Of a stretch of DNA of 64,000 nt, positions 1-64,000 are shown piece after piece. The DNA comes from Macrostomum lignano (taxonomy: Eukaryota), in assembly GCA_002269645.1 (NCBI GenBank), contig NIVC01002014.1:1-64000 (forward strand), in the 5' to 3' direction. Positions within the stretch are counted from its first letter, which is position 1; each line of letters starts with the position of its first letter. The notes below the pieces were generated by a model. It was not told the origin of the DNA. It saw only the letters and a program-made list of their open reading frames with translations, and did not search any database. Both the position numbers and the translations under genes were made by a program.

Positions 1-272
1 CGCGTACCGCAGCTCAGCTCATTTCTATTACGATTAAACCGGCCTCTCCAAATTGCTCAGTTTTTTATATCGGCAGTTTCTACCGCCGAGACGGCAGCAG
101 ACATTTTTTAAGACAGCGGAACTCGCGCCTGAGCTGAGCCGGTTTTAATTGCTTTGAGAACTCTCTTGAGAACTGCGGAGGGGGCTGACCTGCCGCTGGC
201 TTGAGCTTTTCAGAATCATCCACGATGCTTTCGCTTGGCTTTCAGTGCAGCAGCTGTGAGTGCCCGTATGCC

Positions 273-1060
273 ATCAGTCAGTCAGTCAGTCAATCAGTCA
301 GTCAATCAGTCAATCAGTCAGTCAATCAGTCAATCAATTAGTCAATCAATCAATCAATCAATCAGTCAATCAGTCAATCAATCAAAGTCAGTCAATCATC
401 AGTCAATCAATCAATTCAAATTTCAGTCAATTCAATCAGTCAGTCAATCAGTCAGTCAATCAGTCAATCAATCAGTCAATCAATCAATCAGTCAATCAAT
501 CAATCAATCAGTAAATCGATCAATCAATCAGTCAATCAGTCAATCAATCAATCAATCAATCAGTCAGTCAATCAGTCAATCAATCAGTCAATCAATCAAT
601 CAGTCAATCAGTCAATCAATCAATCAATCAATCAGTCAGTCAATCAAGCAATCAATCAATCAGTCAATCAATAAATCAGTCAGCAAATCATTAAATCAAT
701 CAATCAATCAGTCAATCAATCAGTCAATCAACCAATCAATCAATCAATCAGTCAATCAACCAATCAATCAGTCAGCCAATCAATCAACCAATCAATCAGT
801 CAATCAATCAATCAATCAGTCAATCAGTCAATCAATCAATCAATCAGTCAATCAATAAATCAGTCAGCAAATCATTAAATCAATCAATCAATCAATCAGT
901 CAATCAATCAGCCAATCATTAAATCAATCAATCAATCAATCAGTCAATCAAGCAATCAATCAATCAATCAGTCAATCAATAAATCAGTCAGCAAATCATT
1001 AAATCAATCAATCAATCAGTCAGTCAATCAATCATTAAATCTCAGTCAGTCAATCAGCCA
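273..1060. repeat. (TCAA/TCAG)n microsatellite
   Basis: Mixed tetramer run of about 790 bp. Confidence 0.95.
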
Positions 1061-1084
1061 ATGGATCAATCAGCTTCAAAAATT

Positions 1085-1150
1085 GGTTTACCGTAGATTG
1101 CATAGGACAACTAGCGAAAGGATCGAACCCAGGACCTTTAGTTAGACTTT
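1085..1150 (-). mobile_element. Decayed tRNA-SINE head
   Basis: The minus strand reads aaaggtcctGGGTTCGATCCtttcg (B box). A similar relic lies at about 24290-24350 (tctGGGTTCGATGCCcc). No cloverleaf can be formed. Confidence 0.3.
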
Positions 1151-1534
1151 TAGTTAGAAAATAGTTAGACTTTTATTTGAAAATTTTGACGAAAGCAGGA
1201 AAAACTACTAGTAGTAAGCATGAACGCATTGCGGCTGACCAGTGAGTGACGCCTTCGGAACTGCCGCATGTATACATGTACAAAGAAAAAATTATAGGAA
1301 AAAAGTTCATTGCAAGTACACTCTTCACAGTCAATTGCAGACGGAATGTTGAATTGCGGTCAGTTACAGAATCTGATAAATAACTGTGTGCGAGTTTAGT
1401 AAAACAAAATATAAATAGTAGAAAAAATAGCAATGTCTGACTTTGAGTTTCAGACTAGCGCTGCTGCAAATTGTGACTCGATAACGGAGGGCGCGCTGCA
1501 CTACTGATGCCATAGAGAGAAGTCCAAAGTACAT

Positions 1535-1750
1535 CCAAAGTACACTAAGACTTTGATCCAAAGTACACTAAGGCTTTGATTCAAAGTACACTAAGGACTT
1601 TGATCCAAAGTACACTAAGGCTTTGGTCCAAAGTGCACTAAGGACTTGATCCAAAGTGCACTAAAGACTTTGATCCAGAGTACACTAAGGACTTTGATCA
1701 AAAGTGCACTAAGGACTTTGATCTAGAGTACACTAAGGACCTTGATGCAA
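1535..1750. repeat. ~24-bp minisatellite (tccaaagtacactaaggactttga), about 9 copies
   Basis: Direct reading. Confidence 0.85.
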
Positions 1751-1985
1751 AGTACACAAAGAAACTTTATCTCTTATAGTACTAAAATCAAAGTTCTTAG
1801 AGCTCTCGGATGAAATTTCCTTAATTACTGTAAGAACTTTGATCACAAAGGACACTAGTCTCAAACAATATAGGGATAAGGGTCCCAGGAGCTGGGATAT
1901 AAAAACAACTAAGTGTGTCCACATTCTCCTCAAGTTCAAAAATGATTGCAGAGACTGCACAGCTCCGGGCGGCCACCTGCAGCAC

Positions 1986-5962
<3,977 letters not shown>

Positions 5963-7964
5963 CCTGCTGGGCCTGGAATGCAGGTCAGCTGAGACTGTGC
6001 CTCATGAATTACACCTTGATGTTTTCTATGGGTTCAAAGCAAGTGTAATAATTATTTCAAGAAAAGGTTATTAAAAAGAAGTTTTAAGATTAATCTCAAA
6101 TTAATAGTAGTACTGGAGTTCATCAATAAAAGTGTCAAGTCACTCATTGAGTTTTTATAGCAATAAAATAGTTTAAATTGCAAGTTTAATTCATTTGATT
6201 AGATATTATAATAACAATACAACAATATCATAGTTTTGCTAAATCAGAAAAATGGAATTTTTCATGTTAGTTTCCATTTTACTTAAATATATAGCTTGTC
6301 TTTTAATTTAAAAACTTCATTTATATTTACTTTGCTATGAGTGCATATTAAATGTATGATAATATAAAAAATCATAGGAAAGTTTTATAAAGATAAATGA
6401 CTATCAAATATATTATACTGTATGATATTCTTTTTAAAATTTACTTTGAAAAAAAGAGTTATATATTCTGATTTTTCAGATTTACATAAAAGTTTTAGAG
6501 GTTCAAAAATATTTACTTGTCAAGACTTTTGAGCGAGTTGGCTTGCAGATTTTTTAGATTTATGAAAATAGTCTGCTTCTTATTTTGGCATAGGAGAAAT
6601 TATAAAAATATTTGATAACCAACCGTAGTGAAATAAATTACACCGGAAAACTGTTTGATTCACTGCAAGATGTCAGGTTTGCTTACTAATTGAATTTTTT
6701 ACAAGTTAAAGCAATATATAATAGATTAGGCATCGCTAAAATAAGCATATTCAGTCCTTTGGCCACGTGAGTAGTTAAGTTTCTCTGAATGCTAGAAATA
6801 ATCGTAGTACTTCTATTATGAATCGGCAAACTGTAAGAATATTTGTAGATAGTTTTGTACCTACAAATTCCTACAAAAAGACAGAATAATGTACCTTTTA
6901 AAAATATTGACAATGCCAACCATTGGTACGTTAGTAAGTAAAACAAATGACTTTAAATTTACTACTAAGATATTTTTATCTTTTACTTAAAATGTTTAGT
7001 TTCTAACTTATTGCAGTTTAATAAATTACAAAAATAGTATTTATATTTGACTAAACCTTATACTGATCAATTATCACGCCATTGCTATGTGCATGTGCAT
7101 GTGTATCGGAGGCGCCAGATATCGGGACGTGGGATGGGACCCATATTCCATATCAGCTTTTGGTGTAATAAGCAGTCCCCATGTATTCTTGGGTTGGCTT
7201 CTTATTATTTCCAACTGTAAATTCAAGAACTACTCAAGTAGAAGCCAAGGATATGCAGGGAACTACCATTCTAGGAAATTTTTAAGAGGATGTTTTACCG
7301 AAAAAATACATTAAGGAGAACGGAGATTTTCATTTTTTAGCACTGAATTTGCAATTGCTATTGATAGCAGGCAGAATGGCAGATCCTATGTTCATCTTTC
7401 AAGGCACAAAAACAAATACACCCATGCATGATGTGTACAGAAAGCGATCCTTTGTCGCAGAATAAAAATCAAATTATTTTTTATTTTCTAAAAGCACTCC
7501 CGTCGTTAAAAGCAATATGTACTGCTTTGCCTTTAGTATTTTAACAATGTACTGGGCCCACGACTGTACATCTAGTTTTTTTAAGTGGCTGCACGCATAT
7601 ACTACAGTAGCACGTTTAGCAATGCAAACTGCGAAACTTTACGCCTTCTCGGCCGCCAGAAAAACAGCAAATAAAATGTGAATAAATAAATAAATGAATA
7701 TATATATACTTTCATGGAGCCCACTAGCTATTTCATGTAAGAGTGTAAGCTGAAATTTTTTAATCATAATTCCACAGTGACAAATGACAGATTAAAGCCG
7801 ATGCAGGCATGCCATGTAGATAGCTCGTAGTACATTTTAAGGACATAAAAATCAAAGCAATGTGATTGATGCCTTCATTTTTATGTGAAAACATAATTTC
7901 TAACTAATTTCTATTTCCACACTAATTTCTAATTAATTCCGAGCACGTTGATTGATTTGCAGAT

Positions 7965-10900
7965 TCAGCTCGAATCGTCAGTCAGGCCGCCCGTCAGTCG
8001 TCTGCGCCTCGGCCTGGGCTGATGATACTCGGCTCCGCTCGGTTCCCCCCGAGCTGCGCCTTCGGCCTCGGCGCCACTCGAGTTGATGTGCACCAGGCTG
8101 CGAATGAAGCCGCTCAGGTCGGAGGCGCGGGAACGCGGCGACCCCGGAAATTTGGCGCCTCCGACGCCACCGCCGCCGCCGCCGAAAGTGGCCCTGCGAC
8201 TTCGCATGGAGTTCTCGGCCGGCTCGCCGACCACAGTCCGCTGATCGCCCAGGCCGCGGTAGTCGATGCTGCAGCTGTAGCTGAACTTGGCCGAGCGCCG
8301 CTCCAGCAGCTGCTGCCGATCCGCTGGGCCGTCCGGGCCGTCAACGCAGAAGCGGCGCAGGCTGCAGCCTGACACGAAGGTGTCCGGCAGGCTGAACTCA
8401 ATCGACGCGGAGTCAGTCAGCGCCTCGCCGTCGGGAATCAGGTCACCAGGCGGAAGGCGGAGGCTGCAGTCCAGCTGCTGGGGCTCCGGACAGCCTGCTG
8501 TATGTGGGATGTGAAGAACCGCTTTTTACTTGTTTTTAATATCTAGGGAACAAGTTCCCCGAAGCAGATTTCATTCTCAAGCTGATTTCAAACAGCACGC
8601 GTTTCAATAATTTACTCCTTATCCTTATAGGCTTGCATCTTCACTTTTACAGCCCCCCCATACATGTAATTGCTTATGATTATAGTTGGCTAGTTAGTCA
8701 TGCTGTGGTTTAGAAAAGTTTACCAGATCGATTCGCAACCAACCTCTCAGCTTGTCCGCGGGCAGCCGCTCGATACGCCAAACGAGGCCCCGGTGTGCGT
8801 CCTGGTACTGAGCAGAGCCGGCGCTGACCTTCAGCTCCACAGTCTGCGGCTCCGACTGCTGGGAGATCAGCTGCGCCAGGCGCTCGAGCCGCGGCGAGGA
8901 GCCCGACGTGCCCGGAGACGCGGGGCTCGACGACTTCAGCCGGAAGTGCAGCAGCCAGACCTCGGGCAGCGGCACTCGAATCTCAACTTCGCTCGCCGCG
9001 GCCGCCGTTCGACGCCGGAGCGCCTCTCGCTGGCCTGTGAGGGTGCAGCGGATGTTCACCAGGTTGCCGTCGGCGCAGGCGACAAATCTGCAGGCCAGGC
9101 GGAGCGGCGGCTCCAGCCGCCAGTCCTCGTCGCGGCCGGGAACCGTGCGGACCCGGGCCGCCTCCAGACGGCAGGACGGCACCGGCTGAAAGCGGATGAC
9201 GCGAGATTCCCGATATCCGCGGGCCTCCACCCGGGCGTGCAGCTCCGCGTCCAGCACGCCGACCCATTCGCCATCGTCGCCGCCGTCTGAGTCGATCGAC
9301 CGCTCGGCCTCTCGGCGCCGCCTGTCGTTCAGCGCGAGCTCCACGCAGCTCGGCGCATCGGACGGAGCGACAACAGCCAGAAAGAACAGCCGGGTGCGCC
9401 ACTTGCGGTGCATCACCTGGCCCTCGCGGTCGATCATGGCCTCGAATTCGTCGCGCAGGTAGGCACAGAAGAAGCTGCTCTCCTTGGCGCACTCAACTGG
9501 CGGCGGCTGTGGCGTCGCATCCGAGATCCTCATCAGCGAGTCCTCGATGGCCCAAGCCAGCGATCTGGCCGTGTACTGCTCAGCGCTGCCGAACTTCATA
9601 ATGACGGTCTGCACCTTCGCGGGCCCGCCCGACTGCTCCCGCTCTACCAGCCGGCTGCCTACGATGGCTTGCTGCAGCGAGCGCAGCGACCACCAGTCGG
9701 CGCGGTGTTCGCCCTCCGGCGCGTAGCGGACTGAGCTGAGCTTGAATGTGTGCAGCCGGCCCACGCCTTCGTACAGCTTCAGCACGTCCTCGCCAACCTG
9801 CTGGCTCGCATCCAGCCTGATGACTTGCAGCAACCGGTCTGTAGCTTCGTCGAGCAGCTCCAAGCTGGGCTCGCTGGTCAGCCGGACGCGGACCTCCGTC
9901 CATGACGCTTTCGCGGCGTCTCCGCAGAGCCGCGCCCACAGCAGCCAGCCGTCCGCTGCATCATATGGCGGGTGGAACGGCTCGAGCCGGCTCTGCTCAA
10001 CCTGCGCCTGCACCATCAGCTCCGAGATGAAGACCGCGTCACTTGCAGGCTCTTCCTCGCGAGTAGAGCAGCGCCTCAAGGAGCTCTGTTCGCTCCTAGC
10101 GTCGGCTTCTTCCACTAGCCGCAGCTGGTCCCGATCGTCGGTGTCGAACGGGTTGAACCGCTGAGGGCTCCGCCCGGGCCCTTCTGGAGTCTCCTGGCGC
10201 TCAGCGATGGTCTCCAGCGAGCCCGCATCGGCCAGCTTTGCCGCACCGTCCTGACCGAGCTGGGCGCGGATCCCGCCGGTGCTCTGGCTCGGCCCTTCGG
10301 CTTCAGTTGAGCTGCCATCCTGAGCAGCCACAGGGAAGCCCTGCAGACCCAAGGCCTCCGCTGCAACACATTCGGACAAGCTCATCGCGCCTGCGGAGGG
10401 AGAGGGGGTTCAGCCGCTTGCAGTAATTTTTCGAGGTCAGTCAGGCCGTCAGACATTGCCCCATGGCAACTCTGCCTGCTTATTAAAGACTTGAAGGACT
10501 GGCCAGCCCGTCCCAGCTAATCTACATTCCGCCCTCCTGCTTACGCCAGCCTGCTATAAAATTCTCTCCGCTGTTCCCTCCGCCGCCTCATCAAGCCGCA
10601 GGCAGCTGGGGCAGCTCAGGCGTGAAGCGGGACGGCCGCCGCTCTCCGCACTCCACGTTTCATTTTTGCCGACCACCTTCTAATTCACTCTCCATCTCGA
10701 GGCTTAGGAATCAGCTGATGCATCCGGCCACCCCAATCTTCCTGCCCCGCACCTCTTAGCCTGAGCCCTGATCGATCCCCGGAGCTTCATGCCCAGAATC
10801 CTTTGACAGGCTTCAGCCTTTCTTACAGATTCCCTTCCGCATCAGGCTGGTTGAAAAAGTTTAGTAAAATCCAGCTGCTCTGTTTGAGCCACTCAAGCTG

Positions 10901-12179
10901 TTTGAGAAGCTCAGAACTCGTGTGAGTCTATTTTTTGCGAAGCAAACAGTGCGCGAAAACAGTTTGTGGAAAGCGGGAATTCATCTAGTCCAGCTGCAGC
11001 TGACCTGCCGTACTTCCGCACCCCTGCTGAGCTGCTTTGAAATCATTTGGGCTGCTGCAGCTGAAATCCTGGCCTTCTCTGTCCTCATCCGCTGCGGCAG
11101 GGCGCTCGTCCGGCGCTTTATCCTCCAGCTCCGCTGCGGCAGGGCGCTCGTCCGGCGCTTTATCCTCCAGCTCCGGTGCGGCAGGGCGCTCGTCCGGCGC
11201 TTTATCCTCCAGCTCCGGTGCGGCAGGGCGCTCGTCCGGCGCTTTATCCTCCAGCTCCGGTGCGGCAGAGCGCTCGTCCGGCGCTTTATCCTCCAGCTCC
11301 GGTGCGGCAGAGCGCTCGTCCGGCGCTTTATCCTCCAGCTCCGGTGCGGCAGAGCGCTCGTCCGGCGCTTTATCCTCCAGCTCCGGTGCGGCAGAGCGCT
11401 CGTCCGGCGCTTTATCCTCCAGCTCCGGTGGCATAGAAAACTCGTCGCCAGTAGCCGGGCACTCAGGCCCCGCCTCCAGGCAGCTGTCCAAGTTAGCGCT
11501 GGTGAAGAACTCCTGGACAGCCCGGTCCGCCCGCTCTGCAGCTCGGCAGGTGCTGCTCGTCCCCTCCTCACCCTCCTCTTCGCTGTCGCAGCTGCTGAGG
11601 CTGAGCTGCTCGCTGATGTCCTTCACCAGCTGCGCGAGCTCCTGAGTGGCTTGGAACTGGCACTCACGCGGGTCCACGGGGAACAGAGTGGCCCGGATCT
11701 GCTCCACGTCCACTTCTGAGCAGCGGCGGCTGCCGGAGCCCCCGCCGGAGCTGGCGCCGCCCTCGGTTGACTCGCGTCTGCACGAGCTGCGCCGACGCTC
11801 GCCGCGCGCCGATCCGCCGCTTCCCTCAGTCGATTCGCGCCGGCACGAGCTGCGCCGATCGCCGCGCGCCGATACGCCGCTGTTGCCGCGACTTTGCAGA
11901 GTCTTGAAGGAGAAGCGGGCGTCCCGGTCCGGCATCACCACGTCGCGCTCTGAGAACTCCAGCGACAGGCTGCTGGTGCGGAAGTCCTCGTGACTCTGCA
12001 CGTAGGGCGAGCCGAACTCCTCGGCAGCCAGGTAGCTGTAGTACACGCCCTGCACGTTGCCACGGTGCTCGTAGGTCTGCCCGAACTCGAACTCGGTCGC
12101 GTCCAAATCCGCGCTTCGGTCGAAGAGACTCTTCCGCTCTGGTTGCGGGGACGGCTGCTTGCCCTGTTCCTTCTGTTGC

Positions 12180-12216
<37 letters not shown>

Positions 12217-12313
12217 TGGACTTCGACTTTCTCCGACGAAATGACGGCAGCAGTCCGAACAGCGGCTTTTTATTTTCGTGGCCGCCGCTGCCGCTGCCGC
12301 TGGCGCTGCTCAT
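7965..12313 (-). CDS. stnB: Stonin / stoned-B-like endocytic adaptor (NPF motif, stonin-homology domain, mu-homology domain), 3 coding exons
   Basis: Exons 12313-11005, 10390-8744, 8497 (or 8494)-7965, joined in phase 1. Contains RFNPF, the SHD-like GWLLWAR..W..VRVRL..FKLSSVRY..IMKFGS, and MHD-like LRDEF..IDREG, ELALND, SRVIRFQPVPSCRLEAARVRT, IEFSLPDTFVSG. The join of exon 1 rests on splice sites and phase only. Confidence 0.8.
11095..11430 (-). repeat. Coding 42-bp repeat (APELEDKAPDER[S/P]A), about 8 copies, in stonin exon 1
   Basis: Lies in the 10985-12313 ORF, which has non-repetitive coding sequence on both sides. Confidence 0.85.
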
Positions 12314-12760
12314 TGCGAAGGGGGACTCGAGCCAAGGCCGGATTAGGCTGAGTAGCTCTGAGCAGGGAAGCCGGGGTCCGCAGCTGCGTGTTATCCCCGA
12401 GGGAACCCGAGATGAGTATAAAGAGGCAGAAGGCGGGGGCAGCTCGGGGCCTCGGCTTCTTTGCCTCTCGCGCGCACTTCGCTCGCAGGCCGGCCCTTGA
12501 GTGAAGGATCGCGGGACTCGGACACAACAGGAAGGGCTGAATTTGAGAGGAGCGACTCACTTATAGGGCTGCCGCTGCCGCCCTCCTATCCCGGGCACTG
12601 ATTCGCGGCATGCCTGCAGCTGCCCCCCCCCCTGCCTCGGAGCAACTTTTCTCCCCTCCCATGCAGGTCGCATTGTCCCCGCGAGCCCGGAGCCTCCGTC
12701 CGGTCCAGGGACGCTTTGACCAAGACTTCTGGACGGGAAGCGGAGCTGCAACTGGTCGGG

Positions 12761-13029
12761 GCAGTTGTCTTATGCAATCCCCAGTTCCCCATCGAATTTC
12801 CCGAACAGTGCGGCAGTTGTCTTATGCAATCCCCAGTTCCCCATCGAATTTCCCGAACAGTGCGGCAGTTGTCTTATGCAATCCCCAGTTCCCCATCGAA
12901 TTTCCCGAACAGTGCGGCAGTTGTCTTATGCAATCCCCAGTTCCCCATCGAATTTCCCGAACAATGCGGCAGTTGTCTTATGCAATCCCCAGTTCCCCAT
13001 CGAATTTCCCGGACAGTGCGGCAGTTGTA
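12761..13029. repeat. 52-bp minisatellite, 5 copies plus a partial, upstream of stonin
   Basis: Unit gcagttgtcttatgcaatccccagttccccatcgaatttcccgaacagtgcg at 12761, 12813, 12865, 12917, 12969. Confidence 0.92.
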
Positions 13030-13717
13030 TCGGCAGGGCAGGTTAAATCGGCAGGGAATTTAAATAATTAAAAGCGCATTCTGAGTTCACTCAGTTCAGT
13101 TTATTTCGCACCTTCCCGAGAGTTCGTTCAGCCATAAACAAACTCCGCTCTCACAGGCGGGCTGCACACAGCGAGTTCCCATGGCCTGAAGCTGCAGAAT
13201 CGGGCCAGGCTGCACCTTCTGCTCCCCACTCTCTCTAGAACTCCCCGGTCGCCTCTCTCTGCCTCATCAGTCCCGACTCCCGCGTGTCTCTGAATCCGCT
13301 TTGCCGCGACTTTGCTACATCTGCGGCTTCCCTGCAGCCTTTCTGGGGGGGGGGGTGGGATTCGAGATTAGGAGCCGTGTCCGGGACTGGCCAGGTGCCC
13401 CGGCTACAAAGGAAAGGGGGGCAGCGCATGTAATTAGCAGCGGGCCAGCGGGGACGACCGCCTCGAAGCTGAGCTGCGGCAACTCAACGAAAGGAGAGAC
13501 TCGAGGGGGAGAAGATGAAGCAGGCAGTGAGCAGCTCTGTGCCCCATCGGGTGAGTGAGCACTGTGACAGAATCCCGGTTGATTGCATTAACTTCTCATA
13601 AACGAATGAATTCACTGCCTCATAAATTGCTGGATAAATTTATTGCTGAGCAAGAAATGCTATTGTCTTTGACGGGAAATTTTAGGGAGTTTAACAAGAA
13701 AACAAAGTAGAGGGAGA

Positions 13718-15163
13718 GAGGGGCATGGGAAGGGAGATATGAGATGAAGAGGAGCAGATCCGGAGGAGGGGCATGGGAAGGGAGATATGAGATGAAGAGG
13801 AGCAGATCCGGAGGAGGGGCATGGGAAGGGAGATATGAGATGAAGAGGAGCAGATCCGGAGGAGGGGCATGGGAAGGGAGATATGAGATGAAGAGGAGCA
13901 GATCCGGAGGAGGGGCATGGGAAGGGAGATATGAGATGAAGAGGAGCAGATCCGGAGGAGGGGCATGGGAAGGGAGATATGAGATGAAGAGGAGCAGATC
14001 CGGAGGAGGGGCATGGGAAGGGAGATATAAGATGAAGAGGAGCAGATCCGGAGGAGGGGCATGGGAAGGGAGATATGAGATGAAGAGGAGCAGATCCGGA
14101 GGAGGGGCATGGGAAGGGAGATATGAGATGAAGAGCAGCAGATCCGGAGGAGGGGCATGGGAAGGGAGATATGAGATGAAGAGGAGCAGATCCGGAGGAG
14201 GGGCATGGGAAGGGAGATATGAGATGAAGAGGAGCAGATCCGGAGGAGGGGCATGGGAAGGGAGATATGAGATGAAGAGGAGCAGATCCGGAGGAGGGGC
14301 ATGGGAAGGGAGATATGAGATGAAGAGGAGCAGATCCGGAGGAGGGGCATGGGAAGGGAGATATGAGATGAAGAGGAGCAGATCCGGAGGAGGGTCATGG
14401 GAAGGGAGATATGAGATGAAGGGAGCAGATCCGGAGGAGGGGCATGGGAAGGGAGATATGAGATGAAGAGGAGCAGATCCGGAGGAGGGGCATGGGAAGG
14501 GAGATATGAGATGAAGAGGAGCAGATCCGGAGGAGGGGCATGGGAAGGGAGATATGAGATGAAGAGGAGCAGATCCGGAGGAGGGGCATGGGAAGGGAGA
14601 TATGAGATGAAGAGCAGCAGATCCGGAGGAGGGGCATGGGAAGGGAGATATGAGATGAAGAGGAGCAGATCCGGAGGAGGGGCATGGGAAGGGAGATATG
14701 AGATGAAGGGGAGCAGATCCGGAGGAGGGGCATGGGAAGGGAGATATGAGATGAAGAGGAGCAGATCCGGAGGAGGGGCATGGGAAGGGAGATATGAGAT
14801 GAAGAGGAGCAGATCCGGAGGAGGGTCATGGGAAGGGAGATATGAGATGAAGAGGAGCAGATCCGGAGGAGGGTCATGGGAAGGGAGATATGAGATGAAG
14901 GGGAGCAGATCCGGAGGAGGGGCATGGGAAGGGAGATATGAGATGAAGAGGAGCAGATCCGGAGGAGGGGCATGGGAAGGGAGATATGAGATGAAGAGGA
15001 GCAGATCCGGAGGAGGGGCATGGGAAGGGAGATATGAGATGAAGAGGAGCAGATCCGGAGGAGGGTCATGGGAAGGGAGATATGAGATGAAGGGGAGCAG
15101 ATCCGGAGGAGGGGCATGGGAAGGGAGATATGAGATGAAGAGGAGCAGATCTGGAGGAGGGGC
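13718..15163. repeat. 48-bp purine-rich minisatellite, about 30 copies
   Basis: Unit gaggggcatgggaagggagatatgagatgaagaggagcagatccggag; one copy near 14420 has a 1-nt deletion. Confidence 0.95.
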
Positions 15164-16844
15164 ATACAGGGGCAGAGCAGGCAGCCACAGAGTCGGGAAG
15201 AGTGAAAGAGTGAAAAAGGCAGCTGAGAGGCAGAGGGGCTGCCAGCGCCACGGTCAGCCGGGTGCCTGAGTCAGCGGCTGAGTGAGCATCTCGCCGAAGC
15301 AGTGTGTCTGTGACGCAGGGACGCGTGAAGGCGCAGCGCGGAGAGCCTGCAGCTGAGAGCCCGCAGCTTCAGCTGACAAAAATACCCGCTTGGAAACTGG
15401 AGACCCGGAGGAGCAGGCGGTGCGTGCGGCCTCAAAGGCGGCTGCTGCCCAACCGGACTCGATGAGTCGCTAATCACCTGTGCAGCGCAGGCAGGTCTGT
15501 TCGGAAAGCCGCAGGTGTTTGCGCTGCAGTTGCCTGGGAAAAAGCTGCGGCTCTCTGAGCTGGAGGAATCGCTTTTGTCAACAGGAAATTCTCGAGCTAA
15601 AGCTTGCTGGTTTTGGAAGAACGCCGCTTTTTCAGCAGAATGGAAGCCAGGTGTCCGACTTCGCAAACGCGGTCTATGAGAAAGCTGGAGTTGTTTTAGC
15701 AAGAATCCATTCGTTTTTGGAAGTGTTCTGTAAAATAAAAATAATAATTAGATTTTTTGAAAACATCGGTTTCTTCATGCACTACTCTTGCAGTAGTATA
15801 ACGCAAACAGAACTTGTGCATTGCCCTGTCTCCGTGCTTCATCACCGCTAGCACGCACAATGCTCCTGTTTTCGGCCAGTCTCAGGCCGCCTGCACCAAT
15901 TTCAGTTCGGCAATACTTGACGCCCCTGCGCACTGCACAGCTCATAAAACTCCGACCCTGGCCTAATTCAGGCCACCTGCCAGTACCACAGCAATCAGCA
16001 TGTACTTTAATCAGTGTACATGTACACTTGGGGCCTGGCTAAGAAAGAGACTCAGTCCGAAGACCTGCATGAGCCAGGAGCATCAGAAGGCTCAGGTTTC
16101 AATTTGGCCATCAGGCTTAACGGACAGAGCAAAAGAGGGGCCGCTAAAACACTCATGAGTCACTGCTGCATCTGTGCTCACAAATTTACGAGGCAAGGAC
16201 GCTGATGCGGAAGTGCGACATCTGATTAATTAGAGGCAGGGAGCTGCGGCAGGGAGGAAACGGCCCAATGCGATTGCCCCTCGGACAGGCGGCCGGAATC
16301 AGCGCAGCTGCAATCAGTGCCAGGGCCTGGCGGCGCAGCTGCTCACAGGGCTGTCCCAAAGTGGGGATCAATGTTTTGCTTGGAGCACGCAGAAAGAGAA
16401 AATATCAATCAGATAGAGAGCTCTGGGATCCCTGCAGGCAAAATTTGCATTCAGAGTCCACGCGAGGGACTTTAAAATTTGGGCTACGGAGAATTTGAGC
16501 TCCAAGCACATTTTTGCTGTCCCGTGGTTCAGCTGTGTGACTGCAGACAGCCTGATCCGTCGGGCTTGGCCAGGAGAATCAATCAGTTTCAATCCGACCA
16601 CGGAATCCCAGCCAACCAGGCCGGCACAGATCTGTGTGCAGCCGTGACTTAATCCGAGTATTTACAGCAGACATGTTCAGACAGGCGCAGAGAGAAGCTA
16701 AAGCTCGGGGTTCAAGAAACTCAGGCCACTCCCCACCCGCAGCAGCCAATCGCCTTGGAGTTCTGTTGCAGACAGCTGATAAAAGCTGGCTTCTCCGCTC
16801 GCAGAGCCACTTGCTGCTGAGAGGCGCCCAAATCCTGCTCAGGC

Positions 16845-19021
16845 ATGGGCAACGCCACGAACTCCATGTGCACCGAGCACTCGCTGCCCGAGACTCGCCT
16901 GGTGGCCGTCGGGTCGCTGCTCTTCTACTCTGCGCTGGGCCTGCTCGGCCTGCTGGGCAACGGTCACGTGATCATGGTCTTTGTTGGCTCCGTCGGCCGG
17001 GAGCGCAGCCTCCGGTTCCTGGTGATCGTGCTGTCGTGCATGGACCTGCTCATCTGCGGGGTGGTGCTGCCCACGGACTGCTACCGAGTGTTCACCGACT
17101 ACCTGGCCAGCCAGCAACAGGAGGCCGCCGCGCGCCAGCTGCAAGTCCGGCCGGTCAACCACTGGCTGAGCTCGCTGATTCTGTCCTCGCGCTACGCCGC
17201 CTTCGCCATGGAGGCCTGGATCCTCGTTCTCGTCGCGGTGGACAGGTGGGCGTTGTTAATCCCCAGGCATGCGTGTGTTTTATAAATAATTGTTGTGCCG
17301 GGCTGCTCTTGCACTGATGAGCGATCTTGGACTCTCAGGCAGGTGGGCCCGGCGCTGCACTCTTACCCCCCTCCCCTAAAGTGTTTGTGCCCTCTTTCAG
17401 CAAATGCCAAACCCCCTTTGCAGTTGTTTTCGCCCCCGTTCCAGTTGTTTACATCACCCCCTGCCCCGCGTTGTCTGCGCCAACCCCCTCCCCATTATCT
17501 TTTGATTGGCTGAGGTTGTTACATATTGTATTTTTGACCCTCTGGCGTGTCGCGATCAAGGACTACTAGACTAGATATAACGAAATGTTCCTAGTGGTCC
17601 TTGGTCGCGATTGGCTTGGGGTGGATTGTTTGTGCTAATGCTGTCTGGCGTGGGACCCTAGGGCTTACGCCAGGCAGCCTAAATACAATGAGAATCGCTG
17701 GCGGTGAGCAGGAGGCGCGCGGTCTTGCAACTTAAACTAGGCCATCAAACAGAATACTTTCTACCGAAAGCTATCCACTGAGTTGATCATCGCCAGTAAG
17801 TTCGCGTATTTGATTTACTACTTTCGGAATTGTACTGGGCTTGGGAGCAGTACTTGGGAAGTTTAGGGACGGACTGTCGACGCTTCTTGACGCGACCTCC
17901 GCTCAGAATCGAAGCTCAGTCCGGCCAGCGGATTGAAGCCAACTCGCGCTCGCCCGTTGGGGAGTCCCTTAGGTTTGATCAGACGGCCTGTCACAACTTA
18001 ATCGCATGCTACGAACCAAATTAGTTCATGAGATGTTTCCTTTGCACAACTTAGTGGCTCCTGTCATTGCACCCTAGACATTTACAGGAGCGCCTTGGAG
18101 CTGCTCCCATCAGGCTTCCTACTAAAAAGGAGGCGCCATGCTTCCTAGTTAAGCCTCGAACCCATTTTTCTGTCATTTTACAAGCTCATTCGTTAGCATT
18201 GATGCCGTTGTAGAGTTTAATTTCGAAGGGTTCTTGCTTGGCTCTTTACCCACTTGCGAACGCCACCAACAATTGAGTGAGCAACCCAATAGAGGAAAAA
18301 GGCTGTCAGGGGTGCCAAGCTGGTGTCAGAGTTGTCAGTTGCGTCAGAAGGGAGGAAGAAAAACCGTATCAGCAACGTCGCTAATCACTCCTTCACTCGC
18401 AGATACCTGAGCATCGTGCGTGCCCGCCAGTCCGGCCTCCGACTGCGCACAACGCTGGTGGCGCTGGCGGGTGGCGCGGGCGCCCTTCTGGCGCTCGAGT
18501 CTGCGGCCACGCTGGCGCACTACCTCAGTGAGGACCGCTGCCGCGTGAAGCTGTGGGTGGAAACCAACCTGCTGCGCCTGTACGGGGTCCTCGGAGCCGC
18601 CTCGCTGCTGGCAGTACTGGCCCTGTACATCCGGCTGTTCGCCTTCGTGGCGGTCAAGGAGCGGCGAAGGTCGGCTCGCCGGGAGCAGACGGCCGGGACT
18701 CTGCGTGCGCTGTCCAACGCGGCCGAACCGCTGGCGGGCCACGCTGACGGCCAGCCAGACGCAGCGGCCGCCAGTGGCTTCTGGTTTCCCCGGAGGCTCG
18801 CCCTGATGCTGTTCGCTGCCAGCCTGCTGTTCTACGCCAGCATGCTGCCCATGCTGCTCATCAACTTCCGGCTCATTCCGGACTCGCCGCTGCACCGATT
18901 TTTCTACTTGAACGCCTCGTTGAACTTTTTCTTGTACGCGCTGGTGAATGACAAGTTCAGGGCTGAGCTGCTGCGGCTGTACAGGCAGCGGCTGTGCCGG
19001 TGCTGCTGCAGGACTGCTTGA
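16845..19021 (+). CDS. Orphan class A (rhodopsin-like) GPCR, 2 coding exons
   Basis: Exons 16845-17245 and 18403-19021. Splicing AG|A TAC rebuilds the DRY motif. Seven hydrophobic segments, GN in TM1, LSCMDLL in TM2, NFFLY then NDKFR after TM7, Cys-rich tail, N-terminal NAT sequon. Confidence 0.88.
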
Positions 19022-20262
19022 GCCGGCGCGTCTGAATGGACGATGGTGCAAAAATCTCTTCCTTCCTGGTATCTGCTGCCAGGTAGCTAAAAGCACCGAC
19101 TGTTTCCAACTCTGAAGGCTCGTTCCAGCTGCCATCAGATGAAACAGATTTCCCGTTGATCACACGGCTTGCACATATTTTCGCGTTTCTCATTGATGGC
19201 TCATTGACGGTGTGAGACTAGCTTTGTTTGTCCCGGACTACAGAAATACTAGCTAAGGCACAGCAGTAGTTGTGCGTTTTCAGGCCGATCACCATTGGCG
19301 CAGAGACCCCAGGAGCTACTGAGATCAAAGTCAGCTTTGCAGGGACGCTCAAGTGTGTGTAGACAGGGCAATAAAAAGAATAATAGCAACGCTGCAACGC
19401 TATATAAAGTGTTTTGTATTTCGGTTGGCTTGCTGAAAAAAAGATTGAATACTGAGTAGAGTCAGAGTAGAATGCACCATTGGACTCATTTACAGTCTGC
19501 ACTGCTACAGACACCGCCCTCAGTGCTGAGTTGATTATAATAGTTTACTAGTTCATCGTCTCCCAAAGACAGTTTACGCTCGTAAATAGCTTCTTTGAGA
19601 GAGAGAGAGAGAGACAGAACACATTCAGAGTGCCAGCCGGATATTAATCACTTGGCCACTTGGCCACTCAGGCCGAACTGCCAAAGCGCCTCGGCAACTG
19701 CTAAGTTGGCCCCGCTGTCTCATGAATAATTTGGTGGCTCAGCCAACTGGGCGGTGGCCCAAGTGGCAGTCGGAGGTCCCGCCCGACCCCCACATCCCCG
19801 AGCCGACTCGGATAGCAGTCAGAGCCAGACGCAGCCAAGCGAGCATGCAAAGCTTGCGAGTGCTTTTGAGTACTTTTTCCTTCAGAGCCGGCGGCGAAGT
19901 CCAGGCTCATTTCCTGGTGAAAGGCGGTGAAGCACACGAACTGGGAAGAGTTCGAAGCATTTTCCTCCGTTAATTATTCACTGGAGGACTGTTTTGGTTA
20001 AATATATTGTTAGTTTTTTACCAATACATAATTGTAAATATACTCTTCCGTTTGTTAAAATGTACTTTACCACAAGAAAAAAACAAAAACAAAAACAAAT
20101 TGAGTTATTGAGGCGAAAAGGAAATTCAGAATTTTCAACGATCTCATTAGGAGTTTCGTTTTTGTGCCAAGAAATTAAAGTAAATTGAAAACGTTTAAAT
20201 TGTAATGTACTACTGAAAAATCGTCAGTAGCAGTAGTATAGGCGGTTTTGGTTCGCTAATGT

Positions 20263-23200
20263 TCAGCTCAGGCCATGGCCTCCACCGTCGGTTTCCGGCC
20301 GCTCCCGCGAGCGCCCGGGCAGCAGGGCAGTGAGGACCGGAACCACTCGTTCGCGCTGCGGATTCTGCGGTTCAACAGGTTTTGCAAGTCTCAACTTTCT
20401 GATCTCAGCTTCTATTCGTAAGCTACTCACACAACTTACTTCTCCAGCTTCTTCACTACATCTTCAGACACTCGTTCGTACGCCAGAATTTTCGGGACTG
20501 CCCAGTACTCCTGAGAATCGAATGAAGTGGAAGCAAAATGAGAGGAACGGCGGTAATTTCTTCCACGAAGAGTCAACATGCATCAATGGAGCTGACAAAA
20601 AGTGTGTCAAGAGTTGAATCGGCCCAACTCACCCACTTCAGCTGCATCTTCAGCTTCGTGGACGGTCCCCTGATGGCGACAATGAGCAGAAACTTTAACG
20701 ACAGAGTGGCGCTCTGCAATTAAAGTTGGTTAGCTGACGCTCATGAGCGGAAATCAAGGATTTTACACGCCTATGCAAAGCGGGCCACTCATTAACTGCT
20801 TGCGTGGTCACAGAAGTCAGTCCATGTAAAACTCGTTGGGGCTACCGAAAGCACGATGCTACTGAAGTCGCAATTTTGTCAGTAGTCAGCGGCTCGTTAC
20901 CTACAGTCGCAATAGAAAGTGGCCCATCTTGTGTGTCAACCACACAAGACCAAAGGGCAGTCACTCACCACAAAGGCGATGAACAGCACCAGTCTGTACA
21001 GAACCCGTCGGTCCTCACTGAGGTCCTGCAATCGGACAAAAACGGACAGACTGTCCGACGTGAAGGCCAGGATGGCGGCTGTGCTGAACACGCCAGCGTA
21101 GCTCAGGCAGTCCAGAATGCCGCCCCAGATGCCGAGGCCCTGGGACGGCCGGGGCAGCGGGCGGCGGTACCGGAGGAGAAGGCGGCTGGCGTCCAGGCGG
21201 AGGTCCACTGTGAGCGCGACGAGAGCGGCCACCGGGGCCAGGAAGCAGGCGGAGCCGAACAGCTGCAGAAAAATTGATGATGAAGCCCCAGGTGACATTT
21301 TGGGTGAGGTTGCAGGTGAGGTTGCAGGTGAGGTTGCAGGTGATGTTGCAGGTGATGTTGCAGGTGATGTTGCAGGTGATGTTGCAGGTGAGGTTGCAGG
21401 TGATGTTGCAGGTGATGTTGCAGGTGAGGTTGCAGGTGATGTTGCAGGTGATGTTGCAGGTGATGTTGCAGGTGATGTTGCAGGTGATGTTGCAGGTGAG
21501 GTTGCAGGTGATGTTGCAGGTGATGTTGCAGGTGATGTTGCAGGTGAGGTTGCAGGTGATGTTGCAAATGAGGTTGCAGGTGAGGTTGCAGGTGAGGTTG
21601 CAGGTGAGGTTGCAGGTGGCGATAGGATAAAGAGAGAAAAGACGTTGAAATTTTTCTAGCATGTTCAGGTTAATGACAACTAATTTTTATTCAATATTAT
21701 ACTCAGGGAGTAAAGCTCACTATTCGCGAAAAATTTAAAGACCAATGTTTGCCGTAAAATACTATTAGTAAGATAATAAGACAATGAGTTAATTTTTTAC
21801 TTGATTGTGCTCAAAGTTTCTAAATCTCTTAGTATTTAATTGATAACAACCTATATTCTATTGCTTTTTACACAACAGCCTTGATTTATGGCACCGATTC
21901 CGATTCGGAACCAAACAGCTGAACTCACCACCATATAGCCGTAGAGGATCATCTTGTCCAGGTACTCAACGTCGTCTCCCTCGTTGGCCATGTGACGCTG
22001 GCAGGCGAACTCCAGAAACTCTTCCAGCTGTTGGTCGTCTGCGTTTCCTCCGTGCCTGCGAGCACCGGGCTCCTTCAGGCGCATCTCCTGCTCATTCAGG
22101 CAGCTCAGCTCGACGCCGTACAGCTGGCTCTTCAGACAGGGGCAGAAGCAGGCCAGCAGTGACTTGAAGCAGCGTAGAGCGCTCCAAAAAGGGTGGCAGT
22201 GCTTGACGAGCCTGCGGGGCGTCAGATTGGTTGGTTTATGACTCATGAGCAAAGGATCCGTGACTCCGCAATCTGCTCTAAAGCAGCTGGGGAAATCTTA
22301 CGGCCAAAGATAGTCGATGAAACTCTTCAAAGCCGATCGGAACACGATGTAGTAGGTGGTGAGCAGGTTGAGCTGGCTGAAGCAGTCCACTCTGGTTCCG
22401 CCCAATTCGCAGTGGTCCGTGAGACTGCCTACACGGATTCCGCCCTGAGAAAAAATAATGCAAACTTTTCTGATGGCGCATACCGGAACACAGCGCACAC
22501 CATGCACATAGCACACACCATGCACATAGCACACACCATGCACATAGCGCACACCATGCACATAGCGCACACCATGCCACTAACACACACCATGCACATA
22601 GCGCACACCATGCACATAGCACACACCATGCACATAGCGCACACCATGCCACTAACACACACCATGCACATAGCGCACACCATGCACATAGCACACACCA
22701 TGCACATAGCACACACCATGCACATAGCGCACACCATGCACATAGCACACACCATGCACATAGCGCACACCATGCCACTAACACACACCATGCACATAGC
22801 GCACACCATGCCACTAACACACACCATGCACATAGCGCACACCATGCACATAGCACACACCATGCACATAGCGCACACCATGCCACTAACACACACCATG
22901 CACATAGCGCACACCATGCACATAGCACACACCATGCACATAGCACACACCATACACATAGCGCACACCATGCACATAGCGCACACCATGCCACTAACAC
23001 ACACCATGCACATAGCGCACACCATGCACATAGCACACACCATGCACATAGCACACACCATACACATAGCGCACACCATGCCACTAACACACACCATGCA
23101 CATAGCGCACACCATGCACATAGCACACACCATGCACATAGCACACACCATGCACATAGCACACACCATACACATAGCACACACCATGCACATAGCACAC

Positions 23201-26200
23201 ACCATGCACATAGCACACACCATACACATAGCACCACACACCATACACATAGCACACACACCATGCAAATAGCACCACACACCATGCACATAGCACCACA
23301 CACCATGCCACATAGCACACACCATACACATAGCACACACCATGCACATAGCACCACACACCATGCACATAGCACCACACACCATGCACATAGCACCACA
23401 CACCATGCACATAGCACCACACACCATGCCACATAGCACCACACACCATGCACATAGCACCACACACCATGCACATAGCACCACACACCATGCACATAGC
23501 ACCACACACCATGCACATAGCACCACACACCATGCACATAGCACCACACACCATGCCACATAGCACCACACACCATGCACATAGCACCACACACCATGCA
23601 CATAGCACCACACACCATGCACATAGCACCACACACCATGCACATAGCACCACACACCATGCACATAGCACCACACACCATGCACATAGCACACACCATG
23701 CACATAGCACACACCATGCACATAGCACACACCATGCCACATAGCACACACCATACACATAGCACACACCATGCAAATAGCACCACACACCATGCACATA
23801 GTACCACACACCATGCACATAGCACACACCATGCACATAGCACACACCATGCCACATAGCACCACACACCATGCACATAGCACCACACACCATGCACATA
23901 GCACCACACACCATGCACATAGCACCACACACCATGCACATACACGTAGCATAAAGCATACACCATGCCACGTAACATTCATCCAATCGCATAGCACGCC
24001 ATGCCACATAGCGCACACCGAAAAGTACATACCAAATCCCTGAGCTCATCACAAACATAAACCAGAAATGCTCAATGCCAGACATTTTAACGCCCTGCAG
24101 CTCACCAGTCGCACAAAAGCGATGTAAAACAGAGCCGCATAGTTGTTGGCAAATCTGAAAGCGAACTCCTTCATGGCGAACGAGTTCTCCTGGTCCGTCA
24201 GATAGCGGTGCCGCTCTGCGAGGTGAACAAGGCGGCGAGAGGTGAACCTTTTAGAAGATCACTAATAAATCTGGGCTTTCTCTGGCCCTGATGTCCTTTG
24301 CAACGTCTATTTGATCTGGGCATCGAACCCAGACACTTGGTCTGCCACTCTAATAATCATCTAAACTCACCCCACTTGGTAATTTTCCTCGCCAGTACGC
24401 TGTACAACTGAAAGACAAAATAAGGCCAGGATTAGATTCAGTGATTTGAAGCGCTTCCTTAACAGCCCAGGCTCTGCCAGGCAAGGTTTACCCTATCGAA
24501 GGCATCGATGAGGACGATGTGCGCCAAGGCGGGCAGAGCCGTGGCCAGGAAGAAGCAGGCCCCGCTGTCTTTGCTCTCCTCACTGGCGCCGACGCAGTGC
24601 CAGGCCGTGGCAACCAGCTTGGTGACCTGGATTGACACCGTCACCGCGAACACGATGGCCACCTGCGGTTCAGTGGTTCCCGAAGTTACAGCAAACGGTT
24701 TCATGAGCACAGTGACTTGAGCCTACTAATGAGTAGCACCGACAACATTGCGCCGGCAATCTCTTAAAGTTGATGAGGTCATGGTTTAGCGCATATCCCG
24801 CTAGTACCAGACATCAGTCCCTCTATCAAAAGACTATCAAAGCTTTAGCATGTGAATACAGAGTAAAAATTGCCGCCACTTTTTCGCATCAAACTGTAAC
24901 TATCAAGGCTCTCACGCAGGTGAAGATCAACGAAAAGCCACCGAGACAACGCAAGCAGTCCGTCTGGTGTCGACCAGTTGACTGTTGAGGGAATGTGGCG
25001 AGATTTGCATTTTTAAGGTCAGGTTTAGAGGCCAAGACACTCTGATAGTAAGAAAGATGCAACATGTCACACCTTATTAAACTGCTCCATCTTGCTTCAA
25101 GCTGCTATGGCTTTTGGAATTTTAGTCTTTCATAATAGTACATTGATACCCATGCTTTAAGGGCGTTAATGGGAAAATCAGAGGGCGCCTAATTAAGCAT
25201 AAGTATAAGATATTCCATGGGTTTGAGGTCGGTCTGTGATTAAATCCCGAGAGCTGAAGGCTCGAGGGATTTAAGTGAAATACCGCCCGAAAAACACATA
25301 GAATATCTTATTTAAACTACTTTAATTTAGCGGGATGTATTCAGATAAATCCCGGAGCCATACTTGTATGTCTATGGTTGAAGTTGAGGATGGGGGTGTG
25401 GGGGCGAAGCCCCTGCTGGGGGTGAGGGGACGAAGCCCCCACATTCTTACCATAGACAAAATTTCATTAAGAAATTTCTCGAGTCACGAAGGAAGAGAAG
25501 AGAGAAGCTCGCATATTTAGATACATACAATAATCCTTGCAATATTTCCGGGAAAGTGATCGATTAAATCCCGCAAAATAAAATCGTCTTCACAACTCTG
25601 ACGTGTTCTGCAATAGGCCTTGGTTACGAAAGTGTCGCAGGCACCAGTGAGCTGCTCAGACTCACCATGCGGCAGCAGCACCGCACGAGCACAGCTCGGT
25701 TCGGCAGCGACCTCTCTGCGAACAGCTGGTTGTTCATGTCCCAGCGGTAGCTCAGGCTGCTCTCGTACTTGCGCCACGTCTCCGTGGTGGTCATGCTCCA
25801 CAGGCTGAGCACGCAGCCGAACACAATAGTGAGCTCGTTCTCAAACACAAGTCGGATGAACTGCATCAAGCTGACCATGAATATCGACAGTCTGAGATCG
25901 GGCGGAGTGTTTTTGAAGGTAAATTTTCTTTCTTAGCGCTTTGTTTCTCCACACTAGTGACTCCTTAAGCCAGGGGCGTAGCTAGGGAGGGGGCAACGGG
26001 GGGGGCAAGAGAGCCGCGTCCCCTCTTTTCCAGCAGGCTTGGCCCCCCCCCCTCTTTTCCAGCAGGCTTGGCCCCCCCTCTTTTCCAGCAGGCTTGGCCC
26101 CCCCTCTTTTCCAGCAGGCTTGGCCCCCCCTCTTTTCCAGCAGGCTTGGCCCCCCCCTCTTTCCCAGCAGGCTTGGCCCCCCCTCTTTCCCAGCAGGCTT

Positions 26201-28427
26201 GGCCCCCCCTCTTTCCCAGCAGGCTTGGCGCCCCCCTCTTTTCCAGCAGGCTTGGCCCCCCTCTTTCCCAGCAGGCTTGGTCCCCCCTCTTTCCCAGCAG
26301 GCTTGGCCCCCCTCTTTCCCAGCAGGCTTGGTCCCCCCTCTTTCCCAGCAGGCTTGGCCCCCCCTCTTTTCCAGCAGGCTTGGCGCCCCCCTCTTTTCCA
26401 GCAGGCTTGGCCCCCCTCTTTTCCAGCAGGCTTGGCCCCCCCCCTCTTTTCCAGCAGGCTTGGCCCCCCCCCTCTTTTCCAGCAGGCTTGGCCCCCCCCC
26501 TCTTTTCCAGCAGTGGCCCCCCCTCTTTTCCAGCAGGCTTGCCCCCCCCTTTCCTAGCAGGCTTGGCGCCCCCTCTTTTCCAGCAGGCTTGCCCCCCCTC
26601 TTTTCCAGTAGGCTTGGCCCCCCCTCTTTCCCAGCAGGCTTGGCCCCCCCTTTCCTAGTAGGCTTGGCGCCCCCTCTTTTCCAGCAGGCTTGGCCCCCCT
26701 CTTTTCCAGCAGGCTTGGCCCCCCTCTTTCCCAGCAGGCTTGGCCCCCCCTCTTTCCCAGCAGGCTTGGCCCCCCCTCTTTCCCAGCAGGCTTGGCGCCC
26801 CCCTCTTTTCCAGCAGGCTTGGCCCCCCCCCCTCTTTCCCAGCAGGCTTGGCCCCCCCTCTTTCCCAGCAGGCTTGGCCCCCCCTCTTTCCCAGCAGGCT
26901 TGGCCCCCCCCCCCTCTTTCCCAGCAGGCTTGGCGCCCCCTCTTTTCCAGCAGGCTTGGCCCCCCCCCTCTTTTCCAGCAGGCTTGGCCCCCCCTCTTTC
27001 CCAGCAGGCTTGGCGCCCCCCTCTTTTCCAGCAGGCTTGGCCCCCCCTCTTTTCCAGCAGGCTTGGCCCCCCTCTTTTCCAGCAGGCTTGGCCCCCCTCT
27101 TTTCCAGCAGGCTTGGCGCCCCCCCCCAGAGACGTGCCCCCAATAGGAAATCCTGGCTGCGCCCCTGCCTTCAACACGTTGGCTTAGCAGCTCTAAAGAG
27201 ACGCTATAATCTACATAGGGAAATTGTCAATCATCTGCCTGACTCACTTGCTGCCAGTAGAAAATTGGTTTGCATTTCCACCAGTGCTGTTTAGAAATTT
27301 CTCCGACGAGGCGACATAATTGTTGGAGCTGGAAGGCAAGTTGGGCTGCAGCATTAGAGCTTTGTAGAAACATGTACAGAGCTGTGACCAGGGGCGGGGG
27401 CGGTTCACAAACTCAAAATTTCACAACGTCAAAAGCAACTTCCTTCCGAACGTCGAAAACTCTATCGCAAGGGACGTCAAGATGATAAGATTGCCGTTTC
27501 CAATACAGTGTCTGAAGCATACATTTTCAATACATCATCAAATTGAAGTACCAACACGAGGAGGAGGGGTGGGGCGGGGGGGACGCAAACACGCCAGGCG
27601 GGGGGATGGAAAAACGCCAGATGGCGCTACAGCGCAAATCAGTCATAAAAGTCACTTGCTATAGAGTTTTCAACGTTGTGAAGTTTCTAGCTTGTGAAAT
27701 AATTAGCGTTTCAATGGTGTCAAATTTCGAGCTCGTGACAGAAGCCCCATGACAGCGAGCCACCCTGGGCAGCCGCGCACTCACGCGTAGACCAGTCCGT
27801 ATATCAGGCAGGCCAGCCCGAAGGCGGTGATGAAGAGCAGACTCCAGATGATGTAGCCGACCCAGGCAAAGTAGAAGGCCATCTTCTCGCCGAAGTACAG
27901 CCTGATGAGGCTGATGGGCTGGAAGCGGCAGCAGCAGTCCCAGGTTTTCCGCAGGCGCAGCCGCAGGTCCAGTCTGGGCTTGCTTGCCACGGTGGTCTCG
28001 GGCTCGACCGCGTGACCGAGCGGGCTCAGGCAGAGGCAGCAGCAGCAGCTGGGGCCGCAGGTGCAGCACTTGGATTTTGCCCGAGTTTTGTCGTGCATGG
28101 CGAAGGCGTCAGCAAAGATGTTCGACTCGAGCAAGTACTCCAGGCCTTCACAGGGGTTGGCAAATGCTTATAGGCCTGATTCTATCTGATATTTTGATAT
28201 TTTGGAAAGCACAGCCTAAGCTAAGCACGCATTGAGTCAATTAAAACTCCTCACAGATTGGCTCTGACTCGTCTTCAGACTCCAGTCGCTCCCGCAGGCC
28301 GCTGCAGTAGCGGCAGCTCTCCTGCTCGCTGCAGAAGAACTGGTCCGGCCCCATGCGGCGCATCCGGGACCGCAGCTCCGGGCCGATGTTGATGTCTTGC
28401 AGGATGGCGTGCGTCTGCAACAGTGAC

Positions 28428-28516
<89 letters not shown>

Positions 28517-31500
28517 GATTAAATTCTGATGAAAGCTATCTGATTGAGCAGCTCACCAGGTGGATTCGCTGAGCCCCGGTCAGCGGAATGCCATCGCAGG
28601 CATCTGTCAGGTTCTGGACGACTTCGCTTGGCATGTCTTCATCTGGCAGAGTCGAGCCCGGGACCTCCTTTTCTGGCCCGCCGTAGAACAGGTGGATCTT
28701 GGCCATCAAGAAAGGCGTGCAGATGATATCGGCTGGTGTGAGCGAGGGTTGGATTGCAGACTGGATCAGCTCTGTATAAGAAAAGATTTATTTACTCCTA
28801 AGCTCAGAAAGCGGGCTTACAGTTGGCCTCATCCAGCACGTGGTCAGGCGGGTTTGTCTCTTCGACTCCGTCAGTCAGCAGGCCGGAGCAGCAGCCGCCC
28901 CAGGCCACAAAGTTGCTCACCGACGTGTTGTGCAGGGTCAACCGCTCTCCGCATGGCTGCGGTGCCAGCGTTTGAGTTGCCATGGTTTCAGCAGTGTGAC
29001 CCCTGACACACCAGTCTGGCCTCCAACACACCAGTCTGACCCCTGACACACTAGTCTGGCCTCCGACACACCAGTCTGACCCCTGACACACCAGTCTGAC
29101 TCCTGACACACTAGTCTGGCCTCCGACACACCAGTCTGGCCTCTGACACACCAGTCTGACCCCTGACACACCAGTCTGGCCTCCAACACACCAGTCTGAC
29201 CCCTGACACACTAGTCTGGCCTCCGACACACCAGTCTGACCCCTGACACACCAGTCTGACTCCTGACACACCAGTCTGACCCCTGACACACCAGTCTGGC
29301 CTCCGACACACCAGTCTGACCCCTGACACACCAGTCTGGCCTCCGACACACCAGTCTGACCCCTGACACACCAGTCTGGCCTCCGACACACCAGTCTGAC
29401 CCCTGACACACCAGTCTGGCCTCCGACACACCAGTCTGACCCCTGACACACTAGTCTGGCCTCCGACACACCAGTCTGACCCCTGACACACCAGTCTGGC
29501 CTCCGACACACCAGTCTGATCCCTGACACACCAGTCTGGCCTCCGACACACCAGTCTGACCCCTGACACACCAGTCTGGCCTCCGACACACCAGTCTGAC
29601 CCCTGACACACCAGTCTGGCCTCCGACACACCAGTCTGATCCCTGACACACCAGTCTGGCCTCCGACACAACAGTCTGATCCCTGACACACCAGTCTGGC
29701 ACCTGACATACCAGTCTGACACCTTACATACCAGTCTGACACCTGAAATACCAGTCTGACCCCTGAAAAATACGAGTCTGACCCCTGAAATACCAGTCTG
29801 ACCCCTGAAATACCAGTCTGACACCTTACATACCAGTCTGACACCTGACACACCAGTCTGACACCTGACATACCAGTCTGACACCTGACACACCAGTCTG
29901 ACACCTGACATACCAGTCTGACATCTGGCACACCAGTCTGACACCTGACACACCAGTCTGACACCTGACACACCAATCTGATACCTGACATACCATTCTG
30001 ATCCCTGAAATACCAGTCTGACACGTGGCCTACCAGTCTGACACGTGGCCTACCAGTCTGACACCTGACACACCAGTCTGACACCTGACATACCAGTCTG
30101 ACAACTGACATACCAGTCTGTCCCCTGACATACCAGTCTGACACCTGACATACCAGTCTGACACCTGACATACCAGTCTGACATCTGGCACACCAGTCTG
30201 ACACCTGACATACCAGTCTGACTCCTGACATACCAGTCTGACACCTGACATACCAGTCTGACACCTGACATACCAGTCTAATACCTGACATACCAGTCTG
30301 ACACCTGACATACCAGTCTGACACCTGAAAAACCAGTCTGACACCTGACAAACCAGTCTGACACCTGACATACCAGTCTGACACCTGACACACCAGTCTG
30401 ACACCTGACATACCAGTCTGACACCTGACACACCAGTCTGACACCTGACAAACCAGTCTGACACCTGACATACCAGTCTGACACCTGACACACCAGTCTG
30501 ACACCTGACATACCAGTCTGACACCTGACACACCAGTCTGACACCTGACATACCAGTCTGACATCTGGCACACCAGTCTGACACCTGACATACCAGTCTG
30601 ACACCTGACAAACCAGTCTGACACCTGACATACCAGTCTGACACCTGAAAAACCAGTCTGACACCTGACATACCAGTCTGACACCTGACATACCAGTCTG
30701 ACACCTGAAAAACCAGTCTGACACCTGACATACCAGTCTGACACCTGACATACCAGTCTGACACCTGACATACCAGTCTGACACCTGACATACCAGTCTG
30801 ACACCTGACACACCAGTCTGACACCTGACATACCAGTCTGACACCTGACAAACCAGTCTGACACCTGACAAACTAGTCTGACACCTGACACACCAGTCTG
30901 ACACCTGACATACCAGTCTGACACCTGACACACCAGTCTGACACCTGACACACCAGTCTGACACCTGACACACCAGTCTGATCCCTGACACACCAGTCTG
31001 ACACCTGACACACCAGTCTGATCCCTGACACACCAGTCTGACACCTGACACACCAGTCTGATCCCTGACACACCAGTCTGACACCTGACACACCAGTCTG
31101 ATCCCTGACAAACCAGTCTTACACCTGACACACCAGTCTGACACCTGACATACCAGTCTGACACCTGACAAACCAGTCTAATCATCTTATCATCTGAACA
31201 TCAGACTACTCTAATCATCTGAAAACAGACAGTCCAATGCCACTTACACCTTTGAGAGGCAGCTCCATCAAAAGAGCCTCAGCCTTCCTGAGCAGCACCA
31301 GCGAGTTCGCTCTGAACCCCAGGTAGTGAGACACGAACTCGCAGGACTTCCTGTCACCCTTCTCAGGCGGGAATCTCATTGACCTGCTGGTCACAGTGAG
31401 GCCCCGGGCCTCCGCGCCCAGCTTGAAGTAGCGACGCGCCCAGTGCTTGGCCTGGCAGCGCCGGTCCTCGGCGAAGGCGCGCACCGTGGCATAGTGCAGT

Positions 31501-31532
31501 GCGAACTCCGCCACCCGATTGTCCTGCTCCAT
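20263..31532 (-). CDS. Anoctamin/TMEM16 paralog A, 16 coding exons
   Basis: Exons 31532-31248, 28956-28821, 28732-28557, 28414-28255, 28145-27785, 25891-25666, 24981-24916, 24662-24492, 24407-24371, 24215-24106, 22444-22302, 22211-21929, 21262-20969, 20713-20633, 20510-20440, 20364-20263. Motifs FAMHD, IRLYFGEKMAFYFAW, MKEFAFRFANNYAALFYIAF, EYLDKMILYG, DLRLDASR..RRP..GLGIW. Start Met inferred by homology to paralog B; a further upstream exon near 31910-31947 is possible. Confidence 0.9.
21306..21617. repeat. 12-bp repeat (gttgcaggtga[t/g]), anoctamin A intron 12
   Basis: Direct reading. Confidence 0.93.
22490..23945. repeat. 18-bp (gcacacaccatgcacata) grading into 21-bp (gcaccacacaccatgcacata) satellite, anoctamin A intron 10
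   Basis: The 21-bp units appear from about 23230. Confidence 0.93.
25971..27167. mobile_element. hAT-like non-autonomous element (MITE) whose interior is a ~26-27 bp minisatellite
   Basis: TIRs CAGGGGCGTAGCTAGG (25971) and CCTGGCTGCGCCCCTG (ends 27167) match 14/16. Flanking 8-mers ccttaagc and ccttcaac match 6/8, consistent with a decayed 8-bp TSD. About 40 copies of cccctcttttccagcaggcttggccc inside. Lies in anoctamin A intron 5. Confidence 0.7.
27400..27740. mobile_element. Decayed fold-back MITE (TCACAA-motif arms)
   Basis: ttcacaaactcaaaatttcacaacgtcaaaa at the left is imperfectly inverted with ttttcaacgttgtgaag...aaatttcgagctcgtga at the right. A similar arm occurs near 48760-48805. 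Confidence 0.4.
28427..28516. repeat. (GTCT)n, anoctamin A intron 3
   Basis: Direct reading. Confidence 0.92.
28995..31180. repeat. 20-bp satellite (ccagtctgacacctgacaca), about 110 copies, with a 40-bp dimer in the left third; anoctamin A intron 1
   Basis: Left part alternates ccagtctgacccctgacaca and ccagtctggcctccgacaca. Confidence 0.94.
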
Positions 31533-32631
31533 GGCTGCTCTGCTCGGGTGCCGTTGCCCTGCCGTCTTTGGTTTCGAATTTGCAGAATTTGTTTTGGCTC
31601 AACGCTCTGCTGCTGGGCTCGCATTTTTAGTTGTTTTGCATTTGAAGTGAAGCCGAAAGTGCTCGCGAATTGTGCCAACTGATGAGGTGAGGGAGTCGGG
31701 CAAGAGGTGGCGTGATGCCCAAGCTGAACAATGACTGCGAGTGCCTCAGTACTCAGGCCAAAGCACAACGAAGACAACTTTCCAACCCCAGTTTTTGTGT
31801 TCAGCTGAGACAAGTGTAATATTGGAGTCGCCTTTTGGCCTTTTATTACGCTAAGATGGCAGTCCTCGCTGCTCGCTCAGCAAGTGTGCAAAGCACAAAA
31901 CAGACTCACCCTGCCTCCTCGCAGCTGCCACAGCGGCCGAAATCATGCTGGAAAAAACAGGAATGGGAGCCACGAGAAAAAGCTCTCAGGTGTGTTGTAA
32001 TGCGCTGGCGTGGCAGAAATTCAGATGCACTTTTCCTGACATTGACTTGCACCGGAACACGCGCTTGGCGCTTTTTACTTTCTCAGAAAGCCAGAGAGCC
32101 GTCCTTCATGCAGGCAGCACTCGGGGCCCTCATGGAGAAACAATGCTCGTCTTCCCTAGCCGCCGTGTAGGTTTCCAGCGGACCCTGCTAGTTATATTGT
32201 CTGTCGAGAGGCTGCCCAAAACTTTTCTTTGTCTGCAACTGCTGACGAGACTCTATTGATTAGAGTTCTAGCGACTCTCCTTTCTGCTAGTGCAAATGGA
32301 AGGCATGACTGCCACTTCCACTAAAGTTAAGGGCGCTTGTATAAACTGTGACTAGTTTTCAAAAACAATGCCGTTCTTGCAAGCTAAAACCTCATCACCA
32401 TAGCAAAAATTTTGCACTTTTTCTTAACACACTCGCTTTTTAGCCGTCTCCGGTGCAACAGGAAAAAGCTCTTCTTTTTCAGTGACAAGGCAACACCGCA
32501 AGCCTCAACGCCGATTGGACGACGCCGCCTACGCGTTAACTTTGTCATCCCAATGCAAGCCTACTGCTCAAAAAGTAATTAAGAATCCCAGCAGGACAAG
32601 AGGTATTCCACACAGACACGGTACCGTCAGA

Positions 32632-33405
32632 ATGCTCACGGAGCTGCTCCTGCTCACCCTGTTCACAGCGGGCGACAGCCTGTGCCCGAACCGCACCGTC
32701 TTCACTCACAGGCTCATCCGGTTTTGCCTGAAACCGCAGTTCCTGTTCGAGCCGAGTTACCCGGCCCGCAGCGAGAAGCTCTGCGCGCTATTCTGCGTGG
32801 AGAGAGGCGACCGGTGCCGCGGCTTCCGGCTGACAACTGAGAGCGCCTCCGGCTGCCAGACCTTCGAGTTCGACAGGTGCAGCCACAGAGTCAACCAGAA
32901 CTCGCCCTGCACCCGCTCTGAGTGGGCTTTCGTGAGGCAGCAGCCGGGCCTGCCTGAGGGCCAGCTCTGCCCTGCCGGCTTCGCCAACGGTTTCTCCGGC
33001 TCCGTCTACAAGATGGTCGGCGTGTCGAGCTGGACGGACGGCCTCAACAAGTGCAACTCGGAGCCCGGACTCGTCAAGTTCGCTGACGCAGGCGACAGGC
33101 CGGAAGTTGAGCACATCGGTACTTTCAAGTCCACCCTCAATGGAGACCTGAGCTCGTGGATGCGCAGCTTCTACCTGGGCGGTTACCGGCCTTCCCCGCT
33201 CAGCTCCGGCACCTGGTACTGGCGCGACTGCAACGCCACCATCCAGCCCGAGGCGTGGGGCAGCGGCGAGCCGAATGAGAACGGTCTGCACAACCGGACG
33301 AACATTTGGTACGGTTACTCCAGCAGCTTCGGCCTGGACGACGAAGTGGAGTCCGGAGCCTCTTGGGTCAGAGCTCTGTGCGAGTGCGTGAACCCATTCG
33401 ACTAG
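32632..33405 (+). CDS. Secreted PAN/Apple-like + C-type lectin-like protein 1 (intronless, 257 aa, EPN motif)
   Basis: Signal-peptide-like MLTELLLLTLFTAG; PAN-like Cys pattern CALFC...CRGFRL...CQTF; CTLD features SWTDGLNKC, FYLGG, WYW, WGSGEPN, ALCE. Confidence 0.85.
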   Translation: MLTELLLLTLFTAGDSLCPNRTVFTHRLIRFCLKPQFLFEPSYPARSEKLCALFCVERGDRCRGFRLTTESASGCQTFEFDRCSHRVNQNSPCTRSEWAFVRQQPGLPEGQLCPAGFANGFSGSVYKMVGVSSWTDGLNKCNSEPGLVKFADAGDRPEVEHIGTFKSTLNGDLSSWMRSFYLGGYRPSPLSSGTWYWRDCNATIQPEAWGSGEPNENGLHNRTNIWYGYSSSFGLDDEVESGASWVRALCECVNPFD

Positions 33406-33944
33406 GATATGACCGCCTTGGGAGCTCTGCGGATCTCCGGTGCCCAGGCCTATCAAATACGCAGATTTGTGTCAAATGAGTTTTTAAAAAAGCAAAATGC
33501 CTTTTACACCCAACAATTACACAGATAAACAGATATTCTGACTCAAAATCGGTTTCTGAAGATTGCATCCAGCATCGTACCAAAGTCAATTCAATATCAA
33601 ATTTGTGATTGTTTTCACAGTGCCTGTTTAGATCTGCTTGCCTCAATAAATACTGTACTCAATGAATACAGTGCCAATTTACTGTCGTGACAGGACCAGG
33701 TTCGAACCTGCGCCTCTCGTGCCAATTAACTTGACTTTGTCTCGCTGGTTGGATCTCTTCCGTAAATTTTTGCGCATAGGTAACCGTAAATCTTGGAATG
33801 AACCTCCTAGCAGAGCCGGGCTGCGTCAGTGTGCCAGCCGACTTCACAGTGTTCTGGGATTTTGAATAAAAGGGAATTTCTCTCTCTCTGGCCAGAGCTT
33901 TGGTGATGGCTTCTCCGAAATTGTTGCTAATTTCACGTGGCCTA

Positions 33945-34467
33945 GTTTAGTTTAGTTAGTTTTAGTTTAGTTTAATTTAGTTAAGTTTAGTTTGTTTTAG
34001 TTTAGTTTAATTTAGTTAAGTTTAGTTTGTTTTAGTTTAGTTTAATTTAGTTAAGTTTAGTTTGTTTTAGTTTAGTTTAATTTAGTTAAGTTTAGTTTGT
34101 TTTAGTTTAGTTTAATTTAGGTAAGTTTAGTTTGTTTTAGTTTAGTTTAATTTAGTTAAGTTTAGTTTGTTTTAGTTTAATTTAGTTTAGTTTAGTTTGG
34201 ATTATTTTAGCTTAGTTCAATTTCGTTCATTCAGTTTAGTTTAGTTTAGTTTAATTTAACTTAGTTTAGTTTAGCTTAGTTTAGTTTGTTTTAGTTTAGT
34301 TTAGTTTAATTTAACTTAGTTTAGTTTAGCTTAGTTTAGTTTGTTTTAGTTTAGTTTAGTTTAGTTTAGTTTAGTTTAGTTTAGCTTAGTTTAGTTTGTT
34401 TTAGTTTAGTTTAGTTTAGTTTAGTTTAGTTTAGTTTAGTTTGTTTTAGTTTAGTTTAGTTTAGTTA
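33945..34467. repeat. (TTTAG)n with a 35-bp higher-order unit
   Basis: tttagtttagtttaatttagttaagtttagtttgt repeated, then simpler pentamers. Confidence 0.92.
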
Positions 34468-34625
34468 CTAGACCAACCACAGTAGCTCAGATTAGTTAGG
34501 CAAAATAGCGTGTTCGTCCCAGTTTTACTACTAACTGAAGCCGCATTGACTTGTGCTAGTAGTGATGAGTGAATATTATGGTCTTGGTTTTTCTATGATA
34601 TTCTGGCCTTCCAGTCTTCCCATCT

Positions 34626-34935
34626 TGCAACTCAGAGACCGGACTCGCCAAGTTCGCCCACGAAATCGACAGGCCGGAGGTCGATCACATGCACACTCTG
34701 AGAAATTTCTCCAATGTAGACCTGAGTTTTACGATGCGCGACTTCTACATTGGCTGTTACCGGCCGCACGAAGGCGACTCGCACAACAGGAATGTCTTCA
34801 CTGTGAGGTTTACTTCGGATTTAAAAAAAATTGGGACTTTAACCGGAAATGCGTGGACGACGATCAAGTGCATAAACAGTCGGTGGTTGAATGTTATGTG
34901 TCCGAGTGCTCCTTTTGGTCTCCGCGAAACTAATT
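34626..34935 (+). pseudogene. 5'-truncated C-type lectin fragment most similar to paralog 2
   Basis: tgcaactcagagaccggactcgccaagttc... encodes PGLAKFAHEIDRPEVDHMHTLRNFSNVDL..RDFYIGCYRP. It then jumps to EGDSHNR, deleting the SPLSSG..QP segment. Later remnants gcgtggacgacga and tccgagtgc. No start codon, signal peptide or PAN part. Confidence 0.8.
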
Positions 34936-35172
34936 GCCAGGCACTTCGCTTCGACATCGATAAATTGGTAAAGATTTAACTGTGGCCTGTTAGCAAAACT
35001 ATTTTAAAATACGAGTATATACAGTCCCTAGCAAACTCTGCACTGCTATGCGTCCGTTGTCCGACAAACGAATGCACTTGCTGCGATTTGATGGAGCTTT
35101 TCTGTGAACACCTGCACTTGAAGTAGTTCATTAGCGGTTTGCTATTACTGGTCAATGCTAATCATAAGAGTT

Positions 35173-35449
<277 letters not shown>

Positions 35450-36159
35450 GAACACAATATTCGATATGTTATGCCGAATTCTTACGTTGAGCCGCTCGGA
35501 GTTAGGCAATGTCATTTTAAGCACCGTGTTTTCCGTCCACTGCCTCTTTTTGGATGCAGATTCGCGCTCCTAGCAACGGCAGGAGTTCTAAGCAATCAAA
35601 ATATGGGATACAATTTCCAAATTGTACACAGGAACTGGAAATATTTGAAGGTTGCTAAGTGGAAGGATCAGAGCTAGTCGAGGGGTGTGAAATGACTCGT
35701 ACATTGGTTGGGTTTGAAGTGCTTGAAGGGGCAAGAGAAGCACTGCAATCCTGCCACCGTCTGTCCCACTCGCTCTGCCCTACGACAGATGTGCATCTCT
35801 GCTTGTTGGCCGGACCCCTCGGTTGTCAAGCAAATCTCGGCACATACTCCGCCTCAACGACCTGTCAACCGAATCGTCTTGCTTGGTTGGCTTCGTCTGT
35901 AGTACGAGACCAGCTGTGCTATACAATATGCGTTCGTGCGGCCTAACAGAATGATTGACAGATTTGAAGTTACCTGAGAGTGTGTATCTAGATAATTAAA
36001 TATGTGATTTAATTTTTCTTCAATAAATTTTCAAACATTACTTATTAGCATAATGGAAGGTTAATATCAAGCGAGAATTCAATTTAATGGCCAAGGTCGC
36101 AAGTGCGCATAGCCAGTAAAGCCAGCTTATCTGAACTAGCATCCAATTTTTGGCCGGGA

Positions 36160-36410
36160 CTGCATCGAGGCCAAGTACGTTTCAAGATTCGTTTTCATAA
36201 AATCGTGCAAGAGATGCGCCGCGGACTGCAATTTATTGAGTTGTCTTCACAACGATGGGTGGACACTGCAGACTGTTTTTGTTCGACAAGTGCAGCACGA
36301 AGGGGTGCGCAAGTGCAGCTGCAATCGCGTCGCCAAGCTGTACGTGAGGCGACAGCCGGGCTTGCGACCGGGCGCCTTGTGTCCGGCCGACTTCCATCTC
36401 GAAAGGTGCG
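36160..36410 (+). pseudogene. Diverged, frameshifted PAN-domain part of a lectin-family paralog
   Basis: Pieces in different frames: RDCIEAKYV (cf. RFCLKPQFL), GHCRLFLFDKCS (cf. GCQTFEFDRCS), LYVRRQPGLRPGALCPADF (cf. AFVRQQPGLPEGQLCPAGF). Confidence 0.6.
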
Positions 36411-37159
36411 CTTTTGTTTCGTTTAGCGTTCTTCAGTGTCTTTTGGGTTGCCTGTCTGCCAGCCATCGATAAAGAAGTGTTCCCGCTTTGCTGAACCTTG
36501 TTCGAACATTGAGTACGCAAGGACACAGTCACATAAGGTGCACTTCTGCCCTCGGTGCTTGTCACTGATCTTGTGGTTTTGGGCTGGTTCGAATGACCGG
36601 CCCCCGAGTAATATTCCTGCAACACGGGCAGCTCAGCCGAAGACGCGGGCTACCCTCCGAGCAGAGCGCGCACAATCGATCTCGAAAGACCGTCTCTCGT
36701 ATTGTTTCAAACCCGAGTTGCGAGTTTTTTGAAGGGTTTGGACCGGCCTGACAAATTGTTCTGCGAGCCTGCCTTTTCCATTCAGATTTCTAACTCATCC
36801 CCATCATTTGTAAATGCGGCAATGCTAAAAACGTTAGTAAAGCCGGGGCCATCAACCATGTCAAGACAATCCGAGAGGACTTGGTCCAGTGGTTGTCAGA
36901 GTCGGCGTATAGCATTAGTGCTCAGTCCTGGAGAGTGGATAGGAACGGCTGGTGCAACGGAGCGGCAAGAAGAGTACAAAATGACAAGAAGCAGAATTTT
37001 CTGTTTCAAGCGCTACCATGCCTGACGCCGGCTCCGAGCGTCCGCAGACCTGCGCTGTCGATGGCTTCCTTGCTTCAGCTCAGGGGAGCTGCTGAAAACA
37101 ATGCAAGCAATTGTGTTGTTTTGCGCCGGTAAAAACACTCAACTCAACCACGCCCTCAA

Positions 37160-37910
37160 ACCCTCTGGCTACTCAAATCCTCTGGCTACTCGAACCATCT
37201 CGCTACTCAAACCCTCTGGCTACTCAAACCCTCTGGCTACTCAAACCATCTGGCTACTCAAACCATCTGGCTACTCAAACCCTCTGGCTACTCAAACCCT
37301 CTGGCTACTCAAACCCTTTGGCTACTCAAACCATCTCCCTACTCGAACCATCTGGCTACTCAAACCATCTGGCTACTCAAACCCTCTGGCTACTCAAACC
37401 CTCTGGCTACTCAAACCCTTTGGCTACTCAAACCATCTCCCTACTCGAACCATCTGGCTACTCAAACCATCTGGCTACTCAAACCCTCTGGCTACTCAAA
37501 CCCTCTGGCTACTCAAACCATCTGGCTACTCAAACCATCTGGCTACTCAAACCCTCTGGCTACTCAAACCCTCTGGCTACTCAAACCCTTTGGCTACTCA
37601 AACCATCTCCCTACTCGAACCATCTGGCTACTCAAACCATCTGGCTACTCAAACCCTCTGGCTACTCAAACCCTCTGGCTACTCAAACCCTTTGGCTACT
37701 CAAACCATCTCCCTACTCGAACCATCTGGCTACTCAAACCATCTGGCTACTCAAACCCTCTGGCTACTCAAACCCTCTGGCTACTCAAACCATCTGGCTA
37801 CTCAAACCATCTGGCTACTCAAACCCTCTGGCTACTCAAACCCTCTGGCTACTCAAACCCTTTGGCTACTCAAACCATCTCCCTACTCGAACCATCTGGC
37901 TACTCAGACC
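37160..37910. repeat. 17-bp satellite (tggctactcaaacc[c/a]tc) with a 272-bp higher-order period
   Basis: The variant tccctactcgaa recurs at 37336, 37438, 37608, 37710, 37880. Confidence 0.92.
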
Positions 37911-38467
37911 ATCTTGATGCTCAGACCATTTCGCTACTCAGACTATGAACATTTTGTCTCCTAAGGTGGCAGCCCGAATGTTCGATAGCTGACGAGAGGG
38001 CTGGGAACGGCACCTCTGGATTGCCTCCAGTTTGAGCAGTTCACACAGACTTAGCAATGCTAAGCGTTATTGACGTTTCAGTGCTCGAGTCAGTGACGCG
38101 GGGGCAAGGGGTGCTAATAGCAACCGCTGCAGAAGAATTTAGCGGAAGCACGATCGAATTACCTGTGACATCCGGACCGAGGAAGCCTGGCAGAGGCTTG
38201 CAAAAAGATTGCCTGACAATTGTGCTAACAGCAGTGCAGATGCAGACAGCGTTTTCTTTTGGCTAGATTCAGGAATGCCGGTTTGTCTGAGACATTTTTT
38301 CAAGTTTTTGAATGGGCCCTAAAGTTCAGATTTCAAACGCAGTGGGAACAGCAGCTTAGTGGCGCGAATAAATCTGCTTCAAACGCTAAAAGGAGTTCTC
38401 AAGTAACTTGCAATCCCAGCATGGGTGCTCGCTCGGGTAGCCTTTTGTTTTGTTAGGCCTGTTCGGC

Positions 38468-38787
38468 CGTCTGAGGTTTTACCTGACCGGCGTTGTGTTC
38501 CAGGTGGTTGTCGAGACCGCCCTGCTTTACAATGTCAAAACCTGAACACTGATGGACTGTTTAATCCGATCCGTTCAAACGACCTGTTGCGCGGTCGGCG
38601 ACTCCCTCTGGCAAAACCATTCTGTGCAGGAGGCGCTGCTGCTGACGCTGCAGGCACCCACCGACGGGAACAAGCGCACTTGGCGCTTCGTCGACTGACT
38701 GCTACCCGACATCCGCATTCGATCCGCCCCAGCCTATGCTCGGGCCCTAGCCAGAGACGGCTTCCGTTTTTCTAAAGACCTCGACTA
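38468..38787 (+). mobile_element. Decayed 3' fragment of an RTE-like non-LTR retrotransposon ORF
   Basis: Frame with stops reads VFQVVVETALLYNVKT*TL...SVQEALLLTLQAP..KRTWRFVD*LL.D. This resembles the post-RT LLY.AE.WTL region of RTE-clade LINEs, as recalled from memory. Confidence 0.5.
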
Positions 38788-39284
38788 AACAGCGTAGTTT
38801 GTTGCGCTGTTTCTGTTGTCGTTGCATTCACTGATTAAATGCACAATAGGTGTCACCACAATGCCTTCAATACGAGCGTAGTCGGGGTTTTGAGTGCTTG
38901 AACCCAAACACAACTGTCCTAGCCGTTGTGGAGTAACACAAATTCCCATCACTCAGCATGTGTATTGAGATGCTTAGCACAAGAGCACTGGACTGACTAA
39001 ATAGCCTGAACGGTGTTTCGCGAAAACTGACTGCAGAATTATTTACGTGCGCACCTATCTATTTTATTCTACTATTAGGTCGAGGGTGAATAATATCACA
39101 CAAATGCTTTCAGATTGACGCCAGACTTTGGCTCATCGAGCGTCATGCTGATATCCGCTGCAGCAGCTGTCAAATTGCAAATGCAATAGCTCAAAACAAG
39201 AACGCCGAAAATACTGAAAAACCGACAGACAGTCATTGTTTTGCGAATGTTTGGGCCAAGTCACCTAGCACGGAGCAAGTCGTT

Positions 39285-39331
39285 TATTGGCTTTTGCAAA
39301 ACGCAGCCCTGCATTATAAAGACAACCGCCC
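39285..39331 (+). promoter_or_regulatory. Core promoter of lectin 2 (inverted CCAAT, TATA, CCGCCCAG)
   Basis: ATTGGCTTT ... TATAAAGA (39315) .. CCGCCCAG, with the TATA 50 nt upstream of the ATG. The same three motifs occur in the same order before lectin 3. Confidence 0.6.
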
Positions 39332-39364
39332 AGCTGCTGCAGAGCCCCACTTCAACCCGAAAGC

Positions 39365-40138
39365 ATGTCTTACTGGACGGTGCTTCTCTTCTGCCTGCTT
39401 GCGTCCTGGAGCGCTGCCGTAGCTGAGCTCAGCGTCCAGCAGTTCACAAAGCACTTTATTCGGCTGTGCCTGAGGCCCGAGTTTCTCCGCAACACCCCGC
39501 TGGCCGACCCCAGCAATATAGAGTGCGGCATGGTCTGCCTCAACCGCGGCGTCCGATGCCGCGGCTTCCGACTGACTGGCGACGACGGCTCCGTCTGCCA
39601 GACGATGGAGTTCGACAGGTGCAGCCACATGCCGAACGAGGCCGGCTGCGACCGCTCCGGTTGGGCCTTCGTGAGGAGCCTGGAGGGCCTGCCGAACGGC
39701 CGGCTGTGCCCTGCCGACTTCGCCAACGGCTATCGCAGCTCCGTCTACAAGATGGTCGACGTGTCGAGCTGGACGGACGGCCTCAACAAGTGCAACTCGG
39801 AGCCCGGACTCGCCAAGTTCGCCGACGGAATCGACAGGCTGGAGGTCGATCACATGCACACTCTGAAAAATATCTCCAATGTAGACCTTGTTTATTGGAA
39901 GCGCAGTTTTTACCTGGGCGGTTACCGGCCTTCCCCGCTCAGCTCCGGCACCTGGTACTGGCACGACTGCAACGCCACGCTGGCGCCCGAAGTTTGGAGC
40001 ATAGGTCAGCCGAACCAAGGCGACTCGTACGACAGGATTAACGTCTGGCACGGCCATCCATACGGCGTGGACGACGAGGTGGAGTCGTCGAGCTACCTGA
40101 TCCGAGCTCTGTGCGAGTGCATCGATCCGTTTGCCTGA
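39365..40138 (+). CDS. Secreted PAN/Apple-like + C-type lectin-like protein 2 (intronless, 257 aa, QPN motif)
   Basis: Hydrophobic leader MSYWTVLLFCLLASWSAA; collinear with paralog 1; TATA box at 39315. Confidence 0.88.
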   Translation: MSYWTVLLFCLLASWSAAVAELSVQQFTKHFIRLCLRPEFLRNTPLADPSNIECGMVCLNRGVRCRGFRLTGDDGSVCQTMEFDRCSHMPNEAGCDRSGWAFVRSLEGLPNGRLCPADFANGYRSSVYKMVDVSSWTDGLNKCNSEPGLAKFADGIDRLEVDHMHTLKNISNVDLVYWKRSFYLGGYRPSPLSSGTWYWHDCNATLAPEVWSIGQPNQGDSYDRINVWHGHPYGVDDEVESSSYLIRALCECIDPFA

Positions 40139-42227
40139 AGCTGCTCGGAAGCCGGAGGAAGAAATCTTCTGACTTTGATTAAAGACTACAGAGTACAGAC
40201 TACAGTGCGAAGTCATCAGTAGAACTAGCTGCTGTTAACTGAGTGTGCACCAGTTTGTACCAGTTTGAAATACACAGACGCTGGCATTGACGTTCGAAGG
40301 TTGCCCCAATTATTTGTCTAGGAATCTTATTGAATATACGAGCCGTACATGGCTGCCCGACCTGGGCTGCAGAAAACTAACGTCTACTTTATACTTGGCC
40401 TGCTCCGTGGGCCTCAGTGTAAAGTATGTTAACCCAGCCCCCTCCCTTACGCCTTGCTCCTCTCCGCGGCGCCCTCTCTGCCGTGTGCTATGGTATTCTT
40501 AGACCCCTTTTCAAGCTTGGCCTTTGCTCTGCGTTTGCGGAGCTGGCCTAGTGTGAAGTAGACATTAATCCACAACCCCATAAGTAGAGACAGAAAGACA
40601 AAGGTGGCGGGATGGCGGCGAGCACAAGCAGCGACGAGTAGGGGAGGGCGACCCCAGAGAAAACGGGGAAGGAGAGGAACCAAAGGTTAGTTAATCGAAG
40701 CAGCAATCTGCTTGACGGCAGGGTGCCTGTGTTGTGCTACAGGCCGGATCACTACCCTGACTATCACAGCGAACGAGCCAAAGATGGCGTCAGTCAACTG
40801 GCCGGACTGACTTCGGACTCTGAGCGGGGGATCGCGTCAGGAGACTTAATCAGCCCGTCCCTATTGCACAGATTAATTCTCGCCAGTCCCTCAAATAAGA
40901 AAGACACGCGACTCACTCTGTTTCTTCGGGTAACAGCGGTGGCGGCAGCAGGGGTGGCTTCTCTCAATGTTCTCTCTTCAGTCTATAGAATAGACAGGTA
41001 TCTAGATTGCAGTATTAGGCGACTTATGGCTGTGACTTGCACAATTCAACCAAGGAAAGAGATGCCTCCCCTACTGCCGCTCCTGCATATATTTATATGT
41101 GCTAGCTGGTTAAGCCCTGGGGTATCGCTACCCCAGGTCCAGCTAGCCAAAATTACGATTGTCTTATCCAACAGGGAAAAAGTTACAAGTCGGGGTCGCG
41201 ATTGGAGGGAGAGGAAACAAACAGATTGGCTGGACCACCAGCCAATCGCAGGGTAAGCGAGGGGGCGCACTGGGGCCGCAGCCAGCCAAAGCCGGCTGGC
41301 CTAACAGGCAGTGGGGTGGGTGCAACTGGAGGGGGGTTGACGCAGACAGAATGGGGGGGTTGACGCAGACAGATGGGGGTTTGACGCAAACAGAATGGGG
41401 GGTTGGCGCAGGCACGCGGCCGGGGGGTGGGAGTGCAGTGCCGGGCACACTTGACTGAGAGCCAGAGATTGCTCATCGGTGCAAGTGCACCCGGGCACAC
41501 ACCTGTGAGTAAAATCTACATCGCCCGAAAGATAGCGAAAGATGGAGTCGGAGTGCCAGTCACAAAGGCAGCGAATGTCGCCTTTACGCAGACTGTGACC
41601 TGAGAAATTGCCCCACAGGGATGCCGCAGGTCGGCATGCCTCCGCTTGAACAGACGGATGAAGGTCGAGTCAGCCAACGAGACTCTGCGGGGCATTGCGG
41701 AAGGAAGACCAGCAGCTGGCGCTCCTTGAACTGGTTGGTCTTGGACTTGTCGATGGTCAGGCTGCCGGGCTAGGTAGTCCGCGCACTGACAGAAAAAGTT
41801 CACGAGCTCATGCGTTGAGCTAAGCATTTGTGATGCCTAGTCGCTAATCAGCTGCATGTGACTGTGAAGGTGAAACGCCTGCAACTGGATCCCAGACTCG
41901 AGGCACAGGAAGGCCAGTGGGGTTGCGGGTTGATGTGGCTGGTGGGTTTGCGGGTTAGTGTGGCTGGTGGGTTTGCGGGTTAGTGTGGCTGGTAGGGTTG
42001 CGGATTAATGTGTGCATCTGCACTCAAACTCACCCCAACCCAAGTAGATGATTGATGCACTATTATGTCAGATGGCCAACTTAGACGTGGCTGACTGTGA
42101 TTCACGACTCCTTTTGTGCACTTCCTGTGACATTTGTGCCACGGACATTATGAACTTTTCCTGTTTTCTGTATGTACCCTCTCCCCTTGTTTGAATCCCT
42201 GCGTGTCTGTCTGGTTCCTCATCTATA

Positions 42228-42600
<373 letters not shown>

Positions 42601-43061
42601 GTGTGACTCACCCTATTGTCTGTATCTCTCCACTGGCTATGTTCGTTCCACTGCCTTCCCTCTAAAAAACTCGGGGCGTACCCACCGGACCGTCCTATAA
42701 ATGTGCCTCTCACTCCGCTTGGGAAGGGCACCTCTTTTCCGGTATCTCTCTGCAATTCTCAGTTCAGCAGAGCAAGCTATTTTGTGCTACAAGCCAGCCT
42801 TTGCCTTTCAAATTATTACACTTCCTAACTGGCTTCGCGTCATTTCAGGAGCTGTGGGATGCTGGCCTTTCATTGGCAGATGGAGGTCTTCTTCTTTCCC
42901 ATTATCACCCGGAAGCAGGGGGATCCTAAAACGTCAGCATCCCGGGCACACACGTTGGTGCCTGGCAATGTTCGTTGCGGCAACCGTCCAACCGTCCATG
43001 AATCGAACCGACCGTTCAATCCGTCCAGCGGACGCAACCGTCTCATATCTTTGTCTTTCTT

Positions 43062-43268
43062 GGGGGGGGGGGGCATCACAAACCCGAAACATCACAAACT
43101 CGAAATATCACAAACCAGAAGAATCATAACTCCGAAAATGCTAGCAATGTTTAATGCTTTTTTGGTTTTCAGAGTTATGATATTTCGGGTTTGTGATATT
43201 TCAGGTTTATGGTGTAAATGCTTTTCGAAGTTGTGATTTCTCGGGTTTGTGAATTGTGATGCCCCCAA
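43062..43268. mobile_element. Fold-back MITE with subrepeated terminal inverted repeats
   Basis: Left end gggggcatcacaaacccgaaac.. (preceded by tt and a longer G run) and right end ..gtgatgcccccaa are inverted. Each arm is built from ~16-17 bp atcacaaacccgaaat units. Confidence 0.65.
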
Positions 43269-44968
43269 CAATGTTGGTCTCCACTTTCCTGTACATCCTC
43301 TTCGTTGGCACACGGAGGTCTTAGATAAAAATCAATGAACCGTCTCTTACCAAATAGTTTTCAGAATAGAAAATTAATTATGACCGAAATGGAGTTTTCT
43401 GACATCTTCTCCTATTCATCCCTATCAGCCATTACTTCGAGCATTTCTGGTGAGCTCCTGAGCTTGAAACTGTATGTTAAAGAAGTGACACAAGATTTAG
43501 CCGCCGGTAGGAAAGTCATAATTAAAATTCCTTCTTTAGCAATTCGCTCACCAACCATGTCCTGAAACTCAGCAGTGACACTGGCGGCTTCTAAGAGGTG
43601 GACTGTGGACTCCGCAAGGGCGCTTGTTAAGAGAGTTGTAATAGGCTAACTATATTTAACAACGGGGGCTGACGATCACTGTGTTAACGAATTGCCTCCT
43701 TGATGTGGGTTAAACGTGGCTTTAGTTTAGATCAAGTTTTCAATTGACTTGAAAAAAATTTTTGATCAACTGCTGGTCTCCAGTCACCTGCTGGAGGTGA
43801 AGTCACAGAAGTTTTAAGAATATAGCTCGTAATTGTACTACTTACAGCAGGCCAAGAAAATATTTTTATAGAAGCAGAAACGAAAGAAATTAAAACCAAT
43901 TTATCATTTTTTGGTTGTTCGCACGACTGTAAAGGACACCAAATTGCATTCTGCATCTACCTCAGATTCTGCTCTTGTACACCTGCTCAGGAATGGGCAG
44001 TGAGTTGCCTCTCGCCGGTTGTGCGACAACTTTCACTTATTAGAGTGCTCCAGGGTGCTTAAAGCCACTGCTCGTATCTAAATATGAGCAGTAAAATTTA
44101 TAGACGACACGAGCACACAGACCAGCTTTTCAGTGCGGAAAAACCCTGAAGCAAATGCCGAACGCTCTCTCTCCAAAACATTTTTCAAGTTGATTTTTTA
44201 CGGCGCAAAGACAGCCTAAGAAGGGAAGAATATTCAAACGATCAGCAGTTTTGACTTCATCTTTAAAAAGTTAAGTTAACTAGTAAAAGATTATCTCGCA
44301 ATATCGCCATCACAGAAGATTCCGTCTGGGGTTCGACACTTTTAAGAGTGCAGGTAAAGTTTCTCAATCTTAGCGAGTGACGCAACTTAGCTATGCCGCA
44401 GCAGACTTGAGTTGAGTTGAGGAATGAAGTGGGGGAGCTCACTGGCGCACAGAGTGGCGACTTTTCAATGCTGCTGGAGTAGTTTCTGAGACAAAGTCTG
44501 AGTCTCAGCACAATCCCCCTCATAGCAACTAATACGACTCAAAAAGTGCGGAGAGACATTATATTGTAATTCCTGCAAGAAGCGCGCTCTGTTGACGTAA
44601 ACAGTCCAAGAATAAAAGTACAAGTGTCAGAGAACAGGCTTAGACTTTCTGAGAAATCAGGCGACTTTAGATTGATTGATGCAAGGCTGACCTGACAGCT
44701 TGTTGAGTATGCGGTGAAAATTTCCCAAGCCACTTTTACCTGCCTGATTTCAGAGCAAACAAAGCCAGCGAGCTGGAGTTTCTGTTCCACACAGAAGACA
44801 TTATAGCATTGCTGAAACTTTTCTGCAATTTTCTTGTTTCAATTTCAAACCACCAGCGCAGAAGCAAATAGCAAATCCCCCGCCAGTGTCCCTGATTGTT
44901 CAAGCAACAGGGATGCATGCAGTCAGGCGCTGGCTTCATTTGCTGTGAAAATAGCCCAGGGCAGAGCG

Positions 44969-45006
44969 CATTGGCTTTCTTGTGTAGTATAAAGAGTTCC
45001 GCCCAG
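44969..45006 (+). promoter_or_regulatory. Core promoter of lectin 3 (inverted CCAAT, TATA, CCGCCCAG)
   Basis: ATTGGCTTT ... TATAAAGA (44988) .. CCGCCCAG, with the TATA 41 nt upstream of the ATG. Confidence 0.6.
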
Positions 45007-45028
45007 GGCCCCACCAGGATCTAAAGAC

Positions 45029-45805
45029 ATGAATCACTGGAAGCTACTTCTGCTGTACCTGCTGGGATCCAGCTGCTCTGCCGCAGCTGAGCTCAGCACC
45101 CAGCAGTTCACAAAGCACTTTATTCGGCTGTGCCTGAGGCCCGAGTTTCTCCACAACACCCCGCTGGCAAGACCCAGCAATGTGAAGTGCAGCGTAATCT
45201 GCATCAACCGCGGCGTCCGATGCCGCGGCTTCCGACTGACTGGCGACGACGGCTCCGTCTGCCAGACGATGGAGTTCGACAGGTGCAGCCACATGCCGAA
45301 CGAGGCCGGCTGCGACCGCTCCGGTTGGGCCTTCGTGAGGAGCCTGGAGGGCCTGCCGAACGGCCGGCTGTGCCCTGCCGACTTCGCCAACGGCTATCGC
45401 AGCTCCGTCTACAAGATGGTGGGCGTGTCGAGCTGGACGGACGGCCTCAACAAGTGCAACTCGGAGCCCGGACTCGCCAAGTTCGCCGACGGAATCGACA
45501 GGCCGGAGGTGGAGCACATCCGAACTCTGATGCCGATTCTCAATAAGGACTTAAGCTCCTCAAAGCGCAGCTTCTACCTGGGCGGTTACCGGCCTTCCCC
45601 GCTCAGCTCCGGCACCTGGTACTGGCGCGACTGCAACATCGCCATCAAGCCCGAGGCGTGGGGCAGCGGCCAGCCGAACGAGGGCGCCGAACACAATCGG
45701 GTCGACATTTGGTTCGATCACGACTACGGATTGGACGACGAGGAGGAGTCGCTGCCCTCCCGCCTGATCCGAGCTCTGTGCGAGTGCCTCAACCCGTTCA
45801 TCTGA
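45029..45805 (+). CDS. Secreted PAN/Apple-like + C-type lectin-like protein 3 (intronless, 258 aa, QPN motif)
   Basis: Leader MNHWKLLLLYLLGSSCSA; 217 nt identical to paralog 2 (45204-45420 = 39540-39756); TATA box at 44988. Confidence 0.88.
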   Translation: MNHWKLLLLYLLGSSCSAAAELSTQQFTKHFIRLCLRPEFLHNTPLARPSNVKCSVICINRGVRCRGFRLTGDDGSVCQTMEFDRCSHMPNEAGCDRSGWAFVRSLEGLPNGRLCPADFANGYRSSVYKMVGVSSWTDGLNKCNSEPGLAKFADGIDRPEVEHIRTLMPILNKDLSSSKRSFYLGGYRPSPLSSGTWYWRDCNIAIKPEAWGSGQPNEGAEHNRVDIWFDHDYGLDDEEESLPSRLIRALCECLNPFI

Positions 45806-46398
45806 GGTCGGCATGAGATCGTCTGGAACCTAAGCGCTGAGCAGTTGAAAAAGTCACTTCTCTAGTGACGAAATTTGAATTCTCGTAGTTTCTTTATTAC
45901 CTTTTGCGGAGCAATTTGTGCCACAAAAGTCTAAGAAAGTTCGTAAAATATACGAGCATTCCGCTTGAAACCAAGAAAGGTTTCGATTAAACAGCCCTTA
46001 AACTAATGATCGAGTGGCAGATTTCTGTATCTATCGGAGGGTTGGTGCGGTTTTGTATTTCATTACCAGCGCATGTTGAGAATAGCAGCTGAATATCTGA
46101 ATAGCAAACCAATAAAATAAGGCTGGCAGATCAGGCTGGTCACGCAACTGAGTTGATGTTATTTGTGGTTACAGAAAAGGTCACGGTTGATTGAACAAGT
46201 CATATTCGATTTCCGAGTTTCCAGGCAGCTGCAGTCTATCAGGATAAAGCGCTCGCATTCAGGTAACCCTTCAGGAGTTGCAGATTTTGATCGAGCAACA
46301 CGGCTAAGTAAAAATTGATTTAGTCCACGATTTAATCTCGTCTCGAGTCCATTGTCAGAACTGCTGGAGACAGTTGCATCTCAGCAATGTCCTCCTCC

Positions 46399-53119
<6,721 letters not shown>

Positions 53120-54034
53120 ACCGGAGTTGCCGAGCAACTAAAATCACTTGCTGCTAAATCACCTGCACCGAGCGGCTTTCTGCTCTTCCAACCCGAGTAG
53201 CCTGTGCAGCCAGACAGCCAGATAAGCAGCCGAAAAAGCGGTAGCAAGATGAATAAAGACAGGCCGAGAGGCTGCGACAAAACTTATCTGCTGGCCTTCG
53301 CTTTCTATCTGCGCCGGCCTCTGCACCCCCTGCTCAGCTGGTTAGCAACCGAGCTCGCGCACTGGAGACGAAAAGAAAGTTTGAGATATTTTGCGCGAAC
53401 ACAAAGCCTGCTGCACTGTGGGTTGTGCTTGCCATTACACTTTGGCTGCTTCTCTCACCTCGCATCCAATTAGCTTCACTGAATGCAATTGCATATTTTG
53501 TTATTTTTCTCGCTTTGGGGCTTAGAAGGACCCTTCGGCCTTCAAAGTCCACGCATCCGATGGCGGTGGACAGCTCTGTACAGATCTGACTCTCCCACGC
53601 TGTATTTCTACCGTAGCTCGCTCACGATGTACCATCCGTGGCAAATTATGCTTAACTTTGCAGTGCCGGTGGTGAATCCGTAATAGAGTGGCTTCCTCTC
53701 GCACAGTCAGCACCGATCCCGACTTTCAATGCCAGGGTTTGTCCTGCGGCACTCAGGCCTGATGGCATCGCCCGTCCACTAAAGCGGATCAGGCAGTGAC
53801 CTGGAAGCGCTGCTAAAAATATGCTGATAAAAGCCGCAAAAATCACCTAAAACCAGCAACTGAAAGTCGTAGATTTTAATGGGAGCTCATCGAACCGGTA
53901 AACGGTTTACCTCATCAATTAGCCTTCGGCAACAGCTGAAGTGGTTAAAAGCAGTCCTTTGTGTGACTCAGGAGTCTAAAGTCAGCAAATTTTCTATCAC
54001 TAAAATTGATCGCTTCCAGAAGAACCGCTTAGCC

Positions 54035-57000
54035 ATGCCAGCCGTCTGCAGGAACCTCTGCGCTCTGATCCTGAGCTGCTTCATCTGCTCCGCTCTCTGC
54101 CACCAGTTCCGGGCCTCGGACCTCGGCTGCTTCGTTGACTCAGCGACAGAGAGAGACGTCAGAGGCCTAAAGTACCTCGGCCTCACGCGAGTCGGTGGCC
54201 ACGGCATGGAGCAGACAAATATTTCCAGTGCCTACGGCTTGGTCCACTCCACCCAGATGACTCACGAGCTGTGCGGCTTCCGCTACATGGCACTGCAGGC
54301 CGCGACTTGGTGCGGCTGCGACAACTCCTACGGGTCGCATGGCGCGGCCCCTAGCGGCGACTGCTGGCATGCCTGCGCGGGTACTGCGGTCCATACCGGA
54401 ATCAAGTGTACCGACTGACCTTCACTCAGTGGTAAAACAATAGTGCAGACTAGGAGTCCAGAGAGAGGCAAGATGCAATGCCCGAGTATGCTTGCCCTGA
54501 GTTTCTCATCATCGGACATGCAATCACCCTGCGCCTTGAGGAATTGACCCTAAGGCCAGTTTTCGTACACGAATATGATGACGAACCCCGGGTACTTTGA
54601 CACGACACCTAAGACACGTGGGTTAGTTACCGCTGGGCTACTCTGTACCTAAGGGTTACCGCTGGGCTACTTTGTACCTAAGGGTTACCGCTGGGCTACT
54701 CTGTACCTAAGGGTTACCGCTGGGCTACTCTGTACCTAAGGGTTACCGCTGGGCTACTCTGTACCTAAGGGTTACCGCTGGGCTACTCTGTACCTAAGGG
54801 TTACCGCTGGGCTACTCTGTACCTAAGGGTTACCGCTGGGCTACTCTGTACCTAAGGGTTACCGCTGGGCTACTCTGTACCTAAGGGTTACCGCTGGGCT
54901 ACTCTGTACCTAAGGGTTACCGCTGGGCTACTCTGTACCTAAGGGTTACCGCTGGGCTACTCTGTACCTAAGGGTTACCGCTGGGCTACTCTGTACCTAA
55001 GGGTTACCGCTGGGCTACTCTGTACCTAAGGGTTACCGCTGGGCTACTCTGTACCTAAGGGTTACCGCTGGGCTACTCTGTACCTAAGGGTTACCGCTGG
55101 GCTACTCTGTACCTAAGGGTTACCGCTGGGCTACTCTGTACCTAAGGGTTACCGCTGGGCTACTCTGTACCTAAGGGTTACCGCTGGGCTACTCTGTACC
55201 TAAGGGTTACCGCTGGGCTACTCTGTACCTAAGGGTTACCGCTGGGCTACTCTGTACCTAAGGGTTACCGCTGGGCTACTCTGTACCTAAGGGTTACCGC
55301 TGGGCTACTCTGTACCTAAGGGTTACCGCTGGGCTACTCTGTACCTAAGGGTTACCGCTGGGCTACTCTGTACCTAAGGGTTACCGCTGGGCTACTCTGT
55401 ACCTAAGGGTTACCGCTGGGCTACTCTGTACCTAAGGGTTACCGCTGGGCTACTCTGTACCTAAGGGTTACCGCTGGGCTACTCTGTACCTAAGGGTTAC
55501 CGCTGGGCTACTCTGTACCTAAGGGTTACCGCTGGGCTACTCTGTACCTAAGGGTTACCGCTGGGCTACTCTGTACCTAAGGGTTACCGCTGGGCTACTC
55601 TGTACCTAAGGGTTACCGCTGGGCTACTCTGTACCTAAGGGTTACCGCTGGGCTACTCTGTACCTAAGGGTTACCGCTGGGCTACTCTGTACCTAAGGGT
55701 TACCGCTGGGCTACTCTGTACCTAAGGGTTACCGCTGGGCTACTCTGTACCTAAGGGTTACCGCTGGGCTACTCTGTACCTAAGGGTTACCGCTGGGCTA
55801 CTCTGTACCTAAGGGTTACCGCTGGGCTACTCTGTACCTAAGGGTTACCGCTGGGCTACTCTGTACCTAAGGGTTACCGCTGGGCTACTCTGTACCTAAG
55901 GGTTACCGCTGGGCTACTCTGTACCTAAGGGTTACCGCTGGGCTACTCTGTACCTAAGGGTTACCGCTGGGCTACTCTGTACCTAAGGGTTACCGCTGGG
56001 CTACTCTGTACCTAAGGGTTACCGCTGGGCTACTCTGTACCTAAGGGTTACCGCTGGGCTACTCTGTACCTAAGGGTTACCGCTGGGCTACTCTGTACCT
56101 AAGGGTTACCGCTGGGCTACTCTGTACCTAAGGGTTACCGCTGGGCTACTCTGTACCTAAGGGTTACCGCTGGGCTACTCTGTACCTAAGGGTTACCGCT
56201 GGGCTACTCTGTACCTAAGGGTTACCGCTGGGCTACTCTGTACCTAAGGGTTACCGCTGGGCTACTCTGTACCTAAGGGTTACCGCTGGGCTACTCTGTA
56301 CCTAAGGGTTACCGCTGGGCTACTCTGTACCTAAGGGTTACCGCTGGGCTACTCTGTACCTAAGGGTTACCGCTGGGCTACTCTGTACCTAAGGGTTACC
56401 GCTGGGCTACTCTGTACCTAAGGGTTACCGCTGGGCTACTCTGTACCTAAGGGTTACCGCTGGGCTACTCTGTACCTAAGGGTTACCGCTGGGCTACTCT
56501 GTACCTAAGGGTTACCGCTGGGCTACTCTGTACCTAAGGGTTACCGCTGGGCTACTCTGTACCTAAGGGTTACCGCTGGGCTACTCTGTACCTAAGGGTT
56601 ACCGCTGGGCTACTCTGTACCTAAGGGTTACCGCTGGGCTACTCTGTACCTAAGGGTTACCGCTGGGCTACTCTGTACCTAAGGGTTACCGCTGGGCTAC
56701 TCTGTACCTAAGGGTTACCGCTGGGCTACTCTGTACCTAAGGGTTACCGCTGGGCTACTCTGTACCTAAGGGTTACCGCTGGGCTACTCTGTACCTAAGG
56801 GTTACCGCTGGGCTACTCTGTACCTAAGGGTTACCGCTGGGCTACTCTGTACCTAAGGGTTACCGCTGGGCTACTCTGTACCTAAGGGTTACCGCTGGGC
56901 TACTCTGTACCTAAGGGTTACCGCTGGGCTACTCTGTACCTAAGGGTTACCGCTGGGCTACTCTGTACCTAAGGGTTACCGCTGGGCTACTCTGTACCTA

Positions 57001-57350
57001 AGGGTTACCGCTGGGCTACTCTGTACCTAAGGGTTACCGCTGGGCTACTCTGTACCTGATAGCCCAGCATCAGATTAAGGCATAACGCCTAACAAAAATC
57101 ACTGCAGACGAGAGCCTTTCATCGTCCTCGGTGACCGCGACCTGGTGGCCATGAGCAGCCCCGACTCTCGTCGCTTTCTCGATCGTCAGCGCTCGTGGAC
57201 TCGCCGAGTGCGTCGACCAGTGCGGCACCGACTGTCAGTCGGTGATCTTCAGCCAGCTGCAGCGCCTGTGCCACCTGCTGGAGTTTGCATGCTGCAGTCC
57301 CGGCCGCCCTCAGAAGCGCCAGCAGCGGCGACTTCTTCGTCCGTGGCTGA
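54035..57350 (+). pseudogene. Secreted WSC-domain + C-terminal PAN/Apple-domain gene, disrupted (or mis-assembled)
   Basis: From 54035: leader plus WSC motifs LGCFVDS..RDV..MTHELC.GFRYMALQAATWCGCDNSYG..DCWHACAG. A second exon at about 57108-57350 encodes FIVLGDRDLVAMSSP / TLVAFSIVSARGLAECVDQCGTDCQSVIFSQLQRLCHLL / SGDFFVRG* with two frame changes. One early WSC Cys and the WSC C-terminal CGG..N segment are missing. Confidence 0.65.
54626..57057. repeat. Near-perfect 29-bp tandem array (gggttaccgctgggctactctgtacctaa), about 84 copies
   Basis: 2432 bp / 29. The only internal variant I saw is ctttgt in copy 2 (about 54672). Confidence 0.97.
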
Positions 57351-59264
57351 ACTGAAGGCAACTAAAAGCCAGCGAGCACTGATTACTGAAACCTGACTCT
57401 CGCGAACAAACTGTTTCTATTTCAGATTTTCAAGGCCTGCTGTTGTGACTGTCCCTCTCTTACGTGCCCTTGTACTGTCTGTATTCCAGCCCTTTGAAGC
57501 CCGTACCAGCAGAGGCGGAAACCAGGGAGCCAGATGTACAAAGTGACGAAAGTTTAAATAAAAGGTGTCGCAAAAAAACTGCTCTGGTTTGATTGCGATT
57601 TGTCCGACCGTGAGCTGGATGCAGACCAGCTCTGTTGGCTCCCTTATTGGGTTTGAAATGAAGACTCCAATGTATCGTGAAAGAAGACTCCTGCTGCGTC
57701 ATCGGTGTGAAAGTGCTTCAAGGATCGAACAATGGAATACTTTGTGATTGTAACAGGTAGGATTTTGTGTCCATCCTGCACCTTCTGCTCACGTTGGATA
57801 ACAAAGAATTGAACTCGAAGCACGGTTTTCTGGGCCCAGGCTGCTGCGGCCTACAGCCCAGCCGAGGCAATGGCCATGCCTTTAGGCCCGCAGATGCGGG
57901 CGAGAGCAAAGTGAAGCGAGCGCCTCCACTGTCTCTCCTTTTATTTAAAACACTGCAGAACAGGCGCGTGGGAACGTAAACTCTTATAGGCTACACAGAA
58001 CAAAATGCAAATTTCGCAGCAAGTTTTAGGTGCAGCCGTCCTTTGCAAATATGACTGCATTTTATGCAGCTCATATCCCTCCGTGGTTTAAAAAACTTCG
58101 ACACCTCGAAGCATAGTTTAAAGTTGAACCGTGCTGGAAAACACCAGTCATGAGTATAGCTAGTAATGTTGGTCTCCTCCAGCCGGGTCGCTACCATTCC
58201 TCAGTTCGCGCTGCTCTAAGGGGGTCAGCCTTGAAGTCCGCCACCTCGGAAACGGGCATGCAGTCCTCGTGAGCTATCTTAAGTAGCTTCACTGGCATGT
58301 CTATGGCATGCACAGATCGTGCTCCGGTCTTCCTGCCGGATGCACCGCAGACTTCCCTCGCAGTCTTCTTGCTGTGGGGAGGCGACTCTTGGCCTTTGGG
58401 CCGAAACACTGCTCCGCTTTTGAGACGCATCGCCTCTCAGGGCAGGAAAATTGATCTGCATGCCGGTCGCCGAGACAGTGACGCCGGGGCTGACTCTCTT
58501 CTTGTCGATCCATCCGAACGGCAGTTGAACACGCGTCAGTTGGGGCGGCGGCTGCACCGTGGTGGCAGTTAAACTGAACCACCGTTGCGACTTAATGCCG
58601 TCAAGCACGCCAACGAGCACTGTTGACTTTGGCACGAGCCACGCAGGCAAATGACAGTCAAGCCAAACATTGACGGGTGCCAACGTTTGTAATTTTTTGC
58701 TGCGCGTTTTCGCCATAGTGTGTCAAAGATACGCAGGTGCACTAGAACGCTGAAATATAGTCCAGTAGTCCATAGCATGTGCCAGTGCGCGCTTATGCAG
58801 TCTTCTCCGTCTGAGTGACCATTTGCGTCACCCCTGCTAACTTTGCCCCCATTTTTCTTTGATTTTCTCTCCCCTAGCGCGCTGATTGGCCGCGGTGTGG
58901 AGGCTCTCGTTCACTCTCTCTCTCACCCCTGTGTGCCTGCCCCCAGCTTAGCCTCCCATGCAAGCGCCACTCATTGTCAGAAATTTCGTGTGGACGCATA
59001 CAAGCATGTGTGGACAAACACAAAACAGCTTGCTCTCGAGTCTGCCAGACTGCTTCATCGATCTGGATACTTCTTCCAAGAAGACGCTGATCACTGTGCG
59101 ATATGAGCTCTCAGCCGGGGGTGCTAGTAGAACATTTGAGGCCTGTGTGCTGCTGGGATGCACGGCTGGCTTTCTACGGGTGTTGCGGCATCAGATACTC
59201 GACATGCGGAATGTAACAAACTGCTCAGACAGGGTGTACGGCGGCCCCTGACTTTCTAATCATC

Positions 59265-59640
59265 GTGAGTCAGACTGTGAATCAGACTGTGAGTCAGACT
59301 GTAAGCCATACTGTGAGTCAGACTGTGAGCCAGACTGTGAGTCAGACTGTGAGTCAGACTGTGAGCCAGACTGTGAGTCAGACTGTGAGTCAGACTGTGA
59401 GTCAGACTGTGAGCCAGACTGTGAGTCAGACTGTGAGCCAGACTGTGAGTCAGACTGTGAGTCAGTGAGTCAGACTGTGAGTCAGACTGTGAGCCAGACT
59501 GTGAGTCAGACTGTGAGCCAGACTGTGAGTCAGACTGTAAGTCAGACTGTGAGTCAGACTGTGAGTCAGACTGTGAGCCATACTGTGAGTCGGACTGTGA
59601 GTCAGACTGTGAGTCAGACTGTGTGTCAGACTGTGATCCA
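59265..59640. repeat. 12-bp repeat (tgagtcagactg), about 31 copies
   Basis: Direct reading. Confidence 0.93.
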
Positions 59641-60058
59641 GACCTCACAGACCGTGTCCCTATTCCCGGTAAAACACGAGTCAGCTCTAATCCCAAGCGA
59701 ATTGATGTTTAGCAAAGCTGTGTAAAAGAGCCACTTTATTGTCAGAAATAAAAAAATAATCTGTAGTCAGCATCGCAAAGTATTTATAATTTTTGAGCAG
59801 GGTGCAAAACGCAGGAAGAGAACTGGTATTACACTTGCAGGAAGCGGTTTCAAAGTACCCTAGTATAGTCTACTAATAACTGGATTGAGCAAGGCGTTTT
59901 TAACTGAAAGTTTGTCGCGTAAAATAGCCAATAGTGCATGCGATTTGTTGCCGTTTCTGTTCAACAAAGGCACTGGTTCTAATTTCATATCAGACCGTCT
60001 TTTCAGTACATGATGACGGTATTTCCATGGAATTTCCGCGGCTTTTCCGGCTCCCGGC

Positions 60059-63000
60059 CTACACCAACTGCGGTCCGGCCTCCGGATTCGGGGTCGTGAT
60101 CGTGGCGCAGCAGGGGCACAGCGCGTGGTACCACCGGTTCTTGTCCTGCATCCTGTGGGCCGGGAGGACGGGAGGGTGCTCGGGATGTCTCTCTGATCCC
60201 AAGCCAGTCCCGCTCTGATCCCAAGCCAGCCCCGCTCTGATCCCAAGCCAGTCTCGCTCTGATCTCAAACCAGTCCCGCTCTGATCTCAAGCCAGTCCCG
60301 CTCTGATCTCAAGCCAGTCCCGCTCTGATCTCAAGCCAGTCCCGCTCTGATCTCAAGCCAGTCCCGCTCTGATCTCAAGCCAGTCCCGCTCTGATCCCAA
60401 GCCAGTCCCGCTCTGATCTCTGTACTTCCCAACAACGTACTTCTGCAGGCTGGCGAGAACTCCAGGTTCGACTTTGTCATCCGTGAGAATCTTCTTCACA
60501 TAGAAGTACTCCTGCGTGTGGAGAATGACGTATCATTAAGTGAAGTCTTGAAACTGACTCCATAGAAACCCTGAGACTCACCCATTTCAAACAGAGCTTC
60601 AGCTTCCGAGGCATGTCCCCGATGGAAATTACCAGCAAAAACTTGATGGCCAGCATGGCGTTCTGAAAGTCAATTAGATATTGATAGTGGAATGCAATTA
60701 GCTGTAAGACCACGCAGAGACTCTAGGACTCAGCCAGTCTAGGACTCAGGGACTAAAGGACTCAGGGACTCTAGGAGTCAGGGACTCCAGGACTCAGGGA
60801 CTCTAGGAGTCAGGGACTCCAGGACTCAGGGACTCTAGGACTCAGCGAGTCTAGGACTCAGGGACTCCAGGACTCAGGGACTCTAGGACTCAGCGAGTCT
60901 AGGACTCAGGGACTCTAGGACTCAGCGAGTCTAGGACTGAGGGACTCTAAGACTCAGCCAGTCTAGGACTGAGGGACTCTAAGACTCAGCCATTCTAGGA
61001 CTCTGGGACTCTAGAAGCCAGGGAATCCAGGACTCAGGGACTCTAGGACTCAGGGACTCCAGGACTCAGCGAGTCTAGGACTCAGGGACTCTAGGACCAA
61101 TCGATAAGGCTCAAAGATGCTCCGATCACCTCAAAGACGATGAAGAAGATCAGCCTGTTGGAGTCCATTGTGGCCACGCCGTAAATGCTGAGACTTTGCG
61201 ACGTGAAGGCCAAGATCGCCCCGGTGGTGAAGATGCCGGCGAAGCTGAGAAAGTCGAGCAGCCAGTTCCAGACGCCGATGCCCGGAGCCGGCAGCGGCAC
61301 GGGCCTGCGGTACAGAAACAGCAGCCGCTTCGAGTCCAGCCGCAGGTCGATTGCCATGGCGATGAGGGCCACCGCGGGCGCCAAGTAGAAGGCGGAGCCG
61401 AACATCTGCGAGGATTCGAGAATCTCCCAGGCATTTCGGTTAGGGACTTGGGAACCAAAGTTGGGATCCAAACACCGAGATGGAGCTGAGAGAGAGGATG
61501 TGCCTTTAGTGCGGTGTTGGTTGCGGACTGGTGGCCTTGGTAGAGTGCAGTGAATCGATGAATTGTTTCAATGGCTAACGCGTCCGACTCCAGCCTTTTA
61601 GCATTTGGGTTCGAGGGTCCGCGTTTGGAGAGTCCGCGTTTGGAGAGTCCGCGTTTGGAGACTCCGGGTTTGGAGGGTCCGCATTTGGAGAGTCCGCGTT
61701 TGGAGACTCCGGGTTTGGAGGGTCCGCGTTTGGAGAGTCCGCGTTTGGAGACTCCGGGTTTGGAGGGTCCGCGTTTGGAGAGTCCGCGTTTGGAGACTCC
61801 GGGTTTGGAGGGTCCGCGTTTGGAGAGTCCGGGTTTGGAGAGTCCGGGTTTGGAGAGTCCGCGTTTGGAGAGTCCGGGTTTGGAGAGTCCGCGTTTGGAG
61901 AGTCCGGGTTTGGAGAGTCCGGGTTTGGAGAGTCCGGGTTTGGAGAGTCCGCGTTTGGAGAGTCCGGGTTTGGAGAGTCCGCGTTTGGAGAGTCCGGGTT
62001 TGGAGAGTCCGGGTTTGGAGGGTCCGCGTTTGGAGAGTCCGCGTTTGGAGAGTCCGGGTTTGGAGACTCCGGGTTTGGAGACTCCGGGTTTGGAGAATCC
62101 GGGTTCGAGAGATTGGGTTCGAGTGTCCGGGTTTGGAGGTTCCGGGTTTGGAGAGTCCGGGTTTGGAGAGTCCGGGTTTGGAGACTCCGGGTTTGGAGAC
62201 TCCGGGTTTGGAGAATCCGGGTTCGAGAGGTTGGGTTCGAGTGTCCGGGTTTGGAGGTTCCGGGTTTGGAGAGTCCGGGTTTGGAGAGTCCGAGTTTGGA
62301 GATTCCGGGTTTGGAGACTCCGGGTTTGGAGACTCCGGGTTTGGAGGGTCCGGGTTTGGAGGGTCCGGGTTTGGAGGGTCCGGGTTTGGAGGGTCCGGGT
62401 TTGGAGGGTCCGGGTTTGGAGACTCCGGGTTCGAGAGGTTGGGTTCGAGTGTCCGGGTTTGGAGAGTCCGGGTTTGGAGACTCCGGGTTTGGAGACTCCG
62501 GGTTTGGAGACTCCGGGTTTGGAGACTCCGGGTTTGGAGACTCCGGGTTTGGAGACTCCGGGTTTGGAGACTCCGGGTTTGGAGACCCGGGTTTGAAGCC
62601 ATTAGGGCCAGACTCCAAGACACAAAGTGCACGAATGTTTGTCAATGGCAAAGGCCGCTGTGCACCCTGTGAGTCCCTGTGGATCAGCAGAACGGTCCTG
62701 ACTGCTTGCCAAGCTCAGCGCGAACTCACGGTCATGAATCCGTACAGGATGACCTTCTCCAGGTACTCGTCCAGCAGCATCTCCTGCTCCTTGGACTTGA
62801 CGAGGTGCCGCTGCTCAGCGAACGCCAGCTTGCCGCTCGGCCTGGTCTCGCCGAGCTTGGCCATGTGGTTGCGCTCCAGCTCGGCCAGGATCTCCAGCTC
62901 CACCGAGTAGCCCAGCATCCTGATGCAGGGGCAGCAGGCTCTGAGGAAGCCGCGCAGCCCCCGGAGAGTGCAGCCCGTGAGCATTGACCGCTTCAGGTAG

Positions 63001-64000
63001 CTGAGGGGATCAGGGCAAATGCCTGAAATCTGCCACGCCGTTTATGAGCATAAGCGACATTAAAAGTAGTTGATAAACCATAAGCGACACAGTCCATGAA
63101 CCTCAGACCAGTCCATGAGCCACAGACCAGTCCATGAACCTCAGACCAGTCCATGAACCTCAGAAACCAGTCCATGAACCTCAGACACCAGTCCATGAAC
63201 CTCAGACACCAGTCCATGAACCTCAGACACCAGTCCAAGAACCTCAGACACCAGTCCAAGAACCTCAGAGACCAGTCCATGAACCTCAGAGACCAGTCCA
63301 TGAACCTCAGAGACCAGTTCATGAGCCAGAGACCAGTCCATGAACCTCAGACACCAGTCCATGAACCTCAGAGACCAGTCCATGAACCTCAGAGACCAGT
63401 CCAAGAACCTCAGACACCAGTCCAAGAACCTCAGACACCAGTCCATGAACCTCAGAGACCAGTCCAAGAACCTCAGAGACCAGTTCATGAGCCACAGACC
63501 AGTCCATGAACCTCAGAGACCAGTCCAAGAACCTCAGAGACCAGTCCATGAACCTCAGACACCAGTCCATGAACCTCAGAGACCAGTCCATGAACCTCAG
63601 AGACCAGTCCAAGAACCTCAGACACCAGTCCATAAACCTCAGAGACCAGTCCATGAACCTCAGAGACCAGTCCAAGAACCTCAGACACCAGTCCATGAAC
63701 CTCAGACACCAGTCCAAGAACCTCAGACACCAGTCCATGAACCTCAGAGACCAGTCCAAGAACCTCAGAGACCAGTCCATGAGCCACAGACCAGTCCATG
63801 AGTCACAGACCAGTCCATAAGTCGCGGGTCTACAAGAACCCGATCAATTCCTACCCATAAAAGCGGCACCGCAAGAGCAATGAACACTACAAAACTTTGA
63901 CTGCTGCTATCTAAAAACCCAAGCCAAACAAAAGCGCAATTCTCTGCTCACGGCCACATGATGTCGGCACCGCTTTTGAGCAGCGACTTGCCCACCATGT
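60059..64000 (-). CDS. Anoctamin/TMEM16 paralog C, 3' part only (exons 11-16; gene continues beyond the window)
   Basis: Exons >64000-63952 (MVGKSLLKSGADIMWP), 63000-62730 (LDEYLEKVILYGFMT), 61405-61130 (FYLAPAVALIAMAIDLRLDSKR..RRP..GIGVW), 60662-60582, 60511-60441, 60152-60059. The 81- and 71-nt exons match those of A and B. Confidence 0.88.
60190..60420. repeat. 22-bp repeat (ctctgatctcaagccagtcccg), about 10 copies, anoctamin C last intron
   Basis: Direct reading. Confidence 0.9.
60715..61095. repeat. Mixed short repeat (ggactc[t/c]aggactca..), anoctamin C intron 13
   Basis: Direct reading; unit length varies. Confidence 0.85.
61610..62595. repeat. 15-bp repeat (gggtttggaga[g/c]tcc), anoctamin C intron 12
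   Basis: Direct reading. Confidence 0.93.
63090..63820. repeat. 21-bp repeat (ccagtccatgaacctcagaga), anoctamin C intron 11
   Basis: Direct reading. Confidence 0.93.

Follow-up and report, generated by a model that had tools for sequence, protein, structure and literature searches.

The three anoctamin (TMEM16) genes that lie in tandem on contig NIVC01002014.1 of Macrostomum lignano share an unusual Ca2+-binding site, and this raises the question of where the site came from and how it would handle Ca2+. To our knowledge, mechanistic studies of TMEM16 gating all start from a cage of five carboxylates and three asparagines that holds two Ca2+. The window analysed here is the stretch of 64,000 nucleotides from position 1 of the contig, and its initial annotation described the site as systematically rebuilt in three paralogs, with a lysine that might take the place of one cation.

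Genes A, B and C each have 17 exons and are intact anoctamins (Table 1). The initial annotation had also taken them as intact, and this agrees with the uninterrupted frames, the exact protein match of A (the coordinates in the PAA61601.1 record are those of the window) and the usable splice sites of B. The frame of gene B is unbroken across 961 aa, with 16 canonical splice junctions and one GC donor that has an in-frame GT alternative 9 nt upstream. The UniProt model of this gene, P0005, omits the last part of exon 13 and the first part of exon 14, which flank an (ACT)75 intron; the sequence was followed through this intron across 47266-47500. A second genomic copy of the locus has a 953-aa anoctamin call at the place of gene B. 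Gene C extends beyond the end of the window, which contains only residues 616-894 of its protein.

Table 1. Positions of the three anoctamin genes and of their Ca2+-site segments in the window; ligand columns are numbered as in mouse TMEM16A.
Feature	Position	Strand	Description	Basis
Gene A	20268..31532	-	TMEM16L anoctamin, 925 aa, 17 exons, P0001 = PAA61601.1	exon-by-exon exact match
A TM6 site	22301..22342	-	FRSALKSFIDYLWP; K at N650 column, S at N651, D at E654; hinge Gly replaced by F	
A TM7 site	21953..21967	-	EYLDK; E702 retained, E705 to D, M706 to K	
A TM8 site	21191..21217	-	ALTVDLRLD; N730 to A, N731 to L, E734 to D, D738 retained	
Gene B	46399..53119	-	TMEM16L anoctamin, 961 aa, 17 exons, gene model built here	exon table and open frame
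B TM6 site	47916..47957	-	14 residues; K at N650, V at N651, D at E654	
B TM7 site	47525..47539	-	EYLEK	
B TM8 site	47194..47220	-	TLLIDLCLD; Cys in place of the conserved Arg of D-x-R-x-D	
Gene C, 3' part	60059..64000	-	aa 616-894 of an 894-aa protein, P0002 = PAA66695.1	one residue differs from P0002
C TM6 site	63951..63992	-	GKSLLKSGADIMWP; K623, S624, D627 in C protein numbering	
C TM7 site	62754..62768	-	EYLEK; E709, E712, K713 in C protein numbering	
C TM8 site	61334..61360	-	AMAIDLRLD; A737, M738, D741, D745 in C protein numbering	

Pfam PF04547 matched the protein of gene A at 4.6e-79 (profile positions 1-457 of 460) and that of gene C at 1.2e-89 (positions 1-455 of 460), and the protein of gene B aligns throughout with both. 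The N-terminal anoctamin dimerisation domain, PF16178, reached 20.9 bits in C against a cut-off of 22 and had no match in A, and the three small open reading frames between A and B had no Pfam match. A 'fourth' Macrostomum protein, P0069, was considered and set aside; it appears to be a wrongly modelled copy of C, because its TM7 and TM8 are identical to those of C and the two diverge where TM6 ends. The Macrostomum genome is highly duplicated.

The TM6, TM7 and TM8 strings on which the description of the site was based were located by six-frame translation of the window, and all eight (8/8) are present on the minus strand, in exons 12, 13 and 14 of the three genes. The columns of the acidic ligands E654, E702, E705, E734 and D738 read D, E, D, D, D in gene A and D, E, E, D, D in B and C, and those of the asparagine ligands N650, N651 and N730 read K, S, A in A and C and K, V, T in B, with no Asn remaining. 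The reported change of the TM6 NN pair to K-S or K-V, the replacement of the TM6 and TM8 Glu by Asp, the loss of the TM8 Asn pair and the retention of acidity at all five positions are borne out by these columns. The list of changes did, however, omit an equally conserved second lysine at M706, the K of EYLEK. With this included, each gene carries five of five features: K650, D654, K706, a residue other than Asn at 730, and D734. The TM6 stretch reads FRSALK in A and GKSLLK in B and C; it holds no prolines, and the hinge Gly is found only in B and C. At the third Ca2+ site (E395, K398 and D859 in TMEM16F numbering), gene C retains E, K and D, gene A has E and R with the D changed to G, and in gene B the E is R and the D is K, so that both acidic residues have turned basic. 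The earlier account of the Ca2+ site was right on the primary site and overlooked this degradation of the third site in A and B.

Mouse TMEM16F (ANO6), a Ca2+-activated scramblase and non-selective channel, is the best match to these genes in sequence and in structure, and the comparison with mouse TMEM16A (ANO1), a Ca2+-activated chloride channel, runs through it. A clade profile aligns with TMEM16F without a gap across TM6, and places the lysine at N620, the following residue at N621, the Asp at E624 and a Pro at P628. As N620 and E624 of TMEM16F are N650 and E654 of TMEM16A, the lysine stands in the N650 column, where the initial annotation had put it. In TM7, E-Y-L-E-K aligns with E667-Y-L-E670-M671, and in TM8, x-x-x-x-D-x-R-x-D aligns with N-N-I-L-E699-I-R-V-D703. 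An apparent offset of one residue relative to TMEM16A arises because TMEM16F has one residue fewer near the hinge (PMC8640346).

The genes share with TMEM16F this TM6 spacing, which lacks the additional residue of TMEM16A, and the five acidic ligands in matching columns, and the N-terminal cytosolic domain of TMEM16F aligns with the profile from residue 65. They differ from it in the replacement of N620 by K, N621 by S or V, E624 by D, M671 by K and E699 by D, and of N695 and N696 by residues other than Asn, and identity in the structural alignment is ~18-19%. TMEM16A has the family, the fold and the acidic ligands E654, E702, E705, E734 and D738 in common with the genes, but N650, N651 and N730 are all replaced here, Lys stands at 650 and 706, and the genes are one residue shorter from the hinge to the ligands. 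In a remote search with a profile built without B, ANO6 and ANO1 were the closest solved relatives (4e-111). An AlphaFold2 model of C (pTM 0.84, mean pLDDT 78) has a predicted TM6 helix that is straight and continuous over residues 604-639. Its top 50 Foldseek matches in the PDB were all TMEM16F, TMEM16A, TMEM16K, nhTMEM16 or afTMEM16 (E down to 1.4e-24), the best being Ca2+-bound mouse TMEM16F with a target-normalised TM-score of ~0.71, and the model thus predicts the ten-helix TMEM16 fold for C.

Yuan, Zhu & Kadowaki 2022 (10.1101/2022.04.22.489151) have described PAA61603.1, PAA66696.1 and PAA54271.1 as tandem M. lignano genes of the TMEM16L subfamily, with the TM6 hinge Gly only in PAA61603.1 and PAA66696.1. 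In clusters at >=90% identity, PAA54271.1 groups with A and PAA61603.1 with C, and we infer from accession order and gene position that gene B is PAA66696.1. The distribution of the hinge Gly in the window (present in B and C, absent from A) agrees with the published listing. Membership of A, B and C in this ancient, invertebrate-rich and already named subfamily (TMEM16L or ANO11) is therefore largely shown.

A word-indexed search that used the clade alignment as a profile gave Macrostomum and oomycete proteins alone, without the echinoderm relatives already known, and was replaced by a full HMMER scan. The clade profile was scored against 1.84 billion cluster representatives, and the best 150 were sorted by their TM8 residues into 47-48 L-type representatives at <=50% identity and 85 canonical ones, the latter defined by N730/N731. 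D734 (100%) and the absence of Asn at 730 (never Asn) were themselves the sorting criteria for the L-type set. The other site residues are K650 in 91%, D654 in 87%, K706 in 93%, E702 in 93%, E705 in 85% and D738 in 98% of the L-type representatives, where the median column reaches 53%. Lys at 650 or 706 was found in 0/85 canonical representatives, and the pattern is also absent from every characterised TMEM16, a point in favour of the earlier reading. The L-type set includes a ctenophore, a coral, molluscs, a brachiopod, a tick, echinoderms, catsharks and paddlefish. In the neighbour-joining tree, every sequence with the signature falls into a single clade, which contains A, B and C. The group of A, B and C was recovered in 29/30 bootstraps; the exact L clade was recovered in 12/30, since a few long-branch sequences shift position. 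A choanoflagellate and one further sequence appeared as sisters of the Macrostomum genes in the distance tree, and this placement is probably long-branch attraction. The choanoflagellate sequence P0148 gives a hint that K706 and D734 were acquired ahead of K650 and D654.

A, B and C are 40-45% identical overall, and all three agree in 31% of the anoctamin-domain columns and in 6/9 of the site positions; conservation across the whole clade is a stronger statistic than this identity. Because TMEM16L proteins of animals as distant as ctenophores and sharks share the site residues, and A, B and C form a monophyletic group among them, the comparison of sequences indicates that the site is an ancestral subfamily signature, inherited once before the three genes separated. 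The description as a systematic rebuilding in three paralogs does not stand. Independent convergent rebuilding in each paralog is hardly credible, as nothing beyond the shared pattern itself speaks for it and the same residues recur in ctenophore, cnidarian, mollusc, echinoderm and shark TMEM16L. The subfamily and its M. lignano genes were known already. Yuan et al. (2022) regard the Ca2+ site as conserved on account of its five acidic residues, and neither the two lysines nor the replacements of Glu by Asp nor the absence of Asn feature in their account.

The Macrostomum proteins are not typical of the subfamily in every respect. In most TMEM16L proteins the hinge Gly is absent, TM6 has a K-P-x-P-K stretch and the third Ca2+ site is kept. 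A, B and C lack both K-P-x-P-K and N731, and from this comparison the loss of N731 is a Macrostomum feature rather than a subfamily feature, a distinction that the initial annotation missed when it correctly recorded both TM8 Asn as lost. B and C have regained the hinge Gly, the TM6 prolines typical of TMEM16L are absent from all three proteins, and A and B have lost third-site ligands. Due to this atypical TM6 and the long branch on which the Macrostomum proteins lie, results from TMEM16L of other species may not transfer to them.

The long branch, together with the highly duplicated genome, could also suggest decaying or non-functional duplicates with an eroding Ca2+ site, as could the Cys that gene B carries for the conserved TM8 Arg and its loss of both acidic third-site residues. 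An exact-protein look-up of A and C matched the genome assembly only, and a literature search by locus tags gave nothing on A, B and C, and so no expression record. Against decay, A and B each have 17/17 open exons and usable splice sites, and the residues of the site are those conserved across the whole subfamily. Between the two copies of the locus, which are ~97% identical, exons have also changed less than the DNA around them: the exons of C have 1 difference in 837 nt, compared with ~1% mismatches across that aligned block. Exons 1-11 of gene B differ from the second copy by 8 synonymous and 7 non-synonymous changes, from which dN/dS is roughly estimated at ~0.3, and purifying selection has been reported for all subfamilies (Yuan et al., 2022). 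Decay is thus very improbable, in line with the earlier judgement, which the open frames and the subfamily-wide conservation of the site uphold.

The best explanation that we can offer for the site, and one to which we give about an even chance, is that the inherited TMEM16L signature puts two tethered lysines and one Ca2+ into the pocket. Each of positions 650, 706 and 730 would be one helical turn closer to the membrane than an acidic ligand (654, 702 and 734, respectively), and together they would form a top layer of the cage. In TMEM16L this layer appears to have changed jointly, with Lys for Asn at 650, Lys for Met at 706 and Thr, Val or Ala for Asn at 730, and with the two lower glutamates shortened to aspartates. 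We propose that this shortening makes room for the lysine side chains, whose two ammonium groups would extend into the cage of five carboxylates and provide the charge that one Ca2+ otherwise brings. A single Ca2+ site would be left, and five carboxylates, two lysines and one Ca2+ would add up to a net -1, equal by this bookkeeping to the canonical pocket with two Ca2+. That a cation would still be bound is argued from the five acidic positions, which are 85-100% kept from ctenophores to vertebrates. The expected phenotype would be TMEM16F-like, most likely that of a Ca2+-responsive scramblase or non-selective channel, with one ion at the primary site, a shallower dose-response and TM6 partly pre-docked on TM7/TM8. 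The broader proposition, that TMEM16L is a distinct mechanistic class in which two tethered lysines permanently fill part of the cage and one Ca2+ or none is bound as opposed to two, seems to us slightly more probable than its opposite.

In the sole paper on the subfamily, the five conserved acidic residues are taken to mean ordinary Ca2+ activation (Yuan et al., 2022), which counts against the favoured mechanism. An ordinary two-Ca2+ site, with the lysines facing lipid, PI(4,5)P2 or the TM6-TM7 loop and with the Asn losses lowering affinity somewhat, would agree with this published view and with the intact acidic ligands. It would also fit the variability of the N650 column, which among the 85 canonical representatives holds Asn 41 times, Gly 20 times and Ser 13 times, and the lower potency caused by alanine at the Asn ligands, as the Ca2+ potency of TMEM16A depends in part on N650, N651 and N730 (PMC7118279). 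Position 650 is, however, a direct ligand position, four residues before E654 and on the same helix face, and the two lysines are each above 90% in the subfamily and absent from the canonical set. Their joint change with N730 and both Glu-to-Asp replacements would be unexpected for side chains outside the site, and charge reversal of acidic ligands abolishes Ca2+ binding at the primary site of TMEM16A (PMC8640346). We therefore regard an ordinary site as unlikely.

A solved precedent for a lysine inside the site is found in yeast IST2, a constitutive ER scramblase in which K443 'replaces Ca2+' and makes a bifurcated salt bridge to a TM6 Glu and a TM8 Asp (PMC12618243). This pocket lysine in the place of Ca2+, bridging acidic residues of TM6 and TM8, may serve as a mechanistic model for the TMEM16L lysines. 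The Lys of IST2 replaces the E705-equivalent Glu, however, and IST2 has lost three of the five acidic residues, whereas TMEM16L keeps all five, with E or D at 705 and the lysines at the neighbouring position 706 and at 650. The long C-terminal tether is also missing here, and similarity of IST2 to the clade profile is weak (6e-6). Because of these differences IST2 is to be read as a functional analogy and not as a fellow member.

The analogy could be carried further, to a constitutive Ca2+-independent TMEM16 in which the two lysines fully satisfy the cage and TM6 is locked against TM7/TM8, a reading that we also consider improbable. In TM6 of most TMEM16L proteins the hinge Gly is missing and two prolines are present, and the missing Gly with K-P-x-P-K could equally well reflect a TM6 held permanently in place, with Ca2+ gating absent, which again counts against the mechanism with one Ca2+. 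The loss of third-site ligands in A and B would be in keeping with such a change, but the third site is conserved in C and in most TMEM16L. The straight TM6 in the model of C, closest to Ca2+-bound TMEM16F, would fit as well, although Foldseek barely separates Ca2+-bound from Ca2+-free templates; ranks were considered as a test of the state of the model and set aside, as target-normalised TM-scores of 0.71 and 0.67 are too close. Two lysines against five carboxylates would, moreover, leave a net -3, and the acidic positions that IST2 has largely given up are kept in TMEM16L.

TMEM16L is an old branch that has kept the carboxylates of the cage, swapped its polar/hydrophobic top for two lysines and shortened two glutamates. 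The pattern at this locus is a subfamily hallmark instead of a flatworm curiosity, and the whole subfamily, beyond these genes, may bind calcium differently. If the lysines do enter the site, TMEM16L would be a natural experiment on the number of Ca2+ ions needed for TM6 movement, would inform how the charge of the cage controls gating, and would show the drift of a ligand-gated scramblase/channel toward constitutive activity, as in IST2, which would then be a second, independent use of the lysine-for-Ca2+ trick. Current annotation would also be corrected, as the literature assumes 'Ca2+-activated' and database names for TMEM16L proteins are inconsistent and include anoctamin-4-like, 5-like, 6-like, 7-like and 10-like. 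A literature search on TMEM16L found functional data for no member. The subfamily is present from ctenophores to sharks and paddlefish and absent from mammals and the usual model animals; its loss in vertebrates has been published (Yuan et al., 2022), in contrast to the TMEM16L genes found here in catsharks and paddlefish.

A, B and C are tandem anoctamin genes with a common 17-exon layout, and full-length Pfam Anoctamin matches were obtained for A and C, the latter extending beyond the window end. The window has a G+C content of 52% and its coordinates are those of contig NIVC01002014.1 in assembly GCA_002269645.1. The sole UniProt model of B (P0005) is partial and mis-spliced, as it omits the last part of exon 13 and the first part of exon 14, erring around the (ACT)75 intron which separates them. 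The splice sites of the rebuilt B are canonical but for one GC donor at exon 11; the in-frame GT alternative 9 nt upstream, which was chosen in the UniProt model, costs three residues. The introns of all three genes are packed with long micro- and minisatellites, and intron 3 contains a (TGTC)n array in A as well as in B.

Coordinates of the features in and around the anoctamin genes
Feature	Position	Strand	Remarks
Gene A	20268-31532	-	Exon-for-exon match to P0001, PAA61601.1 (925 aa)
Gene B	46399-53119	-	Rebuilt model, uninterrupted 961-aa reading frame
Gene C, 3' part	63998-60062	-	Residues 616-894 of P0002, PAA66695.1; one residue differs
B exon 11 donor	48883-48891	-	GC (CAG/GCAAGC), retains conserved 'VRQ'
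B intron 13/14	47266-47500	-	(ACT)75
B TM7	47501-47539	-	
B TM8	47194-47220	-	
Third-site TM2	25666-25890 (A exon 7); 50187-50409 (B exon 7)	-	
Third-site TM10	20633-20713 (A exon 15); 46848-46928 (B exon 15); 60582-60662 (C)	-	
Satellite-rich intron regions	47266-47500; 21303-21618; 22488-23942; 26020-27124; 28992-31179; 51504-51849; 61613-62595; 63090-63818		
Further (TGTC)n arrays	4337-5002; 42228-42599		
Block aligned to second locus copy	48091-64000		L001, NIVC01001541.1:183159-217678, ~97% identical
Three paralogous single-exon ORFs, ~270 aa	32428-33402; 39320-40135; 44993-45802	+	Between A and B
571-aa open frame	8697-10409	-	'Adaptor complexes medium subunit' (mu-homology) domain, Pfam PF00928, 2.3e-11

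The eight peptides given in the initial annotation were all found on the minus strand at the implied places. Single-sequence and profile searches of Protein Data Bank sequences gave ANO6, then ANO1, as the closest solved relatives. The alignment of the clade profile to mouse TMEM16F has no gap in TM6, with the Lys at N620, the next residue at N621, the Asp at E624 and the Pro at P628. In TM7, E-Y-L-E-K corresponds to E667-Y-L-E670-M671, and in TM8 the NN pair is matched by the Asn-replacing residues and E699-I-R-V-D703 by D-x-R-x-D. The two Ca2+ of TMEM16F are bound by N620, N621, E624, E667, E670, E699 and D703, and the protein has one residue fewer than TMEM16A near the hinge (PMC8640346), which explains the apparent one-residue offset from the TMEM16A string. 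The ligands of TMEM16A are five acidic residues with N650, N651 and N730, and Asn-to-Ala mutants have a lower Ca2+ potency (PMC7118279); the ligand list in the initial annotation agrees with this. As the profile alignment, the TMEM16F ligands and the TMEM16A data concur, the observation and the residue equivalences are confirmed, including the position of the Lys in the N650 column (mouse TMEM16A numbering, used hereafter).

The nearest homologs outside Macrostomum are one rotifer and three echinoderm proteins. All three echinoderm proteins carry the same pattern (VKPVPKFLKDVILP, EYNEK, LLLDIRID), and the rotifer homolog departs from it at 650, 654 and 705. Yuan, Zhu and Kadowaki defined the subfamily TMEM16L (ANO11), with its origin at the base of the animals, and listed tandem M. 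lignano members PAA61603.1, PAA66696.1 and PAA54271.1, of which the first two are the exceptions to the absence of the TM6 hinge Gly (bioRxiv 10.1101/2022.04.22.489151). At 90% identity PAA61603.1 clusters with C and PAA54271.1 with A; B is flanked by C and A on the sister contig, which has a 953-aa anoctamin call at that place; and the TM6 hinge reads 'GK' in B and C and 'FR' in A. By cluster membership, gene order and hinge residues, A and C can be matched directly, and B by inference, to the published TMEM16L proteins. That paper considers all the proteins Ca2+-activated because the five Glu/Asp are conserved, and makes no mention of the lysines, of Asp in place of Glu or of the absent Asn (bioRxiv 10.1101/2022.04.22.489151). 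No further paper on TMEM16L was found in the literature library searched. The genes are already known, but a description of the lysine-lined pocket appears to be lacking.

A profile built from A, C and another four related sequences was scored against 1.84 billion cluster representatives, and the best 150 were aligned to one model and sorted on TM8 residues. The resulting L-type set has 48 representatives with a pairwise identity of <=50%, in which Asn at 730 (none) and Asp at 734 (all) were the sorting criteria. Lys occupies 650 in 44/48 and 706 in 44/47; 654 is Asp in 41/48, Glu is found at 702 in 44 and at 705 in 40, Asn at 731 in 21 and Asp at 738 in 47. Conservation reaches 91% and 93% in the two lysine columns, compared with 53% in the median column. 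The 85 canonical representatives, defined by N730/N731, do not share the pattern: Lys occurs at neither position, 650 being N, G or S and 706 being M, L, V or I. Thus the Lys-substituted site of the initial annotation stands at 650, but with two conserved lysines (650 and 706) rather than one.

Named sources of L-type proteins include a crinoid, urchin, sea cucumber, brittle star, brachiopod, gastropods, bivalves, octopus, tick, stony coral, ctenophore, catsharks and paddlefish. In a neighbour-joining tree every signature-bearing sequence falls in one clade. Monophyly of A, B and C was recovered in 29/30 bootstraps and the exact L clade in 12/30, the latter because a few long-branch sequences move. 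The idea that the site was rebuilt specifically in the three Macrostomum paralogs is therefore not upheld. Given the broad taxon spread and the single clade, the site pattern was inherited once and then kept by the three paralogs, and convergence is unlikely. The pocket is thus an inherited hallmark of a known and widespread subfamily whose function is uncharacterised. The choanoflagellate Didymoeca costata protein P0148 is intermediate (N650, E654, N705, K706, D734), which hints at the order of the site changes. In P0008, from the rotifer Brachionus, 650 is Thr and two acidic ligands are neutralised (N654 and Q705), as if to balance the charge.

TMEM16L was stated to be lost in vertebrates, where the sampling was human and zebrafish only (bioRxiv 10.1101/2022.04.22.489151). 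The full signature is present in P0076 (Scyliorhinus torazame), whose cluster includes S. canicula and Hemiscyllium proteins, and in P0081 (Polyodon spathula); such proteins are labelled, for example, 'anoctamin-7-like' or 'anoctamin-10-like' in databases.

An AlphaFold2 model of C (51-sequence alignment; pTM 0.84, mean pLDDT 78) has TM6 as a continuous helix (residues 604-639) and high confidence at the site. In the PDB it is matched best by Ca2+-bound mouse TMEM16F (8tag, 8b8k, 6qp6), with Ca2+-free entries just behind. Residues 650, 706 and 730 would each share a helix with an acidic ligand (654, 702 and 734) and lie about one turn from it on the membrane side, and so may form the upper layer of the Ca2+ cage. 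This layer is altered as a set in TMEM16L (Lys for Asn, Lys for Met, and a small or hydrophobic side chain for Asn), and shortening of the two flanking glutamates to aspartates would create space for the lysines. In yeast IST2, a constitutive scramblase, K443 at the E705 equivalent replaces Ca2+ and forms a bifurcated salt bridge to a TM6 Glu and a TM8 Asp (PMC12618243), so a Lys in place of Ca2+ is physically possible in a TMEM16 pocket. With this precedent an altered Ca2+ stoichiometry in A, B and C is plausible. A fully Ca2+-independent protein would follow the IST2 example most closely; however, IST2 has lost three acidic residues, and the retention of all five in TMEM16L, at 85-100% between ctenophores and vertebrates, speaks for continued binding of a metal ion; this alternative seems rather unlikely. 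By our count, two Lys and one Ca2+ would give a net charge of -1, the same as the canonical two-Ca2+ pocket. From the conserved acidic cage, the IST2 precedent and this count, a primary site that binds one Ca2+ and is pre-loaded by two lysines is favoured, at about even chances. An ordinary two-Ca2+ site with outward-facing lysines is ranked after the one-Ca2+ site and, like Ca2+ independence, is given a low probability.

The K-P-x-P-K stretch that typifies TM6 of TMEM16L is absent from A, B and C, N731 is lost in all three, and the hinge Gly is present in B and C. In TM8 of B the conserved Arg of D-x-R-x-D is Cys, and in TM7 an Arg stands four residues past K706 (TILRGYLL) where A and C have Tyr; the charge may have been relocated. 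Most TMEM16L proteins, and C among the paralogs (E..K, IGD), conserve the separate third Ca2+ site, which in TMEM16F consists of E395, K398 and I-P-D859. Its Asp is Gly in A (IRG), and in B both acidic residues are now basic (Glu to Arg; Asp to Lys, CSK).

Reading frames are complete in A and B and open in the windowed part of C. The entire locus has a second copy on contig NIVC01001541.1. Compared with this copy, the C exons in the window differ at 1/837 nt, with ~1% mismatches on average over the aligned block, and exons 1-11 of B differ at 15/1911 nt, of which 8 are synonymous; of the 7 non-synonymous differences, five fall in a low-complexity stretch at codons 287-292. Although small in number, these differences fit purifying selection, and with the frames intact decay is, as was first proposed, an unlikely cause of the pattern. 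No transcript evidence for A, B or C was found by protein look-up or literature search. Protein accessions indicate a third locus copy on a 129-kb contig, and multiple copies agree with the known duplicated genome of M. lignano. On NIVC01001541.1 a gene with LDL-receptor class A repeats lies upstream of C.

The three ~270-aa ORFs have no Pfam match; they share 80-86% DNA identity, are all Cys-rich and end in WYW..C..(E/Q)PN..ALCEC, which is C-type lectin domain-like, and at least the third has a signal-peptide-like start. The 571-aa frame probably belongs to an adjacent gene downstream of A.

Follow-up and report, generated by a model that had tools for sequence, protein, structure and literature searches.

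Mosaic tracts of near-identity among tandem PAN/C-type lectin genes of Macrostomum lignano, probably produced by germ-line gene conversion

Three intact single-exon genes and two decayed fragments form a tandem cluster in the 64,000-nt stretch of Macrostomum lignano DNA that we analysed (the window), and all features described here for the window lie on its forward strand. The genes g1 (32632..33405, 257 aa, with an EPN motif), g2 (39365..40138, 257 aa, QPN) and g3 (45029..45805, 258 aa, QPN) are predicted from their sequences to encode small secreted proteins in which a signal peptide is followed by a PAN/apple-like domain and a divergent C-type lectin domain (CTLD). For g1 this description is drawn from the open reading frame, the alignment, and family-profile matches to CTLD and PAN structures; for g2 from the open reading frame, AlphaFold, and Foldseek; and for g3 from site patterns and a breakpoint test, g3 being a mosaic that is g2-like in its 5' part and partly g1-like in its 3' part. 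The first fragment, relic 1 (34626..34765), is a promoterless piece of 140 nt with abrupt edges, and the second, relic 2 (36119..36412), is a PAN-part pseudogene fragment with an in-frame stop and a frameshift that comes from a different subfamily and is similar to the protein P0005. The codon usage of the three genes is GC-rich at third positions (GC3 of 0.82-0.86). Tandem repeats are abundant around the genes, which is a feature of the whole window and not specific to the cluster.

Exact-protein look-ups for g1-g3 gave no match, all of their named relatives are from M. lignano, and our literature search found no paper on this PAN-CTLD family. All three genes are contained in a single UniProt model (P0001, "Apple domain-containing protein"); this public 3072-aa model, which fuses g1-g3, is wrong. 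Each of its exons that we compared also agrees with the window, and the model is therefore not an independent check on the assembly.

Individually, g1-g3 stay below every Pfam threshold, with no match even at E<=10, unlike canonical CTLD and PAN proteins. The original prediction of a lectin domain nonetheless holds, and that of a PAN domain probably does, on the combined weight of a family profile, structure prediction, and the Pfam matches of some relatives. The profile of 13 family members matches many solved CTLDs, among them codakine (2e-7), mosGCTL-1, and the mannose receptor CRD4, while a profile of the three genes recovers a canonical snail CTLD protein (E 2.3e-7), and PF00059 is matched by 4 of the 13 members (best E 6.6e-9). 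The AlphaFold model of g2 (pLDDT 85.9, pTM 0.82) finds CEL-I and DC-SIGN as its best Foldseek matches in the PDB, and also Mincle, at E 1e-6 to 1e-4 and target-normalised TM of 0.7-0.8. As modelled, the fold, with two helices, two sheets, and a long-loop region, confirms the predicted domain as a divergent C-type lectin. For the N-terminal domain, which is strand-helix-strand in the model, the family profile matches the PAN domain of microneme protein 5 (1hky, E 8.4e-4), and PAN_1 is matched by 3 of the 13 members, all below the Pfam cut-off (best E 0.0048).

Beyond the fold itself, g1-g3 are like other CTLD (PF00059) and PAN/apple (PF00024) proteins in having cysteines C1 (in NKC) and C4 (in ALCEC), a WIGL-type strand, a WxW core, and EPN or QPN at the position of calcium site 2. 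They are unlike them in missing the C2-C3 cysteine pair, both members of which are present in P0015, and in having LDD or VDD in place of WND. In canonical CTLDs the long-loop region carries the sugar-binding site, and where sugar binding is calcium-dependent the site 2 ligands are EPN or QPD, a Glu, and then WND. In g1-g3 the Glu position is N or D, so that the site 2 residues are all oxygen donors in a non-canonical pattern, and sugar binding would be putative.

The mosaic is built around two blocks of 52 nt that g1, g2, and g3 share without a single difference. Block 1 (33022..33073 in g1, 39761-39812 in g2, 45425-45476 in g3) encodes VSSWTDGLNKCNSEPGL, the CTLD helix alpha1 with Cys C1, and block 2 (33172..33223, 39911-39962, 45575-45626) encodes YLGGYRPSPLSSGTWYW, the WIGL-type strand and WxW core. 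We reproduced the coordinates originally given for both, and likewise a reported 217-nt identity of g2 and g3 (39540-39756 = 45204-45420). This identity belongs to a longer tract of 300 nt with 2 differences (g2 39540..39839, g3 45204-45503) that spans most of the PAN domain and, as far as ...KFADGIDR, the initial third of the CTLD. A second tract, of 106 nt with 4 differences, joins g1 (33162..33267) to g3 (45565-45670). The sequences CCCGAGGCGTGGGGCAGCGGC and GAGCACATC, which had been singled out as shared by g1 and g3, are each confined to these two genes within the whole window, and the peptides quoted earlier are correct. Between the blocks lies a divergent segment (g1 33101..33171, g2 39840-39910, g3 45504-45574) that would form helix alpha2 and a low-confidence loop. 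In the model it is the alpha2 helix with the loop before the WIGL-type strand, and not a sugar-binding loop. The long-loop region and C-terminus (g1 33224..33405, g2 39963-40138, g3 45627-45805), with the E/QPN motif, the LDD/VDD replacement, and an ALCEC-x-x-PF ending, are divergent as well, the exceptions being the tract shared by g1 and g3 and an island of 17-25 nt at RALCEC.

The segmental exchange between paralogs proposed in the original prediction is borne out by these contrasts. Tracts with dS of 0 adjoin tracts in which dS is saturated, and dS is far from uniform along the genes (0-0.02 in tracts, including 0.02 for g2-g3 in codons 59-132, versus pS of 0.6-0.8 between them). A GENECONV-type permutation supports runs of 54 and 18 polymorphic sites for g2-g3 (p<5e-5) and a run of 8 for g1-g3 (p=4e-4). 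By maximum chi-square (68.8, p<0.0005), a breakpoint falls in alignment columns 470-479, with site support for g2=g3 against g1=g3 of 120:10 on its 5' side and 24:41 on its 3' side; within the g1=g3 tract (columns 540-645) the count is 14 sites for g1=g3 and 0 for g2=g3. The cluster provides three full sequences and one fragment as the data set for such tests. For the blocks themselves, the chance that 17 of 17 codons are identical across three independent sequences, computed from the codon usage of g1-g3, is 10^-8.7 for block 1 and 10^-9.9 for block 2; in the rest of the 3' third, 13 identical codons at amino-acid-conserved positions compare with 11.4 expected from codon usage. Under a more conservative shuffle, restricted to amino-acid-conserved degenerate codons, the significance of the three-way blocks drops to a moderate level (longest run, p=0.069; second-longest run, p=0.0013).

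Could the blocks be held identical by selection at the nucleotide level, as an RNA structure, a small-RNA target, or an exonic regulatory element? Their identity in all three intact genes, sharp bounds, and GC-rich composition would fit such a constraint. However, shuffled sequence folds at least as well as the stretch running from block 1 through block 2 (z = +1.44), and this stretch has no compensatory changes or covariation and no Rfam match. Relic 1, which runs from the end of block 1 through the variable segment to the start of block 2, has decayed at 5 of 42 nt in its block parts, and L004, a frameshifted paralog at another locus, differs from the block at 10 of 52 nt; because these differences fall at synonymous sites, the block nucleotides are not fixed family-wide. 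Such selection would also leave the 300-nt g2=g3 tract, the 106-nt g1=g3 tract, and the paralog pair at a second locus (below) without an explanation, and we regard it as improbable.

A different account of the same layout is a recent duplication followed by very fast local divergence, through positive selection or targeted hypermutation. In its favor, the variable parts include the long-loop region, and dN/dS in the signal-peptide region is about 1. Against a recent duplication, the flanks fail to align: by blastn, similarity between the copies ends at the borders of the coding sequences, and since homology is limited to coding sequence, the duplications must be old. The original prediction that the flanks are dissimilar is thus upheld by blastn, yet it misses a proximal promoter motif common to g2 and g3, TATAAAGA..CCGCCCAG..GCCCCAC, about 50 nt upstream of the ATG. 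The g2 promoter and 5' UTR (39286..39364) contain ATTGGCTTT, TATAAAGA, CCGCCCAG, and GCCCCAC; the g2 motifs recur in unchanged order upstream of g3 (44970-45028), and g1 is without them.

Fast local divergence is at odds with the substitution patterns: the variable parts are saturated at synonymous sites, with pN lower than pS (inter-block segment, pS 0.74-0.80 and pN 0.17-0.30; long-loop region, dN/dS of about 0.2-0.3). We found no dN/dS above 1 in the variable parts of g1-g3 or of the paralog pair at the second locus, a test whose power is reduced by saturation. Nor has the inter-block segment been mutating unusually fast, because relic 1, though decaying, keeps the g2-type version at 70 of 75 nt in its 5' variable part (93%), with its last 23 nt nearer g1. 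Furthermore, g3 is g2-like in one part and g1-like elsewhere, which is impossible without exchange. This history is therefore also improbable. Judged by these substitution patterns, the variable parts look anciently diverged and under purifying selection, not hypervariable, and the claim that the recognition loops diversify finds no support, with dN/dS well below 1 in both the inter-block segment and the long-loop region. Of the larger proposal that conversion homogenises the scaffold while the loops diversify, the exchange is supported and the hypervariable or positively selected loops are not. The immune or adhesion receptor role put forward with it is conjectural.

The same layout, with a homogenised 5' part and a divergent 3' part, recurs at a second, unlinked locus, L006, where two inverted paralogs (2587-1823 and 9554-10312, assembly GCA_002269645.1) share 97.3% identity (pS 0.017) over a stretch that begins 83 nt before the ATG and ends at coding nt 476; beyond it they are saturated (pS 0.71, pN 0.41). 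The breakpoint is within about 10 nt of the one between g2 and g3. This recurrence bears on whether the identity is false, with the reads of one paralog correcting another during assembly or polishing, as might be feared in a genome that is extremely repeat-rich and in public assemblies that are long-read-based. Taken as coming from a separately deposited assembly, L006 would argue against an artefact confined to one assembly; GCA_002269645.1 is the accession of the window too. Apart from this recurrence, polishing homogenises only sequences that are already near-identical, whereas the short blocks here are flanked by strongly divergent, uniquely mappable sequence, and the reading frames are intact in all three genes. 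An artefact is consequently very unlikely.

The mosaic is thus probably the product of germ-line interlocus gene conversion between neighbouring old paralogs. The genes are old duplicates, as their unalignable flanks and the saturated synonymous sites in parts of their coding sequences indicate, and short stretches would have passed between them repeatedly through germ-line non-allelic homologous recombination. A tract of about 300-400 nt would have made g2 and g3 near-identical in their PAN domains and in the initial third of their lectin domains, another of about 106 nt would connect g1 with g3, and tracts of about 52-55 nt would connect g1 with g2/g3 in block 1 and g2 with g1/g3 in block 2. 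The three-way blocks would then be overlaps of pairwise tracts, located where the core of the lectin fold is most constrained, while helix alpha2 and the long-loop region may have stayed unconverted, either too diverged to pair or with conversion selected against. That the process was conversion rather than double crossover is an inference, as would be any direction, timing, or role of selection ascribed to it.

If the conserved blocks and the recurrent breakpoint after ...KFAD were a built-in exchange point for the 3' lectin module or the alpha2 segment, which we think very doubtful, then modules could be swapped among paralogs and promoterless fragments to yield a combinatorial repertoire of secreted lectins, and somatic chimeras would be possible, in line with proposals made for the FREPs of snails and the SpTransformer genes of sea urchins. 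Least credible is a programmed, cassette-type diversification with the blocks as homology anchors for swapping either part, and just as hard to credit are its added suggestions of promoterless fragments as donors and somatic cells as the setting: relic 1 is promoterless, has its edges inside both blocks, and is itself a g2/g1 mosaic, and the breakpoint position recurs in two independent paralog pairs, but relic 1 is the only promoterless fragment with the variable segment in the window, its anchor parts have decayed, the window holds no array of donor copies, and ordinary homology-bounded germ-line conversion accounts for everything observed.

Read as germ-line conversion, the cluster is a clean and statistically strong flatworm example of short-tract exchange. 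The layout and the nearly identical breakpoint at two unlinked loci suggest a family whose evolution proceeds in two modules, one a shared scaffold and the other a lectin part exempt from conversion, which is a testable lead on how a lectin repertoire diversifies in a model organism for regeneration and reproduction. On the practical side, identical blocks of at least 52 nt will probably break up assemblies made from short reads and mislead read mapping, and in the PAN-CTLD family orthology can be called reliably only segment by segment.

Several known systems invite comparison. In the pseudogene-templated diversifying conversion of chicken immunoglobulin pseudo-V genes and Borrelia vlsE cassettes, as in g1-g3, shared blocks flank a variable segment and a promoterless fragment holds an alternative version of it; unlike these systems, the cluster has one decayed fragment, no ordered donor array, and no expression-site logic. 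The mosaic, clustered recognition families of invertebrates, sea-urchin SpTransformer (185/333) and snail FREPs, resemble g1-g3 in being clustered, intron-poor, secreted, and lectin-like, with shared and divergent elements amid tandem repeats, but the variable parts of g1-g3 have dN/dS below 1 and the repeats extend across the window. Interlocus gene conversion is well established in tandem families such as human gamma-globin HBG1/HBG2, RHD/RHCE, CYP21A2/CYP21A1P, MHC, and KIR. Like these, g1-g3 lie a few kb apart and contain undiverged tracts of tens to hundreds of nt inside old divergence, their segment trees disagree, their homology is confined to the genes, and the mosaic also involves a decayed copy. 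Unlike them, g1-g3 encode an apparently flatworm-specific PAN-CTLD protein, and the 3' boundary recurs at one codon region in two independent pairs. Measured against these families, gene conversion among g1-g3 looks clear-cut but unexceptional, in a PAN-CTLD family that is itself uncharacterised.

On the forward strand, the lectin cluster comprises three intact reading frames, each a single exon that begins with a hydrophobic leader: g1 at 32632-33405 (257 aa), g2 at 39365-40138 (257 aa), and g3 at 45029-45805 (258 aa), with pairwise protein identities of 58-77%. As the original prediction held, two 52-nt blocks (block 1, 33022-33073 = 39761-39812 = 45425-45476; block 2, 33172-33223 = 39911-39962 = 45575-45626) carry no difference among the three genes, and g2 and g3 are identical over 217 nt (39540-39756 = 45204-45420), with 2 differing positions over 300 nt (39540-39839 / 45204-45503). 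The two strings said to be common to g1 and g3 are likewise there, and occur nowhere else in the window.

Because codon bias is strong (GC3 0.82-0.86), the genes' own codon usage was taken as the null model, under which three independent sequences would agree at 17 consecutive codons with a probability of 10^-8.7 (block 1) or 10^-9.9 (block 2). When, more strictly, conserved degenerate codons alone were shuffled, the longest run had p=0.069 and the second-longest p=0.0013. In the 3' third without block 2, 13 identical codons were observed at amino-acid-conserved positions vs 11.4 expected from codon usage, which is a pattern of saturation. By the Nei-Gojobori method the blocks have dS = 0 and codons 59-132 of g2-g3 have dS = 0.02; across all pairs, pS is 0.74-0.80 in the inter-block segment and 0.6-0.68 in the long-loop region.

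The site patterns switch along the alignment. Up to column 470, g2=g3 is supported by 120 sites and g1=g3 by 10; past column 479 the support shifts to 24 and 41 sites, respectively, and columns 540-645 contain 0 sites for g2=g3 against 14 for g1=g3. None of 2000 permutations attained the maximum chi-square of 68.8. When the 259 polymorphic sites were permuted in the manner of GENECONV, the g2-g3 tracts reached p<5e-5 and the g1-g3 tract p=4e-4. Each three-way block lies where pairwise tracts overlap: in block 1 a 53-55-nt g1 tract meets the long g2=g3 tract, and in block 2 a 52-nt g2 tract meets the g1=g3 tract in its 73-nt core. Unalignable flanks, together with saturated dS between the tracts, show that the duplications are old and that the identity arose secondarily. 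The proposal that these paralogs have undergone gene conversion is well supported by the site-pattern switch, the maximum chi-square, and the permutation tests.

When each gene was compared by blastn with 2 kb per side, flank similarity ended at the coding-sequence borders, except for a set of promoter motifs. The elements ATTGGCTTT, TATAAAGA, CCGCCCAG, and GCCCCAC stand in the same order ~85 to 20 nt before the ATG of g2 (39286-39364) and g3 (44970-45028); CCGCCCAG is confined to these two upstream regions within the 64 kb, and the set is not present before g1. A strong acceptor-like TTCTTTTTCAG lies upstream of g1 at 32472-32482. Retroposition was considered as the source of the coding-sequence-limited homology and is judged unlikely, as a spliced-leader sequence had no match within the window and g2 and g3 each have their own TATA promoter.

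Searched alone, the g1, g2, and g3 proteins had no Pfam match even at E<=10. A 13-member family profile matched many solved C-type lectin domains (codakine at 2e-7, mosquito GCTL-1, mannose receptor CRD4, and Mincle), and its N-terminal part matched the PAN domain of microneme protein 5 at 8e-4; among the 13 members themselves, PF00059 was found in 4 and PAN_1, weakly, in 3. AlphaFold gave an unusable model from the three-paralog alignment (pLDDT 33) and a model with pLDDT 85.9 from the 13-member alignment, for which Foldseek returned CEL-I, DC-SIGN, and further lectins at target-normalised TM 0.7-0.8. On this model, in g2 numbering, block 1 covers residues 133-149, including helix alpha1 and cysteine C1, and block 2 covers residues 183-199, the WIGL-type strand and WxW core, with the E/QPN motif following at residues 215-217. 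The variable part between the blocks (residues 160-182) corresponds to helix alpha2 and a low-confidence loop. In all three proteins the C2-C3 cysteine pair is missing, and LDD or VDD occupies the WND position; putative sugar binding by them is plausible.

A second pair of family members has the same layout. Two inverted genes ~7 kb apart on contig NIVC01001061.1 of GCA_002269645.1 (2587-1823, reverse strand, and 9554-10312, forward strand) share 97.3% identity over a stretch that starts 83 nt before the ATG and runs to coding nt 476 (pS 0.017, pN 0.017), and from ...GLSKFADA on their DNA is unalignable (pS 0.71, pN 0.41) apart from one island of 48 nt at the ...ICECQS.F terminus. The last position of the g2/g3 tract is coding nt 475, following ...GLAKFADGIDR, so that the two breakpoints fall within about 10 nt of each other and two unrelated pairs share a common layout and nearly a common 3' boundary. 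This position is the start of helix alpha2. Its recurrence is compatible with conversion halted by sequence that had already diverged, and also with selection against conversion into the module running from alpha2 to the C-terminus. We regard this recurrence as the most interesting result beyond the original prediction, and the module boundary merits a family-wide test.

The inverted pair also bears on the possibility that the identical tracts may be an artefact of assembly, against which it stands as a replicate. The best match to a three-gene profile, P0001 (UniProt A0A1I8H3Z5, Macrostomum lignano, 3072 aa, "Apple domain-containing protein"), was tried as independent confirmation of the assembly and rejected, its mismatches being alignment ends at splice junctions in every exon compared. 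It contains g1, two decayed family pieces, g2, and g3 together with unrelated reading frames, in pieces spanning 27808-62587 (~35 kb) of the window, and is a mis-fused chimeric gene model, not an independent sequence.

Those two pieces were found by a whole-window tblastn. The second, at 36119-36412, is a piece of PAN-domain pseudogene from a different subfamily, with 64% identity to family protein P0005, an in-frame stop, and a frameshifted middle; counting both relics, the cluster once had at least five members from two subfamilies. The first, at 34626-34765, is a promoterless fragment of 140 nt holding the inter-block segment and parts of both blocks; its similarity starts abruptly at a Cys codon within block 1 and stops within block 2. 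The first 75 nt of its variable part are g2-like (70/75) and its last 23 nt are nearer g1 (16/23) than g2 (12/23), which makes it a small g2-like/g1-like mosaic in itself. The fused model P0001 takes this fragment as an exon, and the 5' edge of the fragment is 2 codons away from the intron position of family protein P0013 (exon 1 end at 10447 of its locus outside the window, with a GTGAGT donor next), which is probably coincidence. An alternative exon was rejected, g1-g3 being intronless and a downstream partner exon being absent.

Constraint at the nucleotide level could in principle hold the blocks identical, but the 140-nt relic departs from them at 5 of 42 positions, and the closest paralog beyond the window (NIVC01001755.1 of GCA_002269645.1, 9794-11322), which is frameshifted, agrees with block 1 at just 42 of the 52 positions and differs from it at synonymous sites. 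That paralog has frame changes and an ~860-nt interruption after ...CNSEPGLVKSADAND, its annotated product P0016 is 63 aa long, and it is either a pseudogene or affected by long-read indel errors. Fast local divergence of the variable segments is opposed by pN < pS in all of them and by the decaying relic, still 70/75 nt identical to the g2-type variable segment. An RNA structure or known RNA family is rejected, as the region extending from block 1 through block 2 has a poorer fold than shuffled sequence (z = +1.44), compensatory pairs are absent from the three-gene alignment, and there is no Rfam match within 30-48 kb. The further claim that the recognition loops are being actively diversified is not supported: the variable parts look like long-diverged sequence under constraint, and one is no binding loop.

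Large, near-perfect tandem arrays lie between the genes, at 28992-31179 (20-mer x109), 33943-34467 (15/35-mer array), 35173-35449 ((TAC)92), 37155-37940 (17-mer x46), 42228-42599 ((TCTG)93), and 47270-47495 ((AGT)75); comparable arrays occur throughout the window and are therefore a property of the genome, not of the cluster. A dispersed repeat of ~200 nt is present at 47063-47268, 61203-61408, and 21060-21268, its copies 69-74% identical. On the reverse strand, an open frame of 563 aa (8694-10385) includes an adaptor-complex medium-subunit domain (PF00928, 2e-11), and an exon (3654-4292) encodes a dual-specificity phosphatase catalytic domain (PF00782, 5e-13). Long antisense open frames opposite g2 (39314-40216, reverse strand, 300 aa) and g1 (32788-33456, reverse strand, 222 aa) are read as probable by-products of very high GC3 in the sense frames, not as genes.

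Scanned in full with HMMER and the three-gene profile, a set of 1.84 billion cluster representatives yielded 19 proteins. Besides P0001, the named family members are all from M. lignano and four others are Logan contigs; the lone outsider is a generic lectin-domain protein of a snail. The family is therefore so far known from the species or genus alone. Exact-protein look-ups of g1, g2, and g3 returned no record, and a word-indexed protein search gave no match with g2 and, with the family alignment, two contigs from Logan assemblies of public sequencing runs and nothing else. Literature searches for gene conversion in Macrostomum and on the lectin family returned nothing relevant. The case adds a flatworm lectin family, previously undescribed, to the examples of a well-known process.
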